From assembly GCA_964373795.1 (NCBI GenBank), contig CAYJVY010000001.1, positions 99,837 to 163,836 on the forward strand: 64,000 nt of DNA, in the 5' to 3' direction. This document shows positions 1-64,000 of the stretch, one piece after another. The position numbers were made by a program, and so were the translations under genes. This DNA comes from an uncultured archaeon. Lineage in GTDB: Archaea > Iainarchaeota > Iainarchaeia > Iainarchaeales > DATDZZ01. The notes under the pieces are model-generated. The model was not told the DNA's origin. It saw only the letters and a program-made list of their open reading frames with translations, and did no database searches. The stretch's first letter is position 1, and the number at the start of each line of letters is the position of its first letter.

Positions 1-124
1 TCATTTTTATTGATTAAAGATTTTATTTCTCCAACCGTTTTTTTTTCATTTTCATTAATCAATTTTTGGTATTTTTTTAGTAAGGTTTCATACAAAATTA
101 TTTTTTTTTCATTTTCATCCATAA

Positions 125-1432
125 CTATAACTCGCTTTTTAGTTCGATTTTTTTATTTAAAAATTCAATTGATTTTTCTTCAATAGTTTTTTTTGTAACA
201 ATTATTTCATCACCCATTTTTTCAATTCTTTTCTTGTTTTCTGTTAAATTGTTTTCCTTTTCCTTTAATTCATTTTCAATTTCTTTTAATTCTTCGTTGA
301 GTAAATTTATTTCTTTTTGTATTGATATATTTTCTATTCTTTTTTCAATCACTTTTTTTTCTACCTCAACTTCATTTAACTTCCAAAATATCTCAGTGAA
401 AAAATCATATTTTTCAATTTTTTCAATTTCTTTTAACTTTTTTTCTTTTTCCACATCATTTAAGTTAATCGATTTTAATTCAATTGCTTTTTTTGTTTCT
501 TTTAAAATGTTTTTTAGTAAATCTCCTTTCAAATCACTTTTTATGGCATTTTCAGAGTTATTTAAATAAAATTCAAGTATTTTTTCTTCTTCAGGTTTTA
601 AAAAATATTTTTTTGATTTAATTAGTTTTTGGAGTTTTGTTAGTATTTTATTTATTGGGGCAAGTATGTCGACAAGTTTTTGCTTTATTTCTGTTTCTTT
701 TTGAATTGTTTTTGTTGTTTTTTCTTCTAATTGTTTTAATTCAATTGCTTCGGGGTTTGAATTCTTTTCTTCCATTTCCTTTCTTTTTTTTTCTTCCTGT
801 TTTTGGAGGTAATTAATGCAGGTTTCCAACTCTATTATTTGCTTTTCTTTTTCTTTTTTTTCTTCGATTTTTTGTTTTAAATTTAAAATGTTTAGTTCGA
901 CTTTTTTTGTTTTAAATATTTCGCTGTTTTCGAATATTTGTTTTAATTCATATGTGCAATCATTTAATTCCTTTATTTTATTCCCTACCTCTTTTACTTC
1001 TTTTTTAATTAAAGCGTTTGTTATTACAATATTTTTCCAAAAAGAGGCCAACTCGTTTGAAATTATTCCATTTGAATTAATGCAGTACTCTTGAACTATT
1101 TCTAAATTTTCAGTTGTTGGAGGGTTTAATTTTTTTATTAATGCTTTTAAATGCATTGAAAAGTGGTCTTTGTTTGTTTGAACAATTTTTCTTAATTTTT
1201 GACTTCCCTCAGTTGTAATTAGGTCTATTTTTTCAATTTCCTCTCTAATTTTGTTTAATTCATTTAATAAGTATTTTATTTCACTGAATTTTTGGAAAAT
1301 GGTTTTCTTTAACTCTGTTTCTTTCACTGACTTTTTCTCTGCAATTTTTCCAGCTAATTCTGTTAAATTTAATTTTATTATTTCTTCTTCTTGTGTAAAA
1401 AATTTTTTAATAAATCCAAACATAACTTTCAA
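125..1432 (-). CDS. Lys/Glu-rich coiled-coil protein of unknown function
   Basis: 435-aa ORF with heptad-like K/E/L/I periodicity throughout. No Walker A or other catalytic motif. Same-strand nested + strand ORFs (234..569, 816..1094, 1251..1451) are low-complexity mirror ORFs. Confidence 0.5.
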   Translation of the reverse strand: MKVMFGFIKKFFTQEEEIIKLNLTELAGKIAEKKSVKETELKKTIFQKFSEIKYLLNELNKIREEIEKIDLITTEGSQKLRKIVQTNKDHFSMHLKALIKKLNPPTTENLEIVQEYCINSNGIISNELASFWKNIVITNALIKKEVKEVGNKIKELNDCTYELKQIFENSEIFKTKKVELNILNLKQKIEEKKEKEKQIIELETCINYLQKQEEKKRKEMEEKNSNPEAIELKQLEEKTTKTIQKETEIKQKLVDILAPINKILTKLQKLIKSKKYFLKPEEEKILEFYLNNSENAIKSDLKGDLLKNILKETKKAIELKSINLNDVEKEKKLKEIEKIEKYDFFTEIFWKLNEVEVEKKVIEKRIENISIQKEINLLNEELKEIENELKEKENNLTENKKRIEKMGDEIIVTKKTIEEKSIEFLNKKIELKSEL

Positions 1433-1484
1433 TATATATTTTATTCAATGAATTTATAACTTAATTTTAGAGTTTTCTACTAAC

Positions 1485-1547
1485 CTGGTGCCTAAAATAT
1501 GTTTCTTTTTTCCCTCTGAGAATTTGTTTTCCTGGTGCCTAAATTTT
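1485..1547. repeat. 63-bp conserved intergenic element, copy A, containing two 13-bp CCTGGTGCCTAAA direct repeats. Second copy at 7332..7394.
   Basis: Direct reading: cctggtgcctaaaatatgtttcttttttccctctgagaatttgttttcctggtgcctaaatttt, versus 7332..7394, which differs at 2 positions. Sits about 45 bp upstream of the likely ATG of the 1595 ORF and the GGPPS operon. Confidence 0.8.
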
Positions 1548-1594
1548 CTCATTTTACAGAAACCTTTTTAAGAAAGAACATTCAAATATATTAT

Positions 1595-2122
1595 ATGTTT
1601 TGGAAAAAAATTGTTTTGCTTTTTTTATTGATGTCTTTTTCGCAATTTGTTTTTGCAGGTTCATCTAAAGTTGAATTTAATTCTCTTTTAGATAAATATT
1701 TTGATTCTTCTGGAGAATTGACTCTTGAAGCAAGAAACTCTTTAAAGCAATTTAATTCTGATTTGGATAAAGTTCCGGGCGTTTTAAGGAATGCTTTTTT
1801 AGGTGAAACTATTACTTTAGAAGTTAACTTTTCTGACAATAGCACTGAATTTTTTTGTGTTAAGACAACTTCTAAAATTGAAAGCATTTCTAGAATTAAT
1901 TGTTCTAATCCTTCCTTGCTTGTTTCAATTAACGAATCTACTATTAAAGAGATTTCTTCAAGTGATAATTTTTTTGATAGTTTGGTTTCAGCTTATCTTT
2001 CTGGTGAAATAAAGGTTTCACCGGTTGGAGTTCCAGCTACTCTTAAAGTTACTTTTGTAAATATTTTTTCGGCTGTGTTTTCTTTTTTTAATTCCTTGTT
2101 TGGGAGAGTAGAGGTTAAATGA
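1595..2122 (+). CDS. Secreted or membrane-anchored hypothetical protein with N-terminal signal peptide
   Basis: The ORF track starts at GTG 1535, inside the repeat. The first ATG (MFWKKIVLLFLLMSFSQFVFAGSS) gives a classic signal peptide. Overlaps the GGPPS start by 4 bp, consistent with an operon. Confidence 0.45.
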   Translation: MFWKKIVLLFLLMSFSQFVFAGSSKVEFNSLLDKYFDSSGELTLEARNSLKQFNSDLDKVPGVLRNAFLGETITLEVNFSDNSTEFFCVKTTSKIESISRINCSNPSLLVSINESTIKEISSSDNFFDSLVSAYLSGEIKVSPVGVPATLKVTFVNIFSAVFSFFNSLFGRVEVK

Positions 2123-3192
2123 CTGAAGCAATTCAGATTTTAAAGGACTATCAGAAAAAAGTTGATGTTGAATTAATTGCTTTTTTAAATGAAAAAATTT
2201 CTGAAGCTAAAGGGCAAGATTCTTTTTCAATTGAATTGCTTAAAAGAATTAAGGAGGTAAGTGAGAAAGGCGGAGGAAAAAGAATTCGCCCTGCAATGGC
2301 TATTTTTGGTTTTAAATGTTTTGATTCTTCTACTGAAAAAGAGATTATTAAGGCATCAATTTCTTTAGAATTAATTCATACTTTTTTTTTGTTTCACGAT
2401 GACATAATGGATGAATCTGATACTAGAAGAGGATTGCCTACTTTGCATAAACAGTATGAATCCATTGCTTTAGAGTCTTTTCCTTCTTTTAATCCCAGGA
2501 GATTTGGAGAGTCAATGGCAATGCTTGGAGGAGATTTGCTTTCTTCTTTTGGTTTTGAAGCAGTTCTTAGAACTTCTTTCTCTGAAAAACAAAAACTTAC
2601 TGCTTTAAGAAAATTGAATGACATAATTTTTTTCACTTGTTTTGGGCAAATCAAAGATGTATTAAATGAAGGTAGAAAGGATTTCACTGAAGCAGATGTG
2701 TTAAATGTTCATACTTTAAAGACAGCTAAATATTCTATTGAAGGGCCTTGTCAGTTTGGAGCAATGTTTGCAAACGCTTCTCAAAAAGATTTAAAGGTTT
2801 TCACTGATTATGGAATTCCTGTTGGAATTGCCTTTCAAGTCCAAGACGATCTTTTAGGAGTGTTTGGTGATGAAAAAAAAATTGGAAAGTCTGCAGACTC
2901 TGATTTAAAGGAAGGAAAAAAAACCTTGCTTATTTTAAAGGCTTTAGAGAATGGTTCTGAAAAACAAAAAAAAGTTATTTACTCTGTTTTAGGAAACAGA
3001 AATGCTTCTCCTGAAAAAATTAATGAAGTAAGAGAAATAATTAAGGAAACTAAGAGTTTTGATTATTCTGTTAAAAAAGCTAAGGAACTACTTGAGAAAG
3101 GAAAAAAGGAAATGAAGAAATCCAAATTCAAATCCGAGGGAAAAGAGTTTTTGATTGGCATTGCTGATTACATGCTTTCAAGAGAATATTAA
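2119..3192 (+). CDS. idsA: Polyprenyl (geranylgeranyl/farnesyl) diphosphate synthase, trans-IPPS
   Basis: First aspartate-rich motif FHDDIMDESDTRRG and second aspartate-rich motif FQVQDDLLGVFGDEKKIGK are present. 357 aa. Confidence 0.8.
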   Translation: MTEAIQILKDYQKKVDVELIAFLNEKISEAKGQDSFSIELLKRIKEVSEKGGGKRIRPAMAIFGFKCFDSSTEKEIIKASISLELIHTFFLFHDDIMDESDTRRGLPTLHKQYESIALESFPSFNPRRFGESMAMLGGDLLSSFGFEAVLRTSFSEKQKLTALRKLNDIIFFTCFGQIKDVLNEGRKDFTEADVLNVHTLKTAKYSIEGPCQFGAMFANASQKDLKVFTDYGIPVGIAFQVQDDLLGVFGDEKKIGKSADSDLKEGKKTLLILKALENGSEKQKKVIYSVLGNRNASPEKINEVREIIKETKSFDYSVKKAKELLEKGKKEMKKSKFKSEGKEFLIGIADYMLSREY

Positions 3193-5834
3193 TTTTTTAC
3201 TTGTTTTTCTTTTATTGCCATTTGAGCTGCTGCGAGTTTTGCTATTGGAACCCTAAACGGACTGCAGCTAACATAATTTAATCCAATTTTGTGGCAGAAT
3301 TCAACTGAAGAAGCTTCTCCTCCGTGTTCTCCACAAATTCCTATTTCTAGTTCTGGATTTGTTTTTCTTCCAAGTTCAACACATAACTTCATTAGTTTTC
3401 CTACTCCTTCTTGATCTAATACTGCGAAAGGATCTTTTTCAAATATTTTTTTTTCCTCATAGTGTTGAACGAATTTTCCAATATCGTCTCTTGAAAACCC
3501 ATAAGTTGTTTGAGTTAAATCGTTTGTTCCAAAGGAAAAAAATTCTGCTTCTTTTGCTATTTCATCTGCTGTAATGCATGCTCTAGGCAATTCAATCATT
3601 GTTCCAATCTTGAATTTAACTCCTTTTTCTTTTAATTTTAGTTCTTCTGCGACTTTTAAAATTATTTTTTTCATTTCAGTTAATTCTTTTACTGTTCCCA
3701 CTAAAGGAATTTCGATTTCAGGTAATACCTTTATTCCTTCTTTACTTACCTCTAATGCAGCTTCTAGTGCTGCTCTTGCCTGCATTTCATATACTTCTGG
3801 ATAGCTTAGCCCTAATCTTACTCCTCTGTGGCCAAGCATTGGGTTTGTTTCTTTTAATGATTCTACTTTTGCTTTAATTATTTCTTTTTCTACATTCATT
3901 TCCTTACTCATTTCTTCTACATCTTTTTCAATAAATGGAAGAAATTCGTGTAAAGGCGGATCTAGAAATCTTATTGTTACTGGAAAGCCATTCATTTCTC
4001 TGAATAATTCTTTGAAATCATTTTTTTGTAATGGCTTGATTTTTTCTAAAGCTTTTTTTCTCCCTTCTAAGTCTTTTGCTAGAATCATTTCCCTAATTGT
4101 TTTAATCCTGTCTTCTTGAAAAAACATGTGTTCTGTTCTGCATAAACCTATTCCTTCTGCTCCAAATTCTCTTGCTTTTCTTGCATCAATTGGAGTGTCT
4201 GCATTTGCTCTTACTTTTAGTTTTCTGTATTTGTCTGCCCAATGCATTATTTCTTCAAATTCCTTGCTTAGAGTTGGATCTGTTACAGGAATTTGTCCTT
4301 TAAATATTTCTCCTGTTGCCCCGTCTAAAGTAATCCATTCACCTACTTTTATTACTTCTTGTTTTGAAGTAGTGAATTCTCCAGGATTTCCTTTAATGGA
4401 TATTTCTTCACATCCAACAATGCAGCATTTACCCATTCCTCTTGCAACAACTGCTGCATGACTTGTTAATCCTCCTCTTGAAGTTAGAATTCCTTGAGCT
4501 ACATGCATTCCTTCAATGTCATCTGGAGAGGTTTCAGCTCTAACTAAAATTATTTTTTCTCCTGGATTTTTTTCAAATAGTTCTTTTGCTTTTTCTGCGC
4601 TGAAAACAACTTTTCCTACTGCAGCTCCTGGAGAAGCAGCTAATCCTTTTGCAATTGCTTTAAATTCTTTTTTTGCTTTTTCATCTAACTGTTTATGCAG
4701 TAATTGATTTAACTGGTTTGCATTTATTTTTAGTAAGGCTTCTTTTTCTGTTAAAATTTTTTCTTTCACCATGTCTACTGCAATTTTTACTGCTGCTTTT
4801 GCAGTTCTTTTTCCATTTCTTGTTTGCAATAAATATAGCCTGTTTTCTTCAATTGTGAATTCAAAGTCTTGCAAGTCTTTGAAGTGTTTTTCTAGTTTTT
4901 CATATACTTGAATTAGTTTTTCATATGATTCTGGGAGATCTTTTTTCATTTCATCAATGTGTTTTGGAGTTCTAATTCCTGCTACTACATCTTCTCCTTG
5001 CGCGTTTAAGAGATATTCTCCGTAGTGTTCTTTTTCTCCTGTTGCAGGGTTTCGAGTGAATCCAACTCCTGTTGCACTAGAGTTTCCTTTGTTTCCGAAA
5101 ACCATTGCTTGAATATTTACAGCTGTTCCTGCATCGTCTTTTAATGAATTAATTCTTCTATAAGAAATTGCTCTAGAACTATTCCATGACTCAAAAACAG
5201 CATTAATTGTCATTCTTAATTGTTCTTCAGGGTTTTGAGGAAAACTTTTTCCTTTTGCTTTAACTAATTTCTTGTAATCTTCAACTAATTCCTTTAAATC
5301 TTGTGCACTTAAATCAGTGTCAAATTTTACTTTTCTTGCATGCTTTTTTTTTTCCAGTAACTCTTCAAAATCTGAATGACTTAACTCCATTACTACGTCT
5401 GAAAACATTTGAATAAATCTTCTATACGAATCCCATGCAACTCTTTCATTTTTTGTTTTCTCTGAAAATGCTTTAACTGATTCGTCGTTCATTCCCAGAT
5501 TTAAAACTGTATCCATCATTCCAGGCATGGAAACATAGCTTCCGCTTCTAACTGAAACAAATAAAGGGTTTTCTTTATCTCCTAATTTTTTGTTCATTTT
5601 TTTTTCTAATTCTTTTAATTTTTCTTTTACTTGTTCTTCTAATCCTTTAGGCCATTTTTTTTCTAATTCATAATATTTTTTGCATGCTTCAGTTGTAATA
5701 GTAAATCCTGGTGGAACCATTAAACCTATTGCAGTCATTTCCGCTAATTGAGCTCCTTTATTTCCTAATAGAAAAGCGCTTTCCTCGCTTGCTTTGCTTT
5801 CATTAAACGCGTATACAAGTCTTTCTTTATTCAT
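3189..5834 (-). CDS. ppdK: Pyruvate, phosphate dikinase
   Basis: 881 aa. Has an ATP-grasp N-terminal region, the phospho-histidine swivel motif GGLTSHAAVVARGMGKCCIVGC, and a PEP-utilising C-terminal TIM barrel (NDLTQTTYGFSRDD). Confidence 0.85.
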   Translation of the reverse strand: MNKERLVYAFNESKASEESAFLLGNKGAQLAEMTAIGLMVPPGFTITTEACKKYYELEKKWPKGLEEQVKEKLKELEKKMNKKLGDKENPLFVSVRSGSYVSMPGMMDTVLNLGMNDESVKAFSEKTKNERVAWDSYRRFIQMFSDVVMELSHSDFEELLEKKKHARKVKFDTDLSAQDLKELVEDYKKLVKAKGKSFPQNPEEQLRMTINAVFESWNSSRAISYRRINSLKDDAGTAVNIQAMVFGNKGNSSATGVGFTRNPATGEKEHYGEYLLNAQGEDVVAGIRTPKHIDEMKKDLPESYEKLIQVYEKLEKHFKDLQDFEFTIEENRLYLLQTRNGKRTAKAAVKIAVDMVKEKILTEKEALLKINANQLNQLLHKQLDEKAKKEFKAIAKGLAASPGAAVGKVVFSAEKAKELFEKNPGEKIILVRAETSPDDIEGMHVAQGILTSRGGLTSHAAVVARGMGKCCIVGCEEISIKGNPGEFTTSKQEVIKVGEWITLDGATGEIFKGQIPVTDPTLSKEFEEIMHWADKYRKLKVRANADTPIDARKAREFGAEGIGLCRTEHMFFQEDRIKTIREMILAKDLEGRKKALEKIKPLQKNDFKELFREMNGFPVTIRFLDPPLHEFLPFIEKDVEEMSKEMNVEKEIIKAKVESLKETNPMLGHRGVRLGLSYPEVYEMQARAALEAALEVSKEGIKVLPEIEIPLVGTVKELTEMKKIILKVAEELKLKEKGVKFKIGTMIELPRACITADEIAKEAEFFSFGTNDLTQTTYGFSRDDIGKFVQHYEEKKIFEKDPFAVLDQEGVGKLMKLCVELGRKTNPELEIGICGEHGGEASSVEFCHKIGLNYVSCSPFRVPIAKLAAAQMAIKEKQVKN

Positions 5835-6083
5835 TTAATTTTTCACCCCAAGGCAAAGAGAAAATAGCCTATTTAATTCGTGTAAATTACTTTCCTTTCA
5901 CAATCTTCTTAAACTTATTCTTTTAAATTCATTTTTTTTCGTCAATTAGTTTAATCTTTTTTCATTACTGGAACCTTTTTAACTAATTCCTTGTTTAAAA
6001 ATTTATTAAAAAGGTGATTAAAAATTTCTTCATCTGAATTAAAAGAGTTTTATAAAAAATCTTTAGAGGAAAGAATTAAGTTA

Positions 6084-7298
6084 GTGAAAGAATTCTCCAA
6101 TCTTTCCGATGCAGATGTCAATTTGCTTTCTTCTTTCAAACCATTAGAATTTGAAGTTGCGAACAGAATGATTGAAAATGTTGTAGGAGTAATGCCTTTT
6201 CCTCTAGGAATTGCAACCAATTTTTTAATCAATGGAAAGGATTACTTAATTCCAATGGCTTTAGAAGAAGCCTCTGTTGTTGCAGCTGCTTCTCATTCAG
6301 CAAAGCTTGCACGCGAAAAAGGAGGATTTACTGCTTCTTCAACTGATCCAATAATGATTGGACAAATTCAGTTATTGAATGTTCCAAACCTATCTAAAGC
6401 AAAAAACGCAATTGAGTCTGCGAAAAAAGAAATTTTGGAATTCTGTAATTCAATTGATTCAGTGTTAGTGAAATTTGGAGGAGGAGCAAAGGATTTCACT
6501 TTACGAGAAATTCCCTTTTCTAAAGGAAAAATGCTTGTCTTTCACTTGCTTGTAGATGTTCGAGATGCAATGGGTGCAAATGCTGTTAACACAATGTGTG
6601 AAAAGCTTTCTCCGCGTTTAGAACAGCTTTCAGGAGGAGAAACTCGTTTAAGAATTTTATCAAATCTAGCAATTTATCGTTTAACTAAAGCAAAAGCTAT
6701 TTGGAGTAAAAAAATTTTAACAGAGCAATTCGGTGAACAAGCAGTTGACAGAATTTTAGATGCATTTGAATTTGCTGTAAACGATCAATTTCGTGCAACA
6801 ACTCATAACAAAGGAATAATGAATGGAATTGATGCAGTAGTAATTGCTACAGGAAATGACTTCAGAGCAGTTGAAGCTGGAGCACATTCCTATGCTGCTT
6901 TTGAGCATAATTATTCTTCTCTAACAAAATATTACAAAAATTCTGATGGAGACTTGGTTGGAGAAATTGAATTACCTTTAGCAATTGGTTTAATTGGTGG
7001 AGCAACTAAAGTGCATCCAATGGCTCAAGTTTCATTAAAAATTTTGGGAGTAAAAACAGCTAATGAATTAAGTCAAGTAATTGCTTCTGTTGGCCTTGCG
7101 CAAAACTTTGCTGCAATGCGTGCATTGGCAATTGAAGGAATTCAGCAAGGCCATATGAAGCTTCATTCCAGAAACCTTGCTTCAATGGCTGGAGCAAAAG
7201 GAAATCAAATAGATTTAATTGCAGCTCAAATGGTGAAAGAAAAAAACGTTTCATTTTCCAGGGCAAAAGAATTAATTGAAGGATTGCAAAAACACTAA
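6084..7298 (+). CDS. hmgA: Hydroxymethylglutaryl-CoA reductase (class I, archaeal-type)
   Basis: 404 aa with motifs EASVVAAASHSAKLAR, DAMGANAVN and GTVGG-like region. GTG start as called by the ORF track; no in-frame ATG upstream. Confidence 0.85.
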   Translation: MKEFSNLSDADVNLLSSFKPLEFEVANRMIENVVGVMPFPLGIATNFLINGKDYLIPMALEEASVVAAASHSAKLAREKGGFTASSTDPIMIGQIQLLNVPNLSKAKNAIESAKKEILEFCNSIDSVLVKFGGGAKDFTLREIPFSKGKMLVFHLLVDVRDAMGANAVNTMCEKLSPRLEQLSGGETRLRILSNLAIYRLTKAKAIWSKKILTEQFGEQAVDRILDAFEFAVNDQFRATTHNKGIMNGIDAVVIATGNDFRAVEAGAHSYAAFEHNYSSLTKYYKNSDGDLVGEIELPLAIGLIGGATKVHPMAQVSLKILGVKTANELSQVIASVGLAQNFAAMRALAIEGIQQGHMKLHSRNLASMAGAKGNQIDLIAAQMVKEKNVSFSRAKELIEGLQKH

Positions 7299-7331
7299 TT
7301 AATTCTTATATTTTTTATTGAAATCTTAGTT

Positions 7332-7394
7332 CCTGGTGCCTAAAATATGTTTCTTTTTTCCCTCTAAAAATTTGTTTTCCTGGTGCCTAAATTT
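7332..7394. repeat. 63-bp conserved intergenic element, copy B (see 1485..1547)
   Basis: 61/63 identical to copy A. Lies about 140 bp upstream of the HMG-CoA synthase start. Confidence 0.8.
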
Positions 7395-7537
7395 TTTTCT
7401 TTTAAAACTCTTTTTTATTTTTTTATATTTTTTTTGTAAATTTTTTTTAAAAGTTTCTGCGATCAACGATTAGAATTCTTTTTAAATCAAACTCTTGAGA
7501 ATATTAATATTGAGATTTCTATTTTTGTGATTGAATA

Positions 7538-8581
7538 ATGATTACTGGAATTGTTGGTTACGGAGCTTATATTCCGCAGTATAGAATTAAGGCTGAAACA
7601 ATTGCCGAGGTATGGGGAACTGATCCTAAAACAATTATTAATGGCTTGCTTATTCAAGAAAAAAGTGTTCCAGGAAAAGATGAAGACACTATTTCAATTT
7701 CAGTTCAAGCAGCTCGAAATGCTTTAACTCGCGCGCAAATAGATCCTCAAAAAATTGGAGCAATTTTTATTGGCTCTGAAAGCCATCCTTATGCAGTAAA
7801 GCCTTCTGCTTCAATTGTTGGAGATGCATTAAATGCTGGGCCAGATTTAATGATGGCTGACACAGAGTTTGCTTGCAAGGCTGGAACAGCTGCAATTCAA
7901 ATGGTTTACGGTTTAGTGAAATCTGAAACAATTGAATATGGTTTAGCAATTGGAGCTGATACTTCTCAAGCCTCTCCAAATAATGCTTTAGAATACTCTG
8001 CTTCTGCTGGAGGAGCAGCATTTATTTTAGGAAGACAAAAAAAAGAAGTCCTCGCTTCCTTGGATTCAACTTATTCTTTTGCAACTGATACCCCTGATTT
8101 TTGGAGAAGAGGTTTAGCTTCTTTTCCTTCTCATGCAGGCAGATTCACTGGAGAACCAGGTTATTTCAAGCACTTGGAAGCAGCTGCTAAAAAAATAATG
8201 GATTTAAATGGCTTTAAGCCTTCAGATTTTGATTTTGTTTCCTTTCATCAACCAAATGGAAAATTTCCTTTAACTGCTGCAAAAAATTTAGGTTTTAATT
8301 CAGAACAATTAAAAACCGCTTTGCTTGTAACAAGAATTGGGAACACTTACTCTGGAGCATCTCCTTTAGGTTTAACAGCAATTCTTGACATTGCAAAGCC
8401 TGGGCAAAAAATTCTTGTAACCTCTTATGGATCTGGTTCTGGAGCAGATGCATTTATTTTTACTGTAACAGATGTCTTACCTTCAAAACAAGGTTTAGCA
8501 AAAAAAACAGAAGACTATATTGCTAGAAAAAAATATTTATCTTACACTAAATACAGACAACACATGGAGCTCATCCACTAA
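7538..8581 (+). CDS. HMG-CoA synthase (archaeal type)
   Basis: 347 aa. N-terminus MITGIVGYGAYIPQYRI is typical of archaeal HMGCS, with a thiolase-fold condensing-enzyme architecture. Confidence 0.85.
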   Translation: MITGIVGYGAYIPQYRIKAETIAEVWGTDPKTIINGLLIQEKSVPGKDEDTISISVQAARNALTRAQIDPQKIGAIFIGSESHPYAVKPSASIVGDALNAGPDLMMADTEFACKAGTAAIQMVYGLVKSETIEYGLAIGADTSQASPNNALEYSASAGGAAFILGRQKKEVLASLDSTYSFATDTPDFWRRGLASFPSHAGRFTGEPGYFKHLEAAAKKIMDLNGFKPSDFDFVSFHQPNGKFPLTAAKNLGFNSEQLKTALLVTRIGNTYSGASPLGLTAILDIAKPGQKILVTSYGSGSGADAFIFTVTDVLPSKQGLAKKTEDYIARKKYLSYTKYRQHMELIH

Positions 8582-8624
8582 GCCTTTTTAGCGGATTTTG
8601 TTTCACAAAATCCTAAAAGGCTTG

Positions 8625-8685
8625 CGAAAATTTGAAAAAATTTGAAAAAATTTGGAAAAATTTGAAAAGAAAATTTGAAAATTAG
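8625..8685. repeat. AT-rich tandem repeat (AAAATTTGAAA-like unit, about 5 copies) in the thiolase leader
   Basis: aaaatttgaaaaaatttgaaaaaatttggaaaaatttgaaaagaaaatttgaaaatt read directly. Confidence 0.7.
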
Positions 8686-8694
8686 AGGGAAAAT

Positions 8695-9852
8695 ATGAAA
8701 GTAGCAGTTGTTGGAACTGGTTTAACTCAATTTGGAGAGTTATGGAATAAAGGCATTAAAGATTTGCTTGCTGAAGCTCAGTTAAAAGCTTTAGAGGATG
8801 CAAAAATGTCTGGAAAAGATATTCAAATGATATATACAGGTAACATGGTTTCAGGAGAATTAACTGGTCAAGAACATTTAGGAGCAATGGCTTCAGAGAA
8901 TTTAGGATTAAATATTCCTTCAACTCGAATTGAAGGAGCATGTGCTTCAGGTAGCTTAGCAATTCGAGAAGGAGTTTTTGCAATTCTTTCAGGGCAAGCA
9001 GATATTGTAATGGTTAATGGAGTAGAAAAAATGACTGATTGTTCTGTTGAACAAGTTACAACTGCTTTAATGGGTGCAGGTGATGAAGAATGGGAGGAAT
9101 TTCAAGGAGCAACTTTTCCAGGGCTTTATGCTTTATTTGCGAGAAGAATGTTTCATGAAAAATTAATTACTCGCGAACAACTTGCAATGGTTTCAGTTAA
9201 ATCTCACAAGCATGGAACCTTAAACCCTATTGCTCAATTCAAAAAAGAAATCACTGTAGACGATGTATTAAAGTCTTCAATGGTTGCAGATCCTTTAACC
9301 TTGCTTGATTGTTCTCCAATCTCTGACGGAGCTGCTTCAATTATTCTTGCAAAACCAGAACTAGCAAAAAAATTCACTGATTCGCCTGTTTACTTAATTG
9401 GTTCAGGGCAAGCAACTGATACTCTTGCATTGCATGCAAGAGATTCTTTAACTGAAATTAAAGGCACTCGAATAGCTGCTCAGCATGCTTTCAAGCAAGC
9501 AGGAATTTCAGTAAAAGATATTTCTATTACTGAAGTGCATGACTGTTTTTCTATTGCAGAGGTTTTAGCAATGGAGGGCATTGGCTTAACAAAGCCTGGA
9601 GAAACAGGGAAAGTAATTGAAGAAGGTCAAACATTTTTTGATGCAAAAATTCCAGTGAACACTTGTGGTGGATTAAAAGCTTGTGGGCACCCAATCGGAG
9701 CTACAGGAGTAAAACAAGCAATTGAAGTGGTTCATCAATTAAGAGGCGATGCAGGAAAAAGGCAAGTAAAAAATGCTTCAATTGGCATAACACATAATGT
9801 TGGAGGTACTGGAGCAACAGTAGTAGTAAATGTGTTTTCAAATAAAAGGTGA
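8695..9852 (+). CDS. Acetoacetyl-CoA thiolase (archaeal thiolase)
   Basis: 385 aa. MKVAVVGTGLTQFGELW N-terminus, catalytic Cys region EGACASGSLA, C-terminal CGGLKACGHPIGATG. Confidence 0.85.
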   Translation: MKVAVVGTGLTQFGELWNKGIKDLLAEAQLKALEDAKMSGKDIQMIYTGNMVSGELTGQEHLGAMASENLGLNIPSTRIEGACASGSLAIREGVFAILSGQADIVMVNGVEKMTDCSVEQVTTALMGAGDEEWEEFQGATFPGLYALFARRMFHEKLITREQLAMVSVKSHKHGTLNPIAQFKKEITVDDVLKSSMVADPLTLLDCSPISDGAASIILAKPELAKKFTDSPVYLIGSGQATDTLALHARDSLTEIKGTRIAAQHAFKQAGISVKDISITEVHDCFSIAEVLAMEGIGLTKPGETGKVIEEGQTFFDAKIPVNTCGGLKACGHPIGATGVKQAIEVVHQLRGDAGKRQVKNASIGITHNVGGTGATVVVNVFSNKR

Positions 9853-9857
9853 AATGA

Positions 9858-10256
9858 ATGTATCGTTCAAGTCCAATTATTCGATGGAGAAGATATAACG
9901 ATAGATATCGCTTTGAAGGAAATCAATGCATTAAGTGTCAAACAGTTTTTTATCCAAAAAAATTTTTATGCAAATGTGGTTCAAAAGAATTCAACGCATT
10001 TGAGTTTTCAGGAAAAGGAGTCCTTCTTTCTTTTACTGAAATAAAGTCTCCTCCAGAGGTTTTCATTGAACAAGCCACCTACTGCATTGGAATAGTTCAA
10101 TTAATTGAAGGCCCTAAAATTACTTCCCAAATTGCTGATGTAGAATTAAAAGACTTAAAAATTGGAATGAAATTAATTTCTTCTTTCAGAAAATTTTATT
10201 CCTCTGGAGAAGAAGGAGCAATTCATTATGGAACAAAATTCATTCCAGATTTCTAA
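9858..10256 (+). CDS. DUF35 OB-fold/zinc-ribbon scaffold protein of the thiolase-HMGCS complex
   Basis: 132 aa with C-x2-C...C-x-C ribbon (CIKCQTVFYPKKFLCKCGS). Invariant position after thiolase. Confidence 0.75.
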   Translation: MYRSSPIIRWRRYNDRYRFEGNQCIKCQTVFYPKKFLCKCGSKEFNAFEFSGKGVLLSFTEIKSPPEVFIEQATYCIGIVQLIEGPKITSQIADVELKDLKIGMKLISSFRKFYSSGEEGAIHYGTKFIPDF

Positions 10257-10267
10257 TTACAAGAAAC

Positions 10268-10675
10268 TTATTTTCCTTTTTTTTCCTGAAGAAACTTTTC
10301 TGCTTTAATTATTCTACTAAAATTTTCAAGAATTTTTGCAGTAATTTCGGTTTTTTCTTCATCCATTGATATGAATTGAACCCTTAATGAAAATCTATAC
10401 ACTTCTTCATCAATTTTATCTAATAACTCTTTACTTCCAAGTCTTTCAAGCCTACCTGTTTTATTTCCTTGTTGCAATAAAAATGCTTTAACTAATGCTC
10501 TTTCTTGTGCATTGCTTGAAGTTATTCCGGCAATTATTTGCGCTAAATTTGTTCGAGTTTTATCTGCAAACTTAATATGTTCAATTGTTCCACGTGTATG
10601 CGGATTTTTATCCATTCTTTCAAATTCTTTTACAAGTATTTTTCTATGAATATCTGGGTTTAAAGGTTTTCGCAT
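10268..10675 (-). CDS. Hypothetical protein, possibly alpha-helical DNA/RNA-binding
   Basis: 135-aa ORF with no recognised motif. Confidence 0.4.
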   Translation of the reverse strand: MRKPLNPDIHRKILVKEFERMDKNPHTRGTIEHIKFADKTRTNLAQIIAGITSSNAQERALVKAFLLQQGNKTGRLERLGSKELLDKIDEEVYRFSLRVQFISMDEEKTEITAKILENFSRIIKAEKFLQEKKGK

Positions 10676-10783
10676 AACTTTCTATAAATAATTGTTTTTA
10701 AGGTTTTTATATCTTTAACCTTGTGCTTTAAAACAATTTTCAACCATATTTTTTTAATTAAATTTTTATTAAGAGGTGTTGAA

Positions 10784-11212
10784 ATGCCTAAAAGAAATGA
10801 AGCCTTTTTTTGCTTATATGAAAACTTTTTCTTAGAATTAAAAAAATCTCTTGGAAGAAAAGGAGTGAAACTTTGGCAAAAAGTAATGTTTAATGCTTTA
10901 ATGAATGCCTTCAAATTCGATGGCGCGCGAAAAAAATCCGGAATAAATTCCTTCATTAAATTTGTTGGCAAACGAGATAACAAGCTTGGATTGAAAGTTT
11001 CATTCAAAAAAACTCGTAACGGATTTATTTACAGGTTTGCTGTAGACCCTTTTCCTGGCTTGAAAGGGAAAACCTCTATTCAAACCATTACCGAATCATA
11101 TTTAAATCCCAAAAAAGAATATTTTTTAGGAAGCAAGTGGAGATTTAAAACTTCAAAGCATTTCTGGAAAGGAGATAACTTAATTGAACACGTTTTTTGG
11201 AGAGAGAATTAA
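10784..11212 (+). CDS. Hypothetical basic, aromatic-rich protein. First gene of a translationally coupled pair.
   Basis: ORF track 10721..11212. An internal ATG (MPKRNEAFF) is preferred. The stop overlaps the start of the next ORF (TAAATG). An antisense ORF 10660..11007 competes with it. Confidence 0.35.
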   Translation: MPKRNEAFFCLYENFFLELKKSLGRKGVKLWQKVMFNALMNAFKFDGARKKSGINSFIKFVGKRDNKLGLKVSFKKTRNGFIYRFAVDPFPGLKGKTSIQTITESYLNPKKEYFLGSKWRFKTSKHFWKGDNLIEHVFWREN

Positions 11213-11983
11213 ATGAAGCGAAAAACTTTTTCAAAAGGAAGAAAAGAGTCTCGAAAAAAGTTTCAAGCAAGAAAGCTTGAAGGCCTTAAAGCAAGAATTC
11301 CAGAAGAAGTTAGAACTCTTTCATTCGCCGAATTTGTTAAAAGATGCAATAATTTTTCCCTTCTTTTTCGAGATAGTGGAACTGTAGAAAGAAAAAACCT
11401 TTTGAAAGAAATTGAAGCACTTAAACGTGTAAACCCAAAACTATTCAAAGAACTTAGTAGAGCAGTAACTAATTTTGATGCTATTTCTTCAGGACAAACA
11501 TGGTTTTTCCTCTTGGAAAAACTTAAAAGACCTTACAAGAGTTTTAGAAAAGATTGGCCAAAAATAAGAATGAAAAGAATAACTGATTTTAGGATTGACC
11601 AAAGGTTTAAGCGTGACCAAATCAAATTAGCAGAAGATCGTATTAAATTCAACAAATTTCTCTTAACTTCAAGAGGTGCAGAAAAAGCGCGACTTGAAGA
11701 AGAAATTGCTGCAAAAAGTTCCGAAATAGAAAGCTTGCAAGAAGAAATAACTCATATTGATAGACAAATAGCAGCTTTTGAACAAACATCTTTTCCAGGA
11801 AAGAGCAGTGCAGAGTTTGAGAGATACTTAAAAGGACTTAAGATAGAAAAGAGTATTTATAGTTCAAAGCACATGCAAAAATCCGTGCAAGAAGGATCAA
11901 TTCTTTATTCATTATTGTATAAAGCCTATAAAGCGTTTCGTAGATTTAATCCATCTCTTAAAAATTCACAATTATTTGTTTAA
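11213..11983 (+). CDS. Hypothetical basic coiled-coil protein. Second gene of the pair.
   Basis: 256 aa, Lys/Arg-rich N-terminus, central predicted coiled coil (EEEIAAKSSEIESLQEEITHIDRQIAAFEQ). Confidence 0.4.
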   Translation: MKRKTFSKGRKESRKKFQARKLEGLKARIPEEVRTLSFAEFVKRCNNFSLLFRDSGTVERKNLLKEIEALKRVNPKLFKELSRAVTNFDAISSGQTWFFLLEKLKRPYKSFRKDWPKIRMKRITDFRIDQRFKRDQIKLAEDRIKFNKFLLTSRGAEKARLEEEIAAKSSEIESLQEEITHIDRQIAAFEQTSFPGKSSAEFERYLKGLKIEKSIYSSKHMQKSVQEGSILYSLLYKAYKAFRRFNPSLKNSQLFV

Positions 11984-12027
11984 CGCAATTTATTAAACTC
12001 TTTTGTTTGAACATTAATTAGGGTTAA

Positions 12028-13029
12028 ATGAATTCAGTTAAAGCTTCTGCTCCTGGAAATTTATTTTTTTTAGGCGAGCACGCAGTTGTTTATGGTTGTC
12101 CTGCAATTAACACTGCAGTTAACAAGAGAACTGTTGCAATTGCTTCAGAACGCACTGATAACAGAGTTGAAGTTGAATCAGCGTTTTATGGAAAAGCAAA
12201 TGCTTTGCTTCAAAATGGAAAATTAGTTGAAAGAAAATTTGAAGAAAAAGGATTAGATTCAATGCTTGATTTATGTGAATCCACTTTAAATGCATTTGAA
12301 TTGCGTTCAGGATTTAATTTGAAAATTGATTCAGAGATTCCAGTTGAATCAGGAATGTCTTCTTCTACTGCAGTTCTTTCAGCTTCTTTTAAAGCAATAA
12401 CTGAGTTGTTTGGACAAAAAGTTAAATTGGAAAAATATTTTGACTATTTATATCCTCATCAAGTAAAAATTCATGGAGGAAAAGCATCTGGAAGTGAAAT
12501 TGCTTCTTCGGCTTTTGGAGGGTTTAATCGCGTGCAAAAAATAACTTTGCCTGATGGAAAAGCAAAACTTGACTTTAAATCTTTAGGCAATCAAGAATTT
12601 CAAGTAGTAATTGGGAATACTAAAATTCGTTCCCCAACTGGCTTGGTTGTAGGAACACATCATCCATCTCTTTTCGCGCGATGGAAAGATCAAACAGATA
12701 AAGCAATTAAAGACATTGAAAAGCTTTCAAAAAAAATGCAGTCAGCAATAAAAAAAGGAAATGCAGAAGCAGTTGGAAAAATAATGAATAAAAATCATAA
12801 AATTTTGCGAGACAAATTTCTTGTAAGCCATCCAAAACTTGAAGACTGCATTAATGAAGCATTAAAAGCTGGTGCTTTAGGAGCAAAGCTTTCAGGAGCA
12901 GGATGGGGAGGAGTAATGTTTGCTCTTGTAACCCCTGAATCAAAGGAAGCAGTAGTGAAAGCAATTCAATCAACTGGTTCTGAAGCAATTTCTACTCAAA
13001 TTGGAGTTGAAGGCGTTCGCTTAGAATAA
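12028..13029 (+). CDS. mvk: Mevalonate kinase (GHMP kinase)
   Basis: N-terminal SAPGNLFFLGEHAVVYG and GHMP motif-2-like region. 333 aa. Confidence 0.75.
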   Translation: MNSVKASAPGNLFFLGEHAVVYGCPAINTAVNKRTVAIASERTDNRVEVESAFYGKANALLQNGKLVERKFEEKGLDSMLDLCESTLNAFELRSGFNLKIDSEIPVESGMSSSTAVLSASFKAITELFGQKVKLEKYFDYLYPHQVKIHGGKASGSEIASSAFGGFNRVQKITLPDGKAKLDFKSLGNQEFQVVIGNTKIRSPTGLVVGTHHPSLFARWKDQTDKAIKDIEKLSKKMQSAIKKGNAEAVGKIMNKNHKILRDKFLVSHPKLEDCINEALKAGALGAKLSGAGWGGVMFALVTPESKEAVVKAIQSTGSEAISTQIGVEGVRLE

Positions 13030-13089
13030 CTTTCTTTGGAAAAGAAAAGTTAACAAAAGAAAGTGGTTAAAGAAAATTGTTAAAAGAAA

Positions 13090-13887
13090 GTGATTTTTTT
13101 GATTAAGAATTTTTTAATTGATTTAGATGGAGTAATCTATGAAGGGTCAAACATTATTCCAGGAGCTTTTCAAGCAATTGATTTTTTGCAGAAAAATAAT
13201 TTTCCTTTCCTACTTTTCACTAACACTAATTCTCGTACAAAAAATTCTTTAATGAGAAAACTTGCCAATTTTGGTTTTAATGTTCAGCCAGAAAATGTGT
13301 TCACTGCATTAGATGCAACAATTGAATTCATTAAATCCAAAAAACCTGCTGCAAAAATTTTTTCAATGCAGAACAAGGAAGTAATGGATTTCATGCAAGA
13401 AAATAGTTTGGAATTAGTGAAAAACGAGTTTGAAAGAGTGGATTTCGTAGTATTGGGAGTTGATTATGAAAACACTTTTTCTAAAATGGATTTAGCTTTT
13501 AGGCTTCTTTTAAACACTAAAGCAGAACTAATCTTGGTTTCAGGTGATAGATTTTATCCTGGCGGAGGAAAACTAATAATGGGGCCAGGAGGTTTTGCAA
13601 AAGCATTAGAATTTGCTTCAGGAAAGCAAGCAATTCTTATAGGAAAACCTTCCCCAAATTTTTTTGAAATTCCAGTAAAAAAATTTGGCTTCAAAGATTC
13701 CGAAACTCTTTACATTGGAGACACAGTTGACTTAGATGTAGAGCCAGCAAAAAAAGTTAAACTAAAAACAATGCTTGTTAAAACAGGGAATTTTTCAGAA
13801 AAAGAATTCAAGAACTCAAAAAACAAGCCAGACTATTTATTGAAATCAATTGCTGATTTACCTAAATGGATTGAGAAAAATCATTAA
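13090..13887 (+). CDS. HAD-superfamily hydrolase, subfamily IIA (NagD/pNPPase-like)
   Basis: LIDLDGVIY motif I and GDTVDLD-type motif IV (IGDTVDLDV). Confidence 0.65.
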   Translation: MIFLIKNFLIDLDGVIYEGSNIIPGAFQAIDFLQKNNFPFLLFTNTNSRTKNSLMRKLANFGFNVQPENVFTALDATIEFIKSKKPAAKIFSMQNKEVMDFMQENSLELVKNEFERVDFVVLGVDYENTFSKMDLAFRLLLNTKAELILVSGDRFYPGGGKLIMGPGGFAKALEFASGKQAILIGKPSPNFFEIPVKKFGFKDSETLYIGDTVDLDVEPAKKVKLKTMLVKTGNFSEKEFKNSKNKPDYLLKSIADLPKWIEKNH

Positions 13888-13961
13888 TTCCTTATTTAAA
13901 AATCTAAAGTACGTTGATTAACAAATTTCGTGAATGTTTTTAAAGTTCAATTGATAATTAT

Positions 13962-14549
13962 TTGTCTATGTTGAAATCCTTTGAATTAATTGTTGAAGGT
14001 CAAGTGCAAAGAGTGGGCTTTAGAAATTTTGTTAGCAGGATTGCTTTTGAGTTAAACATTAAAGGTGAAATTCAAAACATTTCTGGAGAAAAGGTAAGAA
14101 TACTTGTTCAAGGCGAACAAGAAAATCTTTCTGAATTTATTAAAAGAATTTGGGTGACTGAATGGCCTATTGATGTTTGGAATATTTCTAAAAAAGAAAC
14201 CAAGTCTCTAGAACAATTTGATAGATTTAAAATTATTAGAGGAAAAATTCAAGAAGAAATTAGTGAAAGAATGGATGAAGCAGCTTTTTTCCTTCAAAAA
14301 CTCAATAAAGATATGAATGAAAACTTTGGGAGATTGTTTAATGAAACCCATGAACATAAAAAGCTTACTGAAAAATTCTTGGAAGACTCTAATTTAAATT
14401 TCAATAAACTTGATTCAAAATATGGCATGATTTCTGAACAACTTGAAAAAGCAAACAAAAAACTAGACAAATTAGATAAGCTCGATGAAATTGGAGATTC
14501 TCTTGGTGCAATGAAAGATTCAATGCAAAGACTTGAGAAAAAGATGTAA
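13962..14549 (+). CDS. Acylphosphatase-like domain protein with C-terminal coiled coil
   Basis: VEGQVQRVGFRNFV matches acylphosphatase signature 1. The C-terminal 100 aa are K/E-rich helical. Confidence 0.5.
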   Translation: MSMLKSFELIVEGQVQRVGFRNFVSRIAFELNIKGEIQNISGEKVRILVQGEQENLSEFIKRIWVTEWPIDVWNISKKETKSLEQFDRFKIIRGKIQEEISERMDEAAFFLQKLNKDMNENFGRLFNETHEHKKLTEKFLEDSNLNFNKLDSKYGMISEQLEKANKKLDKLDKLDEIGDSLGAMKDSMQRLEKKM

Positions 14550-14556
14550 CTTTTTT

Positions 14557-15354
14557 TCACTGCTTTAGATTGATTTTAAGCATAAAGATTTTTTCAATGT
14601 AATCTATTATTGAATAAAAAATTATCCCCCAAAATGAAATCAATAAAATTGCTGCAAACATCAAAGGAGTATTCAAATAATAAGAAGAGTTCACAATTAT
14701 GTGTCCCAATCCTTGAGTTGCACCAGTGAATTCTCCAATTATAACTCCTACAACTGCCAGAGTACTTGAAATTTTTAGTGAAGAAAAAACAAATGGCAGT
14801 GAATTAGGAATTTGAAGCTTCAATAATGTTTGCAGTCGCGTAGCAGAATAGGATTTCATTAAATCTAGTTGTTCTTTTTCAATGCCTTGAAGTCCTTCCA
14901 ACGAATTTATTAAAACAGGAAAAAAAGCAACAAGGCTTCCCATAACAATTTTTGATTCTAATCCATTTCCAAACCATAAAATTAATGCTGGTGCAAGAGC
15001 AATTAGTGGAGTGGCCTTTATTGCAATTGCAAAAGGAAGAAAAGAATTTTTTACAGTTTTTGAAAGAACAAAAACAATTGCTAATAAAAAAGCTAGCAGG
15101 CTTCCAATAATAAAAGCAGAAACAGATTCAAATGCAGTGACAAAAAGATTTGAATATAATTCTCGGTTATTAATAATGATTGATTTTATTACCTCTGAAA
15201 ATTTTGGGATAATTATATTATCAACTATTTCAAGAGAAGCAAAAAACTCCCAAAAACCAAGAAATAAAATCAATACAATTAAAGGCAGAATTAATTCTTT
15301 TGCTTTATCAATAAATTTTTTAAGCATTTTACATACTCCTGAAATTTTTTGCAA
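14557..15354 (-). CDS. ABC transporter permease (NitT/TauT-type binding-protein-dependent system)
   Basis: 265 aa, about 6 TM segments, EAA-like loop region. Confidence 0.7.
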   Translation of the reverse strand: MQKISGVCKMLKKFIDKAKELILPLIVLILFLGFWEFFASLEIVDNIIIPKFSEVIKSIIINNRELYSNLFVTAFESVSAFIIGSLLAFLLAIVFVLSKTVKNSFLPFAIAIKATPLIALAPALILWFGNGLESKIVMGSLVAFFPVLINSLEGLQGIEKEQLDLMKSYSATRLQTLLKLQIPNSLPFVFSSLKISSTLAVVGVIIGEFTGATQGLGHIIVNSSYYLNTPLMFAAILLISFWGIIFYSIIDYIEKIFMLKINLKQ

Positions 15355-16016
15355 TGTTTTATCTCAGGATTTCTTGGCCTGGAAAAATCAATTTTAATAA
15401 TTTTTTTTACCATAGAAGGTATTTCAGATAAAACAATTATTTTGTCTGAAAGAAAAACTGCTTCTTCTAAATGATGAGTGACAAATAAAATTGTTCGCTT
15501 TTTTTTCAACCAAATATTTTGCAACTCTATTGCAAGTGTTTCTCTTGAAAGTTCGTCTAGTGAAGCAAAAGGTTCATCCATTAAAAGCAAATCTGGTTGA
15601 AACGATAAAGCTCTAGCAATTGCAGTTCTTTGTTGCATTCCTCCCGAAATCTGATGAGGGAAAAATTTCTCAAAATTTTGTAATCCAACCAATTCAACAA
15701 ACTTTTTAACATGTTTTTCGCTATTTCCCAAAATTTCTTGAGGTAGTTTAATATTTTCTTCAACTGTTCGCCACTTCAATAATCCCGGTTTTTGAAATAC
15801 AAATCCAAATCTTGGATTAGTTTTCTGAATTTCTATATTTCCATTTGAAGGATTTTCTAATCCTCCGATAATTCTTAAAAGAGTGCTTTTTCCACAACCA
15901 CTTTTTCCTACAAGTGAAACAAATTCTCCTTGTTCTGCATGAAAGTTCACATCTTTTAATACAAGTAATTCTTCAGGAGAATTAAAAACCTTTGAAACAT
16001 TTTCTACTTTAATCAT
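15291..16016 (-). CDS. ABC transporter ATP-binding protein
   Basis: Walker A GKSGCGKST, signature ISGGMQQR, Walker B LLLMDEP. Confidence 0.8.
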   Translation of the reverse strand: MIKVENVSKVFNSPEELLVLKDVNFHAEQGEFVSLVGKSGCGKSTLLRIIGGLENPSNGNIEIQKTNPRFGFVFQKPGLLKWRTVEENIKLPQEILGNSEKHVKKFVELVGLQNFEKFFPHQISGGMQQRTAIARALSFQPDLLLMDEPFASLDELSRETLAIELQNIWLKKKRTILFVTHHLEEAVFLSDKIIVLSEIPSMVKKIIKIDFSRPRNPEIKHCKKFQEYVKCLKNLLIKQKN

Positions 16017-17015
16017 TTAATCCCTAATATTCAATTTGTTTACAAAAGATGTGTCAAAGGCGTCATCTACATTGAATGGTTTTTCAACTACTTTTTCAGT
16101 TAAAAGTCTATCATATGTTTCTTGAAACATTTGCGTATCCATAAACCCATAAGGATTTTTAGAAACAGGTTCATTGTAAATATGCAGTCTTTTTAATTCA
16201 ATATTTTCATTTATTTTTGCATCATATTTTGCTAAAATTTCAATAGATTCTTTTGGATAATTAACGCTATACTTTAAGCCTTTCAATGTTGCTCTCAAAA
16301 ACTTTTCAGTAGTTTTAGGATTTTTTTCAATAAAGTCTTCCCTAGCAAAAAGAGTATATCCATGACTACTAACTCCGTAATCCTTTGGATCAATTGAATT
16401 TATTTCAATTCCTTTTTCAGGAAGATCTATGCCTGCTGTTGGCCTAAAAGCAAATTGTGCATCAATTTGTCCGGAAACAAGTTGACTATAATTATATCCG
16501 ACATCCACCTCTTGCACACTAATTTTCTCTTTATTGAAAAGTGCATGCAAGATATCAGTAGAAATATGTCCATAATAAAATCCAACTTTTTTTCCTTGCA
16601 AGTCTTCAACTTTTGTTAAACCACTTTTTTTAAGTGAAAGCAATACAACAAAGTTTGCATTTTTATGAAAAACTGCAATGGCTTTTAATGGCTGGCTCTT
16701 GCCTCTTGCAACAAGTAAGGTGTCAGGTCCGCCAAGCAAACCAAACTCATCAGATTTTGTTAAAATCATTTTAACTGGATTAAGTTCTGGAGAGCCATGA
16801 TTAAAAGTTACATCTAATCCTTCTTCAGCATAATACCCTTTATTTAAAGCCACATAAAAAGGTGTTTGCCCGGCTTCAACAAAGGGAATTGGAAATCTAA
16901 CTGACACTTTTTCTAATTTTTTAGAGTCATTATTAGAATTCGATGAAACACATCCCAAAATCAAGAGAAAAATGATTACTCCGCTAACGATAACTATCAA
17001 CTTATTCGAATTCAT
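16017..17015 (-). CDS. ABC transporter substrate-binding protein (NMT1/THI5-like), lipoprotein-type signal peptide
   Basis: N-terminal TM/signal plus LLILGCVSS lipobox-like. Position in the operon with the permease and ATPase. Confidence 0.6.
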   Translation of the reverse strand: MNSNKLIVIVSGVIIFLLILGCVSSNSNNDSKKLEKVSVRFPIPFVEAGQTPFYVALNKGYYAEEGLDVTFNHGSPELNPVKMILTKSDEFGLLGGPDTLLVARGKSQPLKAIAVFHKNANFVVLLSLKKSGLTKVEDLQGKKVGFYYGHISTDILHALFNKEKISVQEVDVGYNYSQLVSGQIDAQFAFRPTAGIDLPEKGIEINSIDPKDYGVSSHGYTLFAREDFIEKNPKTTEKFLRATLKGLKYSVNYPKESIEILAKYDAKINENIELKRLHIYNEPVSKNPYGFMDTQMFQETYDRLLTEKVVEKPFNVDDAFDTSFVNKLNIRD

Positions 17016-17134
17016 TTTTTGTTCACCTTTTACAATTAATAAGTAAATCTTGTCCTCGCTTGTTATTATATATTATTGTCCCCTTATGGGGTCGAAGTGA
17101 ATATAATTAAAAACCCTTTATAGAGAAATTTGTT

Positions 17135-17881
17135 ATGAATCACAAATTGTTTGAGGATATTGGTTTAACCTCTGGAGAAGTAAAAGTTTATTTTGCTTTA
17201 TTGAAGTTAGGCGCCACTAAAACAGGAGCGCTAGCTATAAATGCAGGGGTTTCTTCTTCAAAGGTTTACAAAATTCTTTCAAGGCTTGAAAAAAAAGGGC
17301 TTGCAGGGCATATTCTTAAAGGTAAAATAAAATACTTTAGCGCTAATGCTCCTAAAAGAATTCTTGATTATGTGGATGAAAAAGAATCTATTTTGCAGGA
17401 AAAAAAAGCTTTAATTGAGGAGTTACTGCCAGAATTAGAAAAACAAAAATTGTCTAGTAAAACTGAGGCAACAATTTATGAAGGCTTTAAGGGAGTTACA
17501 AATTTTTTCAAAAACATTTTGCACGAACTCAAAACAGGCGAAACTTATTATGTTATTGGCGCTGGATATGGAGATGATATTCTTGAATTGCGCGAATTTT
17601 TTTATAGTCATCATGCTAAAAGAGCTAAAAGAAAGATTAAAGTGAAAATGTTGGCAAATCATAATGTTAAAGACTCATTGGTTTCTACAAGTAAAAAAAA
17701 TTCTGAGATAAGATTTTTGCCTCAATATTTGATCACTAATATGGAGATTGTTTTCTATAAAAACAAGGTTTTCATTGCTTTATTAACTCATGAACCAATT
17801 GGTTTCTTGATTGAAAGCGAGGAAGCAGTTAAAAGCTTTCAATCCTATTTCAATGCTTTTTGGAAAATAGCTAAAAAATAA
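17135..17881 (+). CDS. TrmB-family transcriptional regulator
   Basis: N-terminal wHTH LTSGEVKVYFALLKLGATKTGALAINAGVSSSKVYKILSRLEKKGL plus C-terminal TrmB-like domain. Confidence 0.65.
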   Translation: MNHKLFEDIGLTSGEVKVYFALLKLGATKTGALAINAGVSSSKVYKILSRLEKKGLAGHILKGKIKYFSANAPKRILDYVDEKESILQEKKALIEELLPELEKQKLSSKTEATIYEGFKGVTNFFKNILHELKTGETYYVIGAGYGDDILELREFFYSHHAKRAKRKIKVKMLANHNVKDSLVSTSKKNSEIRFLPQYLITNMEIVFYKNKVFIALLTHEPIGFLIESEEAVKSFQSYFNAFWKIAKK

Positions 17882-17940
17882 AAAGCAATTAATTTGCTTT
17901 CATCAAGCTATTTAATTCTTTTTCTTGGTTTAATTATTTA

Positions 17941-18591
17941 ATGACTTCGACTTTAGTTTACCTTGTAAGACATGCAGAAACTGATTGGAATGTTTTGAAA
18001 AAACTTCAAGGGCAAACAAATGAACAAAATTTAACTCTATTAGGATTAAAGCAAGCAGAGTGTTTGAAAAAATTTTTTGAGGAAAACCCTGTTGACTTGA
18101 TTTTTTCTAGTCCAATGAAGAGGGCAATGGATTCAGTGAAAATTGTTTTTCCTGGCAAAAGAGTTTTCACTGATCATAGATTAATTGAACGAGGTTTTGG
18201 AGAATTTGAAGGAAAAACATGGCAAGAAATTGAAGCAATTCGTCCTGGATTACATGCATTGTATAAAGATACTAGAACATTGCCCGAAGTAAAAGGAGCT
18301 GAAACAATTGAAGAACTTCAAAACAGGTCAGTTGAAGCCTTGCAAGACATAATTAAAATTGGAGAAGGAAAGAAAATTGCAGTAATTGTTCATGGAGCAA
18401 CAATTAAAACAATTTTGTTAAAAATCTTAAATAAGCCTTTTACTTTCTATAAAGAAATTCCTCAAAAAAACGGCTGCATTAATTTGTTAGAGTTTTCAAG
18501 TAAAAATTTTAGTTCAGGAAAAATTTTAATTCAAGGAGATTTAAGTCATTTACAAATTTTGTCTGAAAAAGATTTTGATTTAAAGAGGTGA
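17941..18591 (+). CDS. Histidine phosphatase family protein (phosphoglycerate-mutase-like)
   Basis: LVRHAETDWN catalytic His motif. Confidence 0.65.
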   Translation: MTSTLVYLVRHAETDWNVLKKLQGQTNEQNLTLLGLKQAECLKKFFEENPVDLIFSSPMKRAMDSVKIVFPGKRVFTDHRLIERGFGEFEGKTWQEIEAIRPGLHALYKDTRTLPEVKGAETIEELQNRSVEALQDIIKIGEGKKIAVIVHGATIKTILLKILNKPFTFYKEIPQKNGCINLLEFSSKNFSSGKILIQGDLSHLQILSEKDFDLKR

Positions 18592-18595
18592 TTGT

Positions 18596-19600
18596 TTGAC
18601 TTCCAAAATTTTAAAAGCAACAGCTTTGGCTAATGCAAATATTGCTTTAACAAAGTATTGGGGGAAAAGAGATAAAGCATTAATTCTGCCAATGAACGGT
18701 TCAACCTCGGTTTCATTAAATCATTTAAACACTATTACAACAGTGGAGTTTTCTGAAAAATTTAAAGAAGACTTTATTACTTTAAACGATGAAGAATTAA
18801 AAAAAGATGCAGCAGATATTGTAAAACATTTAGATCTTATTCGTGAAATGGCTGGAATAAAATTTAAAGCCAAAATGATTTCAACCTCTAATTTTCCAAT
18901 TGCAGCTGGCTTGGCTTCAAGTGCTTCTGGTTTTGCAGCTCTTTCTTTAGCTGCTTCAAAAGCAGCTGGCTTGGAGTTAAATGAAAAAGAATTATCCATT
19001 CTCGCTCGCCGAGGAAGCGGTTCCGCTTCCAGATCTATTCCAGGAGGATTTGTTGAATGGAAAAAAGGTGAACAAGCAGATGGTTTAGATAGTTTTGCTT
19101 ATTCTTTTGCTTCAAAAGATTATTGGCCTGAATTTAGAATGCTTACAACAATTTTAACTGAAGCTAAAAAGAAATGGAGTTCTAGATCTGGAATGGCTCA
19201 AACAGTTGCTTCTTGCAAGCTTTACAAGGGATGGCTTGACTCAGTTCAAGAAGACATTGAAGGATTAAAAAAAGCGGTTTTGCAAAAAGATTTTCAAACA
19301 GTTGGAGAAATAGCTGAAATGAATTGCTTGAAAATGCATGCAACAATGATTTCTACTAATCCTCCAATAATTTATTGGCAGCCTGCAACTATTTCAGTAA
19401 TTCATTCAGTTCTTTCTTGGCGCGATCAAGGCCAAAAATGTTTTTTTACTATAGATGGCGGTCCAAACGTTAAAGTAATTTGTTTAGCGCAAGACGCAAA
19501 ACACTTGACAAAAGAGTTGCTCGCAGTAGAAGGAGTAAAAAAAGTAATTGAATGCTCTCCAGGAGACAAAGCTCAACTCATTGAAAAACACTTGTTTTAG
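18596..19600 (+). CDS. Diphosphomevalonate decarboxylase family enzyme (MVD, phosphomevalonate or bisphosphomevalonate decarboxylase)
   Basis: 334 aa, GHMP fold, N-terminal ANANIALTKYWGKRD typical of MVD-family proteins. Substrate specificity not assignable by eye. Confidence 0.75.
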   Translation: MTSKILKATALANANIALTKYWGKRDKALILPMNGSTSVSLNHLNTITTVEFSEKFKEDFITLNDEELKKDAADIVKHLDLIREMAGIKFKAKMISTSNFPIAAGLASSASGFAALSLAASKAAGLELNEKELSILARRGSGSASRSIPGGFVEWKKGEQADGLDSFAYSFASKDYWPEFRMLTTILTEAKKKWSSRSGMAQTVASCKLYKGWLDSVQEDIEGLKKAVLQKDFQTVGEIAEMNCLKMHATMISTNPPIIYWQPATISVIHSVLSWRDQGQKCFFTIDGGPNVKVICLAQDAKHLTKELLAVEGVKKVIECSPGDKAQLIEKHLF

Positions 19601-19777
19601 AAGGACTGATTTAATGATTAGGTTTACATCAAAGATTGTAAAAGTTGGAAAAGATATTTATGCATTATTTCCTGGCGAACTATAAAAACGCTTTACAACT
19701 TACTCCGTGGTTTTTGATTGAATTAGATTGGTATTTAAATAATTTCAAAAAATAATTTATAGCTGGTTTGAATTTTT

Positions 19778-20719
19778 ATGTTAATTGAATTAGGAATTTT
19801 AGTTCTTGCATTAATTGTTTTAGCTAAGTCTTCTGAAATAGTTATTGATGCAAGCATTAAGATTTCAGAGTACCTGAATATTTCCCAGCTTGCAATTGGA
19901 TTTATTGTAATTGCAGTAGCTGTTTCAATGCCTGACTTTGTTGTATCTATTACTGCTTCTCTTCAACAAAAACCTGCTCTTGCCATAGGAGATGCTTTGG
20001 GGAGCAGCATTGCAAATATTTGCCTTGTATTAGGAATTGCTACTTTTATTAGAAAAATCGATGTTGAAAGAAAGCATACTTTAGAATCAGCTGAACTGCT
20101 TTTATTAATTTCAATTATTCCTTTAGTTGTTTTAAGTAAAGCAATTGTTGGAACCTTTGAAGGAATAATTTTACTGCTTACTTTTGTTTTGTATGTTTTT
20201 TTTGTAGTGAAAAGCAAGTTTTCCTTAAAAATTAAAGACGGAGTAACTCATAAAGATTTCATTAAACTTTTACTGTTTTTCGCGTTTGGATTAATTATTG
20301 TAATTGTTTCCGCACAATTTGTTGTAGGCTCTGCAATTGATTTGGCTAAACTTTTGAAAATAAATGAAGCAGTAATTGGTTTAATTGTATTATCTTTTGG
20401 CACTACTTTACCTGAACTAGCAATTGATTTCACTGCAATTAGAAGAGGACAAGTAGCCTTAGCAATAGGGGATGTTTTAGGAAGCACTGTAACAAATCTA
20501 ACCTTAATTCTTGGAACAGTTTTAATTATTTCTCCAACAGTAATTGATTTTGCTTTTTACTCTTTACCTTTAGCTTTCATTGTAATAGCTAATTCTTTTC
20601 TAGTATACAATTTATACAAGCACCAATACCTTGGAAAAAAACAAGGACTAGCATTTTTGCTTTTATATGTTTTATTTATTTTTTCAACTCTATTGTTTTC
20701 CGTTCGCCCTGCAATTTAA
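19778..20719 (+). CDS. Ca2+/cation antiporter (CaCA family, YrbG-like)
   Basis: Two alpha-repeat motifs, GDALGSSIANI and GDVLGSTVTNL, and 10 hydrophobic segments. Confidence 0.7.
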   Translation: MLIELGILVLALIVLAKSSEIVIDASIKISEYLNISQLAIGFIVIAVAVSMPDFVVSITASLQQKPALAIGDALGSSIANICLVLGIATFIRKIDVERKHTLESAELLLLISIIPLVVLSKAIVGTFEGIILLLTFVLYVFFVVKSKFSLKIKDGVTHKDFIKLLLFFAFGLIIVIVSAQFVVGSAIDLAKLLKINEAVIGLIVLSFGTTLPELAIDFTAIRRGQVALAIGDVLGSTVTNLTLILGTVLIISPTVIDFAFYSLPLAFIVIANSFLVYNLYKHQYLGKKQGLAFLLLYVLFIFSTLLFSVRPAI

Positions 20720-20762
20720 AAAATTTTCTCACACAATATATTTGCTTTTTTGAGGTGAAAAA

Positions 20763-21911
20763 ATGAAGGAATTAACTGTTTCTGCTCCAGGAAAACTAAT
20801 GCTTTCAGGAGAATGGAGTGTTCTTGAGCTAGGAGTTCCTTGTGTTGTAATGGCTATTGATAAAAGAGTTTACGCGAAAATTCATTCAACCTCAGATAAT
20901 AAAATTGTTTTAAATGCTCTAGACGTTGGTTTAAGCAATATCTCTGGATACTTTGATTTAAGTTCAAAAAAACTTTTATTTGAAAAAGAATTATCCAAAG
21001 AAGAATTAGATAAAGTTGTGTTCATTAAAAATGCTATTGAATTAAGTTTGGCTTTTTTGCAAGACAAAAAAGTTTCATTGAAAGGATTTTCATTAGAAAC
21101 TAAAAGTGATGATGCTCAAGTAAAACTTGAAGATGGCTCTGTAAAAAAAATTGGTTTTGGAAGCTCTGCGGCTGTATGCGTTGCAGTTTCAGGAGCTGTG
21201 TTTGCTTTACATGAACAAGAATTTAATTCTTATTCGTCTAAAGAAATTATTTTCAAGATTTCAGCTTTGGCTCATTTCACTGCTCAAGGAAAACTTGGAA
21301 GCTCTTTTGATATAGCTGCTTCTTCTTTTGGAGGAGTTCTTTTATATAAAAAATTTGACCCAGAATGGGTTGTAACTGAATTTAACAAAGGCAAACCAGT
21401 GCATGAATTAATGCTTGAAAAATGGCCTTATTTAGAAATTCGTTCTTTAAAGCTTCCAACAGATTTCAATTTATGTGTTGGTTGGACTAAGTCTAGTGCT
21501 TCAACTAAAGAATTAGTTTCAAAAGTGAACGAGTTTAAAAAAAATAATAAAGATAATTACATGCAAATAATAAAAAAAATTGAAGGTGTTACTTCAAAAT
21601 TAATTTCAGAACTTGAATCAAGCAATAAATTAACTGTTTTACAGTTATTACGCGAAAACAGGAAATACTTAAAAGAATTCAGTGATTTAACTCAAAACAA
21701 TTTAGAAACCCCTGAATTAAAGACTTTAGCTGATACAGCTGACTTGCTTGGAGCTGCAGGAAAGTTTTCCGGAGCAGGAGGAGGAGACTGCGGAATTGCA
21801 GTAACATTTTCAAACGAAGCAGCGCACAAAATTCAAAACGCTTGGAAAGAAAAAGGCTTATATCCATTAAACGTAAAAATAGCACAGCAAGGTTTGAGGT
21901 TGGAACACTAA
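20763..21911 (+). CDS. Phosphomevalonate kinase-like GHMP kinase (ERG8-type)
   Basis: VSAPGKLMLSGEWSVLE N-terminus resembles ERG8-type PMK rather than MVK. GHMP P-loop region GFGSSAAV. 382 aa. Confidence 0.6.
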   Translation: MKELTVSAPGKLMLSGEWSVLELGVPCVVMAIDKRVYAKIHSTSDNKIVLNALDVGLSNISGYFDLSSKKLLFEKELSKEELDKVVFIKNAIELSLAFLQDKKVSLKGFSLETKSDDAQVKLEDGSVKKIGFGSSAAVCVAVSGAVFALHEQEFNSYSSKEIIFKISALAHFTAQGKLGSSFDIAASSFGGVLLYKKFDPEWVVTEFNKGKPVHELMLEKWPYLEIRSLKLPTDFNLCVGWTKSSASTKELVSKVNEFKKNNKDNYMQIIKKIEGVTSKLISELESSNKLTVLQLLRENRKYLKEFSDLTQNNLETPELKTLADTADLLGAAGKFSGAGGGDCGIAVTFSNEAAHKIQNAWKEKGLYPLNVKIAQQGLRLEH

Positions 21912-22543
21912 ATTATTTTTTTTTGTTCAAGTATTTCTAAATCTTTTTTAAAAGCAGGGGTAAAATTTCCCTTATTCATATTTTTAATTTCTTGCAAGGA
22001 ATAAAATCCTGCCTCTTCTATTTCTTCTTTATCTAATTTGAATGATCCTTCATGAATTGTTTTAAACAAGTAAACAAATTGTAAATGGATTGGATCTTCA
22101 ACTCTAAATTTTGCAATGAATTTAATTTTTTTAAATTTTATGCCAATTTCTTCTTCAGCTTCCTTTAAAGCAGTTTTTTTAGGAGTATCTCCTAAGCTAA
22201 TATGTCCTGCAGTAGAACATGTAAATTTTCCAGGATGAGTATCAATTAATTTACTTCTTTTTTGTAAAAAAATTTCGGTTTTTGAATTAAACACAATTAA
22301 ATGAATTACCTTACAATAAACTCCTAATTTATTATGAATTTTTGCTGAGACTGTTAAAACCTTTTTCTCTTTTTCGTTAACTAATTCAAGTAACTCTATT
22401 TTTCCTTTTTTGAATTCTGTTTCTTCTTCTCTGTTTAATAAAACTAGTTCTGGCTTTAATTCTAGGACTTTTTCCTTTGATTTAATCTCTTCCCAGAAAA
22501 CAATTTTTTTAAAATCCATTTCAATAAAACACTGTTTACTCAT
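21908..22543 (-). CDS. Nudix hydrolase with about 100-aa N-terminal extension
   Basis: Nudix box GHISLGDTPKKTALKEAEEEIGI (G-x5-D-x7-KE-x2-EE-x-GI). The ORF track extends to 22615, but an internal ATG (MSKQCF...) avoids overlap with the IDI-2 start. Confidence 0.6.
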   Translation of the reverse strand: MSKQCFIEMDFKKIVFWEEIKSKEKVLELKPELVLLNREEETEFKKGKIELLELVNEKEKKVLTVSAKIHNKLGVYCKVIHLIVFNSKTEIFLQKRSKLIDTHPGKFTCSTAGHISLGDTPKKTALKEAEEEIGIKFKKIKFIAKFRVEDPIHLQFVYLFKTIHEGSFKLDKEEIEEAGFYSLQEIKNMNKGNFTPAFKKDLEILEQKKII

Positions 22544-22556
22544 TAATTTAAATTTA

Positions 22557-23591
22557 ATGGATATAAATTTAATAATGCCTGGAGAGGATACTTCTGCAAG
22601 AAAAATGCAGCACATTAAAATTGCATTGCAACCTGATTTAAGTCAGTTTCAATCAATTTCAACTGGCTTGGAAAAAATTCAATTAAATTACAACGCCTTG
22701 CCCGAAATTGATTTAAGCGAGGTTTCCATTGAAACAACTTTTTTAGGAAAAAAATTTTCAGCTCCACTTTATGTTAGTGGAATGACTGGCGGCTGTAAAC
22801 CAGCTGAAAAAATTAATAAAGATATTGCAAGGGCTTGTGAAGAACTCGGATTAGGAATGGGTGTTGGCTCGCAAAGAGCAATGCTTGAAGACCCTTCTTT
22901 AACTGAAACCTATGTTGTAAGAGATGTTGCTCCTTCAATTTTTTTAGCCGGAAACCTCGGAGCAGTACAATTAAAGAATTATTCTCTTGAAAGAATAGAG
23001 GAAATGATTAACTCAATTAAAGCAGATGCTTTGGCAATTCATTTAAATCCTGCTCAAGAAGCAGTTCAACCTGAAGGTACAACAAATTTTTCCAATATAT
23101 TATCATTAATTGACAAAGCTTCAAGAAAGCTTTCCAAACCTGTTTACGTTAAAGAAGTTGGAAACGGCATTTCAAGAGAAGTAGCTGAAAAGCTTTCTAA
23201 AACAAATATTCAAGCATTAGATGTTGGAGGAGCAGGAGGCACTTCTTGGACTAGAATTGATTATTTACGTAACAAGAAAAACAAGTTTGGGCCGTTCGCG
23301 GAATTCGGAATTCCAACAAAAGATTCTTTAGAACAAGTTAGAGAAGTTTTCTCTAAACCAATTATTGCTACTGGCGGAATTAGAACTGGCTTAGATGTAG
23401 TGAAATGCTTGTCTTTAGGGGCTTCTTTGTGTGGAATGGCTTTTCCTGTTTTAAAAGCCCAAGACAAAGCAGGATTTGAAGGGGTGAAAGAATTCTTGGA
23501 AAAAACAATGACTGAAATAAAGATTGGACTTTTCTTAGTTGGAGCAAAAAATATTTCTGAATTAAGAAAATTAAAGCCAATAAACTATTAA
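22557..23591 (+). CDS. fni: Isopentenyl-diphosphate delta-isomerase, type 2 (FMN-dependent)
   Basis: TIM-barrel IDI-2 features: GMTGG, AIHLNPAQE, GGAGGTSW, ATGGIRTGLDV. The ORF track starts at 22410. An internal ATG at 22557/22575 is preferred because the 5' extension is antisense to the Nudix gene. Confidence 0.8.
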   Translation: MDINLIMPGEDTSARKMQHIKIALQPDLSQFQSISTGLEKIQLNYNALPEIDLSEVSIETTFLGKKFSAPLYVSGMTGGCKPAEKINKDIARACEELGLGMGVGSQRAMLEDPSLTETYVVRDVAPSIFLAGNLGAVQLKNYSLERIEEMINSIKADALAIHLNPAQEAVQPEGTTNFSNILSLIDKASRKLSKPVYVKEVGNGISREVAEKLSKTNIQALDVGGAGGTSWTRIDYLRNKKNKFGPFAEFGIPTKDSLEQVREVFSKPIIATGGIRTGLDVVKCLSLGASLCGMAFPVLKAQDKAGFEGVKEFLEKTMTEIKIGLFLVGAKNISELRKLKPINY

Positions 23592-23603
23592 TCAGGGTTT
23601 TGC

Positions 23604-23723
23604 TTACTTTAACTTGTTTCTCACTTCCAATAATTGTGCATTTAATTCACTTTTTCTTTGTTCAAAACTTTCTTTAGTATATTTTCCTTTCTTATAATAT
23701 TCTTCATTTAATTTACTAATCAT
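23604..23723 (-). CDS. 39-aa SHOCT-like mini-protein
   Basis: MISKLNEEYYKKGKYTKESFEQRKSELNAQLLEVRNKLK matches the SHOCT pattern (L..L..G.it.e.Fe.rK..L). Starts 5 bp after the stop of the upstream membrane-anchored protein. Below the ORF-track size cut-off. Confidence 0.25.
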   Translation of the reverse strand: MISKLNEEYYKKGKYTKESFEQRKSELNAQLLEVRNKLK

Positions 23724-23728
23724 TTCCT

Positions 23729-24856
23729 CTAATAATCTTTTTCTTCCTCTAAATCTTTTCCTTTAAAAATCCTTTTCTTAACTGCAATCAATATTTTTAA
23801 TACTAATAAAACTACTACTATTGCAATTAATATATTTAACCAATTATTTTTTGCTAGCCAAAAAAGTTTTCCCGAAACAATTATGTCTGTTTTTAATTCT
23901 CCTACATTACCTGCTTTATCTTCTACTTTTAATGTAATTCCTTTTACCTCTTCATTTAAAGAGCCATCTAAAAAAATACTGAAAACAAATTCTTCCTCAT
24001 TTAATTTGTTTGCATCAAACGTTTTTTCATTAAATGCTACTTGCATTTTTCCGCTAACAATCTTTTTTTCATTCGCATAATTTGCTTTAACTTTAAACTT
24101 CACTTCTTCTCCAATATTGAATTTGCTTTCAAATGGTTCAAGCAATTTTAAATTTATTTTTTGTTTTTGAATTTCTATTTCAATTTTTTCTTCTCCCCCA
24201 GAAAAATTGTTTTCATCAAGTGAATTACTTGTAACAATTAATCCCCATTTTCCTTCCACTGCATCGAACGGAATTTCATAATCTGCCAAATAAGTTCCAT
24301 TACCTCTGTATTCTAATTTTTTTCTTTCACCTTTTGGGGTCCAAAAATTCACTTCACCATTTTCTACTTCTTTTCCTGCATCAGTTATTTTAACACTAAT
24401 TTTTATGTCCTGAGTTCGAGAAACAGTTATTTGCTGTGGACTTAAAAAATTGATTAAATGAAATTTGCTTTCCTTGGAATTTCTTACATTCACTTCTTTT
24501 TCTACAACTTCTTTTGATTCATTTTCTAGAACACTTATTTTCCATTTTCCGCTTGGATCTAGAAAACTTATTTGTTTATTAAAATCATAAGAATTATTTT
24601 TGCAAGTAATTTTTTCTTCAAATAATTTTTTTTCATTCATTACTATGTTTAAATCTAAAATGCTTTTTGTTTTACATTCTCCATTTAATTGGATGGTTTC
24701 TCCTTTAATGAACGCTTTATTGTTTACATTCAAGCTTAATGCATTGATTAATCCTGCAAACAGTATAATCGCAATAAATGTCTCAAATGCTTTCATGTTT
24801 ATCCACACAGGCTTTTTCTGATTTAACAATGAAGCCAACATTATTTTGTTGAGCAT
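23729..24856 (-). CDS. Cell-surface protein with N-terminal signal/TM and C-terminal TM anchor
   Basis: 375 aa, beta-rich repeats, hydrophobic N- and C-terminal segments. Confidence 0.45.
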   Translation of the reverse strand: MLNKIMLASLLNQKKPVWINMKAFETFIAIILFAGLINALSLNVNNKAFIKGETIQLNGECKTKSILDLNIVMNEKKLFEEKITCKNNSYDFNKQISFLDPSGKWKISVLENESKEVVEKEVNVRNSKESKFHLINFLSPQQITVSRTQDIKISVKITDAGKEVENGEVNFWTPKGERKKLEYRGNGTYLADYEIPFDAVEGKWGLIVTSNSLDENNFSGGEEKIEIEIQKQKINLKLLEPFESKFNIGEEVKFKVKANYANEKKIVSGKMQVAFNEKTFDANKLNEEEFVFSIFLDGSLNEEVKGITLKVEDKAGNVGELKTDIIVSGKLFWLAKNNWLNILIAIVVVLLVLKILIAVKKRIFKGKDLEEEKDY

Positions 24857-24958
24857 AGATTGAATTAGATAAATTAACTAGTAATAAAATTATTAACACT
24901 GAAATGAATTTCATTTAATCAAATTAATTATTATCTTATTATTTTTATTTATTTGGAT

Positions 24959-25783
24959 TCATTGTTTAGTTAATTGTTCTGTTTTAATTATTTCTAAACC
25001 CGTTTCTTTAATTAATTCCTTAATTCTTTCTTTTTCATTTAATCCTTTATAATCTAGTACAATGAATTCAACTTTTTCCAAAGTTTTCTCAATTGCTTGA
25101 AAAAGCATGTCTTGATTTAATTCTTGCAATGCATTTTTAGGACATAAATGACTTAAAGCAAAATCACTTCGAAAAACTGTTTTAACAAAGTTATCTGCAT
25201 AATGTGTTCCACCTAAACCTATTCCAATTTTCCAATTATTTTTGTTTTCAAGTAGAGTGTAATTCAAAATTGTCTCTCCCACAACTTTTGCTGCGATTTC
25301 ATTTGACCATTGCTTTTCCATTCCACCAAATTCAATAAATATTACTGGTTTTTCTTTAACAAAAGGCCCGTGATGGTCTACTTCAAAAGTTGTTCTAAAA
25401 AACTCTAAGCCAAATTTTTTCCTATTTTCTTCTAATCCAAGCAAATAGTTTTTCATTAAAACCGCTGAATTCTTGCAAAGCGTTTTCTCCTTTCCTCCTA
25501 ATAATGCTTTCCCCCAGTTTCCAATTGAATGCACTGTAAACTCTGAATTCCCTGTTTTATTTGCATGCTTTGAAGCAAAAATTAAAAACTCTGAATGCAA
25601 TTCATTCACTTCATCTGCAAATACTTGAATTTCATTTAAAGTAATTAATTCAAATTCCTTGAATTCAAACACTTTATTTCCTTGAAACTCGCGTTCAGTC
25701 TCTTTGAATCCTTTTTCCTTTAATAAAAAGTTTTTTACATTCATTCCAGCTTGGTCTGTTTTTGAAACAATAATTGAAATCAT
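24959..25783 (-). CDS. D-aminoacyl-tRNA deacylase, archaeal type (DtdA-like)
   Basis: 274-aa size and N-terminal MISIIVSKTDQAGMNV pattern resemble archaeal DTD. Family assignment by recall only. Confidence 0.45.
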   Translation of the reverse strand: MISIIVSKTDQAGMNVKNFLLKEKGFKETEREFQGNKVFEFKEFELITLNEIQVFADEVNELHSEFLIFASKHANKTGNSEFTVHSIGNWGKALLGGKEKTLCKNSAVLMKNYLLGLEENRKKFGLEFFRTTFEVDHHGPFVKEKPVIFIEFGGMEKQWSNEIAAKVVGETILNYTLLENKNNWKIGIGLGGTHYADNFVKTVFRSDFALSHLCPKNALQELNQDMLFQAIEKTLEKVEFIVLDYKGLNEKERIKELIKETGLEIIKTEQLTKQ

Positions 25784-25862
25784 TTTCCCACTTGAATAAC
25801 TCTGTCAAAAATTTCAATTCTTTTTCTGCAATTAAGGAAAGCTTCGCGTTTTTTTATTCCTT

Positions 25863-26339
25863 TTATTTGTATTTTTCAGCTAAATAATCTAAAATTTTTT
25901 CAATGTTTAAAGTTGTTTTTGCAATTGCTTGTGAAAACCAATGCGCATAAGAAGTTTTCAAATCCAATGCTTCTCCTTCAGGAGCATTGTTTATCATGAA
26001 TCTATTATTTTTTTTGCGCACAAAACCAATTTCAACTAATCTATTAGCATGATAGCGCAGTAATTTTTCAGAAATTTTTTTACCAGTTTTTTCCTTAATG
26101 AAGGCCTGTAACTCCAGAGTAGTAGGAGTGTGTTTTTTCTTCAAGCACAAAAACAAAACTGCGTCCAGAATATCGAAAACAGTATTTCTGGATTCGTGTT
26201 CTGAAATTAGTCCTGTACTTAAAGCAAACCATCTAAGCAAGGAACGCTTTGTGAGTTTTATTTCTGGAGGAAAATCCATTTCTCTGACCGTAAAAGTTCT
26301 TCTAACTAACTCAGCTTCAGGCAATTCATTTTCAGTCAT
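25863..26339 (-). CDS. Hypothetical protein with probable winged-helix region
   Basis: LLRYHANRLVEIGFVRKKNNRFMIN resembles a wing/recognition helix. Confidence 0.35.
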   Translation of the reverse strand: MTENELPEAELVRRTFTVREMDFPPEIKLTKRSLLRWFALSTGLISEHESRNTVFDILDAVLFLCLKKKHTPTTLELQAFIKEKTGKKISEKLLRYHANRLVEIGFVRKKNNRFMINNAPEGEALDLKTSYAHWFSQAIAKTTLNIEKILDYLAEKYK

Positions 26340-26432
26340 TTTTCTCGCCTTTTAAAGGAAAAACTCTTTTTCCTTTAAATTTAATGCATTTCTCTTTAAA
26401 TTATTTCCCTTATAAAATATATTAGTGATTTA

Positions 26433-26789
26433 ATGGTTTTAGAAGTCAAGACAAGGCTTTTTCCTTACAGGCTAGTTTTAAATAGAAAAAAACCAGTTGA
26501 ATTAAAGATTGATTTAACTAATGCCTCTGACAAAAAAGCTTTGGCTTCACTAGAATTATCTTTGCCTAGAAGCCTTTCATTAGATAAATCAGGATTAAAG
26601 GGATCTGAATTACTTAGATTAGGAGAATTGTCTCCAAATGAATCCAAAACCTTTTACTTTGAAATTTATCCTAAAGCAATAATTGAAGGAAAAGAACACT
26701 TAATTAGATTAAAAGCTACAGAGCATCACTTAGATTACAACTACATTGCAAAAGAAGTTGAAAGAACTTTAACCCTACTTGTAGACTAA
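26433..26789 (+). CDS. Hypothetical protein
   Basis: 118-aa ORF, no motif. Confidence 0.35.
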   Translation: MVLEVKTRLFPYRLVLNRKKPVELKIDLTNASDKKALASLELSLPRSLSLDKSGLKGSELLRLGELSPNESKTFYFEIYPKAIIEGKEHLIRLKATEHHLDYNYIAKEVERTLTLLVD

Positions 26790-26977
26790 ATTCGCCGAGC
26801 ACGTGGCGAGCGTGAACGGTTGGCGAGGATGAGTACTTATGCAGGCATGTGTTAATGCGAATTGCTTGGCTGAAATTTGAAAAAGAAAAATAAAAAACAT
26901 TGCAAAGTAAGTGCTTTGCAAAAAGAAATAAAATTAGATTATTAAAAAAAGAAAAAACAAAAGGAGTTTTTATCCTT

Positions 26978-27130
26978 TTATTTTCCTGCTAATTTATGTC
27001 CTTTAACATAAGCCCATATTTTTTTAGTCATTTCACTTGGAGTAACTGGGTTTTTTCCGAAAACACTTTCAAGTGAAGCGTCTTGTCCTTTAAAACTAAT
27101 AGTATATCCTCCAAAAGCTTTTTTTGCCAT
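26978..27130 (-). CDS. Small SWIB/MDM2-like half-domain protein
   Basis: MAKKAFGG...VTPSEMTKKIWAYVKGHKL matches the N-terminal half of SWIB (LPRTEVVKKLWAYIKENNL). The ORF-track N-terminal extension is probably spurious. Confidence 0.35.
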   Translation of the reverse strand: MAKKAFGGYTISFKGQDASLESVFGKNPVTPSEMTKKIWAYVKGHKLAGK

Positions 27131-27362
27131 TAATTTATCCCTCCATAGATAATAAATTTTATATAGTTTATAAAAAAAAGATATAAAAATCCATAGCATG
27201 AAAACCTGTTTTTTTCAGGTTTCTAGCTCTTTAGCATTGAACCAATCTCTTTAAAAGGAGTTTAACTAATATAGATTATATTCTTACACTAGTTTTGGAA
27301 GTGTAGCTATTTTGAAGTCAATTCAAAAAAACAAATTAATTCCGATTTGGAGGATGGATTAA

Positions 27363-27635
27363 ATGCAAAAGACTGTAATGGACATATTTGGATCCCAAGT
27401 AGATGACTCTATTAGGCTTAGGTTATTAGCTGAAGAGCAAAAGCTTAGAAAAAAACAGCCAGAGCCTTGGACTAAAACAAAATACAGAGCTTACGCTAAC
27501 TTTAAGGCAAAAAAGAAAACCGAGGAATTAATTAGCGAAATAACTAAAATAGATCAAACACTAAAGACGGCTTCAATTAAAGCAACAGTAAAACCGATTA
27601 AAACAGTTAAAAGAATTATTAAAAAGAAGAACTAA
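27363..27635 (+). CDS. Small basic hypothetical protein
   Basis: 90-aa ORF, Lys-rich. Confidence 0.3.
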   Translation: MQKTVMDIFGSQVDDSIRLRLLAEEQKLRKKQPEPWTKTKYRAYANFKAKKKTEELISEITKIDQTLKTASIKATVKPIKTVKRIIKKKN

Positions 27636-27735
27636 ATTTCTTCTTTCTTTTACTTTTTAGATTATTTTTCACTTTTCCTAAATATAAGAAGAATTAAATA
27701 TTTCCTTAATTCTATAATTCTTTTAAAGTGAGAAA

Positions 27736-28461
27736 ATGACTTTAATTAATTCAAGTATAACACAAGAACCAATTGATTTAGTTGAATTAATTAATCAACC
27801 CACTTGGAAAACAATTTTATTAGACTTAGTTAAATCAGAGAAAATGGATCCATGGCAAATAGATGTATCTATTTTAGCAGATAAATATCTTGAAAAAATT
27901 AATTTACTTGATTACAGTAATTTAAGAGTTCCAGCAAATGCTATTTTATGTTCAGCTATTTTATTGAAACACAAGTCAAAGGCTTTAAAGGTTCCAAGCT
28001 TGGAAGAATTTGATGAAATTGAAGAACTTCAATTAACTGAAGAACAAATTCGTGAAAGAGAACGCTTGTTTTTAACTGAAGGAATTCCTCACCTAATTGC
28101 TCCGCGTTTAATTCGAGGCGGAAAGGTTTCATTAGATGACTTAGTTAATTCAATTGAAGAAATTTTAAACAAAAATAAACGCAAATATTTTTTAGAAAAA
28201 AATAGAAGAGACTTAAAGTTTCAAATTCCTTTACCAGAAAAAAAAATTGATGAAAAAATGTCAGAAGTATTAATGAAATTAAACTCCATAGCTGACGAAG
28301 AAAACCTAGTATTATTTTCTCGCTTAGTTAGTGAATTAAATTCAATTAATTTAATTCACACATTCATAGCCCTGCTTTTTCTACATAACTCTAGAAAAGT
28401 TTTTTTATTTCAAGAAGAATTTTTTGGAGAAATATTTATTTCTTTAAATGCTTCTCCCTAA
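27736..28461 (+). CDS. scpA: Segregation and condensation protein A (kleisin)
   Basis: N-terminal IDLVELINQPTWKTILLDLVKSEKMDPWQIDVSILADKYLEKI fits the ScpA N-domain. 241 aa. Confidence 0.6.
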   Translation: MTLINSSITQEPIDLVELINQPTWKTILLDLVKSEKMDPWQIDVSILADKYLEKINLLDYSNLRVPANAILCSAILLKHKSKALKVPSLEEFDEIEELQLTEEQIRERERLFLTEGIPHLIAPRLIRGGKVSLDDLVNSIEEILNKNKRKYFLEKNRRDLKFQIPLPEKKIDEKMSEVLMKLNSIADEENLVLFSRLVSELNSINLIHTFIALLFLHNSRKVFLFQEEFFGEIFISLNASP

Positions 28462-28537
28462 TTTTTTTAAAACAGGCTTTCAATAACTTTAAATTCCAGA
28501 TTAACCATTACTCTTTTATCGAATGGCTAGTGATTAA

Positions 28538-29257
28538 ATGAGGCTTGTATTTGTTATTGGTTTACCTGGAACAGGTAAAACAACTGTTGGAAGAAAGCTT
28601 GCAAAACAATACAAATTACCTTTTGTTTCTGCTGGAGAGTGGATTAGAAGAGAAATGCGTAGAGAGACTGCTCTTGGAAGGAGAATGAAAAAAGCTCATG
28701 ATACAGGTAGATTGAATGATTTAGGTGATTTAAAAGAATTATTTATTTCAAAAATTTTTACTAATTTGAAAGGATCGAAAAAAATTCGACCCGAGTTCAG
28801 TAATGGATTTGTTTTAGAGGGTTTTCCTAGAAGCCTTGCAGGCCTTGAACTGCTTGAATCAATTTTTGGAAAACAATTAATTAGTATGGCAGAATTTTAT
28901 CATTTATTTACTCCAGTTAGAACAGCTGTTGAAAGAATGTTGTTTGAAAGAAAACGCGCAGACGATGTTCCAGAAGTTGTTGCAAGAAAAATAGCTATTT
29001 TTAAAGAAAGAACTTTTCCACTAGTTTTAGAGTTAAAACATAGAGGGCAATTAATTAGAGTGAAAACAGTTCATGCCGATCGTAGAAGTAAGCCAGGTAC
29101 TAGGTCCGTGGGAAGAGAAACAGCTGTAGAAAGGACTTTAGAATTAACTCAAGTAAACCTTAAAAAAATGAGGGCAAAAAAATTGCGAAAGCAAGAAATG
29201 AAAAGAGTAAAAAAACCAAATAAAGTTCAGCTGCCTAAACGAAGACCTAGAGCTTAA
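28538..29257 (+). CDS. P-loop nucleotide/nucleoside kinase-like protein with Lys/Arg-rich C-terminal tail
   Basis: Walker A GLPGTGKTT at the N-terminus, adenylate-kinase-like fold spacing. The last 40 aa are highly basic. Confidence 0.5.
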   Translation: MRLVFVIGLPGTGKTTVGRKLAKQYKLPFVSAGEWIRREMRRETALGRRMKKAHDTGRLNDLGDLKELFISKIFTNLKGSKKIRPEFSNGFVLEGFPRSLAGLELLESIFGKQLISMAEFYHLFTPVRTAVERMLFERKRADDVPEVVARKIAIFKERTFPLVLELKHRGQLIRVKTVHADRRSKPGTRSVGRETAVERTLELTQVNLKKMRAKKLRKQEMKRVKKPNKVQLPKRRPRA

Positions 29258-29646
29258 TCTTTTTTAATTAAGTTTTTGTATTTTTGAAATACTTGTTCTA
29301 CTTGTGCATGAGTTACATGGTTTTTGTGATGTCTAAATCCTCCTCCAAATCCTTGAGGAATATGCATTAATTCATGAATCAATGTTTTGATTTTTTCATC
29401 CTCGTTTTGCAAATCAAATTGTTCGGAAATTAATTCAATTGAATAAAACGGTTTTAACTGCATTCCTAGTTGCATTACTTTTTGCAGGGAATGAATTCTT
29501 GCAATTGTTCTCCTAGTCTTAGTTCCACTTGACTTAATACATGCAATTCTCTTAATTTGAATATGCTGAAAACCCAATGCTTCAATCAAGTTTCTGGTTT
29601 TCAAAGTCCATTCACTTGAATACTCGTATTTCATTTCATTCCCCAA
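29254..29646 (-). CDS. Predicted zinc metallopeptidase (HExxH)
   Basis: HELMHIPQGFGGGFRHH motif. About 130 aa, as in archaeal predicted-metallopeptidase families. Confidence 0.5.
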   Translation of the reverse strand: MGNEMKYEYSSEWTLKTRNLIEALGFQHIQIKRIACIKSSGTKTRRTIARIHSLQKVMQLGMQLKPFYSIELISEQFDLQNEDEKIKTLIHELMHIPQGFGGGFRHHKNHVTHAQVEQVFQKYKNLIKKD

Positions 29647-30001
29647 AAAATTTTTCCTTCACAGTTAACTCTATATCTCCGTAAACCTTGTATTTTCTCC
29701 AATTCCTTCCTTCACTAATTAATTTTTTTTTCAATTCAAGTTTTAATTCTTTAAATATTTTTCCTAAAGGTTTTCTTCCATGCAAAACCTCTTTCAAAAA
29801 CTTTTCAGGGTTTTTTAAAGGAATTTCTACAACCGATTTTTCAACTCTTTTTCCATTTAATTTGAATTCAATTACTCTTCTAATTTTTAACTTGTTTTTT
29901 GTTTGACTTAAAACTTTAAAGCTTCCGCCTTTTCTTGAAATAAATTCAGTTGTTGAACCCTCGGCTGTTCCCAGAAATTTTTCAAACCATTTTTGTTTCA
30001 T
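29636..30001 (-). CDS. Hypothetical protein co-transcribed with the metallopeptidase
   Basis: 121-aa ORF overlapping the downstream gene by 11 bp. Confidence 0.35.
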   Translation of the reverse strand: MKQKWFEKFLGTAEGSTTEFISRKGGSFKVLSQTKNKLKIRRVIEFKLNGKRVEKSVVEIPLKNPEKFLKEVLHGRKPLGKIFKELKLELKKKLISEGRNWRKYKVYGDIELTVKEKFFGE

Positions 30002-30062
30002 TCTGTATTCAATAAAATGTTTGTTCTAATGCAATTTAAATTTATTGCTAAATAATTTTTTT

Positions 30063-31151
30063 ATGAGTCAAAGAATTATTCTTTGCATGGATTTGGATTA
30101 CTTTTTTGCTCAAATAGAAGAAATTCGAAAACCTGAATTAAAAGGCAAACCAATAGTTGTATGCGTTTATTCAGGCAGATCGCAAGACTCTGGAGCTGTT
30201 TCAACTTCAAATTATTTAGCTCGCGCTCTAGGAATTAAATCTAGCATGCCAATTGCTTTTGCAAAAAAGAAAGCTTCAAGTGAAACAATTTTTCTTCCAG
30301 TTGACATGAATTATTATTCTCAAGTTTCAGACAGAATAATGTCCTTGCTTTCAAGCTTTTCACCAGTATTAGAACAAGCATCAATTGATGAAGCATATTT
30401 AGATGTAACTCAACAAACACAAGGAGATTTTAATAAAGCAAAAAGCTTGGCTGAAAAAATTAAATTAGCTTTGCTTGAACAAGAAAACCTTACTTGTTCA
30501 ATAGGCGTTGGCTCGAATAAATTAATTGCTAAAATGGCTTCAACTGCAAAAAAACCAAATGGTTTGACTGTAATCCTTCCTTCAAAGGTTAAAGAATTTT
30601 TAAATCCTTTAAAGGTTGAAAAACTCTTCGGAGTAGGAAAGAAAACAACTGAAGTCTTACTTGAAAATAAAATTGAATCAATTGAACAATTAAGTAAAAC
30701 AAGTGTTCAACTATTAATTGACTTATTTGGAGAAAAAAGAGGAAAACAATTACATGAAAGGGCCAATGGAATAGACTTTTCTGAAGTTGAGGTCAATTCG
30801 GAGCAACAACAATTTTCCAGAATTGGCACTTTAAAACAAGACTCAAAAGACTTTGACTTTGTTTTGAGTTTCTCCGACTTTTTATGTGAAGAATTATTTA
30901 GAAAAATATCTGAAGAAAAAATTTTTTTCAAAACTGTTTCAATTATTGCAATAACAAATAAATTGGAAACCCACACTAAATCTAAAACTCTTTCCAAGCC
31001 CTCAAACAAGTTAAATGATTTAAAAGAAGCCTGTAAAGAATTGTTAAAAAATTTCTTGAATGAAAATTCTTCCTTTTTTTTGAGAAGATTTGGAGTTCGC
31101 GTTTCAAATTTTTCTGCAGAAGAAAAGCAGAAAAATTTGTTTGAGTTTTGA
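30063..31151 (+). CDS. dbh: Y-family DNA polymerase IV (Dpo4/Dbh)
   Basis: ILCMDLDYFFAQIE catalytic D-D motif, SIDEAYLD, HhH region. Internal ATG chosen. Confidence 0.8.
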   Translation: MSQRIILCMDLDYFFAQIEEIRKPELKGKPIVVCVYSGRSQDSGAVSTSNYLARALGIKSSMPIAFAKKKASSETIFLPVDMNYYSQVSDRIMSLLSSFSPVLEQASIDEAYLDVTQQTQGDFNKAKSLAEKIKLALLEQENLTCSIGVGSNKLIAKMASTAKKPNGLTVILPSKVKEFLNPLKVEKLFGVGKKTTEVLLENKIESIEQLSKTSVQLLIDLFGEKRGKQLHERANGIDFSEVEVNSEQQQFSRIGTLKQDSKDFDFVLSFSDFLCEELFRKISEEKIFFKTVSIIAITNKLETHTKSKTLSKPSNKLNDLKEACKELLKNFLNENSSFFLRRFGVRVSNFSAEEKQKNLFEF

Positions 31152-31200
31152 TTTGCAATTCTAGTTTGTTTTTTTAATACTGTTTGTGTAAAAATATTGT

Positions 31201-31854
31201 ATGAATGAATTAAAGCGAATAGAGAAATACATAAAAAAATATTCTCTTGGATTAATTGAAAGAAAAACCTCTTTAAAGCACTATAATGAATTGCTTGAAA
31301 AAATTGAGGAAGGCCTTTCATTTGAGTCACTGATTTCAGATTTTTTGGAAAAAAAACCGCTTGTTAGAGTGTTTGAAATTGGTTGTGGAGAAGCTCAAGC
31401 TTTAAAGGAATTAAAAGTAATTTTTAAAAACAAAGTTTTTGTTTCAGGAATTGATTTACTTGAAACGGATTTTCAGAACTTGGATGAATTAATTATTGGC
31501 GATGTATTAGAGCAAGTTTTTCCTCAAAACTGTGACATAATTTTTTCATTTAAATCTTTGCACGAAATCGGTTCAACTAAACAACTAATTGAAAAAATTG
31601 AATCCTCTTTAACAAATGGAGGAGTAGCAATTCTTTCCATTCGCGTACAAGAATTCAAGCAAGGCGAATTAGTTTTCCTTGGAGAGTTAACTCAAGAAGA
31701 CTTGGATTTTTTGAATTCAATTCTGCAAGCAGAAAAATTTAAGTCTTGCCTAGTTTCTGGAAGCAAGGTTTTCTTAGAATATAATGGAGTTCAATTTCTT
31801 GCAGGCATTAATTTAATTTTAATGAAGCAAGTGCAGTTCAGCCGGCGAGGCTGA
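31201..31854 (+). CDS. Class I SAM-dependent methyltransferase
   Basis: Motif I VFEIGCGEAQAL. The last about 6 codons run into the GC-rich island. Confidence 0.5.
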   Translation: MNELKRIEKYIKKYSLGLIERKTSLKHYNELLEKIEEGLSFESLISDFLEKKPLVRVFEIGCGEAQALKELKVIFKNKVFVSGIDLLETDFQNLDELIIGDVLEQVFPQNCDIIFSFKSLHEIGSTKQLIEKIESSLTNGGVAILSIRVQEFKQGELVFLGELTQEDLDFLNSILQAEKFKSCLVSGSKVFLEYNGVQFLAGINLILMKQVQFSRRG

Positions 31855-32100
31855 GTGCCCACGTGGGCATCGCGCTTGCCGCGCGAGACGGCAGCTGAAG
31901 GGTCACGTGACCCCTCGTGCTCGACGCACGAGACGTCGCAGCCGGCGAGGCTGAAGCTAAAGCCAATGAAGCTGAGCCAAGTGGTGGGTGTGAGTCAACA
32001 GTCAGCGGAGCTGAGGCAGGCGGCGAACATGAAGCCAGTGAGGTTGACTCGTGTTCATTGTGTGCAACCGCAGTTGAGTGCCTTCGAATCATTTTGGTTA
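31838..32100. ncRNA. GC-rich structured-RNA candidate, possibly SRP (7S) RNA. Strand undetermined.
   Basis: About 60% GC island in a roughly 30% GC genome. Palindromic hairpins gcccACGTgggc, gggtcACGTgaccc, cgtgcTCGACgcacg. 17-nt direct repeat gcagccggcgaggctga x2. ORFs on both strands encode Ala/Ser/Pro-rich nonsense. No RNase P CR-I motif and no tRNA T-loop/stem found. Confidence 0.4.
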
Positions 32101-32199
32101 GTCGCGTTATTTTCTGAGTTAATCTCCATTAAAATGAAATAACTTCATAATCCCTTTCTTTTAGTATCAAAAGGTTTATTAACACTAAAATAAAGAATA

Positions 32200-33135
32200 A
32201 TGTTGGATTTGACTATTATGTGTTTTAAGGCAAAGATATTATTTGTTTTATTTTTAATATTGTTTTGTAATACTTTTTTTGCAGAACCTACAAAGGTAAA
32301 AGTTGGAAGCTATATTTTGAATGTTGGAAATTTTGATCCTGCTTTAGGAACTTATGATTTGTCCTTCTATGTTTGGGTCAAATGGGATAAGGACATTAAT
32401 GGCTTTACTGCTGAAAATTTTGAATTAATGAATGCAAAAAATATGTCGCTTGAACTAATTGAAGAACTTCCCGGCTACAAATTTTATAGTGGTCAGGGGA
32501 CTTTTTTCCAAAAAATTGATATGGCAAATTTTCCTTTTGATTCGCATGAAATTTCACTTGAATTAGAAGACAAATTATATGATGTAACCAAGTTAGTTTA
32601 TGTTCCTGACACTAATTGGCTTTCCTCAGAGAACCCAGATATTGCAGTACTTGGATGGAAAAATAATGGCGCAAAAATAGAGTTTGTTGAAAGATATTAT
32701 GACACTTGGAACACTACATATTCAAGGTATATTCACAAAATCAATGTCTCAAGGCCTTTAATTGATTCACTAAAAGTTTTTCTGCCAATAATTTTTCTTT
32801 CATTGTTGGGATTTTTTACATTTCTTATAAACATTCGAAAATTTTCAGAAAGACTTTCAATGTCAGTTTTTACTTTCATGGCTGCTATTGCCTATCAAAT
32901 ACAAGTGAATGTAACAATTCCTCCATTGGGGTTTTTCACGATTGCAGACAAGGCAATGATTGCAATTTATGCAGGCCTTTTGTTTGCAACGATTTACACA
33001 ATTTATATACAATGGTATGAGGAGAAAAACAAAGAGGCAGTCGCTAGTAGGACAAACAAATTCGTGATATCATTTTATTTCATTTTCCAGCTGTTAGTAT
33101 TCTTAGTAATATTTGTTTTGGATTATCTATTTTGA
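32200..33135 (+). CDS. Pentameric ligand-gated ion channel (pLGIC, GLIC/ELIC-like)
   Basis: Signal peptide, about 200-aa beta-rich extracellular domain with YVWVKWDKD (W-x-D) and Cys-loop-equivalent FPFD motif, then four TM helices. The M1 Pro (FLPIIF) and an M2 pore helix ERLSMSVFTFMAAIAYQIQVNVTIP align with GLIC M2. Confidence 0.7.
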   Translation: MLDLTIMCFKAKILFVLFLILFCNTFFAEPTKVKVGSYILNVGNFDPALGTYDLSFYVWVKWDKDINGFTAENFELMNAKNMSLELIEELPGYKFYSGQGTFFQKIDMANFPFDSHEISLELEDKLYDVTKLVYVPDTNWLSSENPDIAVLGWKNNGAKIEFVERYYDTWNTTYSRYIHKINVSRPLIDSLKVFLPIIFLSLLGFFTFLINIRKFSERLSMSVFTFMAAIAYQIQVNVTIPPLGFFTIADKAMIAIYAGLLFATIYTIYIQWYEEKNKEAVASRTNKFVISFYFIFQLLVFLVIFVLDYLF

Positions 33136-33313
33136 GTAAACAAAAGGATTGCTTTGCTTGTAGCATAAGGCGTTTCGAGAATTGTATCAGAGTTTATTTA
33201 AAAGCTTTTAATTGCATTATTTCTGTGTTAGAAATTGAAAAACTGAACACAAAGCTTTTTATATTAAAATGAATACATGTTATGTAATTCATATGTTTTT
33301 TTGGTGAAATGAA

Positions 33314-34831
33314 TTGAAGATTGTTACTTTAAATCCGCCTTTTTTTGAAAAGTTTTCCAAGGATTCTAGGAGTCCAGGTGTATCAAAAGGAGGCTGTGTT
33401 TATTATCCTATTTGGCTTGGATATTGCACTGGATTACTTGAAAAGCAAGGACATGAAGTGAAATTAATTGATTCCCCTGCTGAAGGAATGAATTTAGAAA
33501 AATGTTTGCAAATTGTTAAAGAATTTAATCCTAGAATGATTGTAGTGCAAACAGTTACTGCAAGTTTTAATAATGACATAATGGTTGTAGAAGAATTAAA
33601 GAAAATCTTGCCAAATGTTTTCATTGCATTAGTTGGAGATCATACTAGTGCAGTGCCAATTGAGTCTCTTAAAGCAAGTAAATTTGTTGACTGTGTAACA
33701 ATTCAAGAATTTGATTTCACTGTAAGAGATATTGCAATTGCTTTAGAGCAAGGAAAAGATATCTCTACTGTTAGAGGAATTGTTTATAGAAAAATTAATT
33801 CAGATGTATTAGAAGAATTCAAGTTTACTTTGCCTCGCGAATTAATTTCAGGCCAAGACTTAGATGAATTTCCATTTGTTTCAGATGTTTATAAAAGACA
33901 TTTAACAATTGAAAACTATTTTTATCCTTCAGTGTTATATCCTGAAGTAACAATTATTACTGGCCGTGGATGCAAATACAGATGTACGTTTTGTAAATGG
34001 CCGCAGACTTTGACAATGCATGAATATAGAGCTAGGTCAGTGAAAAATGTGGTAGATGAATTTGAATGGATTGAAAAAAATTTGCCTCAAGTAAAAGACA
34101 TTATGATTGAAGATGATACTTTAACTCAAGACAAGACTAGAACAATTGAGTTATGTAAAGAAGTTGTTGCAAGAGGGTTGAAAATTCCTTGGACTTGTAA
34201 TTCCAGAGCAGACATTGATTTAGAGACAATGGAGTGGATGAAGAAAGCTAATTGTAGATTAATGTGTGTTGGATTTGAATCAGCTGATCAACAAATTTTA
34301 AACAATATTAAGAAGGGAACAATGATTCCAAAAATAAAGCAATTTGTTGTAGATGCAAAAAAAGCAGGAATATTAATTCATGGGTGTTTCATGCTTGGAA
34401 ATAAAGGTGAAACAAAGGAAACAATTAAGAAAACAGTTGCAATGGCTAAAGAATTAGATCCTGATACAGCTCAATTTTTTCCAATAATGGTTTATCCTGG
34501 AACAGAGGCATATAAATGGGCTGAAGAAAATAATTTCCTGAAAACAAAGGATTGGAGTAAATGGTTATTGCCTGATGGAACTCACAATTCAATTGTTTCA
34601 ACAGACAAATTAACTTCAGAAGAACTAGTAAGAGAATGCGATAAAGCAAGAATTGCATTTTATTTAAGGCCTGCATTTATTTTCAGAAAATTAAATCAAG
34701 TAATAAAAAATCCTTTAAAAGAATTCCCTAGATTTGTTATTTCAACTTGGATTTTCTCTAAGTACTTGGCAAAAGAAGTAAAAGAAACCATTTTTCCAAC
34801 TCCTTCCAGCAAAACAACTCTTTCAGCTTAA
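33314..34831 (+). CDS. B12-binding-domain radical SAM protein
   Basis: N-terminal Rossmann-like B12-binding region, radical SAM C-x3-C-x2-C in ITGRGCKYRCTFCKW. 505 aa. Confidence 0.7.
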   Translation: MKIVTLNPPFFEKFSKDSRSPGVSKGGCVYYPIWLGYCTGLLEKQGHEVKLIDSPAEGMNLEKCLQIVKEFNPRMIVVQTVTASFNNDIMVVEELKKILPNVFIALVGDHTSAVPIESLKASKFVDCVTIQEFDFTVRDIAIALEQGKDISTVRGIVYRKINSDVLEEFKFTLPRELISGQDLDEFPFVSDVYKRHLTIENYFYPSVLYPEVTIITGRGCKYRCTFCKWPQTLTMHEYRARSVKNVVDEFEWIEKNLPQVKDIMIEDDTLTQDKTRTIELCKEVVARGLKIPWTCNSRADIDLETMEWMKKANCRLMCVGFESADQQILNNIKKGTMIPKIKQFVVDAKKAGILIHGCFMLGNKGETKETIKKTVAMAKELDPDTAQFFPIMVYPGTEAYKWAEENNFLKTKDWSKWLLPDGTHNSIVSTDKLTSEELVRECDKARIAFYLRPAFIFRKLNQVIKNPLKEFPRFVISTWIFSKYLAKEVKETIFPTPSSKTTLSA

Positions 34832-34912
34832 ATTCAAACAAATTTCTAATTATTAACTTTAGATCTTTTATTTGTTTTCTAATTTAAAAAAATTTCTTTA
34901 ATGACATTTGTG

Positions 34913-35725
34913 TTATACCCCTTTTCTTAGAATAATTTTTTGTCCTCTTTTTACTTCAAATTTTTCTGCAAAATTTCCAAGGTTAACTGCTATTTCAATT
35001 CCGTCAAAATCATCATCTAAAATAACTAGTTCTCCTTTTGAAACCTCTCCAAAAGTTTTCTTATAATTTAATTCAAGCTTTAATTCATTAATTTCTGCAA
35101 TGATTTTATCTCCTAGTTTAGCAAATTCATGAAAATCTTTTTGCAAAACATTTACAAAAGCGTTCCCCTCGGCATTGACGTCGATAATTGTGCAAGCAAT
35201 TTTTTTTCCATTACTTTTAATGTTTTCATAAGGAGCTTTAACTAGCTCTTGCGGATTGAGTTTTCTTCCAAATTCTTGAATTTTTTTTCCATTAGCTAGA
35301 TGTGCTGCTGCTGGCATGAATACATCTCTTCCATGAAAAATATTTGAAACAGGTTGATTCATTAATTTAGGGTTTTCTAAAGCATGAACTTTAACAATTC
35401 CTCCTAAAAAGTTTGCAGCAGGAATTAAAACTCCGTTATCAGGGCCAATTAAATAATCTCCTCGATTTGTTTGAATTACAATTCCTTTTCTTGAAGTTCC
35501 AACTCCTGGATCTACAACGCATACATGGCATCCAATAGGCAACCATTTAATTGCTTCAAAGACTTTTGCTCCGGCAACAATATCAAATGGAGGAATATTA
35601 GTACTCAATTCTATTACTCTAGCTTTTGGGCAAATCTTGAATGCAATTCCTTGCATTGCTCCATGGCCTTTATTTCCAGAGCCAAAATCAGTTGAAAAAC
35701 TAATGAAAGGATTTTTTGTTTTCAT
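34913..35725 (-). CDS. SAM hydroxide adenosyltransferase (DUF62 / SAM hydrolase, fluorinase-chlorinase fold)
   Basis: ISFSTDFGSGNKGHGAMQGIAFKI N-terminal motif typical of DUF62. 270 aa. Confidence 0.6.
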   Translation of the reverse strand: MKTKNPFISFSTDFGSGNKGHGAMQGIAFKICPKARVIELSTNIPPFDIVAGAKVFEAIKWLPIGCHVCVVDPGVGTSRKGIVIQTNRGDYLIGPDNGVLIPAANFLGGIVKVHALENPKLMNQPVSNIFHGRDVFMPAAAHLANGKKIQEFGRKLNPQELVKAPYENIKSNGKKIACTIIDVNAEGNAFVNVLQKDFHEFAKLGDKIIAEINELKLELNYKKTFGEVSKGELVILDDDFDGIEIAVNLGNFAEKFEVKRGQKIILRKGV

Positions 35726-35825
35726 ATAATATTTTTAGTGTATTATTAATTTAAAGTCTTTTTTAAGCAAAAGGTTATAAATTTCTTTTCCTTAATATTT
35801 TAACACAATTTAAGGTGGAATTTTT

Positions 35826-37055
35826 TTGGCTGTAAATGTTGTTTCAATTCTTTTATTTATTGGATCAATTGTTTTCATTGGATACATTGGGCATTTAATT
35901 TTTCAAAAATTTAGGATTCCAGACAGCTTGATTTTAATTTTAATTGGATTACTTGTTGGTCCATTTTTTCATGTATTGGATGCAAATTCAATTGAATTAT
36001 TTAAAGGAGTTACTCCCTTGCTTGCAACCCTTACTTTAATAATTCTTTTATTTGAAGGAGGCATGAATCTAAATTTTTATTATTTTTTGCAAAACCTTGG
36101 AAAAAGCAGTGGGTTTACTTTACTTGTATTTCTTTTAACTTTAATTTTTTCTGCAATTTTTTTTACTTTGCTCGGATGGAACCCAATTATTGCTGTAATG
36201 ATTGGAGGAATGATTTCAGGAACCTCTTCAGCATTAATTGCAGTAATTAATAGCACTAACGCTAAAAGTGATTCAAAGATTTTGCTTAACTTGGAAGGAA
36301 TTTTAACTGATGCTTTTTCAGCTGTAATTGTTTTAACTGCAATTGAATTGTTTTTAGCGAAAAGCATTAATTTTTCTGAAATATTTCAATCAATTCTTGG
36401 AAGTTTTTCAATTGCTGCAGTAATTGCTTTTGTTATAGGAATTGCATGGTTAAAGGTTTTAGAAAAAATTGTTTCAAAAGAACACGCTTTTATAATGACT
36501 TTTGGAATAACCCTAATAACTTACGCTTTTGTTGAATTCTCTAAAGGTTCTGGAGCAATTGCTGCTTTAGTGTTTGGACTAGTTTTAGGGAATGGAAAAG
36601 AAATTGCCCACATGCTTAGAATTAAATCGAAAGATTTAAGCGTGAATGTAAAACTTTTTCAAGCAGAGCTTTCATTTTTTATTCGAACATTTTTCTTTGT
36701 TAATTTAGGAATTATTTTTGATTTAAATCTTTTAACTCTTGAAACGCTTTTAATTGTTTTAGGAGTTTTAGTTTTAATGTTTATTGCAAGAGTAATTGGT
36801 TCAAAGGTTTTAATTAGAGTTGTAAAAGACTATAAAGAAGATGAATTATTAATTCAATCAATTATTGCAAAAGGAATGGCTGCAGCCGCATTAGCAACTT
36901 ATCCTATTTCCATTAATCTTCCAATTGGGGATTTTGCTTCAAAAATTATTTCAATTATTTCCTTGCTAATAATTTTTACAAATATTTTTAGCTTCATCGG
37001 AATTTATTTATACGAAAAAGGCAAGAAAGCAAAATCCTTGCAGGAAACAAAATAA
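35826..37055 (+). CDS. Monovalent cation:proton antiporter (CPA family Na+/H+ exchanger)
   Basis: 409 aa, about 11-12 TM helices, Na_H exchanger-like GxxxGPxxLG pattern. Confidence 0.6.
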   Translation: MAVNVVSILLFIGSIVFIGYIGHLIFQKFRIPDSLILILIGLLVGPFFHVLDANSIELFKGVTPLLATLTLIILLFEGGMNLNFYYFLQNLGKSSGFTLLVFLLTLIFSAIFFTLLGWNPIIAVMIGGMISGTSSALIAVINSTNAKSDSKILLNLEGILTDAFSAVIVLTAIELFLAKSINFSEIFQSILGSFSIAAVIAFVIGIAWLKVLEKIVSKEHAFIMTFGITLITYAFVEFSKGSGAIAALVFGLVLGNGKEIAHMLRIKSKDLSVNVKLFQAELSFFIRTFFFVNLGIIFDLNLLTLETLLIVLGVLVLMFIARVIGSKVLIRVVKDYKEDELLIQSIIAKGMAAAALATYPISINLPIGDFASKIISIISLLIIFTNIFSFIGIYLYEKGKKAKSLQETK

Positions 37056-37075
37056 TTTTTTTAAAGGAATTTAAA

Positions 37076-37792
37076 ATGCAGGAACTAGAATTGCCTTTAA
37101 TTGAAGTGATTCAAGAAACTCCTTCAATCAAGAGTTTTAAATTTTCTTTGCAAGGCCGGAAACTAAGTTTCAATCCAGGGCAATACATGATAATGGATTT
37201 AAAGGTTGCAGATCCAAAAGGCAATACACGTTTGTTTTCAATTTCCTCTGCTCCTTTAGAAAATTTTTTAATGTTTTCAACTAAAATCTCTGACTCAAAT
37301 TTCAAGCAAAAACTTAATTCATTAAAAATTGGAGAAAAAGTTAAATTGCAAGGCCCTTTAGGAAGATTCACCTTGCAAGAAGACATTTTTAAAAAAACTG
37401 TAATGATTGCAGGAGGCATTGGAATAACTCCTTTTAGATCAATGATTAAATTTGCTTTAAATTCAGTTCCTGGATTAAAAATTGTTTTACTTTACTCTAA
37501 TAAAACTCCGGATGAGATTGCTTTCAAAAAAGAATTTGAAGAACTGGCTTCCACGCATGCAGAAAACTTTTCTTTAGTTAACACTATTACTCAACCAGAA
37601 GAAGCCCTTGAATGGATTGGAAGAATTGGCAGAATAGACGAAACCTTAATTAAAGAATTTGTTGAAGACTTAAACGAAGCAATTTTCTATGTTTGTGGTC
37701 CTCCAAAAATGGTTGAAGCAATGGTTTCACTTTTAAAAGAAATGCAAATTCCTTCAACAAACATTAAATTTGAAAAATTCGTTGGATATTAA
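37076..37792 (+). CDS. FAD/NAD(P)-binding oxidoreductase of the ferredoxin-NADP reductase family
   Basis: RLFSIS (RxYS FAD motif) and MIAGGIGITPFRS NAD(P) motif. No C-terminal Fe-S cysteines. Confidence 0.6.
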   Translation: MQELELPLIEVIQETPSIKSFKFSLQGRKLSFNPGQYMIMDLKVADPKGNTRLFSISSAPLENFLMFSTKISDSNFKQKLNSLKIGEKVKLQGPLGRFTLQEDIFKKTVMIAGGIGITPFRSMIKFALNSVPGLKIVLLYSNKTPDEIAFKKEFEELASTHAENFSLVNTITQPEEALEWIGRIGRIDETLIKEFVEDLNEAIFYVCGPPKMVEAMVSLLKEMQIPSTNIKFEKFVGY

Positions 37793-37815
37793 TTTCTTTT
37801 AATGTAAAAATATTT

Positions 37816-38466
37816 ATGGAATCAAAGTTACAGCTGAGAATTAAAAAAATTCTGGAATTGCTTAAACCTTTATACAAAAAAGATACTGCTTTAAAGTTTT
37901 CAACTCCATGGGAATTTGTTGTAGCAGTAATTCTTTCCGCGCAATGCACTGATGTTCGCGTAAACCAAGTTACAACCAAGCTATTCAAGAAATATAATTC
38001 ATTGGAGGATTATTGCCTTGCTTCTCAAAAAGAATTTGAGAAAGACATTTATTCAACAGGCTTTTATAGAAATAAAGCTAAAAATATTCTTGCAAGCGCA
38101 AAAAAAATTCGAAACGAATTTAAAGGAAGAATTCCTTCTACAATGCAAGAACTTTTAACCTTGCATGGAGTTTCAAGGAAATCAGCTAACGTAATTCTTT
38201 CAAAGCTTTTTGGCAAAATAGAAGGAGTAGTAGTTGACACTCATGTAAAACGTTTAACGCAAAGACTTGGATTAACTCAATTCATTGTTCCAGAAAAAAT
38301 AGAGCAAGACTTAATGCAATTAACTCCGCGCAAAGATTGGTGGAATTTAAGCAATTTATTGATTTGGCATGGAAGAGCAATTTGTCAAGCAAGAAAACCT
38401 AAATGCAGTGAATGCATTTTGAATTCTTTTTGTCCTTCAGCTTTTCATAGTCAAATTCGCCAATGA
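37816..38466 (+). CDS. nth: Endonuclease III (HhH-GPD glycosylase with 4Fe-4S cluster)
   Basis: HhH-GPD region LHGVSRKSANVILS, catalytic Asp region VVDTHV, C-x6-C-x2-C-x5-C cluster CQARKPKCSECILNSFC. Confidence 0.8.
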   Translation: MESKLQLRIKKILELLKPLYKKDTALKFSTPWEFVVAVILSAQCTDVRVNQVTTKLFKKYNSLEDYCLASQKEFEKDIYSTGFYRNKAKNILASAKKIRNEFKGRIPSTMQELLTLHGVSRKSANVILSKLFGKIEGVVVDTHVKRLTQRLGLTQFIVPEKIEQDLMQLTPRKDWWNLSNLLIWHGRAICQARKPKCSECILNSFCPSAFHSQIRQ

Positions 38467-38557
38467 TTATTTTGTTGGAAAAACATTGGATACAGGCAGG
38501 CATTAACGACTTTGGATTGCAAAAATATTTTACTGGCGCAAACTATTCCACAAAAGA

Positions 38558-39088
38558 CTAAACAATGATTGCCTTCCACAGAAGCAACAAGATCATAAAC
38601 TTTGAGAGAAAAACCACAATGAATAATTGAGGCAAGTTTATTTTTCCAAATGACATCAATGCAAGGGCTATTTCATCAGGAACTGGCATGCCAAATGCAA
38701 AAAATCCCAGAACCGGAAATGCTACTGATAGCTTAGCGAAATTACAGTGAAGCTTTTCCATAATTTTCTCAGTGTTTTTCTCCAAAGTCTTCCTTACAAC
38801 CGAGAAAAGGAGACAATCAACACAAGCAGCAACAAGTGCAGCAACTAAAGCAAAAAAAATAGCGTTCCCACTTTGCATTAGCTCCAATATAACAGCCATT
38901 GAAAAAGGTGTTGTTATGCCGAATGTATAAAAAGCTCCAGCAACAGCAGAACCAATCAATCCAAACCCAAGAAGATATTTTGAAACAATTCTGTCAAGAC
39001 CAAATAACACTAAGACCAAGCTCACAGCAATAAATATTATTGATAGAAGAATTCTTAATTCTAGAGAAAACTTTTTTGATAAAAGCAT
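38558..39088 (-). CDS. DedA/YqaA-like small membrane protein
   Basis: 4-5 TM segments and a FGMPVPDEIALAL motif reminiscent of the SNARE-associated/DedA G-x-P-x-P-x-E pattern. The N-terminus may overlap the TnpB right end. Confidence 0.35.
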   Translation of the reverse strand: MLLSKKFSLELRILLSIIFIAVSLVLVLFGLDRIVSKYLLGFGLIGSAVAGAFYTFGITTPFSMAVILELMQSGNAIFFALVAALVAACVDCLLFSVVRKTLEKNTEKIMEKLHCNFAKLSVAFPVLGFFAFGMPVPDEIALALMSFGKINLPQLFIVVFLSKFMILLLLWKAIIV

Positions 39089-40330
39089 TAAATCGCCTAA
39101 TAATATTATTCTTAATTTAGTATGTCAATTACCCACCATTGAAATGGTTGGCTTGTCGTTAAGCTCTGCTTCAATTCTGTTTCCAGTTTCAGCTTCATCA
39201 CTTACAACATTTGGCTTATTGACTAAAGCCTGCACAAAAAGAGATTTACCCCCTCTGACAATATTTCGAGAAGCATTCAAATCAGAATGCAACTCAAAAA
39301 CACATTCTTTACATTTGAACACACTTTCATGCCTATTATTTTTATCAACATATCCGCATTTAGAACATTCCTGACTTGTATACTTAGGATTAACCAAAAC
39401 AACTGATTTACCCAATCTCTCAACTTTATATTCAATGAAACTTCTAAGTTGAGCAAAACTCCAATTACCAATCATTTTTCTAGTTTTTCTACCAGTTCTG
39501 GAATTCCTAACATTTTTCAAGTCTTCTAAAGCAAATACATTGAAAGGCAATTCAACAATTTGCTTGCTAATTAAATGATTTACATTTCGCACAAAACGGT
39601 TCTCTTTTCCACTAACTTTTTGTAGTTTTCTTTTAGCGGATTTAGTGCCTTTGCTTTGCAAATCACTTTTCAACTTCTGATATTTACCTTTAATATTTCT
39701 CAAACTTCGAGAATTAAAAAAAGAATTATTTGACAAAGTAACAATATTTTTTATACCACTATCAATGTCAAGAGTTTCAAAACCTTCAACTTTAGGAATT
39801 TTATCATTCAACATTTGTAAATGCAAAAAATAGTTTTGTCTTTTCTTTACAAGTTGGGCATTTGAGTATTTCCACTCAGAATATTTTTTGAAATAATTAG
39901 CCATTATGAAAGGAATTTTTTGTCTACCAAACAAAGTGCTTATAGAAATTATACCTTTGTCAAACATTATTGAAAGGTTTCTTTTGTCAAATCTTATTCC
40001 AGAAAACTCTTTTTTAATAGGTTTTTGTTTTAATTTCAATTTTTTGAGCATATCACTTGCTTGATCACGGGAAGTTTGAAGTAAAGAAGATTGTATGCGT
40101 GGATATTTTTTTCTAAGTAAATTGTAAGTTCTTTTATGTAGTTTGTTTTTGTTAAAAGTATGGTTTTCATATCCAAAATTAATTATTTCTTGACAAGTTT
40201 TGTTAAATGTGGACATAGTTGATTCTAATTCCTTCACAACACCAAGTTTTATTATTACAGTCCTAATATCTTTATTAATCATACAATATTATTATTACTT
40301 CTTACTTATAAAAGTTTAGACTTATTTCAA
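39000..40330 (-). mobile_element. IS200/IS605-family element remnant carrying tnpB only (IS1341-like). Boundaries approximate.
   Basis: TnpB ORF with no adjacent Y1 TnpA. Ends not delimitable by eye. Confidence 0.4.
39125..40282 (-). CDS. tnpB: TnpB (OrfB) RuvC-like RNA-guided nuclease of IS200/IS605 family
   Basis: RuvC-I LDIDSGIKNIV, RuvC-II LEDLKNV, Zn finger CSKCGYVDKNNRHESVFKCKECVFELHSDLNASRNI. 385 aa. Confidence 0.8.
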   Translation of the reverse strand: MINKDIRTVIIKLGVVKELESTMSTFNKTCQEIINFGYENHTFNKNKLHKRTYNLLRKKYPRIQSSLLQTSRDQASDMLKKLKLKQKPIKKEFSGIRFDKRNLSIMFDKGIISISTLFGRQKIPFIMANYFKKYSEWKYSNAQLVKKRQNYFLHLQMLNDKIPKVEGFETLDIDSGIKNIVTLSNNSFFNSRSLRNIKGKYQKLKSDLQSKGTKSAKRKLQKVSGKENRFVRNVNHLISKQIVELPFNVFALEDLKNVRNSRTGRKTRKMIGNWSFAQLRSFIEYKVERLGKSVVLVNPKYTSQECSKCGYVDKNNRHESVFKCKECVFELHSDLNASRNIVRGGKSLFVQALVNKPNVVSDEAETGNRIEAELNDKPTISMVGN

Positions 40331-40626
40331 AGATCCTTAAATAAGCCACATTAACTGCCTTTTTTTGCACAATCACTAACTTGAAGGAAAGCAATTTTTG
40401 CAGCAAATGCGGAAAACCACTCAACACAGAAACCTTGAAAGTATTGGAGCAAAAAGCCCAAACAAGCAACTTGCTGCAAGAAATAATTCGTTCAGAACTA
40501 GAAAAGAAAGGAATTGATTTAGCGGAAATAACTAGAGTTTTGGCGGCAAAAGCTGAATTTTCATCCAAAACGTTTAAATTTAGGTGTTACACTCATATTA
40601 ATAATTCTTTAATATTGGTGTAGCAT

Positions 40627-41127
40627 ATGGAAGGGCTTTCCAGCAAGGAAATCAAGGTTATTTCTTTTCTTGAACTCAATGAGAAGTCTTTCTTTACAAG
40701 AAAAGACATCAAACAGTTTTTCAAGAACTATTCCGAGCTTTCAGTTTATCTTCACAGGCTTAAAAGCAAAGGCAGGATAATCAAGATAACCAAAACCAAA
40801 TATTACCTAGTTCCGATAAAAGCATACGAGGGCAAATGGTCTGAAAATCCATTCATTGTAATTGACGAAATATTCAACGGCAAAAACTATTTCATTGGAG
40901 GTTATGCCGCAGCACACTATTTGGGCCTCATTGACCAAATCCCAAGAAAAATTGAAGTCTATTGCACCAACAAGCAGGGAAAAACCAAACTTTTTGACAC
41001 AGAAATTGTATTTAAGAGAATCAGACCAAAAAACCTCGTTGGCTTTGTCGAACAAAAATCCAAAAACCACTCTTTCAAAATAGCTTCTAAAGAAAAGGTA
41101 TTGCAATGGATGAAATCAAACCCATAA
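40627..41127 (+). CDS. AbiEi-like antitoxin / COG5340-type transcriptional regulator
   Basis: 166 aa, N-terminal wHTH-like region, overlaps the downstream nucleotidyltransferase gene by 22 bp. The COG5340-COG2253 pairing is typical. Confidence 0.5.
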   Translation: MEGLSSKEIKVISFLELNEKSFFTRKDIKQFFKNYSELSVYLHRLKSKGRIIKITKTKYYLVPIKAYEGKWSENPFIVIDEIFNGKNYFIGGYAAAHYLGLIDQIPRKIEVYCTNKQGKTKLFDTEIVFKRIRPKNLVGFVEQKSKNHSFKIASKEKVLQWMKSNP

Positions 41128-41888
41128 CAGAAAACCGCCTTCGATTCTTGGCAGCTGACAAAAAATTCAGTCTCTACTACTTGGAAAAAGACTATTACCT
41201 GACAGCACTGCTGTATTTCCTCAAAGATGTTCCTGACATTTGCTTTAAAGGCGGAACCGCACTAAACAAAATATTCCTCAACCACACCAGGCTGAGCGAA
41301 GACCTGGATTTTACCTGTGTCGGCCCACTGGAAAAAACAAAAAAAGCAATTCTCGAAATAGCTGAAAGCCACAAGGAATTCTTTATAAGAACACAATTTG
41401 ACAAGCAAACACCAAACTTTTTCAGGCTAAAAATCACCTACAAAACAATAACAGACTTAAGACCAGAAATCGTTGTTGATGTAAACAAGCAGGCATCTGT
41501 TTACTTGAAACCACAAAAATATAAGATCCCACACTTTTACGATGAAATCCCAGAGTTTGAGGTTTCTGCACTCGACAAGAAGGAATTGATTGCAGAAAAA
41601 GTCAGAACTCTTTTTCAAAGAAAAAAGGCAAGAGACTACTTCGACCTCTACTCCATAATCCAAGAAAAAATTCCAATAGATTTGGCTCTTGTAAAAAAGA
41701 AGCTAAAAGACATCAAAAAATTTGAAGTTAGCCAAATTTTCAAAAACGCCAACAAAGTTTATCGCTCTTGGGAACTGGAAATCAGTGCACTAACCAACAA
41801 ACCAATCGAATACAAAACCGCAATAACCACTATTTCCAAACACTTCAAATACAAGCAAACAAAACAAAGCAAGGCTGCCAAGAAGTGA
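41106..41888 (+). CDS. AbiEii/AbiGii-family nucleotidyltransferase toxin (COG2253, DUF1814)
   Basis: Pol-beta NTase motif FKGGTALNKIFLNHTRLSEDLDF (GG...S.DLD). 260 aa. C-ending codon usage visibly differs from surrounding genes. Confidence 0.65.
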   Translation: MDEIKPITENRLRFLAADKKFSLYYLEKDYYLTALLYFLKDVPDICFKGGTALNKIFLNHTRLSEDLDFTCVGPLEKTKKAILEIAESHKEFFIRTQFDKQTPNFFRLKITYKTITDLRPEIVVDVNKQASVYLKPQKYKIPHFYDEIPEFEVSALDKKELIAEKVRTLFQRKKARDYFDLYSIIQEKIPIDLALVKKKLKDIKKFEVSQIFKNANKVYRSWELEISALTNKPIEYKTAITTISKHFKYKQTKQSKAAKK

Positions 41889-42050
41889 ATTGCATGGAAA
41901 CATTTAAGGGAAAAGTCCGCAGAATCCTAGCCAACGGTGGAACCGGAATTTCCATTTTGGTTTTGTTTGACGGAAACAATAATACTTATTTTTGTGCCAG
42001 CATTTTAGGCAGGCTAGACTAACTTTTTCTGGGTTTGTCATTTGATCACT

Positions 42051-42293
42051 TTACAGTTCTTTTATTTGGTTGAGTGTTGTTTCTATGTTTTCGTTTGAAA
42101 CTAGGAAGAACGCTGTTTTTCCATTTCCAAGTTTTGCCCAGTCGTCTGCAATCTCAACTTTGTATTGGGTGTCTTTTGTGCTGGTTCGGTCGTCCCCTTT
42201 CCATTCAAGAACATAATTGTGCCTTTTTTTGTAACTGCAATAAAGTCAGGATAAAATTTGCCTCTCTTCCAGCCTGGATGTAGAAGTCTTGCT
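42051..42293 (-). pseudogene. Frameshifted remnant of an HsdR-N / PD-(D/E)xK restriction-endonuclease-like domain gene
   Basis: Minus-strand translation gives ...RGKFYPDFIAVTKKGTIMF then a -1 shift LEWKGDDRTSTKDTQYKVEIADDWAKLGNGKTAFFLVSNE...*. PD...(E)WK matches the HsdR N-terminal nuclease motif. No intact start. Confidence 0.4.
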
Positions 42294-42453
42294 TTTCCTT
42301 GTTACGAACCCAGCATTTGGCTTACTTGCATTAAATTCTTTTTTTCTCTGATAAAACGAAAATTAAAATTAAAGAGCATTAATTAAAAAATATGGCTTTT
42401 TAAATTGTTTTATGAGATAAATATTCTACTAATATAGTTGCCGGGGTGATTAA

Positions 42454-42600
42454 TTGCCTTTAGTTGAAGCAAGTTCCAAGTCATCAAGAGTTGAACGAAG
42501 ATGCATGAGTTGTGGCAGGGCTTTAAATCCAGATGCAAGAGACCTTTATTCAAGAAGATTTTGCTCTAATGGATGTAAAGAAAACTATTTAAGAAAATAA
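42454..42600 (+). CDS. 48-aa zinc-ribbon mini-protein (C-x2-C...C-x3-C), TTG start
   Basis: ...RRCMSCGRALNPDARDLYSRRFCSNGCKENYLRK. GGGGTGA Shine-Dalgarno-like sequence just upstream. Below the ORF-track cut-off. Confidence 0.3.
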   Translation: MPLVEASSKSSRVERRCMSCGRALNPDARDLYSRRFCSNGCKENYLRK

Positions 42601-42621
42601 AACTTTTTTAATAGTGTTCAA

Positions 42622-43407
42622 ATGGATTTTATTACTCAAAAAGTAAATCAATTGTATGAAAAATATCCTTATCCTTCTCTTTCTTTTTTTAATCCAAGCC
42701 TAGACATATCTATTCATGCAAACAAGATTGCAAAGCCTTTGAATAAAACCATTTATGATCTTTCTCCTAGGAACTCTGTTTTAGATGTTGGATGTGGAAC
42801 AGGAGAAATCACTTGTTCTCTGGCTTTTGGTGGTGCGAAAACAGTTGGAGTTGATTTGTCAAAAAATTCGTTGAAGAGAGCAAGGCTTTTAGCAAAAAAA
42901 CTCAAACTTTCAACCATTAAATTTTTGCATAAAAATTTATTTGATTTAAATTTAAATCAAGAATTTGATTTTGTTTTTTCTTTAGGAGTATTACATCATA
43001 CTTCTAATCCAAAAAAGGGTTTTGAAAAACTTGTCCAACACACTAAATCAAATGGATTTATTACTATTGGATTGTATAATGTTTTTGGAAGATTTAAGCA
43101 CAGGCTTAGAAGAAAACTTATTTCTGTTCTTGCAGGAAAAGACATTGAGAAAAGAATTGCTTTAAGCAAGAAATTGTTTCATAAAGGATTTGCTTCAGAG
43201 CAAGATGAAATTTATTTAGCTGATAAATTTGCTCATCCAAATGAAAGGTATTCTTCTTTGGAAGAAGTTTTTTCCTGGTTTAAAGAATTTAACATTAAAT
43301 TTGTTGACTGTAATCCAAAAATTTCTTCAAATCCTTTTTTAACTCAAATCAATTGGCTTTTAAATGAAAAAACGTTTTTCATTGTTTCAGGGCAAAAACT
43401 TGAATAA
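42622..43407 (+). CDS. Class I SAM-dependent methyltransferase
   Basis: Motif I VLDVGCGTGEIT, motif II FDFVFS. Confidence 0.65.
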   Translation: MDFITQKVNQLYEKYPYPSLSFFNPSLDISIHANKIAKPLNKTIYDLSPRNSVLDVGCGTGEITCSLAFGGAKTVGVDLSKNSLKRARLLAKKLKLSTIKFLHKNLFDLNLNQEFDFVFSLGVLHHTSNPKKGFEKLVQHTKSNGFITIGLYNVFGRFKHRLRRKLISVLAGKDIEKRIALSKKLFHKGFASEQDEIYLADKFAHPNERYSSLEEVFSWFKEFNIKFVDCNPKISSNPFLTQINWLLNEKTFFIVSGQKLE

Positions 43408-43439
43408 GCTTTAATAATTTTTTCAATTAAACTATTTCA

Positions 43440-43937
43440 GTGATTGAATTGAGTGAAGTTAAAAAAATAATTGAAGCAGCATTATTTATGAGTTCAAAAC
43501 CAATTCCTTTCATGGAATTACTTAAGTTATCGGAAAGCGCTTTAGAGTTAAGAAAATCAATTACTGAGTTAACCAATTTTTATAATTCATCTGATTCTGC
43601 TTTAGAAATAACTGAAACTCCTGCAGGATTTCAAATGAGGGTTAGATTAAATTATGCTGATAAAGTAAACCATTTAGCTGCTGCTTCAAGTGAATTTTCT
43701 TCATCTGTAATGAAAACCCTTGCATTAATTGCTTACAAGCAACCATTAATTCAAGCAGAATTAATTAAGTATCGTTCAAACAAAGCATACGAAGACGTAA
43801 AAGTTTTAGAGTCATTAGGATTTATTTCTCGTGAACCAAACCAGAAAACATTTATTTTGCGTACAACAAAAAAATTCGTTGAATACTTCGGCCCAAACCC
43901 AGTGAAACTAGTAAAACACGAAGCATTAAAAGAATAA
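43440..43937 (+). CDS. scpB: Segregation and condensation protein B
   Basis: IIEAALFMSSKPIPFMELLKL and a second wHTH (ELIKYRSNKAYEDVKVLESLGFI). 165 aa. Confidence 0.6.
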   Translation: MIELSEVKKIIEAALFMSSKPIPFMELLKLSESALELRKSITELTNFYNSSDSALEITETPAGFQMRVRLNYADKVNHLAAASSEFSSSVMKTLALIAYKQPLIQAELIKYRSNKAYEDVKVLESLGFISREPNQKTFILRTTKKFVEYFGPNPVKLVKHEALKE

Positions 43938-43945
43938 TTTCTAAA

Positions 43946-44689
43946 TCACTTCTTTTTAACATATATTTGATAAGGAAAGTAAACTCTTCCTTCAATTTCC
44001 AAAGTAATTGTTTTAACACTGTTTTCAGTTTTATTAAAAATGGCGTCATATATTTCATATTGGTTATCGTTTATCTCAAAATAAATTTTTGAACCCTTAT
44101 TCAGAGGAGGTGAAGTAAACCATCCTCCTCTCTCAGTTTTTCCTTCTTTTAATAACTCTCCATTTGATGAAAAAAGTTTTACATTGATTCCTTCCACTTC
44201 ATTAAAAATATTTTCATCAAGAACAGAAATTTTAACAGTGTTTTCTTTTTTTTCAAAATCATATAAAGGATTTAATGAAACTGCAAAGCTGCTTACTTTT
44301 GATAGAACTCCACCTTCAATATATTCGTGACTGCTTACAAATCCTTCCTTCATTGCAAGTACGTATAAAGATTCATTTTTATCAGTGTTTTCTTTAATAG
44401 CTTTAGTTGAATAAAACGTTCCATCAAAACCTGTTCGACCTTCGTCTACTATGAAAAATATTGAACCAGTTTCTTCATTAATTGTATTTCTTTTAATCAC
44501 AACTACTATTGAGTCTGATACTGGTTGTTGGGTTTCATCATTCAAGACAATGATTTTTCCATTACCTGAATTGTTTATTAAATTTACTCCAATGCATCCA
44601 CTTAAAGTAATAATTAATAAAACCAAAAGCACAAAACTTGTCAAACTTTTTTTTGATTCCATAAATTCTACAAAAACCTTATTTAACAA
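43946..44689 (-). CDS. Secreted beta-rich hypothetical protein with signal peptide
   Basis: N-terminal hydrophobic segment then Cys (LSGCIGV). 247 aa. Confidence 0.4.
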   Translation of the reverse strand: MLNKVFVEFMESKKSLTSFVLLVLLIITLSGCIGVNLINNSGNGKIIVLNDETQQPVSDSIVVVIKRNTINEETGSIFFIVDEGRTGFDGTFYSTKAIKENTDKNESLYVLAMKEGFVSSHEYIEGGVLSKVSSFAVSLNPLYDFEKKENTVKISVLDENIFNEVEGINVKLFSSNGELLKEGKTERGGWFTSPPLNKGSKIYFEINDNQYEIYDAIFNKTENSVKTITLEIEGRVYFPYQIYVKKK

Positions 44690-44751
44690 ATGATTTATAT
44701 ACTTGTTTGATACATAATACTAATACGTATTTTTATTTAGGGGTGATTTTT

Positions 44752-45105
44752 TTGGGATTTCTTAAAAACGTGTTATCTCCAAGACAAGAGGAAATCAACA
44801 TTGAAGAGTTTTTAAACAACTTGGATGTTGAAGAAGAAACTTTAGAAGATGCAGATGCATATGTTAAGCCAATGGTTTTAGCAGAGGAAGCAGATGTGCA
44901 AACAGTTTTAAACGAAGCAAAGCAAGGAAATATTGTTTTGTTAAACATTGCTGATTTAACTAAAAGAAATGCATTAAAGCTTAGAGACTTAGTTGGAAGA
45001 ATCAGAGACGAAGTTGAATCAATTAATGGAGATATTGCAAGGATTTCAGATGATAGGGTTTTGGTTACTCCGTCTAGGGTTAAAATTGTTAAAAGAAGGA
45101 ATTAA
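44752..45105 (+). CDS. sepF: Cell division protein SepF (FtsZ anchor)
   Basis: SepF/DUF552 core GNIVLLNIADL...LRDLVGRIRDEV...DDRVLVTPSRVKIV. The ORF track starts at 44707, but a TTG at 44752 lies 7 nt after an AGGGGTGA Shine-Dalgarno-like sequence. Confidence 0.65.
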   Translation: MGFLKNVLSPRQEEINIEEFLNNLDVEEETLEDADAYVKPMVLAEEADVQTVLNEAKQGNIVLLNIADLTKRNALKLRDLVGRIRDEVESINGDIARISDDRVLVTPSRVKIVKRRN

Positions 45106-45128
45106 AGTTTAATTACAAGGTTAATTAA

Positions 45129-45914
45129 ATGATTTTAAACAAACCTTCTTTTTCCATTTCTTTTTCTTTTGAAGATTGTGTTTCTACTATTGAAAGCATT
45201 ATTAAGTCTCATGGTTGGACTAATTTTGAAGTAGGAGACGTAAAACTTGTTTACACTCCTTACTGGATTTTTTCTTACGATGCTTTTCTTGAATCAACTG
45301 AAAAAGGGAAAGAAAAATTTATTTCAGACACCTCTTCTAGTAAAATGGCTTTAAATTCTCATACAGGAGAATTAAATCAAGACATTCCTTCATTGCTTGA
45401 ATTTAATCCAGTTCACAATGTAAGAAAACCAGACGAAAAATATGAATTCGAAGTAGTCACTCCACTCATTTCAAAAAATGAAGTGCAAAAAATTGCTCCA
45501 ATTAAATTAGCTTCTCAATTGCAAGTTCCAAAAGACAATATTGTTATTTCTGCCTTGCAAGAATTATTTGTTCCTGTTTGGATTTTGCAAATAAAAGTAG
45601 CAGAAGGAGTTTATAGATTTGAAGTTAACGCTGTAAGCGGAGACATTATTAATGAACAAGAAATTCCTGAAAGAGAAAAATCTTGGATTGAAGTAACAAA
45701 TGAAACTCTTTCAGAGTTACAATCTCCTGGAGCATGGATTAAATATTCTTCCGAGATTTTTGGAGAAACATTTAAATCAGTACCAAAGCCTTCTTTAAGT
45801 TCAAATCAAAATCTTTTAAGTCTTTTTTCCTCCCAAAAAAGAATACTAATAATTTTATTAGTGATTTTGTTAATTTTAATTCTTTTATGGAATTATGGAT
45901 ACATTAAAATATAA
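45129..45914 (+). CDS. C-terminally membrane-anchored hypothetical protein downstream of sepF
   Basis: 261 aa, single C-terminal TM helix ILIILLVILLILILLW. Confidence 0.4.
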   Translation: MILNKPSFSISFSFEDCVSTIESIIKSHGWTNFEVGDVKLVYTPYWIFSYDAFLESTEKGKEKFISDTSSSKMALNSHTGELNQDIPSLLEFNPVHNVRKPDEKYEFEVVTPLISKNEVQKIAPIKLASQLQVPKDNIVISALQELFVPVWILQIKVAEGVYRFEVNAVSGDIINEQEIPEREKSWIEVTNETLSELQSPGAWIKYSSEIFGETFKSVPKPSLSSNQNLLSLFSSQKRILIILLVILLILILLWNYGYIKI

Positions 45915-45934
45915 CTTGCCTTCCTATTTTTTTT

Positions 45935-46186
45935 ATGAAACCATTTCCAAGAAAACAAAGGAAAAGAACTTTTCCACCTAAAATGAAGGTAGATAGAAAG
46001 CTTTCGAAAAAACAAATCGCTTATTATCAAAAACTTGGTTTTAAAGTTTTAAGACATCCAATTTCCGCAAATTTAATTTTATTTAATCCTAAAACAGGAA
46101 AAGAAATTTGGGTTTTAGAAGAACATAGTGGATTTAGTAGAGCAATGCTTAGAAGAATTTTTCTTCCAGAAGATGAACTTGATTAA
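45935..46186 (+). CDS. Small basic hypothetical protein
   Basis: 83 aa, Arg/Lys-rich N-terminus. Confidence 0.3.
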   Translation: MKPFPRKQRKRTFPPKMKVDRKLSKKQIAYYQKLGFKVLRHPISANLILFNPKTGKEIWVLEEHSGFSRAMLRRIFLPEDELD

Positions 46187-49100
46187 ACAAATTCAAATAA
46201 ACTTTTTTGAGAAGGTTTATCGTCTTTAAAAATTGAATCAATTTCTAGTTCAGCTAATTCAATTCTTTGCTTTAAATAAGTGCTTAAATCGTAGTTGTAA
46301 ATTATTTGTTTAGCTATTTCTAAATATTTTCTTACAGTTCCTTGAGAGATTGTTAAAATTAATTCATTATTGCATTTAGTGCAAGTGCCTTTTAATGGAA
46401 TTCTTCTATACTTTGAATTGCATTTACTGCATCTAAATTGTTGTCTAGTGAAAGCGCGAGCATTTCCAATAATGTCTGGAAAGAAATGGCTTCTTAAAAC
46501 TCTTTCCAATGCATCTTTTCCTTTCACTGATTTTATTTTGAATTGCAGTTCAGCCTGTCGTTTAATTTTTTCCTCCATTTCTTTTAATTGAGTATACATT
46601 GATTGTTTTGGTCCGGCATCGAATAAAGTTGTTGAATGAGTGAAATTTAATTCAGTGAATTGATTTTCTTTTCCTAGTTTTTTTTGCACTGTTGAAATAA
46701 AATTCAAAAAACTTGTTTCATAGTTTAACGATTTTTCATATAATTCTATTGGATATTCTTTGCATGTCTCCATTGAATAAACTTCATCATCTATTTCTTG
46801 AGGATTTAATGCAACAGTAAAAACTAATGGAGCATCCATTCTTCCCCCGCTTTTATGGCTTAAATATGTTTGACTAAAATTCAATAATGAATCCATTAAC
46901 AACATTATTGAATCTTGATCTCCATCAAAATTTCTTCTTCTACACATTACTGAATATGGATGGCACCACATTAGCAATGCTTTACTGAATCCAATTACTC
47001 TTTGAACTATTCCAGCAGAAGTATGAGGAGCTAATCCAATTACTAGTTCTCCAATTAATTCTTCTTTTGAATTAACTTTATAGTATGGTTCTATTTTGTA
47101 AAATTTTTCAAGTAATTCGTCAATGAATTTACTCATTCTAAGCATCCAAATTCCGGCTTTTTCGTTCACAATTACGTCTTGAGGAAATAATTCAATTAAT
47201 TGTTCTTCTGAAGTAATTTCTTTTCCTTCAAAATCAACTGTATACCCTAATACTTTTACTTTTTCAACTGTTAAACCAATTTCTTTTGGTTTAAAAAAAT
47301 TTAATGGAGCATTTAATAACTCAAACCTGCTTGTCCCATCTCTATAAATATGAATATTGTGTTTTCCTCTTAGAATTCCTTTTTCCAATGGCTCTGGAAT
47401 CTTTGATTCAGCAAATAATCCTTTGACTCCTTTAATTAAGTCAGGCATTCTTTCATCTAAATTTTCAACTGCTTCGCCTAACATTTTTTTTAATTCAATT
47501 TTTCTTTTATTAAATTCACTTAAATTAATTGATCCGCATCCTTTACATCTTTCTCCTTCAACTATTCTCATACAGTCATTGCAAGAATTAACCTTCATTG
47601 TTCTAATTCCACATTCCTTGCAATAATAGTATGGCAAGATTTTTTCGCATTTCATGCATTTAAATAAAGCTATTTCTACTTCTATTACTCCTTCTTGTAA
47701 AGACTTTTTATCAATGTCATTCATTGCTTTGTTAATGCTTCTAGTTGGCCCTCCTTTTAATGCAATTGGAAACAATATATGTGGATTGCCTTTCATTTGC
47801 CTTTCTTTAGCTGCTTCTGGTCGCCCCATTCTTGCTCCAATAAATGTTCCACATTTATCCATTATTTTTACTCCGCTAATTTTGCTTAAAGATTCTAACA
47901 CGTTTTCTGAAACTAATTCCAAAACTTTTTCATTAAAAAACCCAAAACAAGTTAAAACATTTTTTGCGTGTTTTTCTTCAATAACTATTTTTCCGTCAAT
48001 TATTTTATGCTCTAATCCAATTAATTCTAATAAGGGTTTGATTTTTTCACTTACTTTTACTTGAATAATTCTTTCATCAAGTGATTCGATTTCCGCGTTT
48101 TTGAATTCATTAATTAATTCAATTAAATCTTTTTTAGACAAAATCTTGTAATAATAAATAAATTTTGGATGCAACGGAATTCCAAAATCTTTCGAAAGTT
48201 TGAAAGCAAAATCAAAATTCAATTCGTTTTCTCTTCCATTATTTGCAATTAATTTTTCAATTTCAACATTAAAATTATTTGAAGTAACTGCTTTTTTTAG
48301 GTCTTGAATCCACCATTCTTCAACATATGCACTTGGCACTAAAGGATGAGCTGTTTTTTTGAAATCCCCTAAAGTAACTAGAATATCTCCTAGGAAAAGG
48401 ATTTGCTCTAATTGAGGTTTAAGTTTCTCTGCTAATTCAATTGAATTTACTTGAATTACTTCCCCATTTTTTAATTTAATTATTGGGCCATCAATTGAAT
48501 CGCATGGAAATAATTGGGCTGCTTTTCCTGGGCGTTCAATTCTAATATGTGTTCCAACTGCAATGAATTCATCCAGTAAATACATTAAAGCTGGATTAAT
48601 TGCTTTAGCCATGCAACCAGTATTTCTTGCTTTTCCATATCTTAATCTAAACCCTCCAAAAGCACTTGGATATGCTAGTAAAGGCCTGCCTGCAGCCAAG
48701 CCTTCCAAGTATTTATCTGTTGGAGTTATTTCAGTTATTTTGTCTGCTGTTTTTTCAACCTTAATTATTTTTTCCAACCATTTCCAATCTAAGCTTAACT
48801 GGTTTGCCCAACTCAAAATCTTCATTGCTTTTAATGCAACTCCTTCTGATACAACTAAAGCCATTCCTCCTCTAATCCTGTTTGAAGGAATTCTGTCAAT
48901 ATTTCTATGAACTGAAACTTCTCTTTCTTCTGTTGGAATTCCATTAATGCATATAGGGCATCCTCTAATAATTGTTTTAATTTCTTCTTCCGGAACCTTG
49001 TATTGTCGAGAAATGATTTCAGTTTGATAAATCATTATTTCTTCTACATATCTTTCAACTTCTTCTTCTGTTGGTTTATATCTGTCAATGTCTAATAAGC

Positions 49101-49617
49101 TTCTAGCATAATCTGCTAAAATTAATGGAATAACTGTTGCACTTCCTCCTGCTGCTCTAATTGGTCCAGAAAAGTATACATCAATGTATTTAGTTCCATC
49201 CAGGTTTTTTGAAATTAATACTTTTGGCAATCCATCTAATGGAGATACAACTACTCCTTCAGTCATTAACACTAGTCCTGATTTAATTGCTAATTCAATT
49301 CTTTTCTGCAAATCAGGAATTTGAATCCATTTTTGTTCAATTAGTTCTCTAAAGATTTGAAACAAGGACTGCATTCTGTCTCCATTGTTTTCATTTAATA
49401 CTTCTCTATATCTTTTAGCAATTCCTGGTGGGCCACAAATTTTTTCTGCTCTTTCAGCTAAATCAGTTACAGGTAATGATTCAACTTCAGTTGAAACGTC
49501 AAATCCTTTTTCTCTAGCTTTTTTTGCTAACTCAAATTGCTTTTCAACTCTTGAAGAAATTAGTTCAAAGTATTTTTTTGTTTTTGCATCGCAAGGCCAT
49601 TTAATTTTTCCAATCAT
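46183..49617 (-). CDS. polC: DNA polymerase II (PolD) large catalytic subunit DP2, intein-free
   Basis: 1144 aa. Double-psi beta-barrel catalytic region and multiple Zn-binding Cys clusters (CNDCMRIVEGERCKGCG, CSKCNSKYRRIPLKGTCTKCN). Confidence 0.9.
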   Translation of the reverse strand: MIGKIKWPCDAKTKKYFELISSRVEKQFELAKKAREKGFDVSTEVESLPVTDLAERAEKICGPPGIAKRYREVLNENNGDRMQSLFQIFRELIEQKWIQIPDLQKRIELAIKSGLVLMTEGVVVSPLDGLPKVLISKNLDGTKYIDVYFSGPIRAAGGSATVIPLILADYARSLLDIDRYKPTEEEVERYVEEIMIYQTEIISRQYKVPEEEIKTIIRGCPICINGIPTEEREVSVHRNIDRIPSNRIRGGMALVVSEGVALKAMKILSWANQLSLDWKWLEKIIKVEKTADKITEITPTDKYLEGLAAGRPLLAYPSAFGGFRLRYGKARNTGCMAKAINPALMYLLDEFIAVGTHIRIERPGKAAQLFPCDSIDGPIIKLKNGEVIQVNSIELAEKLKPQLEQILFLGDILVTLGDFKKTAHPLVPSAYVEEWWIQDLKKAVTSNNFNVEIEKLIANNGRENELNFDFAFKLSKDFGIPLHPKFIYYYKILSKKDLIELINEFKNAEIESLDERIIQVKVSEKIKPLLELIGLEHKIIDGKIVIEEKHAKNVLTCFGFFNEKVLELVSENVLESLSKISGVKIMDKCGTFIGARMGRPEAAKERQMKGNPHILFPIALKGGPTRSINKAMNDIDKKSLQEGVIEVEIALFKCMKCEKILPYYYCKECGIRTMKVNSCNDCMRIVEGERCKGCGSINLSEFNKRKIELKKMLGEAVENLDERMPDLIKGVKGLFAESKIPEPLEKGILRGKHNIHIYRDGTSRFELLNAPLNFFKPKEIGLTVEKVKVLGYTVDFEGKEITSEEQLIELFPQDVIVNEKAGIWMLRMSKFIDELLEKFYKIEPYYKVNSKEELIGELVIGLAPHTSAGIVQRVIGFSKALLMWCHPYSVMCRRRNFDGDQDSIMLLMDSLLNFSQTYLSHKSGGRMDAPLVFTVALNPQEIDDEVYSMETCKEYPIELYEKSLNYETSFLNFISTVQKKLGKENQFTELNFTHSTTLFDAGPKQSMYTQLKEMEEKIKRQAELQFKIKSVKGKDALERVLRSHFFPDIIGNARAFTRQQFRCSKCNSKYRRIPLKGTCTKCNNELILTISQGTVRKYLEIAKQIIYNYDLSTYLKQRIELAELEIDSIFKDDKPSQKSLFEFV

Positions 49618-49718
49618 TCAAGGTCACGCCCCTTGAGTGCGAATCACTTGAGTGTGAATCAAACACTCTTTCAAGGCAATTAATTAGTAAATAAATTTGA
49701 ATGAAAGAAAATAAAAGC

Positions 49719-51251
49719 CTACTCTATTTTTTCATTAAAGAAATAGTTTTCAATTATTTTCATTGTTTTTAGTTCTAGCACTGGAACTACTCCTGGAGTA
49801 GGAGTGTGTCCTTTGCTTACTTGAAAGTCAGTTCTATTTTGCCAAGTGCCATTATTAATTATTAGTGTTCCTCTGTAATTTCCATATCCATTGTGATGCA
49901 TGTCTCCACCTATATAAATATCTGGAGCGCTTTTTAATACTAGAAAATCTTTTTTTTCTGGAGCATAAGTTTGCCTTAAACCATAAGTTCCTCCAACAGT
50001 TCCTCTTCTTAATGCATCCATTATTGCTAGTTGAGGCTTGTTTGGATTTAAATAACTTAATTGAGAATAAAGGTCGTGTAATGCTCCTCCATGATATGCT
50101 AAAACAGTTAATCCTTCTAATTCAATCCATGAAGGGTTTCCAATTAAATGGAAATTCTTTAATTCACTTAATTCTGGTAGAAACTCTTTTGCAATTGCTG
50201 GTTGAGGTTCAGCTCTTCTTACTGCATCGTGTTGTCCTGGTATTAAAAATACTTCAATGTATTCAGGGACTTGCTTAATTAATTCTTGAAACCTAGTGTA
50301 TTGTCCGTAAATGTTTTGGATACTTAGTTCTTTGCTTTGCCCTGGATAGACTCCTATTCCGTCAACTAAGTCTCCTGTAATAATTAAATATTTTATTTTT
50401 CCAACTTTTTCTTGTTCTTTTCTATCCCCAATTTTTCCATTCAACCATTCAATGAATCTAATGAATTCTTTTTCAAGAAAAAGTTTTGAGCCAACATGAA
50501 TATCTGAAATAGTGCATAAACTTAAATCTCTTTCAGCTGTTTTTATTGGCTTCATTGGAAGCTCTGGATAAAACACTTGCTTTATTATTATCATGTCTCC
50601 TTGGCCTTTAATTCCCTTAATTCCTATTACATCATCTAAAAGAATTTTTTCTGCTTCCCTCATTAAACTTGCGTCATCTTTTAAAATTAATGCAATTGCC
50701 TCTCCTTCTAAATCCTCTACTTTAAAGCATACATGCCCATTTTTTGAAACCCATTTCTTTGAAACCATTGCAATTAAATCCACTTCATTTCCTTTACTGA
50801 TTCTATTCAATCTAGAAGTTGTTTTCGGATTTAATCCAATTCTTTTCTTTAAAACATTTTTTAATGAATCAAATTTATCTCTAAACAAGGAAACAAAGTC
50901 TTCAATTATTCCTTCACTATTGCTTTGCCCTGTTACATCAAATTCTTGCAAAATTCTGTAATTTGGTTTAAGTTCTCTTGCAATTGGCTTAAAAAAATTT
51001 GAATAAACTTCAACTTCTTTTTGCAACTCAATTTTGGTTTCTTTTCTAATTAAATAGTCTTGAACTATTTTTGTGTCAATTAAATAATTGTTTTTTTCAA
51101 TTAATTCATCTAATACTTGTTTAAAATTTTCTTTTTCTAACAAGACTTGAACTGCATCTAAAGTAATAATAATATTTTTTTGAGTTGCATAATCTATCAC
51201 TTCTTTACTTGAAACCTGTTTTAAAACATTTACTGATTCCAAAGCAATCAA
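49719..51251 (-). CDS. polB: DNA polymerase II (PolD) small subunit DP1 (calcineurin-like phosphoesterase)
   Basis: MPE phosphoesterase motifs ISDIHVGS, ITGDLVDG, GNHD-equivalent GQHDA. N-terminal OB/DP2-interaction region. 510 aa. Confidence 0.85.
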   Translation of the reverse strand: MIALESVNVLKQVSSKEVIDYATQKNIIITLDAVQVLLEKENFKQVLDELIEKNNYLIDTKIVQDYLIRKETKIELQKEVEVYSNFFKPIARELKPNYRILQEFDVTGQSNSEGIIEDFVSLFRDKFDSLKNVLKKRIGLNPKTTSRLNRISKGNEVDLIAMVSKKWVSKNGHVCFKVEDLEGEAIALILKDDASLMREAEKILLDDVIGIKGIKGQGDMIIIKQVFYPELPMKPIKTAERDLSLCTISDIHVGSKLFLEKEFIRFIEWLNGKIGDRKEQEKVGKIKYLIITGDLVDGIGVYPGQSKELSIQNIYGQYTRFQELIKQVPEYIEVFLIPGQHDAVRRAEPQPAIAKEFLPELSELKNFHLIGNPSWIELEGLTVLAYHGGALHDLYSQLSYLNPNKPQLAIMDALRRGTVGGTYGLRQTYAPEKKDFLVLKSAPDIYIGGDMHHNGYGNYRGTLIINNGTWQNRTDFQVSKGHTPTPGVVPVLELKTMKIIENYFFNEKIE

Positions 51252-51255
51252 CTAC

Positions 51256-51510
51256 TTATTTTACTTTTTCTTTTAATGCCTCTAAACTTGAAATAATAGT
51301 CCAAATATCTGTTCTAGTATGAGAAGGCATGTTAATGTCATTACTTATGTCATCCAATAAATAAACAGCTGCACTTATCGTAGTAGAACTAATTTCTTTC
51401 TTAATTTTTTCTTTTGCTTCTTCAACTGCTCTTCTAATATTTCTTGGAACACTATGATCGCCAATTAAGTTCTCCATTAATTCAATTAATTCAGTTGCTT
51501 CTGCAGTCAT
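51256..51510 (-). CDS. Small conserved archaeal protein (UPF0147-like)
   Basis: 84 aa helical. Family recalled only by size and position next to PolD. Confidence 0.35.
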   Translation of the reverse strand: MTAEATELIELMENLIGDHSVPRNIRRAVEEAKEKIKKEISSTTISAAVYLLDDISNDINMPSHTRTDIWTIISSLEALKEKVK

Positions 51511-51564
51511 TCAACCACCTCCAAAAAGCTACAAATAGAGTTTAATTTCTTTAATTGATATGAA

Positions 51565-52221
51565 TTATTTTTCACGAACCCATTTTAAAATGATTTCCAG
51601 GTTTTTGAGTTGTTCTTGTAATTCATTTACCTTGCTTTGAAGAGTTTGAATATTCTTATTAGAGGTTTCCAATCTAAAATTTCTTAATTCTTGAGCGTAT
51701 TTTGCAACTCTTTTATCTTTTCTATACACAATTGAAGTTAAAACAGTTTCAGTTAATTGTTTCCTGTAATCCAAGTCGTTTACAAACATTGAAATCATTG
51801 GCCTGTATTTTGGTTCGGCAATCATTTGAACAGGTAATTTAACTGATTCAACATCTTTTCTATAATCTTCATCAGTTAAAGACTTTGTTAAATGCTGCCA
51901 ATAAAGTTTGTCAAAAAACTTGAATGCATGAGTTTTAACATTATAAATTTTAGCTAAATTAAATTTGTTTTCCCATTCAGATTTTTTTTTACTAAACATT
52001 TCAAGGTTTTTTTTTAATTCATTTATTTGATGCATTAACCTAAAAGGACTTGGATAACTAATTTTTGGCCATGCATCGTTTTGAGAAACAGCTGAAACAA
52101 CTCCTCCTAACTTGAAATAGTTTTTTAATGCAGTTATTCTGGGATTATTTTCATCTATTTCCTTAATTGAAGGAAAAGTTTTTTGAAAAGTATCAAACGA
52201 AGAAATTATTTCTCCAGCCAT
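51565..52221 (-). CDS. Hypothetical protein
   Basis: 218-aa ORF, C-terminal coiled coil. Confidence 0.4.
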   Translation of the reverse strand: MAGEIISSFDTFQKTFPSIKEIDENNPRITALKNYFKLGGVVSAVSQNDAWPKISYPSPFRLMHQINELKKNLEMFSKKKSEWENKFNLAKIYNVKTHAFKFFDKLYWQHLTKSLTDEDYRKDVESVKLPVQMIAEPKYRPMISMFVNDLDYRKQLTETVLTSIVYRKDKRVAKYAQELRNFRLETSNKNIQTLQSKVNELQEQLKNLEIILKWVREK

Positions 52222-52288
52222 AACTTATTAATATCTTGACTCATTAATAAATTTAATGGATATTTATATTTTTATTAGAGGTGAATAA

Positions 52289-52621
52289 ATGTTTCCTGGA
52301 ATAGGTGGAATGAATCCAACCCAAATGAAATCCTTAATGAAGCAATTAGGAATTAAATCTCAAGACTTGAAAGCAAAAAAAGCAGTATTCGAATTAGACG
52401 ACAAGCTTTTAGTAATAGACAATCCTCAAATAACTTTAATTGAAATGCAAGGCGTTAAAACATTTCAAGTAATAGGAGAAGCAAAAGAAGAATCCAAAGG
52501 CTTCCCGGAAGATGACATTAAATTAGTTGCAGAACAAGCAAATGTTTCATTAGAAGAAGCAAAAAAAGCCTTGCAAAAAACAAATGGAGATATTGCTCAA
52601 GCAATAAACGATTTAAAATAA
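52289..52621 (+). CDS. nac: Nascent polypeptide-associated complex alpha subunit
   Basis: NAC domain (KKAVFELDDKLLVIDNPQITLIEMQGVKTFQV) and C-terminal UBA (LEEAKKALQKTNGDIAQAINDL). Confidence 0.75.
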   Translation: MFPGIGGMNPTQMKSLMKQLGIKSQDLKAKKAVFELDDKLLVIDNPQITLIEMQGVKTFQVIGEAKEESKGFPEDDIKLVAEQANVSLEEAKKALQKTNGDIAQAINDLK

Positions 52622-52623
52622 TT

Positions 52624-54018
52624 TTATTTTTCTTCCCTGAATTCTATTACAATTATTTCGTTCACTACTGCAATAAATTCAATTAATGCATTTAAGTCTT
52701 CTAATTCTTTGTGTCCTACTTCAATAAATCCATTTACTTCATTTGATTTTTGTTTCAAGAAATAATTTTTGTCGTTAACTTGAATTTGATTTGAATCAAG
52801 TTCAGTTAAAGCTTGTTGTTTGAATTCCTTTAAAGAAGCATTTAATGGCAACAACTCAATTACTTGTTTTTTGAATTCAACTGCGTTCTTTGTTTTCAGG
52901 CTTGCATCAACTCCAATTAATTGTTTTGGTTCATTCAATTCATACTCTGAAAAATTTAAGTCACTAAATTTTTGTTTAATGCTTTGCTTTAATTCTTCAT
53001 AATTTGCATCTAAATTAAACGCAACAAGTATTACTGGTTTGTTTAGAAGAGTATTTGCTTCAACTTTATTTACATCTTTCACTTCTTCCATTGCTTTACT
53101 TAATTCATTTATTTTATTTGAATCAAATGAATTTAAATCAATTGAAATTATTGGATTAAATTTTTTTGCTTCAATTAAAACAGAGTTAACATCACTTAAT
53201 TTTTCTAAACCTGTTTTAAATGAATTCACGTCTAATGTAGGCAATGTTTTTTCAAAAGTGAAAATAGTTCTAGGCTTTAATTCTTTTAACTTAATTGTTT
53301 TCTGAAATGACTCTTGAACAGGAGTTCGAGTAACATTGTTTACTTCAATTCCAATTATTTGCAGTAATTGTTCTCCATTAAAAGAAGCTTGTTCAACTAA
53401 ATTTATTTCATCTTGTTCTTCTGTTTCCAGTCTTACAAAACCTGGAACAATATTTGAATCAAATTCATGAATTCTTTGAATTGATTCATCTTCAGTTGAA
53501 ATGAATTTAACTTTTTTTGGTACTTCAATTAATGCACTGCTTAAAACCTCGAAATTAAAAAGCATTAAAGCTTTTTCTTGAATTTCTTCAACTATTTCTC
53601 TTTTAGTTCTTTGAGATTCATCTAACGAAATTTGTGCAACGTACAACAAATTTATTCCACTTAAACCTTGCTGTGGAAGCTGTCTGTAATTAGATGAAAG
53701 ATTTGCTACTCCTTTTACTTGCAGTATTGCTGAATCAATTGATTGTTTTTCTGCTTCTTCAGTTCTAGCAGTTAAAATAATGTTTGGATTAATTTCTTGA
53801 ACTCTTCCAGTTACTTCTTCTGATCTGAATACCTCTATTCTGTTTTGATTAATTAAAGGCAAGTTTTGATCCTGGTTTTGAGGGGGTTGTCCTCTTACAT
53901 CTGTTGGATCTTGTTGATTGTCTTGATTATTTCCTGAACTTAATTGAATTCCAATTCCAATGCTTGAAGCCAAGAACAAAGCAACAATAAATAAACTCAT
54001 TAATTGTTTTGAATCCAT
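52624..54018 (-). CDS. Secreted hypothetical protein with signal peptide
   Basis: 464 aa, N-terminal hydrophobic segment, Gln/Asn-rich linker. Confidence 0.4.
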   Translation of the reverse strand: MDSKQLMSLFIVALFLASSIGIGIQLSSGNNQDNQQDPTDVRGQPPQNQDQNLPLINQNRIEVFRSEEVTGRVQEINPNIILTARTEEAEKQSIDSAILQVKGVANLSSNYRQLPQQGLSGINLLYVAQISLDESQRTKREIVEEIQEKALMLFNFEVLSSALIEVPKKVKFISTEDESIQRIHEFDSNIVPGFVRLETEEQDEINLVEQASFNGEQLLQIIGIEVNNVTRTPVQESFQKTIKLKELKPRTIFTFEKTLPTLDVNSFKTGLEKLSDVNSVLIEAKKFNPIISIDLNSFDSNKINELSKAMEEVKDVNKVEANTLLNKPVILVAFNLDANYEELKQSIKQKFSDLNFSEYELNEPKQLIGVDASLKTKNAVEFKKQVIELLPLNASLKEFKQQALTELDSNQIQVNDKNYFLKQKSNEVNGFIEVGHKELEDLNALIEFIAVVNEIIVIEFREEK

Positions 54019-54144
54019 TTAAATCATTTAGAATAATACAATAATTAGTTTCATTACCTATTTTAATTTATTTTAATTGTTATTGCATTTATTTTTAAAT
54101 CTTCTATTAAATTAATGTATATATAATTTCTTTAAAAACTATTT

Positions 54145-54867
54145 TTGAATTTTATAGATGGTGAATTTATGGTGGAAAAAGGTGAAATGGTTTTAATTTC
54201 CTTTGAAGGAAAAGACCTTGTAACTGGAAAAGTTTTTGATACAACTAGTGAAGAAACAGCTAAAAAAGAAGGGATTTTCAGAGAAGGAAGCATATTCAAA
54301 CCAATTCCAGTTGTAATTGGAAAAGGAGAATTAGTTCAAGGCCTTGAAGAAGCACTTCAAGAAATGAAGATAGGAGAAGAAAGAGTTTTAGATATTTCTC
54401 CTGAAAAAGGTTTTGGAGAAAGAAACCCTGAACTAGTTAGAGTAATTCCTTTAAATGAATTCAAAAAAAGAAATGTAACTCCTGCAACTGGAATGGTTGT
54501 AGACATTAACAACATGTATGGAAAAATTCAAAGCATTTCAGGAGGAAGGGTTAGAGTTGACTTTAACCCTGATTTAGCTGGAAGAGCAGTTCAATACAAG
54601 TTAAAAATTGAAAAAAAACTTGATTCATCTGAAGAAAAATCTAAAGCCTTGTTTGAAAAATATTTTCCTTTCATGAAACAAGAGAATTGTAAATTAATTG
54701 GAGATTGTTTTGAAGCAAGCCTTGACACTAAAATCGCGCCTCAAATAGGGCAATTAAAACATGTTTTCGCGCAAACCTTGCTTGAATTTGTTCCTGAAGT
54801 GAAAAAAGTTAAATTCGTTGAAGAATTCAACGAAGATTCATTTAAATCAAACAAAAACAAAAAATAG
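54145..54867 (+). CDS. FKBP-type peptidyl-prolyl cis-trans isomerase (long archaeal type with IF domain)
   Basis: FKBP core VLISFEGKDLVTGKVFDTT...PIPVVIGKGELVQGLEEAL. Confidence 0.75.
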   Translation: MNFIDGEFMVEKGEMVLISFEGKDLVTGKVFDTTSEETAKKEGIFREGSIFKPIPVVIGKGELVQGLEEALQEMKIGEERVLDISPEKGFGERNPELVRVIPLNEFKKRNVTPATGMVVDINNMYGKIQSISGGRVRVDFNPDLAGRAVQYKLKIEKKLDSSEEKSKALFEKYFPFMKQENCKLIGDCFEASLDTKIAPQIGQLKHVFAQTLLEFVPEVKKVKFVEEFNEDSFKSNKNKK

Positions 54868-54953
54868 TTTTAATTTTGAATTATTTGAGTAAGCTATTTA
54901 AACATTTATGTTCCTAAAATTAATTGGTTCACCGACTAATTGTAGATGATTAA

Positions 54954-55577
54954 ATGAATAAAACCATGGAAACTGGGACAACAACTGTTGGCTTAGTATT
55001 CAAAGACGGAGTAATTCTTTCCTCTGATATGAAGGCTTCAATGGGGCATTTAAATTACGATGAAGAAGTGAAAAAAGTTTTCAAAATAACTGATTACATG
55101 GGAGTAACAATTGCTGGATCAGTTGGAGATGCTTTAACAATTGTTCGTTTTCTAAAATCCCATGCAAAACTGTTTGAAATTGAAAGAGAAGGAAGACTCA
55201 CTCCAAAAGCAGCAACAGTATTCCTTTCAAATATTTTAAATTCTAATAGATATTATCCTTTCCTAGTTCAATTAATTGTTGGGGGATTTGTTGGCAAACC
55301 ACAATTATATGACATTGATCCAAGCGGAGGATTACTTGAAAGAAAAAAATTTGCAGTTACAGGAAGCGGAACAGAACTAGCTTTAAGTGTCTTAGACGAC
55401 AACTATAAAGATGATTTAAACGAAGAACAAGCAATTAAAGTAGTAGTAAAAGCAATTGAAGCTGCTAAAAAAAGAGACAATTATTCTGGCGGAGTAGCAA
55501 TTAATTTAATGATTATAAACAAAGACGGGGTAAAAGAATTAAATTTAAAAGAAGTAAAAAAATATTTAACAAACTAG
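54954..55577 (+). CDS. psmB: Proteasome beta subunit
   Basis: Propeptide then catalytic Thr: GTTTVGLVFKDGVILSSD. Confidence 0.85.
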   Translation: MNKTMETGTTTVGLVFKDGVILSSDMKASMGHLNYDEEVKKVFKITDYMGVTIAGSVGDALTIVRFLKSHAKLFEIEREGRLTPKAATVFLSNILNSNRYYPFLVQLIVGGFVGKPQLYDIDPSGGLLERKKFAVTGSGTELALSVLDDNYKDDLNEEQAIKVVVKAIEAAKKRDNYSGGVAINLMIINKDGVKELNLKEVKKYLTN

Positions 55578-55662
55578 ATTTTTTTTTAATTAAATTTTTT
55601 ATTTTTCTGAATTTTTTTTGGATAGGCTTAATTAAACCAAAGTTTTAAAGAGAGTTGATTAA

Positions 55663-58600
55663 ATGGATTATATAAAGCAAATAAAGGACACTATTTTGGA
55701 ATCGCTTCCAAAAGAAGCACTAGTTACTACAGTTGATTTAGAGGGCCCAGAAATAGCTATTTATACTAAAAACCCTAAAATGTTTTTTGAAAACCAAAAC
55801 CTAGTAGCAAAAGCAGCATTTGATTTAAAGAAAAGAATTAACATTAGAACAGATAAAAGTCTTTTAACTGAAGAAAACAAAGCAGAAAAAACAATTAGAG
55901 AAATTGTTCCACAAGACGCAGACATTAGAGACATTTCATTCAATCCAGCTTTTTCAGAAGTAGTAATTGAAGCAATTAAGCCAGGACTAGTAATTGGAAA
56001 AGGCGGAGAAACATCCAAGCAAATTATTTTAGAAACAGGTTGGACTCCAAACATTATTAGAGCTCCTACTTCTCCTTCAAAGATTTTGAAAGGCTTGCGA
56101 AACCATTTACATAAATATTCTAGTGAAAGAAAAAAAATTTTGCAAGACATTGCAAGAAAAATTTATGCTGAACGATCCGAAAACGCTAAGAATTGGATTA
56201 GATTACATGCTTTAGGTGCTTTCAGAGAAGTTGGAAGAAGCTGTGTATTTGTTGAAACCCCTTATACAAAGGTTTTACTTGATTGTGGAGTAAATGTTGC
56301 AAACAACGCAGAACCATATCCTTATTTAGATGCTTTAAATTTTTCAGTTGACAGATTAGATGCAGTAATAATTTCTCATGCTCATTTAGATCATTCTGGA
56401 ATGCTTCCATATCTTTTCAGACTAGGTTATAGAGGCCCGGTTTATTTAACAAAGCCTTCAAGAGACTTAATGTGTTTACTTCAATTTGATTATATTGATG
56501 TATTAGTTAAAGAAGGAAAAGAACCTCCTTACACTGAACAAGACATTAAAGAAATGATTAAGTACTGCATTACTCGTGAATACAGGGAAGTAACAGATAT
56601 TGCTCCAGACATGCGTTTAACTTTTCACAATGCCTCTCATATTCTTGGCTCGAGTTCAGTTCACTTGCATATAGGAAATGGTCAACACAATTTAGTTTAC
56701 TCTGGAGACATTAAATTTGGTTTTACTCGTTTATTTAATGATCTTGATTTAAATTTTCCAAGAATTGAAACACTAATAATTGAATCAACTTATGGATCTA
56801 AAATGGATCTTCATCCTAAAAGAATGGATGCAGAAAAAAACTTAATTCAAGTAATTAAGGAAACAATTCAAACAGGTGGAAATGTTTTAATTCCAGTTTT
56901 CGCTGTTGGAAGAGCTCAAGAAATAATGCTTGTATTAGAAGAAGGCTATAAAAGAGGAGAACTAGATGGAATAAATGTTTACGTTGATGGAATGACTAAA
57001 GAAGCTTCAGCAGTTCACACTGCTTATCCTGAATACTTGAGAAGCAAAGTTCAAAGAAGAATTCTTCAAAACGATTCGCCTTTTACTTCAGAAATATTTA
57101 AAGAAGCAACTTGGGATCAAAGAGATGAAATTCTTGCAAAAGGTTCAGCAGTAATTCTTGCTTCTTCTGGAATGCTTACAGGAGGAGCTTCACTTGATTA
57201 CTTAACTAAAATGTCTTCAGATCCAAACAATACAATAGTGTTTGTTGGATTTCAAGGACAAGGATCAACTGGAAGAAAAATTCAATCAGGAATTAAAAGC
57301 TTTCCAATTACAGCTGAAAACAGTAAAACAAAAGAATTAGTAATCAATATGCGAGTTGAAACAATTGAAGGATTTTCAGTTCCATATGAAACAGATGTAA
57401 TGATTAAAAGAAATAATTTGTTTGAATTAATTGAAATTGGAAAACTAGCAGATGAATTTCTGCCAAAAACCTCTGAAGGTTTAGTGGAGTTAAAAAGAAT
57501 TCAAGTTCCTGCATTTGATTTCAACGGAAAAATTTCTTGGCATGCTGTAAGCCATTTATTGAAGCATAAAAGTAAAGACAATCACTTGCTTTTTAAAACA
57601 AAATCTGGAAAAGAAATCCAAGTATCTAAAGGGCATAGCCTGTTTTGCTTTAAAAATAAGGCAATTCAAGCCTTGCCTGCAAACAAATTAACTACTGGCT
57701 CTCACATTGTAATTCCAAATAAATTGCCTGAATCTCACTCAATTCATTCAATTCAATTCCAAGAATTTGTTGACAATAAAAATTATGTTTTAAACGAAGA
57801 GCTTAACAAATTTGAACCAATGAAAGGTGGAAACAAAAAATCCTTTTTAATTTCTGAATGCAAGGATATGAAAAAACTTGCAAGGTTTTTAGGATATTAT
57901 ATTTCTGAAGGAAACATTGAAAAAGGAAAAGGCAATAGAGCAATTTTAAGCTTTGGAGCACATGAAAAAAACTTAATTGAAGATGCAATTGATTGCAGTA
58001 AAACTTGTTTTGGAATAACTCCAACCATTCATAAGCCTCACAAAACCGAAACACAGCTAAGGATCCATAATAAAATGTTGGTTGAATTTTTGGAACAAAT
58101 TGGTTGTGGTGAAAGAGGTTCAAGCAAAAGAGTTCCAAAAATTGTTTTAAATTTTTCAATTGAAGTTCAAAAAGAATTCTTGAAAGCATATTTTGAAGGC
58201 GATGGTTATATATACAAGAATGGAGGAAAAGGTTATCTGGCTGCAAAATCCATTAGCAAGAAACTTGTTTCAGATCTTTCCTATCTTCTTTTACAACACG
58301 GAATTGTTCCAAGAATTAAAGGTCCAATAAAAGAAAAAGCAAGGGAATTGAATGGTAATTTCTTGAAAGAATCAATTATTTTCAAAATATATTTGTCTGA
58401 AAAAGACTTTACAAAAATTCAAAGAAATATTGGCATTGCTCCGTTTGCATTGCCTTTAATTGAAATTAATTTGAGGAGCTGGTATACTGCAATATCTAAT
58501 CCAAAACTAAGAAAATTAGCTAATGCTTACATTAACGCTCTTGAAAAAAAAGGAAGAAGCTATATTGGATTACATGTTTTGAGACAGTTTTTGAATGCCT

Positions 58601-58974
58601 TAAATGAATCAAAGTTGAATAAAAAAACTCTTGAATTAATTTCAACACTAAAATGCTTATCTTTAAACGACATTTTAGTTGACGTGATTACAGAAATAAA
58701 AGAAGTTTCTTCAGGAGAATTTGAATACGACTTTGTTGTTCCAGGCAAAGAAAATTTTGTTGGAGGTTTTGGTGGAATAATGCTTCACAATTCAGGGCAC
58801 AGTGACAGATCAGAATTAACTAATTATATTCGCACTCTAAAAATTAAACCTAAAAGAGTAATAGTTGACCACGGAGAAAAATCTAAAGCAATTGAATTCG
58901 CGAAATTCATTACAGCTAAATTCAAAATCAATTCCACTGCATTACAAAACCTTGATGCAATAAGGTTAGAGTAA
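55663..58974 (+). CDS. aCPSF1 (KH + metallo-beta-lactamase + beta-CASP ribonuclease) interrupted by an intein
   Basis: Two N-terminal KH domains, MBL HAHLDHSG, beta-CASP. The extein is 631 aa, against about 635 expected. The intein is inserted inside the GF|SGHSD His-motif C. Confidence 0.8.
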   Translation: MDYIKQIKDTILESLPKEALVTTVDLEGPEIAIYTKNPKMFFENQNLVAKAAFDLKKRINIRTDKSLLTEENKAEKTIREIVPQDADIRDISFNPAFSEVVIEAIKPGLVIGKGGETSKQIILETGWTPNIIRAPTSPSKILKGLRNHLHKYSSERKKILQDIARKIYAERSENAKNWIRLHALGAFREVGRSCVFVETPYTKVLLDCGVNVANNAEPYPYLDALNFSVDRLDAVIISHAHLDHSGMLPYLFRLGYRGPVYLTKPSRDLMCLLQFDYIDVLVKEGKEPPYTEQDIKEMIKYCITREYREVTDIAPDMRLTFHNASHILGSSSVHLHIGNGQHNLVYSGDIKFGFTRLFNDLDLNFPRIETLIIESTYGSKMDLHPKRMDAEKNLIQVIKETIQTGGNVLIPVFAVGRAQEIMLVLEEGYKRGELDGINVYVDGMTKEASAVHTAYPEYLRSKVQRRILQNDSPFTSEIFKEATWDQRDEILAKGSAVILASSGMLTGGASLDYLTKMSSDPNNTIVFVGFQGQGSTGRKIQSGIKSFPITAENSKTKELVINMRVETIEGFSVPYETDVMIKRNNLFELIEIGKLADEFLPKTSEGLVELKRIQVPAFDFNGKISWHAVSHLLKHKSKDNHLLFKTKSGKEIQVSKGHSLFCFKNKAIQALPANKLTTGSHIVIPNKLPESHSIHSIQFQEFVDNKNYVLNEELNKFEPMKGGNKKSFLISECKDMKKLARFLGYYISEGNIEKGKGNRAILSFGAHEKNLIEDAIDCSKTCFGITPTIHKPHKTETQLRIHNKMLVEFLEQIGCGERGSSKRVPKIVLNFSIEVQKEFLKAYFEGDGYIYKNGGKGYLAAKSISKKLVSDLSYLLLQHGIVPRIKGPIKEKARELNGNFLKESIIFKIYLSEKDFTKIQRNIGIAPFALPLIEINLRSWYTAISNPKLRKLANAYINALEKKGRSYIGLHVLRQFLNALNESKLNKKTLELISTLKCLSLNDILVDVITEIKEVSSGEFEYDFVVPGKENFVGGFGGIMLHNSGHSDRSELTNYIRTLKIKPKRVIVDHGEKSKAIEFAKFITAKFKINSTALQNLDAIRLE
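57376..58791 (+). other. Intein (472 aa) with LAGLIDADG homing endonuclease inside aCPSF1
   Basis: Block A SVPYETDVM (Ser1), C-terminal block G VGGFGGIMLHN followed by extein +1 Ser. LAGLIDADG motifs FLGYYISEGN and FLKAYFEGDGYIY. Confidence 0.7.
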
Positions 58975-59210
58975 CGCCGCTGACTTTTTGCGATTTTCTG
59001 AGATAGGTACATTTGTAAGAGAGTCTTTAACCAAAATAACCACTTCTTCTTTAGGATTTTCTAATTGTCCAGTAAAGGAGTAATTAATAAAGATCCAATT
59101 AACAAAAACCCAGAAACAACCATTAAAAAATTTATCAAAATCATTTTCAAAATTAGTATTTTATTACATATTTAAGCTTATTGAACTAAAGAGACAAATT
59201 GTAATATTAT

Positions 59211-59465
59211 TTATTCTTTTAATAATTTATCTGGGTTGATTTTGAAGTCTAGTTTTTTTAAAGGTATGTCATATGATTTTAATCTGTTTTTGATTGTTGA
59301 AAGAACCTCATAATAAGCCAGCACTCTTCCTTCTTGAAATAATTTGTCTTCTTTCTTTTTAGCAGTTTTAACATCTTTTTTGGCTTCAATAGCGTAATCT
59401 GTCAAAGACATTATTATATCTGCTAAAACACCACTATACTCATTTTCTTTTTTCATTTTCAACAA
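59211..59465 (-). CDS. Hypothetical protein
   Basis: 84-aa ORF. Confidence 0.3.
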   Translation of the reverse strand: MLKMKKENEYSGVLADIIMSLTDYAIEAKKDVKTAKKKEDKLFQEGRVLAYYEVLSTIKNRLKSYDIPLKKLDFKINPDKLLKE

Positions 59466-59677
59466 AATATTGTTCTACCAATATTCTTATTAAATCATAA
59501 AGGATGGACTGCTGGAAAAACCCGCGCAATAATTAATTCTCTTATTACATCTAAAACAGTGAAATCAAAAAAATTACTTAAAAATGGTGGAGCAGTAAAA
59601 CTGGTTAAATTAATTGACTAGTTTTATCTAATTTTTTCAACTTACATTTTAAATTGTTTTTGTAATGAAAACTTTTA

Positions 59678-60385
59678 ATGCCGGAATTTTTTTTTATTGA
59701 ATGTGATGGAAAAGTTTTCTTAATTGAAAAAAATAATAAATTAATTTTTCCTTCACGTAAAAAAGAATTTAATTTTAAAATAAATATTTTAAGAGAGTTT
59801 TCTTTGCATGAATCCAAGTTTTTTTTCTGTGAACCAGTTTTAGAAAAATATCCAGATGAATGGTTGTTTAAAAAAGATGCCTTGCTTTCAGATAAGTCTT
59901 CTAAAATAGTGAAAGAAGCAATTTATTTTACTTCTTTTACTTGGGTTGTTGGAAGAGCAGTTGTAGTTGACGGCAAAGGAAAAATGCTTGTATTAAAAGG
60001 GGGCAGAGGAATAAATAAAGGAAATTTCACTACTCCTGGAGGAATAGTTGTTTACGGTGAAACAACTCAAGAAACCGCTTTGCGGGAATGCATAGAAGAA
60101 TGCGGTTTAAAAATTGAAATAATTAAATTACTTGGGATATTGGATGGCTTGGATAAAATTGGAATGCAAAGAGTTACCTTTGTTTATTTATGTAAACCAA
60201 TTTCCGGCAAGCTTTCTCCAAACATGGATGATGTAGTTGAAGCAAAATGGATGCCAATAAAAGATGCTCTTGAAAAATTTTCATATTATTCTTTTAATGT
60301 TTTCAAGAACTGGATTCAAGTCAATCCAAAAGAAGCAAAAAAATTAACTGGATTTAATTTTGAGAAGCAAGCAAGCCGGCAGTGA
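59678..60385 (+). CDS. Nudix hydrolase
   Basis: Nudix box GGIVVYGETTQETALRECIEECGL. The true start may be an internal Met. Confidence 0.6.
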   Translation: MPEFFFIECDGKVFLIEKNNKLIFPSRKKEFNFKINILREFSLHESKFFFCEPVLEKYPDEWLFKKDALLSDKSSKIVKEAIYFTSFTWVVGRAVVVDGKGKMLVLKGGRGINKGNFTTPGGIVVYGETTQETALRECIEECGLKIEIIKLLGILDGLDKIGMQRVTFVYLCKPISGKLSPNMDDVVEAKWMPIKDALEKFSYYSFNVFKNWIQVNPKEAKKLTGFNFEKQASRQ

Positions 60386-60587
60386 AATGAGGGCTTAACC
60401 TTTAAAGCTTTTTCCAATTGTGAACAATTCCTTTTTATTTCTTTCTGTTAACTTCTTTAATATAAATTATATATTTAGATATATAAATCGATTTTTCTCC
60501 TGAGCGTGAAAAGAGTTGTTAAACAATTTCCATATTTTAGTGTATTAACTTAAGTTAACTTGTAGAGATCTCTCTGGAGAAGCTTTT

Positions 60588-60675
60588 CTTTGGAAAAGAA
60601 AACCTTGGAAAAGAAACATGCCTTGGAAAATGCTTTGAAAAAAGCATTGGAAAAGAAATTGAAAAGAAATTTGAG
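60588..60675. repeat. Imperfect tandem TTGGAAAAGAAA-like repeats in the rpoH leader
   Basis: ctttggaaaagaaaaccttggaaaagaaacatgccttggaaaatgctttgaaaaaagcattggaaaagaaattgaaaagaaa. Confidence 0.65.
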
Positions 60676-60678
60676 GGA

Positions 60679-60918
60679 ATGATTTTGACTCTAGAATCTC
60701 TTTTAGAACATGTTTTGGTTCCGAAACACGAAGTAGTTCCAAGAACTCAAGTTCAAGAAGTATTAGAAAAATATGGAATTACTTTGGAAAAACTTGCTTT
60801 AATTTCTGTTGATGATCCAATTGTAACTGAATTGCAAGCAGATAAAGGAGATTTAATTAAAGTTACTCGTTTTAGTCATACTGCTGGGGAAAGCATTTAT
60901 TTTAGATTAGTTGGTTAA
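60679..60918 (+). CDS. rpoH: DNA-directed RNA polymerase subunit H (Rpb5 homolog)
   Basis: 79 aa. HVLVPKHEVV...KGDLIKVTRFSHTAGESIYFR is the conserved Rpb5 C-domain. Confidence 0.8.
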   Translation: MILTLESLLEHVLVPKHEVVPRTQVQEVLEKYGITLEKLALISVDDPIVTELQADKGDLIKVTRFSHTAGESIYFRLVG

Positions 60919-63916
60919 AGGAGAGATTGAATTGAATAACTTGGAATTAATTGATGCTTATTATAGAAGTAAAAAAATTTCTAAAATGGAAATTGATTCT
61001 TTTAATCAATTCTTGGATTTAAAATTAAATGAAATAGTTGATGAAAATAAATTTGTTTCTCCTAAAATGGAGGAAGTAAGAATAGAGTTATCAAAAATAG
61101 AGGTTTTAAAGCCAAGAATAATTGAAGCAGATGGTTCTCCTAGATCAAACTTTTTTCCAATGGAGGCTCGTTTAAGAAACAGAACTTATGCTTCCCCGAT
61201 TTTTTTAACAATGACTTTGCTTAGAAGAGATGTAGAACAAGACGTAAAAAAAGCTTATATTGGGGATCTTCCAGTAATGCTTAAATCAAATCGTTGTTGG
61301 CTTGAAGGAAAATCAGATGAAGAATTAGTTGAAATGGGTGAAGATCCATTAGATTTTGGTGGATACTTTATTATTAATGGATCTGAAAAAGCTTTAATGA
61401 CTCAAGAAGTTTTGGCTTCAGATAGAGTAATGATTGCTGAATCATCTCAAGAGAAAACAATTTCTGAAGTGATTTCAACTCGAGGAGCATTTAAGGGAAG
61501 GACAAGAGTAATTCGTTCTCCAGACGGAACATTAAATGTTACTTTTCCTGCTTCTCCAAAAAAATTAAACTTATATGTTTTATTAAAAGCTTTAGGAATG
61601 AAGTCAACTAATCAAATAACTGATGCTTTTAGTGACTTAAAAGAAATTAGAAACGATGTATTAATTAATTTTGAAAATCTTGACGTTAAAGATGAAGAAG
61701 AAGCATTAGATAAAATTGGAAAATATGTTGCTCCAGGACAAGTAATTGATTATAGATTGAAAAGAGCTCAAGAAGTAGTAGACGCATTTTTATTGCCTCA
61801 TATTGGGCAAAACCCTGAAGACAGATTAGCTAAAGCATACTTTTTATGCATGATGGCTGAAAAAGCAATTGAAAAAGCTAATGGTTTAAGAGGCGAAGAC
61901 GATAAAGATCATTATGCTAATAAAAGAGTTGAATTAAGTGGAAAATTAATGGAGCACTTATTTAGATATGCATTCAAATATTTTATCAAGGACTTGAAAT
62001 TCCAAATTGACAGAACTATTACTCGTAGAAGAAAACTAAACATTTCAACTGTTGTTCGCCCAGGAGCTGTAACTGAAAGAATTCGTTTTGCAATGTCTAC
62101 TGGAAACTGGATTGGCAGAGCAACAGGAGTAAGCAAATTCATGGACAGAGTTAATTACATTGCTCCTTTAACTGATTTAAGAAAAGTTAAATCTCCTTTA
62201 GATAAAAGTCGAGAATTATATGAAGCAAGAGATGTTCATGGAACTCATTGGGGTAGACTTGATTGCATTGAAACTCCTGATGGGCCTCAATGCGTTTCTC
62301 CTGAAACTGAAATGCTTTTAGATGATTATACTGCAATTCAAATAAAAGATTTTGAAGAAATTTGGAGAAACAAAAAAATTTCTTCAATTGATTGGAATAA
62401 AGAAGATAAAAGTGAAGTTAAATCCAGTATTGCTAGATTCATTAAGTTAACTCCAAATAAAAAGGTTTTCAAGATTAAAACTAAGGAAACTGGAAGAGAA
62501 TTAATTGCTACAATTGATCATCCTTTTTACTCTGAATTGAAAGGAAAAACAGATTTAAGCAATTTGCATGAAGGAGAAAGAGTTGCTGTTTTGCCAATTA
62601 AAGCACTTAAATTTGAAAAACCTGTAAAAGAATTAATTTTATCAGAGCAAGACATTATTAATGCATGTCCAGAAAAATCTGATCAAGAACACATTTTAAA
62701 TGAATTAAAATCAAAAAACTTAATTCCGTTTTATTCAGATAATGAAAACATTTTAATTGCTTCAAAAATTTTAGGCCATTTATTTGGAGATGGAAGCTTA
62801 ACTCTTTCAATGAAAAAATTTAAATCCAATTATGCAATTGTTTTTTCTGGAAACAAAGGAGATCTTGAAGACATTTCATTAGATGTTAAAAAACTTGGCT
62901 TTAATGCTTCAAAAATTTCTCAATTAAAAAGAAAATCTATTTTAACTAATGGAAGAATAATTGAAGGAACATCTACTTTAATGCATTGTTATTCAAAGCC
63001 TTTATGGGTTTTCTTTAAAGCTTTGGGAGCGCCAAATGGGGACAAAGTTTTAACAGAATATTCAATTCCTGCATGGATTAAAAATCAAAGAAAAATTGTA
63101 GTAAAAGAATTTTTATCTGCATATTTTGGAAGCGAAATGACTAAACCGCAAGTAGATAAAAGAGATGAAAAAATATTTTTACAGCCAACGTTTTCATTGA
63201 ATAAATCAAAGGACTTGGTTTTAAGTGGAATTAAATTCACTGAAGAATTAAAGGAACTTCTTTCATTATTTGATGTGAACATTTCTAAAACAAAAATTGT
63301 TGACTGTATTCAAAGAAAATCAGGTATTGAAACAAGAAAAATTAAAGTGTTATTTTCTTCCAAGATAGATTCTTTGCTTAATTTGTTTGGATTAATTGGA
63401 TTCAATTATTGTAGAGAAAGAAATAGTTTGGCAAGACTTGCATTTGAATATCTTTTAACTAAAAAAACTTTAATTGAAAAAAGAACTTTATTACAACAAT
63501 CAACAATTAATTTGTCTAATAAAGGCTTTAATGAACAACAAATTTTAAGTGAATTAAAACAAGGCCTGCGATTACATGATGTACTTAATTGGGTTAAAAA
63601 ATCTAAACAAGGAGATGAAATTTCTCCAAGAGTTTCAGAAATTGATTTCCCTAAATTTGATGAATGGATTAGAAGTCATGCGATTTCCGAAAATGGTTTG
63701 TGTTGGGAAACAATTGAATCAATTCAAGAAACAAATTGCAGCGAAGTAATGGATGTAACAACTTTGCAAGATTATCACAATTTTTTTGCAAATGGTTTTT
63801 TAACAGGAAATTGTGGGCTAGTAAAAAATCTGTGTTTATTGGCAGAGGTTACAACAGAGTCAAGTCAAGAACCAGTTGAAAAATTATTGAATGAAATGGG
63901 AGTGAAACTTAAATGA
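60911..63916 (+). CDS. rpoB2: DNA-directed RNA polymerase subunit B'' (N-terminal half of split RpoB) interrupted by an intein
   Basis: 494-aa extein with THWGRLDCIETPDGPQ | CGLVKNLCLLAEV (Rpb2 CGLVKNL motif). A 507-aa insertion sits between Q460 and C+1. Confidence 0.8.
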   Translation: MVKGEIELNNLELIDAYYRSKKISKMEIDSFNQFLDLKLNEIVDENKFVSPKMEEVRIELSKIEVLKPRIIEADGSPRSNFFPMEARLRNRTYASPIFLTMTLLRRDVEQDVKKAYIGDLPVMLKSNRCWLEGKSDEELVEMGEDPLDFGGYFIINGSEKALMTQEVLASDRVMIAESSQEKTISEVISTRGAFKGRTRVIRSPDGTLNVTFPASPKKLNLYVLLKALGMKSTNQITDAFSDLKEIRNDVLINFENLDVKDEEEALDKIGKYVAPGQVIDYRLKRAQEVVDAFLLPHIGQNPEDRLAKAYFLCMMAEKAIEKANGLRGEDDKDHYANKRVELSGKLMEHLFRYAFKYFIKDLKFQIDRTITRRRKLNISTVVRPGAVTERIRFAMSTGNWIGRATGVSKFMDRVNYIAPLTDLRKVKSPLDKSRELYEARDVHGTHWGRLDCIETPDGPQCVSPETEMLLDDYTAIQIKDFEEIWRNKKISSIDWNKEDKSEVKSSIARFIKLTPNKKVFKIKTKETGRELIATIDHPFYSELKGKTDLSNLHEGERVAVLPIKALKFEKPVKELILSEQDIINACPEKSDQEHILNELKSKNLIPFYSDNENILIASKILGHLFGDGSLTLSMKKFKSNYAIVFSGNKGDLEDISLDVKKLGFNASKISQLKRKSILTNGRIIEGTSTLMHCYSKPLWVFFKALGAPNGDKVLTEYSIPAWIKNQRKIVVKEFLSAYFGSEMTKPQVDKRDEKIFLQPTFSLNKSKDLVLSGIKFTEELKELLSLFDVNISKTKIVDCIQRKSGIETRKIKVLFSSKIDSLLNLFGLIGFNYCRERNSLARLAFEYLLTKKTLIEKRTLLQQSTINLSNKGFNEQQILSELKQGLRLHDVLNWVKKSKQGDEISPRVSEIDFPKFDEWIRSHAISENGLCWETIESIQETNCSEVMDVTTLQDYHNFFANGFLTGNCGLVKNLCLLAEVTTESSQEPVEKLLNEMGVKLK
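62291..63811 (+). other. Intein (507 aa) with LAGLIDADG endonuclease inside rpoB''
   Basis: Block A CVSPETEMLL. LAGLIDADG motif 1 ILGHLFGDGSL, motif 2 diverged (FLSAYFGSEM). C-terminus ANGFLTGN followed by Cys+1, with the penultimate His replaced by Gly. Confidence 0.65.
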
Positions 63917-64000
63917 AGTTATTCCTTTCACTACCAATTTTGTTTTCAATTTCGTTTTCTGGTTGCTTGTATTTAAATGATTTTAGTTCTATGAGTCAAT
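63913..64000 (+). CDS. Partial ORF with lipoprotein-like signal peptide, truncated by the window end
   Basis: MKLFLSLPILFSISFSGCLYLN... overlaps the rpoB'' stop (ATGA). Does not resemble an RpoB' N-terminus. Confidence 0.2.
   Translation, partial: MKLFLSLPILFSISFSGCLYLNDFSSMSQ

Follow-up and report, generated by a model that had tools for sequence, protein, structure and literature searches.

A noncoding repeat stands in two near-identical copies upstream of two isoprenoid-biosynthesis units in the stretch of DNA that we analysed (64 kb, hereafter the window, whose coordinates are used throughout). Our tentative preference is for a DNA-level module, protein-binding or promoter-upstream, that was copied before the second isoprenoid unit; a functionless repeat is nearly as likely. 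One copy precedes the genes for a signal-peptide protein and a polyprenyl/GGPP synthase, and the other lies between those for HMG-CoA reductase (HMGR) and HMG-CoA synthase (HMGS). The copies and the two 13-mers, R1 and R2, that each contains are located as follows:

1484..1556, plus strand: copy A (core 1484-1546; gapped alignment to ~1569), in a 171-bp divergent spacer
1484..1496, plus strand: 13-mer R1 of copy A, CCTGGTGCCTAAA
1531..1543, plus strand: 13-mer R2 of copy A, CCTGGTGCCTAAA, its centre ~58 nt upstream of the ATG at 1595
7332..7404, plus strand: copy B (core 7332-7394; gapped alignment to ~7415), between HMGR and HMGS
7332..7344, plus strand: 13-mer R1 of copy B, CCTGGTGCCTAAA
7379..7391, plus strand: 13-mer R2 of copy B, CCTGGTGCCTAAA

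The copies are offset by 5848 bp and agree at 61 of the 63 positions of the core, the two mismatches lying at element positions 35 and 37, where copy A has G and copy B has A. Without gaps the repeat reaches 73 nt (1484-1556 and 7332-7404, 93% identity), and a gapped BLAST alignment carries it to 1484-1569 and 7332-7415 (87 columns, 89.7%, E = 1e-22). The next-best BLAST match within the window had E = 0.002 and fell in T-rich low-complexity DNA; the two-copy repeat is far above chance. A sequence-only reading of this DNA had reported a 63-bp element present twice with 61/63 identity, which held, and had placed copy A at 1485-1547, which is off by one. It had also claimed that the rest of the window has no further copy, and indeed neither a 13-mer scan nor BLAST of the 64 kb revealed a third. 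The copies differ at five positions (G/A, G/A, C/T, C/T and A/C), and three of the five differences sit in an ambiguous T-rich tail. Both copies are on the plus strand, and each is oriented alike with respect to the isoprenoid genes that follow it. An independent assembly, the Logan assembly of run ERR3478686, matches copy B in its right half, together with the spacer that follows; its contig starts within copy B, as is expected at a repeat. Open frames cross the element on both strands, yet in none of them do R1 and R2 share a reading frame, which ruled out a coding explanation.

The paired 13-bp direct repeats noted earlier, about 47 bp apart in each copy, proved to be four exact plus-strand occurrences of CCTGGTGCCTAAA, 47 nt apart within a copy and separated by a 34-nt spacer. 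No other site in the window matches the 13-mer at two mismatches or fewer, and matches at three mismatches are at chance level (12 found vs 10.25 expected). The core CTGGTGCC and GGTGCCT are likewise restricted to these four sites within the window. A possibility was that R1 and R2 derive from a decayed 47-bp tandem duplication. This was ruled out, since their flanks inside one copy are no more alike than shuffles, and the lack of residual similarity there indicates that the 13-mer is a discrete repeated site. G/C positions are unchanged within the 13-mers (0 of 14), as against 4 of 11 changed elsewhere in the element (Fisher p = 0.026, post hoc), and at each of the four changed positions copy A carries a G or C and copy B an A or T.

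The genes around the two copies are the following:

125-1423, minus strand: coiled-coil protein gene, on the other side of the 171-bp divergent spacer that holds copy A
1595..3192, plus strand: unit downstream of copy A, with the signal-peptide protein (1595-2122) and the polyprenyl/GGPP synthase (2119-3192)
6084..7298, plus strand: class II HMGR, immediately upstream of copy B
7299..7537, plus strand: lineage-specific HMGR-HMGS spacer of 239 bp, with nine runs of at least 5 T on the coding strand and a T-rich 10-13-bp tandem at 7411-7451
7538..10256, plus strand: unit downstream of copy B, with HMGS (7538-8581), thiolase (8695-9852) and a DUF35/OB-fold protein (9858-10256)

These are the contexts that had been assigned to the copies, a secreted protein/GGPP synthase operon for copy A and an HMGS/thiolase/DUF35 operon for copy B; in addition, the HMGR stop lies just upstream of copy B. 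The signal-peptide ORF overlaps the start of the polyprenyl/GGPP synthase by 4 nt. Copy A ends 39 nt upstream of the ATG at 1595, while copy B starts 33 nt past the HMGR stop and ends 134 nt before the HMGS ATG. The best TATA-like box near copy A, TTTTTAAG, lies at 1565-1572, 30 nt before the ATG at 1595, which is probably leaderless. R2 is there ~20-30 nt upstream of the box, and the element ends ~9 nt before it. At copy B the element ends ~65-70 nt before the best HMGS TATA-like box (TTTTTAAAT, ~7470-7480), so that the element-to-promoter geometry differs between the copies. When 38 upstream regions were searched de novo (EM) for promoter motifs, nothing emerged beyond a weak palindrome of the TTTAAA type at scattered positions, and promoters were not placed reliably in this ~22% GC intergenic DNA. 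The first 23 kb of the window form one isoprenoid gene neighbourhood, and the association of the copies with isoprenoid genes is confounded by proximity within it; a short-range duplication could explain the clustering.

The HMGR-HMGS spacer has the densest T-runs (at least 5 T) of any same-strand junction in the window. Oligo-T stretches terminate archaeal RNA polymerase, and with nine such runs in the spacer HMGS would need a promoter of its own. In six relatives HMGR and HMGS are contiguous, with gaps of at most 36 bp, an overlap, or one small overlapping ORF. Copy B is accordingly an insertion rather than an ancestral promoter, and it lies in a lineage-specific spacer that, judged by gene order in these relatives, has split an ancestral operon. 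The host is a low-GC DPANN archaeon, Diapherotrites/Iainarchaeota-like. The element and the 13-mer are absent from the closest relatives examined (L002-L005, L015, L096-L098 and L042), the nearest of which are only ~56-70% identical in protein (~65-70% for the nearest HMGS relatives, L002-L005 and L096-L098). The 13-mer at one mismatch or fewer is absent from 1.24 Mb of archaeal HMGS/mevalonate loci. Neither motif nor element was found in 80 GTDB HMGS loci. A second genome scan added little, the matches listed being mostly Methanobacteriaceae at no more than 63% identity. Absence from the orthologous promoters of close relatives had been named beforehand as an argument against a regulatory role, and the element is missing from all the relatives examined, at ~56-70% protein identity.

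The wider scans were negative as well. A strict two-site pattern had no match in viral contigs and none in genome contigs, a collection that may not include this genome. In metagenome contigs it retrieved six loci, all of them satellite arrays (27-69-bp period, 43-55% GC) containing the 13-mer by chance, and these were discarded. In viral contigs the single-site pattern gave 12 unrelated single matches and the spacer pattern none, and no meaningful match came from phage and plasmid collections searched by BLAST with the element. Rfam had no match in the window at the gathering threshold, and around both copies, at E up to 10, only chance matches (E > 7).

How old is the resemblance? The earlier reading had argued that such conservation in intergenic DNA implies selection. 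This was not supported: the 63-73 nt are 93-97% identical with the 34-nt spacer included, and near-identity through the spacer as well as the 13-mers speaks for recency rather than for long-term selection, fitting a recent duplication or gene conversion. Recency is also what would be seen if the element were a functionless duplicate or a selfish repeat of low copy number that reached an ectopic site through templated repair, recombination or some other mobilisation and persists because noncoding DNA tolerates it, with an isoprenoid link that is an accident of proximity. We give this account serious, if still limited, credence. Copy B was inserted in an ancestral operon amid slippage-type AT-rich filler, and a second lineage-specific spacer, at 8582-8694, is likewise made up of a tandem repeat, of 10 bp. 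Each of the four transitions has a G or C of copy A replaced by A or T in copy B, which is what AT-biased mutation would do to a drifting copy B. The element is missing from all relatives examined, its distance to the downstream promoter differs between the copies, and the genome has mobile DNA (TnpB/IS605 OrfB and an AbiE module). On the other hand, only two copies occur in 64 kb, perfect 13-mers with unrelated flanks in each copy call for an explanation, and these GC-rich 13-mers have not accumulated changes.

Terminal inverted repeats, target-site duplications and hairpin ends common to both copies are all absent. An inverted-repeat search around both copies found no arm pair common to the two, the element ends being direct repeats. 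The flanks (CTACTAA|el|CAGAAAC and CTTAGTT|el|AAACTCT, el being the element) contain no duplicated bases. The repeat resembles neither the TnpB element at 39.1-40.3 kb nor its flanks, and an IS605-end origin was ruled out for want of IS-end similarity. Prokaryotic MITEs and short dispersed intergenic repeats have been reviewed (PMC10969869). The present repeat resembles them in being short, noncoding, near-identical and inserted relative to relatives, in a genome with an IS605-type TnpB; it is unlike MITEs in its lack of terminal inverted repeats, target-site duplication and IS-end similarity, and in having two copies 5.8 kb apart in the window.

Copies that are direct repeats bracketing 5.8 kb could also be sites of a DNA transaction, that is, att-type repeats of a recombinase around the segment, mini-ORB-like origin boxes, or the TR/VR pair of a diversity-generating retroelement (DGR). 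All three together seem to us very improbable. The adjacency of HMGR and HMGS is ancestral, so the bracketed segment is no insert; with no tRNA in the 64 kb, no integrase among the annotated ORFs and bracketed genes that are ancestral neighbours, a tRNA-linked att site was ruled out. The 13-bp asymmetric repeats flanking AT-rich DNA, which on the minus strand read ...CACCAGGAAAAC, are superficially similar to mini-ORBs, but the annotated ORFs of the window include no Orc1/Cdc6, and origin boxes were rejected. DPANN archaea carry DGRs. Here, a TR/VR pair was ruled out because no reverse transcriptase domain occurs among the annotated ORFs, both copies are intergenic, without a credible coding region, and the mismatches listed above are not limited to adenines of one strand. 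A CRISPR array was ruled out too: such arrays have at least three repeats, each 23-50 nt long and set apart by unique spacers, and cas genes usually accompany them, whereas each locus here has two repeats of 13 nt, the two loci share one "spacer", and the annotated ORFs include no cas gene.

A small structured RNA had been put forward alongside a DNA site. The plus strand does fold modestly (-12.3 kcal/mol for copy A and -9.5 kcal/mol for copy B; z = -3.1 and -3.4), its two GGUGCC hexamers pairing through G-U wobbles into a hairpin followed by a U-run, whereas the minus strand and single-stranded DNA of the element fold no better than shuffles. Such an RNA might terminate or attenuate transcription past HMGR, or else serve as a small RNA or a 5'-leader structure. 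The copy B hairpin stands 33 nt past the HMGR stop and has a T7 behind it, and R1 supplies an SD-like GGTG 8 nt before the ATG of a 6-codon ORF (MFLFSL) whose stop is kept, TGA in one copy and TAA in the other. However, two near-identical sequences offer no covariation, one of the two substitutions keeping a pair (G-U to A-U) and the other breaking one (C-G to C-A), and no Rfam family matched. Archaeal RNA polymerase would halt ahead of R2, at a T6 within the element (1506-1511 in copy A, 7354-7359 in copy B). Copy A has no plus-strand gene upstream to terminate, and about 5% of hexamers can pair with themselves once G-U pairs are counted, so the hairpin may be incidental. A plus-strand hairpin followed by T4-T7, in copy B right after a stop and in a spacer with nine T-runs, is reminiscent of hairpin-plus-U-run or oligo-T archaeal terminators; unlike these, the stem needs two G-U pairs, the T6 comes before the second arm and copy A lacks an upstream gene. 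A simple terminator scan flagged neither copy. The RNA proposal is thus weakly supported, and we consider it improbable.

As for the protein that might bind the 13-mers, the sequence-only reading had pointed to the TrmB-family regulator encoded at 17135-17881, with the 13-mers as its half-sites. The gene does lie within the isoprenoid neighbourhood, and in the relative L004 the last gene of the mevalonate cluster is a more distantly related TrmB-family member, at ~34% identity over the HTH region. But the TrmB gene forms a divergent pair with an NMT1 binding protein and an ABC transporter, here and in L015 and L012, and L012 has five such TrmB genes, each beside an NMT1-type gene. The intergenic region carries a conserved palindrome, GTCCCC-N4-GGGGTC (17078-17093 in the window), just upstream of a TATA-like box, and the paralogues have palindromes of their own. 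The 13-mer is non-palindromic and resembles none of them, and although the TrmB protein is shared across DPANN phyla at 60-83% identity, the element is restricted to this genome. The pairing and the palindrome suggest a local palindrome-binding autoregulator, not a binder of a 13-mer 10-16 kb away, and we hold the TrmB proposal to be highly unlikely. The 13-mer matched none of the TrmB/TrmBL operator types compared (TACT-N-AGTA, TATCAC-N5-GTGATA and the TrmB-adjacent palindrome), and no candidate binding protein was identified.

Known archaeal regulon cis-elements are palindromic, conserved across related genomes with diverged surroundings, and keep a constant distance to BRE/TATA. One is the glycolytic motif of the Thermococcales, TATCAC-N5-GTGATA, to which TrmBL1/Tgr binds; another is the set of Ss-LrpB boxes, which are regularly spaced. 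Our element is like these in placing a short motif before separate units of one pathway, with two boxes few helical turns apart (47 bp). It differs from them in its non-palindromic 13-mer, in 63-73 nt copied nearly verbatim, in a variable promoter distance and in being found in no relative.

We nevertheless favour, with reserve, a protein-binding module. The reasons are that the window has the exact 13-mer four times, always inside one of the two near-identical blocks, that these are discrete sites without G/C change, that HMGS, contiguous with HMGR in six relatives, would need a new promoter behind the T-rich spacer, that both copies have the same orientation to isoprenoid genes, with R2 near a TATA-like box in copy A, and that the element is noncoding, matches no known RNA and has no significant DNA-level secondary structure. 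Against it stand the absence of the element from relatives' mevalonate loci and from all scans, the differing promoter geometry, and the other isoprenoid genes of the window (MVK, MDD, PMK and IDI), which lack even 13-mer half-sites. The shared cis-regulatory module proposed at the outset thus kept its noncoding nature, its common orientation and its place upstream of isoprenoid genes, and gained no comparative support. A regulatory role is plausible, and we infer protein binding, promoter association and co-regulation from the arrangement of sites and genes.

In such a scheme, a lineage-specific intergenic module of ~73-87 bp would have been copied recently between two spacers 5.8 kb apart, copy B entering by insertion into a formerly tight HMGR-HMGS-thiolase-DUF35 operon. 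The many oligo-T termination signals of the resulting spacer would leave HMGS to be transcribed from its own promoter. The candidate binder would be a DNA-binding protein other than the neighbouring TrmB, recognising a pair of identical, non-palindromic 13-mers at a spacing of 47 bp; placed upstream of the promoters of the signal-peptide/GGPP-synthase and HMGS units, these sites might make both respond alike. The more specific proposal, that the 13-mer pair is a putative operator of a lipid-precursor regulator, copied into the operon so as to bring HMGS and GGPP synthase under one signal, is rather unlikely.

To our knowledge, little is known of how archaea, and DPANN archaea in particular, control the synthesis of isoprenoid membrane-lipid precursors, and our literature search found no described regulator or motif for archaeal mevalonate genes. 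On either reading, the claim currently depends on two copies from a single metagenome-assembled genome. Should the pair of 13-mers prove to be a genuine operator, the regulator could be sought with it as a concrete bait, the regulation of isoprenoid lipids in a DPANN archaeon would gain its first cis-regulatory handle, and the locus would exemplify regulatory rewiring through a duplicated promoter-upstream module that breaks an operon. If the second copy is instead a neutral duplicate, the locus documents how AT-rich insertions pull apart a compact operon in a reduced genome.

The window is archaeal DNA of ~30% GC, in which the 13-mer CCTGGTGCCTAAA occurred exactly four times, always on the plus strand, as a first (R1) and a second (R2) site in each copy of the element:

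1484-1496, plus strand, R1 of copy A, exact CCTGGTGCCTAAA
1531-1543, plus strand, R2 of copy A, exact CCTGGTGCCTAAA
7332-7344, plus strand, R1 of copy B, exact CCTGGTGCCTAAA
7379-7391, plus strand, R2 of copy B, exact CCTGGTGCCTAAA

These sites fell into two blocks offset by 5848 bp. The sequence-only reading had reported a 63-bp sequence present twice with 61/63 identity, and alignment bore this out; its coordinates were right for copy B (7332-7394) but one base too high for copy A (1485-1547), since the blocks identical at 61/63 positions are 1484-1546 and 7332-7394. No further CCTGGTGCCTAAA site with up to two mismatches was found in the 64-kb window, three-mismatch matches stayed at chance level, and the cores CTGGTGCC and GGTGCCT were absent from the window outside the four sites. 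Exact and mismatch scans thus agreed with the earlier count of two 13-mers per copy and two copies only, a count that covers 64 kb of the 188.7-kb source contig. Ungapped similarity extended up to 1556/7404 (73 nt, 93%) and a gapped alignment up to 1569/7415 (87 columns, 89.7%, E = 1e-22); the next-best match to the element in the window, at E = 0.002, lay within T-rich low-complexity DNA. The element has a sharp 5' edge at CCTGG, and its 3' edge grades into T-rich sequence. In an independent Logan assembly (run ERR3478686), copy B's right half and the spacer recur, and the contig starts inside the element, as expected for an assembly breaking at a repeat. A two-copy repeat far beyond chance was thereby confirmed.

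The first 23 kb of the window form an isoprenoid gene neighbourhood:

ATG at 1595, signal-peptide protein gene, overlapping the start of the polyprenyl/GGPP synthase gene by 4 nt
2119-3192, polyprenyl/GGPP synthase
minus strand, PPDK
6084-7298, class II HMG-CoA reductase (HMGR)
start 7538, HMG-CoA synthase (HMGS)
start 8695, thiolase
start 9858, DUF35 partner
12028, mevalonate kinase
18596, diphosphomevalonate decarboxylase
20763, phosphomevalonate kinase
21.9-23.6 kb, Nudix/IDI-like gene and FMN-dependent IDI-like gene

The last two (21908-23591), of the Nudix (IDI-1-like) and FMN-dependent (IDI-2-like) types, lie on opposite strands, overlap tail to head and adjoin the complete classical set of mevalonate kinase, phosphomevalonate kinase and decarboxylase. 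Copy A lies within a divergent spacer of 171 bp, flanked by a coiled-coil protein gene (125-1423, minus strand) and the signal-peptide gene. Copy B begins 33 nt past the HMGR stop, and 134 nt separate its end from the HMGS start.

The databases held no close relative of the source organism: the best HMGS match, in Diapherotrites MAGs, was 70% identical, and the closest genome fragment found was L015 (GCA_030650135.1, 'Candidatus Diapherotrites archaeon'), with 56-83% protein identity and local synteny. In six relatives, HMGR was followed directly by HMGS (17-36 bp gap, overlap, or one small overlapping ORF) and HMGS directly by thiolase; L042, an Iainarchaeum contig, keeps the order PPDK, HMGR, HMGS, though other genes separate the first two. 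The corresponding spacers in the window measure 239 bp (HMGR/HMGS) and 113 bp (HMGS/thiolase); since the three genes are contiguous in relatives, both spacers were inserted into an ancestral operon in this lineage. The HMGR/HMGS spacer carries nine coding-strand T-runs of at least 5, the densest set among same-strand junctions of the window, and a T-rich tandem repeat of ~10 bp period (10-13 bp) at 7411-7451, just 3' of copy B. The HMGS/thiolase spacer, also spanned by the Logan contig, is largely a 10-bp tandem, AAAATTTGAA repeated about 4-5 times, at 8617-8700. Oligo-T tracts terminate archaeal RNA polymerase; from the T-runs, we infer that HMGS very probably requires a separate promoter here.

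The sequence-only reading had proposed scanning relatives, and the repeat was absent from every relative reached, namely the HMGS loci of fragments L002-L005 and L096-L098 (HMGS identity 65-70%) and L042. Across 80 GTDB HMGS loci among the matches listed (1.24 Mb), no 13-mer with at most one mismatch was found, and the 15 with two mismatches were about the chance prediction. The strict two-site pattern had no match in a viral contig collection and none in genome contigs, the latter excluding other intact copies here only if this genome was included and the window masked. Its matches in the metagenome collection lay only in unrelated satellite arrays of 43-55% GC. In the JGI contigs L006-L011 the 13-mer is a chance component of several unrelated tandem satellites with a period of 27-69 bp, probably of eukaryotic or host origin, a warning against single-motif scans. 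The repeat is real, lineage-specific, two-copy and intergenic.

Conservation had been taken earlier as an argument for selection. However, the copies also match across the 34-nt spacer, and identity that reaches beyond the 13-mers is the signature of a recent duplication or gene conversion rather than of long-term selection acting on two half-sites. A functionless or selfish recent duplicate is accordingly quite conceivable, nearly as much so as a control module. A classic MITE was rejected, as the copies share no terminal inverted repeats, target-site duplications or significant DNA hairpins. A decayed 47-bp tandem duplication does not account for R1 and R2 either: their flanks resemble each other no more than shuffles do, so the 13-mer is a discrete repeated site. 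Frames are open on both strands across the element, but the two 13-mers occupy different frames, which spoke against coding sequence. Comparison with the defining features of CRISPR arrays, att pairs bracketing a mobile segment, ORB clusters and DGR pairs led to the rejection of all four, and a recombination, origin or DGR site is highly improbable. A TnpB/Cas12f-like IS605 OrfB gene (39125-40282, minus strand) beside an AbiEi/AbiEii toxin-antitoxin pair (40627-41888, plus strand) shows that the genome does hold mobile DNA; the repeat resembles neither, nor the flanks of the TnpB gene (39.1-40.3 kb).

Elsewhere in the window, genes for the transcription termination factor FttA/aCPSF1 (KH, beta-CASP and RMMBL domains; intein with LAGLIDADG domain) and RNA polymerase subunit B (also with an intein) occupy 55663-58974 and 60986-63916. 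Four intergenic stretches of 600-946 bp (26790-27735, 41889-42621, 58975-59677 and 60386-60985) are unusually long for a compact genome; they hold no ORF of at least 100 aa, Rfam match or tRNA, and could hide small genes or uncharacterised RNAs.

The suggestion of a small structured RNA fared unevenly. On the plus strand, GGUGCC can pair with the second GGUGCC via two G-U pairs, together with AAAAUA/UGUUUU, giving hairpins of -12.3 kcal/mol in copy A (z ~ -3.1) and -9.5 kcal/mol in copy B (z ~ -3.4), the latter followed by a T7 run; minus-strand and single-stranded DNA folds were no better than shuffles. Yet a T6 run separates the hairpin arms, no plus-strand gene precedes copy A for a terminator to act on, only one of the two substitutions leaves its predicted pair intact while the second disrupts a pair, and ~5% of hexamers are self-complementary if G-U pairs are allowed. 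Rfam gave no match to the element even at E up to 10, and the window has no tRNA genes. A plus-strand RNA element is unlikely. A six-codon ORF, MFLFSL (1499-1519/7347-7367), starts 8 nt past the SD-like GGTG of R1 in both copies and keeps its stop through one of the two substitutions (TGA vs TAA); this curiosity may well be coincidence.

The TrmB-family protein (17135-17881, ~248 aa) had been suggested as a possible regulator binding the 13-mers. Its gene is divergent from an NMT1-type binding protein and ABC transporter (14557-17015, minus strand), a pairing also seen in L015 and, for five TrmB paralogues each beside an NMT1-type gene, in another relative's fragment, L012. Their intergenic region carries a palindrome, GTCCCCTTATGGGGTC (GTCCCC-N4-GGGGTC, then GAAGT), at 17078-17093, with a TATA-like box directly downstream. 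The palindrome is conserved in L015 (696-711) and degenerate, as ACCCTAGGGGGTCGAAGT, before the L012 orthologue (about 9945-9965); the L012 paralogues whose upstream regions were read have mostly different palindromes at the equivalent position. It probably serves this TrmB as its operator, and the arrangement fits a palindrome-binding protein with a local role as (auto)regulator of the transporter. Across DPANN, in MAGs of Diapherotrites, Micrarchaeota, Nanoarchaeota and Altiarchaeota, the protein shows 60-83% identity, unusually high conservation that exceeds expectation for a specialised sugar regulator. The element, by contrast, is confined to this genome, and TrmB binding to the 13-mers seems very unlikely.

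There remained a shared cis-regulatory module for lipid genes, of which the 13-mer pair and its orientation stood up. Four perfect 13-mers lie in unrelated flanks, and both copies are oriented alike towards downstream isoprenoid genes. R2 of copy A lies a few tens of bases 5' of the best TATA-like box, and the insertion of copy B falls at a point that now calls for a new promoter. G/C positions changed at 0/14 sites inside the 13-mers vs 4/11 outside (Fisher p = 0.026, post hoc, with 3/5 A/B differences in the ambiguous T-rich tail), all four being GC in copy A and AT in copy B. Against this, comparative support is lacking, the distance to the best TATA-like box is ~9 nt in one copy vs ~65-70 nt in the other, half-sites are absent at other isoprenoid genes, proximity confounds the isoprenoid association, and the surrounding spacers resemble slippage-generated filler. 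De novo modelling of promoters gave no useful information in DNA this rich in AT. We thus regard a DNA-level protein-binding or promoter-upstream module as a tentative but quite conceivable candidate, the remaining probability falling to an unknown element or an artefact. The element belongs to a known kind, the short intergenic repeat or candidate cis element; and because it holds an identical 13-mer pair and was inserted into the ancestral mevalonate operon, a duplicated control module is a reasonable, albeit unproven, candidate.

Follow-up and report, generated by a model that had tools for sequence, protein, structure and literature searches.

The 64-kb stretch of DNA that we analyzed (hereafter the window) carries DTD2, PolD DP1/DP2, proteasome, FttA, NAC, and RpoB genes and is therefore archaeal. 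Its source is a small DPANN archaeon, and the lineage is probably Iainarchaeota (Diapherotrites). Using ORF calls followed by Pfam and NCBIfam profile searches, in which scores are read as bits against the curated cut-off of each model, we find a whole gene set for isoprenoid precursors at positions 2119-23591 (Table 1). An earlier note on this DNA had listed HMGR, HMGS with thiolase and DUF35, MVK, a GHMP kinase, MVD, IDI-2, and a prenyl synthase here, and all of them were recovered at or near the places it gave. Curated models were passed, with Pfam support, for class II HMGR, HMGS, thiolase, MVK, MDD, PMK, and IDI-2.

Table 1. Genes of the mevalonate cluster and their neighbors in the window (paired values are bits versus curated cut-off).
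Product	Position	Strand	Supporting match
Short-chain trans-prenyl diphosphate synthase (GGPPS/IdsA-like)	2119-3192	+	PF00348, 210 bits
Pyruvate phosphate dikinase	3189-5834	-	Pfam PPDK_N, PEP-utilizers, PEP-utilizers_C
HMG-CoA reductase, class II	6084-7298	+	PF00368, 369 bits; TIGR00532, 439 vs 260
Archaeal-type HMG-CoA synthase	7538-8581	+	NF003274, 523 vs 244; TIGR00748, 515 vs 353
Acetoacetyl-CoA thiolase (archaeal thiolase-domain protein)	8695-9852	+	NF004720, 539 vs 420
DUF35/ChsH2 OB-fold and zinc-ribbon protein	9858-10256	+	PF01796, PF12172
Conserved 142-aa protein, Bet3/V4R/H-NOX-like ligand-binding fold	10784-11212	+	Predicted structure
Mevalonate kinase, unusual clade	12028-13029	+	TIGR00549, 170.4 vs 163.05 (narrow margin)
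HAD-IIA phosphatase	13090-13887	+	Pfam Hydrolase_6, Hydrolase_like; TIGR01460, 127 vs 100
TrmB-family transcription regulator	17135-17881	+	PF01978
Histidine phosphatase (His_Phos_1, CobC/PGM-like)	17941-18591	+	PF00300, 149 bits
Diphosphomevalonate decarboxylase (MDD/MVD)	18596-19600	+	TIGR01240, 314 vs 171
Na+/Ca2+ exchanger family membrane protein	19778-20719	+	PF01699
Phosphomevalonate kinase, GHMP type	20763-21911	+	TIGR01220, 249 vs 166
YfcD-like Nudix protein	21908-22543	-	PF00293; best PDB match E. coli YfcD 2fkb
Type-2 (FMN) isopentenyl-diphosphate isomerase, 344 aa	22557-23591	+	TIGR02151, 388 vs 281

In the upper pathway, the reductase scores only 55-73 with class I HMGR models (TIGR00533, 73 versus 442), and the thiolase reaches 537 with the equivalog model NF053570, under its cut-off of 600. 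The HMGS, thiolase, and DUF35 genes are adjacent, in an order kept in related loci, and the DUF35 gene directly follows the thiolase gene in 17 of these loci. The three proteins reportedly form a complex in other archaea, and by analogy the DUF35 protein may serve as its scaffold. The gene that the earlier note called a GGPP synthase does encode a short-chain trans-prenyl synthase, as judged from PF00348, a FARM of DDIMD at residue 94 with Phe at -5 and -4, and a DDLLG motif (SARM). It misses every NCBIfam equivalog cut-off, with best scores of 225 versus 468 (IdsA) and 213 versus 500 (GGPP_syn). The putative product is GGPP.

The mevalonate kinase belongs to an unusual clade. Among solved structures it is closest to MVKs, that of M. 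mazei included, with archaeal MVKs at 111 bits, and its motif II is SGMSSS. The canonical Lys and Asp, reported to be essential for catalysis in rat MVK (K13 and D204), are absent from the window MVK, which has Asn11 for the Lys and Glu157 for the catalytic Asp. This Asn/Glu pair is invariant in about 45 clade members, and we found no description of such a clade in the portions of the MVA-evolution literature available to us (Hoshino & Gaucher 2018; Zhu et al. 2024). Because the canonical residues are missing, the assignment depends on family membership and gene context. Genes of the clade adjoin PMK and MVD in some loci and AcnX, UbiD, UbiX, and IPK in others, and both contexts fit an MVK function because each route needs mevalonate 5-phosphate. 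The protein encoded at 12028 thus appears to be an atypical but MVK-like kinase.

The second of these contexts bears on whether the organism has dual pathways, with AcnX, UbiD/UbiX, and IPK also encoded outside the window and MVK common to both routes. In at least 12 metagenome loci the MVK clade clusters with UbiD, UbiX, the large and small AcnX subunit genes, and IPK. In one locus (L091) this type of MVK occurs together with IPK, a gene resembling PMD, and other ORFs that look like the archaeal route. Both gene sets are also reported on one contig in Hodarchaeales (Zhu 2024, PMC11052028). We nevertheless regard dual pathways as unlikely. A Pfam scan of the 64-kb window found no AcnX or UbiD/UbiX, families that it recognized in other loci, and the statement in the earlier note that no IPK is visible held: there was no AA_kinase match among ORFs of at least 110 aa across the 64 kb, and no tblastn hit there with an M. 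jannaschii IPK query, which does find IPKs in L008 and 9 metagenome loci. Neighbor clustering shows no such family in the PMK loci of relatives with a compact array, where IPK tblastn hits are confined to L008. In addition, the closest relative of the window MVK (L082; 68% identity) lies in the order thiolase-DUF35-MVK-MVD-PMK.

Substrate choice by the decarboxylase bears on another alternative, in which, as in haloarchaea and Chloroflexi, this enzyme would be a PMD forming isopentenyl phosphate, IPK would be encoded elsewhere, and the PMK-like kinase would have another role. TIGR01240 does not discriminate between MDD and Chloroflexi PMD, and the nearest structures are those of Anaerolinea thermophila PMD (6n0z, 273 bits; 6n0x, 268), above S. 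epidermidis MDD (248). In one relative, L008, an IPK-like gene precedes MVK-MVD-PMK by 2.7 kb, and an IPK might likewise be encoded beyond the 64-kb window. The top match, 6n0z, is wild-type 6n0x with N-to-K and H-to-M substitutions; the window protein natively has K and M. We compared diagnostic positions taken from Dellas 2013 Table 4 (PMC3857490) and from Zhu 2024 (PMC11052028), plus catalytic residues, with reference positions of S. epidermidis MDD (Y18, K21, S139, S141, R144, S192, R193, M196, and D283, with Ile at position 27). All ten checked substrate and catalytic positions are identical in the window protein (Y21, K24, I30, S141, S143, R146, S196, R197, M200, and D287), giving the string Y-K-I-S-S-R-S-R-M-D in both, as against Y-N-R-S-S-R-S-T-H-D in wild-type Anaerolinea PMD. 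The four discriminating sites (Lys24, Ile30, Arg197, and Met200 versus Asn, Arg, Thr, and His in wild-type AthPMD) are MDD-type, in agreement with both papers; in Zhu 2024, a conserved Lys marks DMD and a His marks PMD. PMD-type residues in this ORF had been named beforehand as a sign against the classical pathway. They were looked for by alignment and not found: the PMD signature (non-Lys at 21, Arg or Thr at 27, His at the Met196 position) is absent, and NF040704 scores 181 versus 475. Among PMK-linked MVD homologs from other genomes, 62 of 65 have K, S, R, M, and D at the Lys21, Ser192, Arg193, Met196, and Asp283 positions. The PMD route is further disfavored by the PMK that passes a curated model, by the linkage of MVD and PMK in related loci, and by the description of PMD organisms as being without PMK (Dellas 2013, PMC3857490). 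We therefore consider it very improbable.

Still less credible, with next to no probability, is a Thermoplasma-type scheme in which the MVD-family protein would act either as mevalonate 3-kinase or as 3,5-bisphosphate decarboxylase. These enzymes are of the same superfamily, and some DPANN (Micrarchaeota, Aenigmatarchaeota) are reported to have homologs. However, the corresponding models give 52 versus 560 (MBD, NF040847) and 26 versus 440 (M3K, NF040848), the protein keeps the catalytic Asp missing from M3K (D287) as well as an intact Ser-Arg loop and Lys for use with ATP and the diphosphate, and both a mevalonate 5-kinase and a PMK are encoded. We propose that the protein encoded at 18596 is a diphosphomevalonate decarboxylase, with residues predicted to recognize the diphosphate and a substrate preference predicted to match.

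The PMK (382 aa) carries its GHMP motif, SAPGKLMLSGEWSVLE, at residues 7-22, and the GHMP motifs are invariant throughout the DPANN PMK family. The earlier description of this protein as an ERG8-like PMK stands as regards a GHMP-type PMK (TIGR01220) but not as regards the branch: the ERG8 and Sulfolobales-type models are missed (117 versus 377 and, for NF040957, 97 versus 500), and its sequence places it instead on the bacterial (Gram-positive) branch of the GHMP/ERG8 family. Membership of some other GHMP clade was tested and does not apply, since the curated model and the nearest structures identify a PMK (Listeria 3k17, 168 bits; S. pneumoniae PMK 1k47/3gon, 84; MVKs, about 41). Among 1771 homologs, named PMKs occur in Diapherotrites, Aenigmarchaeota, and Nanoarchaeota MAGs.

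Downstream of PMK, the IDI-2 gene proposed earlier is present (TIGR02151), but the TTG start assigned to it at 22410 over-extended it into a convergent Nudix gene; the start in Table 1 comes from a gene call on an independent Logan assembly, plus the sequence. We considered the Nudix protein as an IDI-1 and rejected it: it scores 41 versus 127 with NF002995, the catalytic Cys67 and Glu116 are replaced by Ala and Gln, and Asn, Cys, and His stand at the metal-ligand positions H25, H32, and E114 of E. coli IDI. True IDI-1s occur in nine related loci and match all 8 positions; two of them were scanned and scored 164-170. With a near-complete Nudix box, GHISLGDTPKKTALKEAEEEIGI, the protein is best classed as an IDI-1 relative and not an IDI-1. 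Homologs occur in 21 of 80 PMK loci. In L042 and in Ca. Iainarchaeum andersonii (L045) a homolog forms a fusion with PMK, in the latter at the PMK N-terminus. A literature search found no report of a Nudix accessory gene of mevalonate clusters.

Based on these data, we are confident that this isoprenoid-precursor cluster, from a DPANN archaeon that most likely belongs to the Iainarchaeota/Diapherotrites, encodes a complete classical (eukaryote-type) mevalonate pathway. The MVK, PMK, and MDD genes are all present within 9 kb of each other, and the classical lower pathway is the best reading because the decarboxylase has MDD-type residues, the PMK passes its model, and no IPK, AcnX, UbiD, or UbiX gene is found in the 64 kb. 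Of the two readings offered earlier, a classical lower pathway is thus upheld, whereas an undescribed variant has no support. In the predicted sequence of activities, an archaeal thiolase/HMGS/DUF35 complex would convert acetyl-CoA to HMG-CoA, class II HMG-CoA reductase would yield mevalonate, mevalonate kinase would form mevalonate 5-phosphate, and the GHMP-type PMK mevalonate 5-diphosphate. MDD would then phosphorylate C3 and decarboxylate to IPP, FMN-dependent IDI-2 would equilibrate IPP and DMAPP, and the short-chain prenyl synthase would extend the chain, probably to GGPP, for archaeal lipids.

We examined gene order in 80 PMK-centered genome loci from related genomes, plus metagenome loci. 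Of the 80 genome loci, 66 have MVD and 63 have MVK no more than 10 kb from PMK, and an array from HMGR to PMK falls within the fetched stretch in 10 loci, including those of AR10 (L028) and Ca. Iainarchaeum andersonii (L045). Relatives keep a compact array, HMGR-HMGS-thiolase-DUF35-MVK-MVD-PMK(-IDI2), with corresponding genes in unchanged order over about 8-10 kb, and the window therefore holds an expanded copy. The clustering noted earlier is genuine and not due to chance, because the order of the linked genes repeats in many related genomes. Unrelated genes are inserted in the window (HAD phosphatase, acylphosphatase, ABC transporter, and Na/Ca exchanger). Insertions, among them the ABC transporter (2.5 kb on the opposite strand), split the lower-pathway genes, which are therefore not one operon; co-transcription within the cluster is a prediction.

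The cluster is a mosaic: its upper pathway is archaeal, its MVK comes from a divergent clade, and its MVD and PMK form a bacterial-like pair. Such a mosaic could also arise by misassembly or misbinning, if MVD and PMK from a bacterial (for example, CPR) contaminant had been joined to archaeal DNA, and both genes are indeed bacterial-type, with CPR homologs about 40% identical (L027, L031, L050). The probability of an artefact is nevertheless negligible: a Logan contig assembled independently reproduces 13.7 kb of this DNA, acylphosphatase gene through DTD2, with identical gene content; GC is even across the window at about 0.28-0.33; the genes are flanked by archaeal HMGS/thiolase/DUF35 and by archaeal DTD2, PolD, and RpoB; and the same archaeal-plus-bacterial-type arrangement occurs in many DPANN genomes, one of them the closed chromosome of AR10.

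Several further genes accompany the pathway. Nudix, histidine phosphatase, and Bet3/V4R-fold protein genes recur next to DPANN mevalonate genes. The 142-aa protein gave no match in Pfam, NCBIfam, or PDB sequence searches; its AF2 model (mean pLDDT 97.4) has Bet3/TRAPPC3, H-NOX, and phenol-sensor domains as best Foldseek matches. Its homologs adjoin MVD in L051, L054, L078, and L080 and follow DUF35 in L079, and its gene is an accessory member of DPANN mevalonate clusters. The histidine phosphatase reached none of the NCBIfam equivalogs scanned. Its stop codon (TGA, 18589-18591) overlaps the SD-like sequence AGAGGTGA at 18584-18591, just ahead of the MVD TTG start at 18596, an arrangement that suggests translational coupling of the two genes; in L010, L021, and L064 a homolog immediately precedes PMK or MVD. 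In L016, L024, and L099 the gene just before PMK is a TrmB homolog, and the TrmB protein is a possible regulator of the lower-pathway genes. Pyruvate phosphate dikinase is a conserved non-pathway neighbor, likewise upstream of HMGR in L015 and L044. The HAD-IIA phosphatase gene, directly 3' of MVK, has an in-cluster homolog in one genome locus only (L070), and the exchanger between MVD and PMK, found at that position in none of the related loci, is probably unrelated to the pathway. We tentatively suggest, as a possibility that is more doubtful than not, an undescribed accessory layer that would sense, trim, or recycle phosphorylated isoprenoid intermediates. In it the YfcD-like Nudix protein might be the diphosphatase for IPP/DMAPP or for mevalonate diphosphate, the histidine phosphatase would be positioned for coupling to MVD, the Bet3/V4R-fold protein might bind a hydrophobic ligand, and the TrmB-family regulator would be a further component, alongside an MVK clade whose catalytic dyad may have been rebuilt as Asn/Glu instead of Lys/Asp.

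Gram-positive cocci (Staphylococcus, Streptococcus, and Enterococcus) reportedly have mvaK1-mvaD-mvaK2-fni operons, and this MVK-MDD-PMK-IDI2 order matches compact DPANN loci (for example, L003, L005, L026, and L070). The window resembles them in its TIGR01220-type PMK, class II HMGR, and MDD residues, but differs in its archaeal host, archaeal HMGS/thiolase/DUF35, other MVK clade, and interrupting unrelated genes. The mevalonate genes of Sulfolobales are not known to be clustered like those of the window. A classical mevalonate pathway is reported for Sulfolobales (Nishimura et al. 2013), in which MVK, PMK, and DMD likewise operate in an archaeon. The Sulfolobales likeness suggested earlier holds for the chemistry. 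It does not hold for the type of PMK, and the decarboxylase matches S. solfataricus DMD at only 178 bits, versus 246-274 for bacterial enzymes. With the alternative route of Chloroflexi and haloarchaea (MVK, PMD, and IPK; Dellas 2013, PMC3857490) the window shares a decarboxylase that is overall about as similar to Anaerolinea PMD as to bacterial MDDs, but it differs in the MDD-type substrate pocket, the presence of PMK, and the lack of IPK in the 64 kb. In Hoshino & Gaucher 2018 (PMC6107057), Diapherotrites are scored mostly as having MVK and IPK without PMK or DPMD, a scoring that was based on few genomes and that L045 and L028 contradict. That study and Zhu et al. 2024 (PMC11052028) describe a eukaryote-type pathway for Asgard archaea and for part of the DPANN (Micrarchaeota and "several DPANN MAGs"). 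As described there, it has PMK and DMD with MVK, class II HMGR, and IDI-2, a DMD that has the conserved Lys where PMD has His, and PMK and DMD sequences interleaved with bacterial and CPR ones, all like the window. Given that the gene set is published for DPANN and that clustering is common to relatives, the combination is not new; the cluster adds another case to the archaea with PMK and MDD already published among DPANN, Asgard, and Sulfolobales.

Scans of the window's ORF list with Pfam and NCBIfam recovered every gene that the earlier note had named in the cluster (table). [quoted passage not shown] This reading of the lower half is supported by MDD-type residues in the decarboxylase, by a kinase that passes a PMK model, and by a window without IPK, AcnX, UbiD or UbiX, the genes of the archaeal-type route. 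The type-2 isopentenyl-diphosphate isomerase (IDI) keeps its identity, but the start first proposed for it, 22410, is over-extended; on a 13.7-kb Logan contig, where the same DNA was assembled independently, the call is 344 aa from 22557. The gene first labeled "GGPPS" does encode a prenyl synthase; Phe residues at -5 and -4 precede its first Asp-rich motif, DDIMD, as is typical of short-chain enzymes. The GGPP-specific identity is less firm: the protein falls below every equivalog cut-off, and "GGPPS" is therefore only a reasonable guess.

Genes and ORFs of the window discussed in the text, with model scores in bits against the model cut-off
Feature	Position (strand)	Model	Score vs cut-off
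Polyprenyl synthase	2119-3192	PF00348	
Class II HMG-CoA reductase (HMGR)	6084-7298	TIGR00532	439 vs 260
Archaeal HMG-CoA synthase (HMGS)	7538-8581	NF003274	523 vs 244
Thiolase	8695-9852	NF004720	539 vs 420
DUF35 OB/zinc-ribbon protein	9858-10256	PF01796, PF12172	
Mevalonate kinase	12028-13029	TIGR00549	170 vs 163
MVD-family decarboxylase	18596-19600	TIGR01240	314 vs 171
GHMP phosphomevalonate kinase	20763-21911	TIGR01220	249 vs 166
Type-2 IDI	22557-23591	TIGR02151	388 vs 281
142-aa ORF	10784-11212 (+)		
TrmB-family regulator	17135-17881		
Histidine phosphatase	17941-18591		
YfcD-like Nudix protein	21908-22543 (-)		
ORF	within 125-2122 (ORFs at 125 and 1535)		
Putative gene	10268-10675 (-)		
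256-aa ORF	11213-11983 (+)		
ORF	23729-24856 (-)		
OrfB/TnpB and AbiEi/AbiEii	39125-41888		
FttA/aCPSF1 with intein	55663-58974		
Second Nudix hydrolase	59678-60385 (+)		
RpoB with intein	60911-63916		

Because TIGR01240 also matches the phosphomevalonate decarboxylases (PMDs) of Chloroflexi, the crux is whether the MVD-family enzyme is an MDD or a PMD. The top solved structures for the window decarboxylase, 6n0z and 6n0x from Anaerolinea thermophila, represent the sole PMD structure according to Aoki et al. 2022. The MDD pocket consists of Tyr18, Lys21, Ser139, Ser141 and Ser192 (S. epidermidis numbering), while PMDs have Leu, Met or Tyr for Lys21 and Arg at position 27 (Dellas et al. 2013, Table 4, PMC3857490); Zhu et al. 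2024 (PMC11052028) describe a conserved Lys in DMD versus a conserved His in PMD. In HMMER alignments, and in a MAFFT alignment that included 65 homologs linked to PMK, we compared positions 18, 21, 27, 139, 141, 144, 192, 193, 196 and 283. The window decarboxylase reads Y-K-I-S-S-R-S-R-M-D (Y21, K24, I30, S141, S143, R146, S196, R197, M200 and D287 in its own numbering), identical to the S. epidermidis MDD, whereas wild-type A. thermophila PMD reads Y-N-R-S-S-R-S-T-H-D. The only changes in structure 6n0z relative to wild-type 6n0x are N->K and H->M, and 6n0z scores highest because its K and M already stand in the window decarboxylase. The residue check that the earlier note had suggested for this protein points to an MDD-type pocket, and PMD-type residues were not found at these positions. 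The PMD model NF040704 scores 181 vs 475, and the models for bisphosphomevalonate decarboxylase and for mevalonate 3-kinase give 52 and 26. By every available sequence criterion, the enzyme is a diphosphomevalonate decarboxylase.

The 382-aa kinase had been described as an ERG8-like PMK. It is a PMK, passing the Gram-positive equivalog TIGR01220, but it falls below the ERG8 model (117 vs 377) as well as the Sulfolobales-type model (97 vs 500). Its nearest structures are the Listeria and pneumococcal PMKs, far above any MVK, and the GHMP motifs are invariant in an alignment of 27 DPANN PMK homologs.

The observation that no IPK is visible was borne out for the 64-kb window. The AA_kinase, AcnX and UbiD/UbiX families have no match in any ORF of at least 110 aa within it, and tblastn with an M. 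jannaschii IPK query gave no match in the window; the same query recovers IPKs in L008 (a Nanoarchaeota MAG) and in nine metagenome loci. As a divergent IPK we considered the 256-aa ORF at 11213, which is Lys/Arg-rich, low-complexity-looking and apparently coiled-coil, and rejected it: it has neither an AA_kinase match nor a homolog in any locus. AA_kinase genes near MVD in Aenigmatarchaeota loci were likewise rejected as UMP-kinase-like (TIGR02076 136 vs 49 for the IPK model). An IPK elsewhere in the genome would leave the classical route uncontradicted; plants and Sulfolobales have both. In L008, an IPK-like gene (4496-5263; 33% identical to M. jannaschii IPK, E 5e-36) lies 2.7 kb upstream of MVK-MVD-PMK, so IPK and classical genes can coexist in DPANN.

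The mevalonate kinase itself is atypical. Read against M. mazei MVK, its motif I is APGN rather than APGK, motif II is SGMSSS rather than SGLGSS, and the catalytic Asp position is Glu (ASGSEI). By motif, the Asn and Glu positions match rat Lys13 and Asp204, which are reported to be essential for catalysis. Among the genome loci, Asn/Glu kinases occur in L014, L016, L019, L024, L048 and L075, and every other PMK-adjacent MVK is Lys/Asp. A metagenome scan seeded with this clade added about 45 MVKs (about 50 sequences overall), all with Asn and Glu; the Asn is in part a product of the search pattern, the Glu is not. Asn/Glu kinases stand beside MVD and/or PMK in 12 loci, for example metagenome locus L082 (68% identical to the window MVK; order thiolase-DUF35-MVK-MVD-PMK), and with UbiD, UbiX, both AcnX subunits (large and small) and IPK in at least 12 others. 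Since both routes require mevalonate 5-phosphate, a mevalonate 5-kinase is the common denominator and, as far as sequence can settle it, the function that gene context suggests for the clade. In metagenome loci L083 and L103 an Asn/Glu kinase is in tandem with a Lys/Asp kinase, which may reflect replacement in progress or a functional difference. Separately, two Lys/Asp MVK-like paralogs stand in tandem between DUF35 and MVD in three Iainarchaeota loci (L045, 6268-8300; L042; L067). On metagenome contig L091 (287-6921), an Asn/Glu MVK is accompanied by an IPK and by a PMD-like decarboxylase that scores 175 bits with the MvaD model, more than its MDD score; further ORFs on the contig cluster with the UbiD and AcnX-large families. 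L091 may hold the genes of two routes that run in parallel from mevalonate phosphate to isopentenyl phosphate.

The striking clustering pointed out earlier is present, but it is not peculiar to this genome. Within 10 kb of PMK, MVD is found in 66 and MVK in 63 of the 80 PMK-centred genome loci, and an HMGR-HMGS-thiolase-DUF35-MVK-MVD-PMK array, sometimes followed by IDI2, is contained in the fetched stretch of ten related loci (L003, L005, L015, L028, L030, L044, L045, L055, L072 and L081), including the closed AR10 genome (L028) and Ca. Iainarchaeum andersonii (L045). As in the window, PPDK lies upstream of the array in L015 and L044. HMGR to PMK spans about 8-10 kb in relatives such as L003 and L028; the window retains the order, but inserted genes extend it to 17.5 kb. 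Three ORFs lie between DUF35 and MVK; the interval from MVK to MVD holds a HAD phosphatase, an acylphosphatase, an ABC transporter on the opposite strand, TrmB and the histidine phosphatase; and a Na/Ca exchanger separates MVD from PMK. Given the order common to relatives, clustering is a lineage trait and the window copy a loosened one. Many apparently conserved short ORFs in the related loci are antisense shadows of PMK, MVD and MVK and were discarded. The order MVK-MDD-PMK-IDI2 is that of the Gram-positive mva operon. PMK homologs with about 40% identity are found in CPR bacteria, Heimdallarchaeota and Hodarchaeota (GTDB-representative scan), which fits the repeated-transfer picture of Zhu et al. 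2024 (PMC11052028).

By gene neighbourhood, the Nudix, histidine phosphatase, 142-aa and TrmB genes are candidate accessory genes. The Nudix gene is convergent with PMK (4-nt overlap) and encodes a YfcD-like protein with a near-complete Nudix box. We rejected it as a type-1 IDI: the catalytic residues Cys67 and Glu116 of IDI-1 are missing, and no IDI-1 model reaches its cut-off. Of the 80 PMK loci, 21 have homologs of its type, usually located between MVD and MVK or PMK, and in L045 (9279-10895) and L042 (5986-7602) the Nudix domain is the N-terminal part of a single 539-aa Nudix-PMK ORF. Genuine IDI-1 genes occur separately in nine related loci; the YfcD-like proteins co-occur with these or with IDI-2 and hence are not simply the isomerase. 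A second, unrelated Nudix gene is distant from the cluster. Only 4 nt separate the end of the histidine phosphatase gene from the TTG with which MVD starts, and a Shine-Dalgarno-like AGAGGTGA extends across the stop codon of the phosphatase gene. Homologs of the phosphatase are directly upstream of PMK or MVD in L010, L021 and L064. TrmB genes are immediately upstream of PMK in L016, L024 and L099, loci that have the Asn/Glu kinase. The 142-aa protein comes from a rare family, with 54 representatives in a set of 1.84 billion proteins, whose members adjoin MVD or stand after DUF35 in five DPANN loci; word-index searches gave 2-3 matches each for it and the Nudix protein. Neither a PDB profile search with the family nor sequence-family searches gave a match. 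Its fold is known only from an AF2 model (pLDDT 97) and Foldseek, which matches Bet3/TRAPPC3, H-NOX and phenol-sensor domains, a set that we take to be the V4R-like superfamily of hydrophobic-ligand binders. The domain's only large fusion partner (in P0132) looks, by eye, like an ankyrin-type repeat region and is uninformative. The ORFs at 125, 1535, 10268, 11213 and 23729 have no family match; those at 125, 1535, 10268 and 11213 have no homolog in any fetched locus, and that at 23729 has weak matches only, in L003 and L005.

The window has a GC content of about 30% throughout and carries the archaeal informational genes DTD2, PolD DP1 and DP2, proteasome, FttA/aCPSF1, NAC and RpoB. Among named organisms, the nearest PMK relatives belong to Candidatus Diapherotrites (76% identity), followed by Aenigmarchaeota and Nanoarchaeota MAGs; the GTDB species-representative scan is led by loci of Ca. 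Forterrea, Ca. Iainarchaeum and archaeon GW2011_AR10, with a best match of 49% identity among the 80 loci kept, a set that does not include the genome from which the window comes. From these genes and relatives, the organism is a DPANN archaeon, most likely of the Iainarchaeota. Rfam and tRNA scans of the window gave no match and hence no RNA marker for taxonomy. Inteins lie within the FttA/aCPSF1 gene (with a LAGLIDADG endonuclease) and the RpoB gene, and an IS605-type OrfB/TnpB (Cas12f-like TNB domain) adjoins an AbiEi/AbiEii toxin-antitoxin pair.

Hoshino and Gaucher 2018 (PMC6107057) report MVK, PMVK and DPMD in a few Micrarchaeota and class II HMGR in DPANN, but score Diapherotrites as largely without PMVK and DPMD. 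According to Zhu et al. 2024 (PMC11052028), PMK and DMD are present in several DPANN MAGs as well as in Asgard archaea and Sulfolobales. Given these earlier reports, the pathway type is already known in the DPANN superphylum, and the cluster is a well-preserved locus of it. The cluster is a mosaic: its upper pathway is archaeal, its MVK is from a clade otherwise associated with the archaeal-type route, and its MVD and PMK form a bacterial-like pair. [quoted passage not shown] Many DPANN archaea are without lipid biosynthesis and are thought to obtain lipids from their hosts. A full acetyl-CoA-to-IPP gene set and a prenyl synthase enable this organism to produce, at a minimum, its own isoprenoid precursors, a capacity relevant to the degree of host dependence in this lineage. 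Study of the Asn/Glu MVK, of the Nudix-PMK fusion and of the Bet3-fold neighbour could uncover new ways in which isoprenoid precursor pools are regulated.

Follow-up and report, generated by a model that had tools for sequence, protein, structure and literature searches.

[quoted passage not shown] This core reading is supported by sequence searches, profile matches, signature residues, the predicted fold and the archaeal marker genes found in the window (the whole 64,000-nucleotide stretch of DNA analysed here). Our complete explanation, to which we assign a probability of roughly 85%, is that the protein is a Cys-less ‘Pro-loop’ pLGIC subunit that would form a homopentameric cation channel responding to an amine-type ligand. 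The features on which this explanation is built are collected in Table 1.

Homology to pLGICs and predicted fold

The ORF list contains the 311-aa frame exactly as the sequence-only reading had given it when it proposed a GLIC/ELIC-type channel in an archaeon, and that proposal is borne out. We relied on four lines of evidence for pLGIC identity, namely single-sequence searches, a family profile, a predicted structure and signature residues. With the single sequence as query, phmmer matched ELIC and GLIC among the PDB sequences at E~1e-7 over residues 72–306. The NCBIfam models NF033918 (LGIC_1; E=1e-14, 54.5 bits) and TIGR00860 (LIC; E=3e-6, 26.1 bits) also matched, far below their curated cut-offs of 500 bits and 280, respectively. 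An hmmscan check against Pfam had been suggested together with the earlier proposal, and its outcome was mixed: Neur_chan_LBD (PF02931) reached 16.8 bits, short of its gathering score of 26, and the 311-aa protein gave no match to Neur_chan_memb (PF02932), whereas about half of the 61 aligned family sequences match each model at E<0.01 (30 and 29 sequences, respectively). Pfam gathering scores are an annotation criterion and not a biological one, and because the Pfam result was sub-threshold, the profile, PDB and fold evidence served as the deciding tests instead.

These tests gave a clear answer. The family profile, made from the query and 60 relatives (61 sequences), matched full-length GLIC at E=2.5e-39 (138 bits), and when 1.8 billion cluster representatives were searched exhaustively by profile, 3303 relatives were returned at E<=1e-3, with 99 at E<=1e-30. 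The similarity to pLGICs is thus far beyond chance, and the channel is one of a large family of compact ~300-aa prokaryotic pLGICs that often scores under Pfam thresholds. As the scores lie far under all curated cut-offs, automated annotation gives only the label ‘hypothetical protein’ to the one orthologue with a source name; the protein is re-annotated here as an ion channel.

The AlphaFold2 monomer model, computed from the 61-sequence alignment, has a pLDDT of 95.8 and a pTM of 0.84. It consists of a signal helix (residues 3–22), a beta-sandwich made of strands between residues 31 and 184, and four helices, with an M3-M4 linker of ~3 residues (K276–K278), as short as had been anticipated from the sequence. 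In a Foldseek comparison with the PDB, GLIC was the top match (E=8e-21, TM 0.76–0.78, 305–308 aligned columns), followed by GlyR, GABA-A and ELIC.

Table 1 Features of the pLGIC subunit gene and its upstream region (window coordinates)
Feature	Position	Strand	Basis
A/T-rich promoter-like stretch	32175..32199	+	Read from sequence
pLGIC (Pro-loop receptor) subunit gene, stop codon included	32200..33135	+	ORF list, ELIC/GLIC matches, fold match
N-terminal signal peptide, aa 1-28	32200..32283	+	Hydropathy, model helix with lower pLDDT
Compact extracellular beta-sandwich with putative ligand pocket, aa 29-185	32284..32754	+	Model strands, ELIC mapping
Pro-loop signature F111-P112-F113-D114 (Cys-loop equivalent, without cysteines)	32530..32541	+	Alignment
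Pre-M1 R185 and M1 helix aa 187-209 with kink P196	32752..32826	+	Model, alignment
M2 pore helix aa 215-239 and M2-M3 P241	32842..32922	+	Gap-free GLIC/ELIC alignment, model helix
M3 helix aa 248-275, including family-invariant D250	32941..33024	+	Model, family alignment
M4 helix aa 279-310	33034..33129	+	Model

Domain architecture and signature residues

The N-terminus has the features of the signal peptide that the sequence-only reading had recognized, with a K-rich n-region, the hydrophobic core ILFVLFLILFC and an end in FFA followed by EP (KD window 1–31). The junction, A before (E/Q)P, is kept in the orthologues. The same reading had expected four transmembrane helices after about 200 extracellular residues. 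The four helices are present in the model, but the extracellular domain spans only ~157 aa, compared with 179 in GLIC and 190 in ELIC, and relative to both proteins the whole family lacks ~20 residues after beta2, among them the WxP loop-A segment. Likewise, the beta-sandwich is confirmed by the model strands, but the W-x-D motif assigned to it reads W62-D63-K64-D65, is offset from W47-K48-D49 of GLIC and contains a Trp that is not family-wide (Cys in 70/151). Together with an unusual pore, this very small extracellular domain could make the protein suitable as a minimal model for structural work.

Residue conservation was counted in a 153-sequence alignment of 151 family members, GLIC and ELIC. 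Jaiteh et al. 2016 (Table 1, PMC4795631) list the seven most conserved residues of the superfamily, with the Pro-loop as its defining motif, and all seven are found here (F111, P112, D114, W153, R185, P196 and P241), as is the 0′ Arg of M2 (R218). The FPFD signature noted from the sequence is in place and aligns with Y119-P120-F121-D122 of GLIC; P112 is invariant among the family members (151/151) and D114 is found in 130 of them. R185, W153, P196 and P241 align with R192, W160, P204 and P247 of GLIC, respectively, and the pre-M1 Pro that had been pointed out is P186, next to R185, in addition to the M1 kink at P196. In the alignment, the residues that couple the extracellular and transmembrane domains are intact, namely the D114-R185 salt-bridge pair, D46 and P241. 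No Cys occurs between residues 24 and 311, and consequently no Cys pair flanks the beta6-beta7 loop, which makes the protein a Cys-less Pro-loop receptor of the prokaryotic type and sets it apart from the eukaryotic Cys-loop receptors, where such a pair forms a disulfide.

Putative ligand pocket and proposed mechanism

The channel gene is single copy and has no paralogue in the window, and on these grounds we propose a homopentamer. After cleavage of the signal peptide, the 157-aa beta-sandwich would lie outside the cell and the four helices would cross the membrane, five identical subunits surrounding a central pore with M2 as its lining. The ligand would be small and positively charged, probably a primary amine or a similar organic cation, and would bind at the subunit interface in an ELIC-like pocket composed of two glutamates (E75 and E123) and an aromatic cage (Y38, Y57, Y167, W170 and Y174). 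The signal would then reach M2 through the D114 (Pro-loop)-R185 (pre-M1) salt bridge and a relay formed by E121, E123 and R176. The physiological role may be the sensing of environmental or host-derived chemicals.

The putative pocket was located by comparison with ELIC, whose ligand-contact and relay residues are listed by Pan et al. 2012 (PMC3316889). In an alignment at ~21% identity, F19, Y38, E77, E129 and E131 of ELIC correspond to Y38, Y57, E75, E121 and E123, and Y175, L178, F188 and R190 to Y167, W170, Y174 and R176; at this identity, 8/9 of the pocket and relay positions carry the same residue or a conservative replacement. The loop-B F133 of ELIC is K125 here. The putative pocket also includes M77, which is Thr in one of the orthologues (P0003), and the other mapped pocket residues are invariant in the three orthologous sequences and mostly conserved in the 151 relatives (E123 in 136/151, Y167 in 134/151). 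From these residues we prefer a small cationic or amine ligand to gating by protons, with modest confidence because the pocket mapping rests on 21% identity.

Proton gating of the GLIC kind, with no role for a small-molecule ligand, is the alternative to be weighed at this point. GLIC is both the best structural and the best profile match, loop C is as long as that of GLIC, and the titratable residues H116, H179, E121 and E123 are conserved in the clade formed by the protein and its orthologues. Nevertheless, we consider proton gating unlikely. The proton sensors of GLIC, which we take to be E26, E35, H235 (11′) and E243, are not kept: the corresponding residues are N41, G50 (Gly in 99/151 relatives), A229 and N237. 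The aromatic and acidic cage resembling that of ELIC, on the other hand, is retained, and we continue with the reading of an amine-type ligand.

Pore and predicted selectivity

In M2, S216 is at position -2′, E217 at -1′, R218 at 0′, S220 at 2′, F224 at 6′, M227 at 9′, A231 at 13′, I234 at 16′, V238 at 20′ and P241 at 23′. The helix ends in T239-I240-P241, so that both the Glu at -1′ and the TIP end described from the sequence are found. The close resemblance to the GLIC M2 that had been described holds only in part: the alignment is gap-free, but identity is 8/26, the same as to ELIC (8/26), and the pre-M2 ‘FSERL’ is identical to ELIC and not to GLIC. In pLGICs, a pre-M2 S-E-R is of the cation type and Pro-Ala-Arg of the anion type. 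The Pro-Ala-Arg motif is absent here. Our best guess, by analogy with the S-E-R of ELIC, is that the predicted channel is cation-selective; ligand binding would open a pore bearing a ring of E217 at -1′.

The most unusual feature of the pore is F224. Among the 151 relatives, position 6′ is S, A, T or G in 140, Phe solely in the three orthologous sequences (3/151) and Trp in one neighbour. A ring of five Phe at 6′, with Met at 9′, could constrict the pore or close it off. Other family-conserved residues have been replaced in the clade as well (D55 by S, the 15′ His found in 114/151 by Q233, and H165 by R), and the family Cys pair at 62/66, which likely forms a disulfide, has been lost. Given these losses, gating in the clade may differ from that in the rest of the family.

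It could be argued from the rarity of the 6′ Phe and from the loss of conserved residues that the protein has the pLGIC fold but is non-conducting or conducts very differently, the F6′ ring and M9′ together plugging the pore, so that it would serve as a membrane receptor or scaffold or be losing its function. This is in our view highly improbable. The three orthologous sequences agree at F224 and at nearly all of residues 228–247, from the C-terminal half of M2 to the beginning of M3, and this near-invariance across genomes of 31–57% GC indicates strong purifying selection and thus function rather than decay. Every coupling and signature residue is intact. Moreover, working channels with a pore Phe exist: the beta subunit of the glycine receptor, which takes part in functional heteromeric channels, has a natural Phe at 6′, and a Phe ring at 16′ does not prevent conduction in ELIC. 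A conducting, cation-selective pore therefore remains part of the preferred reading.

One could speculate further that the clade is a DPANN-associated pLGIC lineage whose remodelled pore and sensor (the F6′ ring, M9′ and the lost Asp55, 15′ His, His165 and Cys pair) amount to a new variant of gating or permeation, possibly sensing host-derived amines or other cations in an episymbiotic archaeon. We regard this as a long shot.

Host, orthologues and distribution

The window encodes PolD DP1/DP2, FttA/aCPSF1, RpoB and HMG-CoA reductase, FttA and RpoB each with inteins. For its DP2, the best relatives with a name come from Candidatus Diapherotrites/Iainarchaeum, with up to 68% identity. The presence of PolD DP1/DP2, FttA and RpoB makes the host an archaeon, and the DP2 relatives point to the Diapherotrites (DPANN) as its likely affiliation. 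With such an affiliation, the reduced genome that the sequence-only reading had assumed is plausible.

Only two orthologues of the channel are known, with 58–67% identity, both on archaeal contigs of metagenome-assembled genomes. One (P0002, 67% identity) lies on a contig of 180 kb, where the GC content around the gene is 57%, and the other (P0003, 58% identity) belongs to ‘archaeon isolate H43-bin240_1’ and has surroundings of 40% GC. The orthologue contigs carry thermosome, deoxyhypusine synthase, geranylgeranyl reductase and NFACT genes. A search with the three-sequence alignment recovered one orthologue, that of archaeon H43-bin240_1, together with distant bacterial relatives. The clade is small and divergent, with three known sequences that all come from archaeal metagenome genomes. 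The next named relatives, at ~30% identity, are from Aenigmatarchaeota, Nitrosocaldus, Thaumarchaeota and Methanoperedens, and archaea account for all of the top-scoring named relatives outside the clade. The wider family has bacterial members in Myxococcales, Gamma- and Deltaproteobacteria and Methylococcaceae.

A phylogeny had been suggested as a check on horizontal transfer. By neighbour-joining with 60 bootstraps, it recovers the three-sequence clade in 60/60 replicates but leaves its sister group poorly supported (P0004 and P0015, in 15/60 replicates). The closest outgroup (P0005) has a copper ATPase and TnpB in its genomic context, which is not taxonomically diagnostic.

Genomic context, which had been put forward as a further source of information, yielded nothing that is shared around the gene: no conserved gene neighbourhood was found among the three genomes carrying the channel, nor any operon- or neighbour-based clue to the ligand. 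Around the gene in the window lie genes for Pol IV, a methyltransferase, a B12 radical-SAM enzyme resembling HpnJ, an (R)-SAM hydrolase and a K+/H+ antiporter. In L005 alone, VIT1 and an APC-family amino-acid permease lie on either side of the channel gene in the same orientation.

The GC content of the channel gene (31%) equals that of the genome, and its GC3 (27%) is the highest among the 26 ORFs of the window, the others ranging from 15 to 25%. Nothing points to a recent transfer from a donor of different base composition. That the gene was recently acquired from bacteria, and is not a resident archaeal gene, would fit the neighbourhoods that differ in all three carrier genomes, the bacterial members of the wider family, the high GC3 and the sister group without firm support, but is very doubtful in view of the gene GC, the sole close homologues being on archaeal contigs, the archaeal identity of the top named relatives outside the clade and the 60/60 bootstrap.

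Comparison with known receptors

The protein shares features with both of the channels to which it was compared. With ELIC, the amine-gated cation channel of Erwinia/Dickeya chrysanthemi (PDB 2VL0, 3RQW and others), it has in common the fold and topology, the Glu at -1′ and the Arg at 0′ within ‘FSERL’, the same residue count from -1′ to the M2-M3 Pro, most of the putative pocket and relay residues as placed by the 21%-identity alignment above, a short M3-M4 linker and the lack of Cys-loop cysteines. Unlike ELIC, it has an archaeal host, a Lys at the loop-B position and an extracellular domain that is 33 aa shorter and without the WxP loop-A segment; identity is 21% (59/278), and pore positions 6′ and 16′ are Phe and Ile here but Thr and Phe, respectively, in ELIC.

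With GLIC, the proton-gated cation channel of Gloeobacter violaceus (PDB 3EAM and others), it shares the absence of an N-terminal helix, a loop C of equal length, and a four-helix transmembrane domain with a minimal M3-M4 linker. Identity to GLIC is 17%, and besides the missing sensors and the gap after beta2, the two differ in the acidic ring, which is at -1′ here and at -2′ in GLIC.

The sequence-only reading had described pLGICs as sporadic in archaea, in agreement with Jaiteh et al. 2016 (PMC4795631), who report them in Euryarchaeota and in a clade of Thaumarchaeota, with a patchy distribution; according to the same source, Tasneem et al. 2005 had found pLGICs in the archaeon Methanosarcina. 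The same reading had also called an instance in a reduced genome beside a structured-RNA island unusual. The find is fairly ordinary, given that archaeal pLGICs had been described already in 2005 and 2016, and the current picture is unchanged because both their existence and their patchy distribution were known. The channel resembles these published proteins in being a patchily distributed, Cys-less Pro-loop receptor, with relatives at ~30% identity in Nitrosocaldus and Thaumarchaeota, and differs from them in its DPANN-type hosts and in the clade-specific F6′, Q15′ and S55. It is a divergent addition to the archaeal pLGICs already described.

In the searchable literature, we found no work linking pLGICs to DPANN, and judging by titles and abstracts, no publication from 2017 or later retrieved with ‘archaeal’ and ‘pLGIC’ is about an archaeal member. 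The result extends pLGICs to DPANN, through the Diapherotrites as the likely host in this case and through Aenigmatarchaeota, to which some of the closest relatives belong. DPANN have minimal genomes, and any sensory channel that they retain likely matters for their lifestyle.

Start codon and upstream region

The database protein P0001, which is 100% identical, begins at M7 (32218) and has 305 aa, and the alignments of both orthologues begin at M7 as well. For these two reasons, M7 is the likelier biological start than M1. The mature protein is identical with either start. Reading upstream of the gene, we noted two A/T-rich boxes, aaagg-TTTATTAA at 32170–32182 and AAAATAAAG at 32187–32195, which are candidate archaeal BRE/TATA elements. 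They would place the transcript start at ~32204–32218, which would also favour M7. The orthologue genes have A/T-rich boxes too, 15–40 nt upstream.

A GC-rich island, to which the sequence-only reading had drawn attention as a structured-RNA island next to the channel gene, lies at 31838–32095. The island itself is real, with ~56% GC in a genome of 31% GC, and is the only one of its kind in the 64 kb, but its RNA nature was not confirmed: no Rfam family matched it at the gathering threshold or at E<=10, except for a 22.6-bit match to chrB-a, and its folding z-score is only -1.26 on either strand, which is not exceptional. The three ORFs of the island have no Pfam match, no plasmid matched it, and a metagenome scan with its doubled 14-mer gave only chance matches in high-GC tandem repeats. 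A link between the island and the channel was rejected, the island being absent upstream of both orthologous channel genes. Within the island, we observed degenerate 20-nt direct repeats and a 66-codon ORF with three-base periodicity.

Features of the channel family and gene context

The query clade, composed of the window protein and its two orthologues P0002 and P0003, has lost several features that appear at the level of the family in our alignment of 151 compact prokaryotic pLGICs. These are the Cys...Cys pair after beta2, whose two positions hold cysteine in 70/151 and 64/151 sequences (W62 and I66 in the query), the histidine at position 15' of the pore helix M2, present in 114 of the 151 (Q233 in the query), and a histidine in beta9, found in 89 of the 151 (R165 in the query).

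The contig that encodes an orthologue of the channel (L005; 57% GC) offers some genomic context. There, the channel gene lies between genes for a VIT1 iron transporter and an APC-family amino-acid permease, all co-directional and separated by gaps of 66 and 50 nt, and genes for a pyruvoyl arginine decarboxylase and an agmatinase follow ~5-6.6 kb downstream. Because of these neighbours, which come from one genome, there is a weak hint of an amino-acid or amine context for the channel.

In the window, the best-matching model for the radical-SAM protein encoded directly after the channel is TIGR03471 (hopanoid-associated HpnJ), which it hits with 419 bits, below the cut-off of 578 bits; such a best match is unexpected in an archaeon. 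A TnpB gene lies ~6 kb downstream of the channel, and another directly adjoins P0005, the closest outgroup channel (L022 7650-8816).

GC-rich island and other features of the window

The sole strongly GC-rich island of the window (31838-32095; ~56% GC vs 31%) overlaps the methyltransferase ORF upstream of it at its stop codon. The methyltransferase gene flanks it on one side, and the B12 radical-SAM gene lies one gene beyond it on the other. Within the island, a unit of ~20 nt (GCAGCCGGCGAGGCTGAAGC) is repeated five times in degenerate copies. The island may represent a gene, for either an RNA or a small, perhaps RiPP-like peptide, or else a fragment of foreign DNA. Its folding z-score is only -1.26, and no homologue was found in Rfam, Pfam, plasmids or metagenomes. 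Across the 64-kb window, ARAGORN detected no tRNA gene and no Rfam family reached its gathering score. A second, weaker GC-rich patch (26754-26879) is located in an ORF-poor gap and had no match in Rfam.

Finally, the mevalonate pathway appears to be kept at least partly in the DPANN-like host genome, since HMG-CoA reductase, thiolase and GHMP kinase genes are all found in the window.

Coordinates of features in the window and, where stated, in L005
Feature	Position	Strand	Remarks
HMG-CoA reductase, thiolase, GHMP (mevalonate-type) kinase	6084-7298, 8695-9852, 20763-21911		
66-codon ORF	31917-32117	+	GNN periodicity; three Cys close to C-terminus; in GC-rich island
B12-binding radical-SAM protein gene	33314-34831	+	Directly downstream of channel gene
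TnpB / IS605 OrfB-type gene	39125-40282	-	Cas12f-like TNB domain; ~6 kb downstream of channel
FttA/aCPSF1 transcription-termination factor gene	55663-58974	+	Intein with LAGLIDADG endonuclease domain
RNA polymerase subunit B gene	60911-63916	+	Intein splicing domain
L005 regions holding the channel neighbours	9194-12276 and 16088-17570
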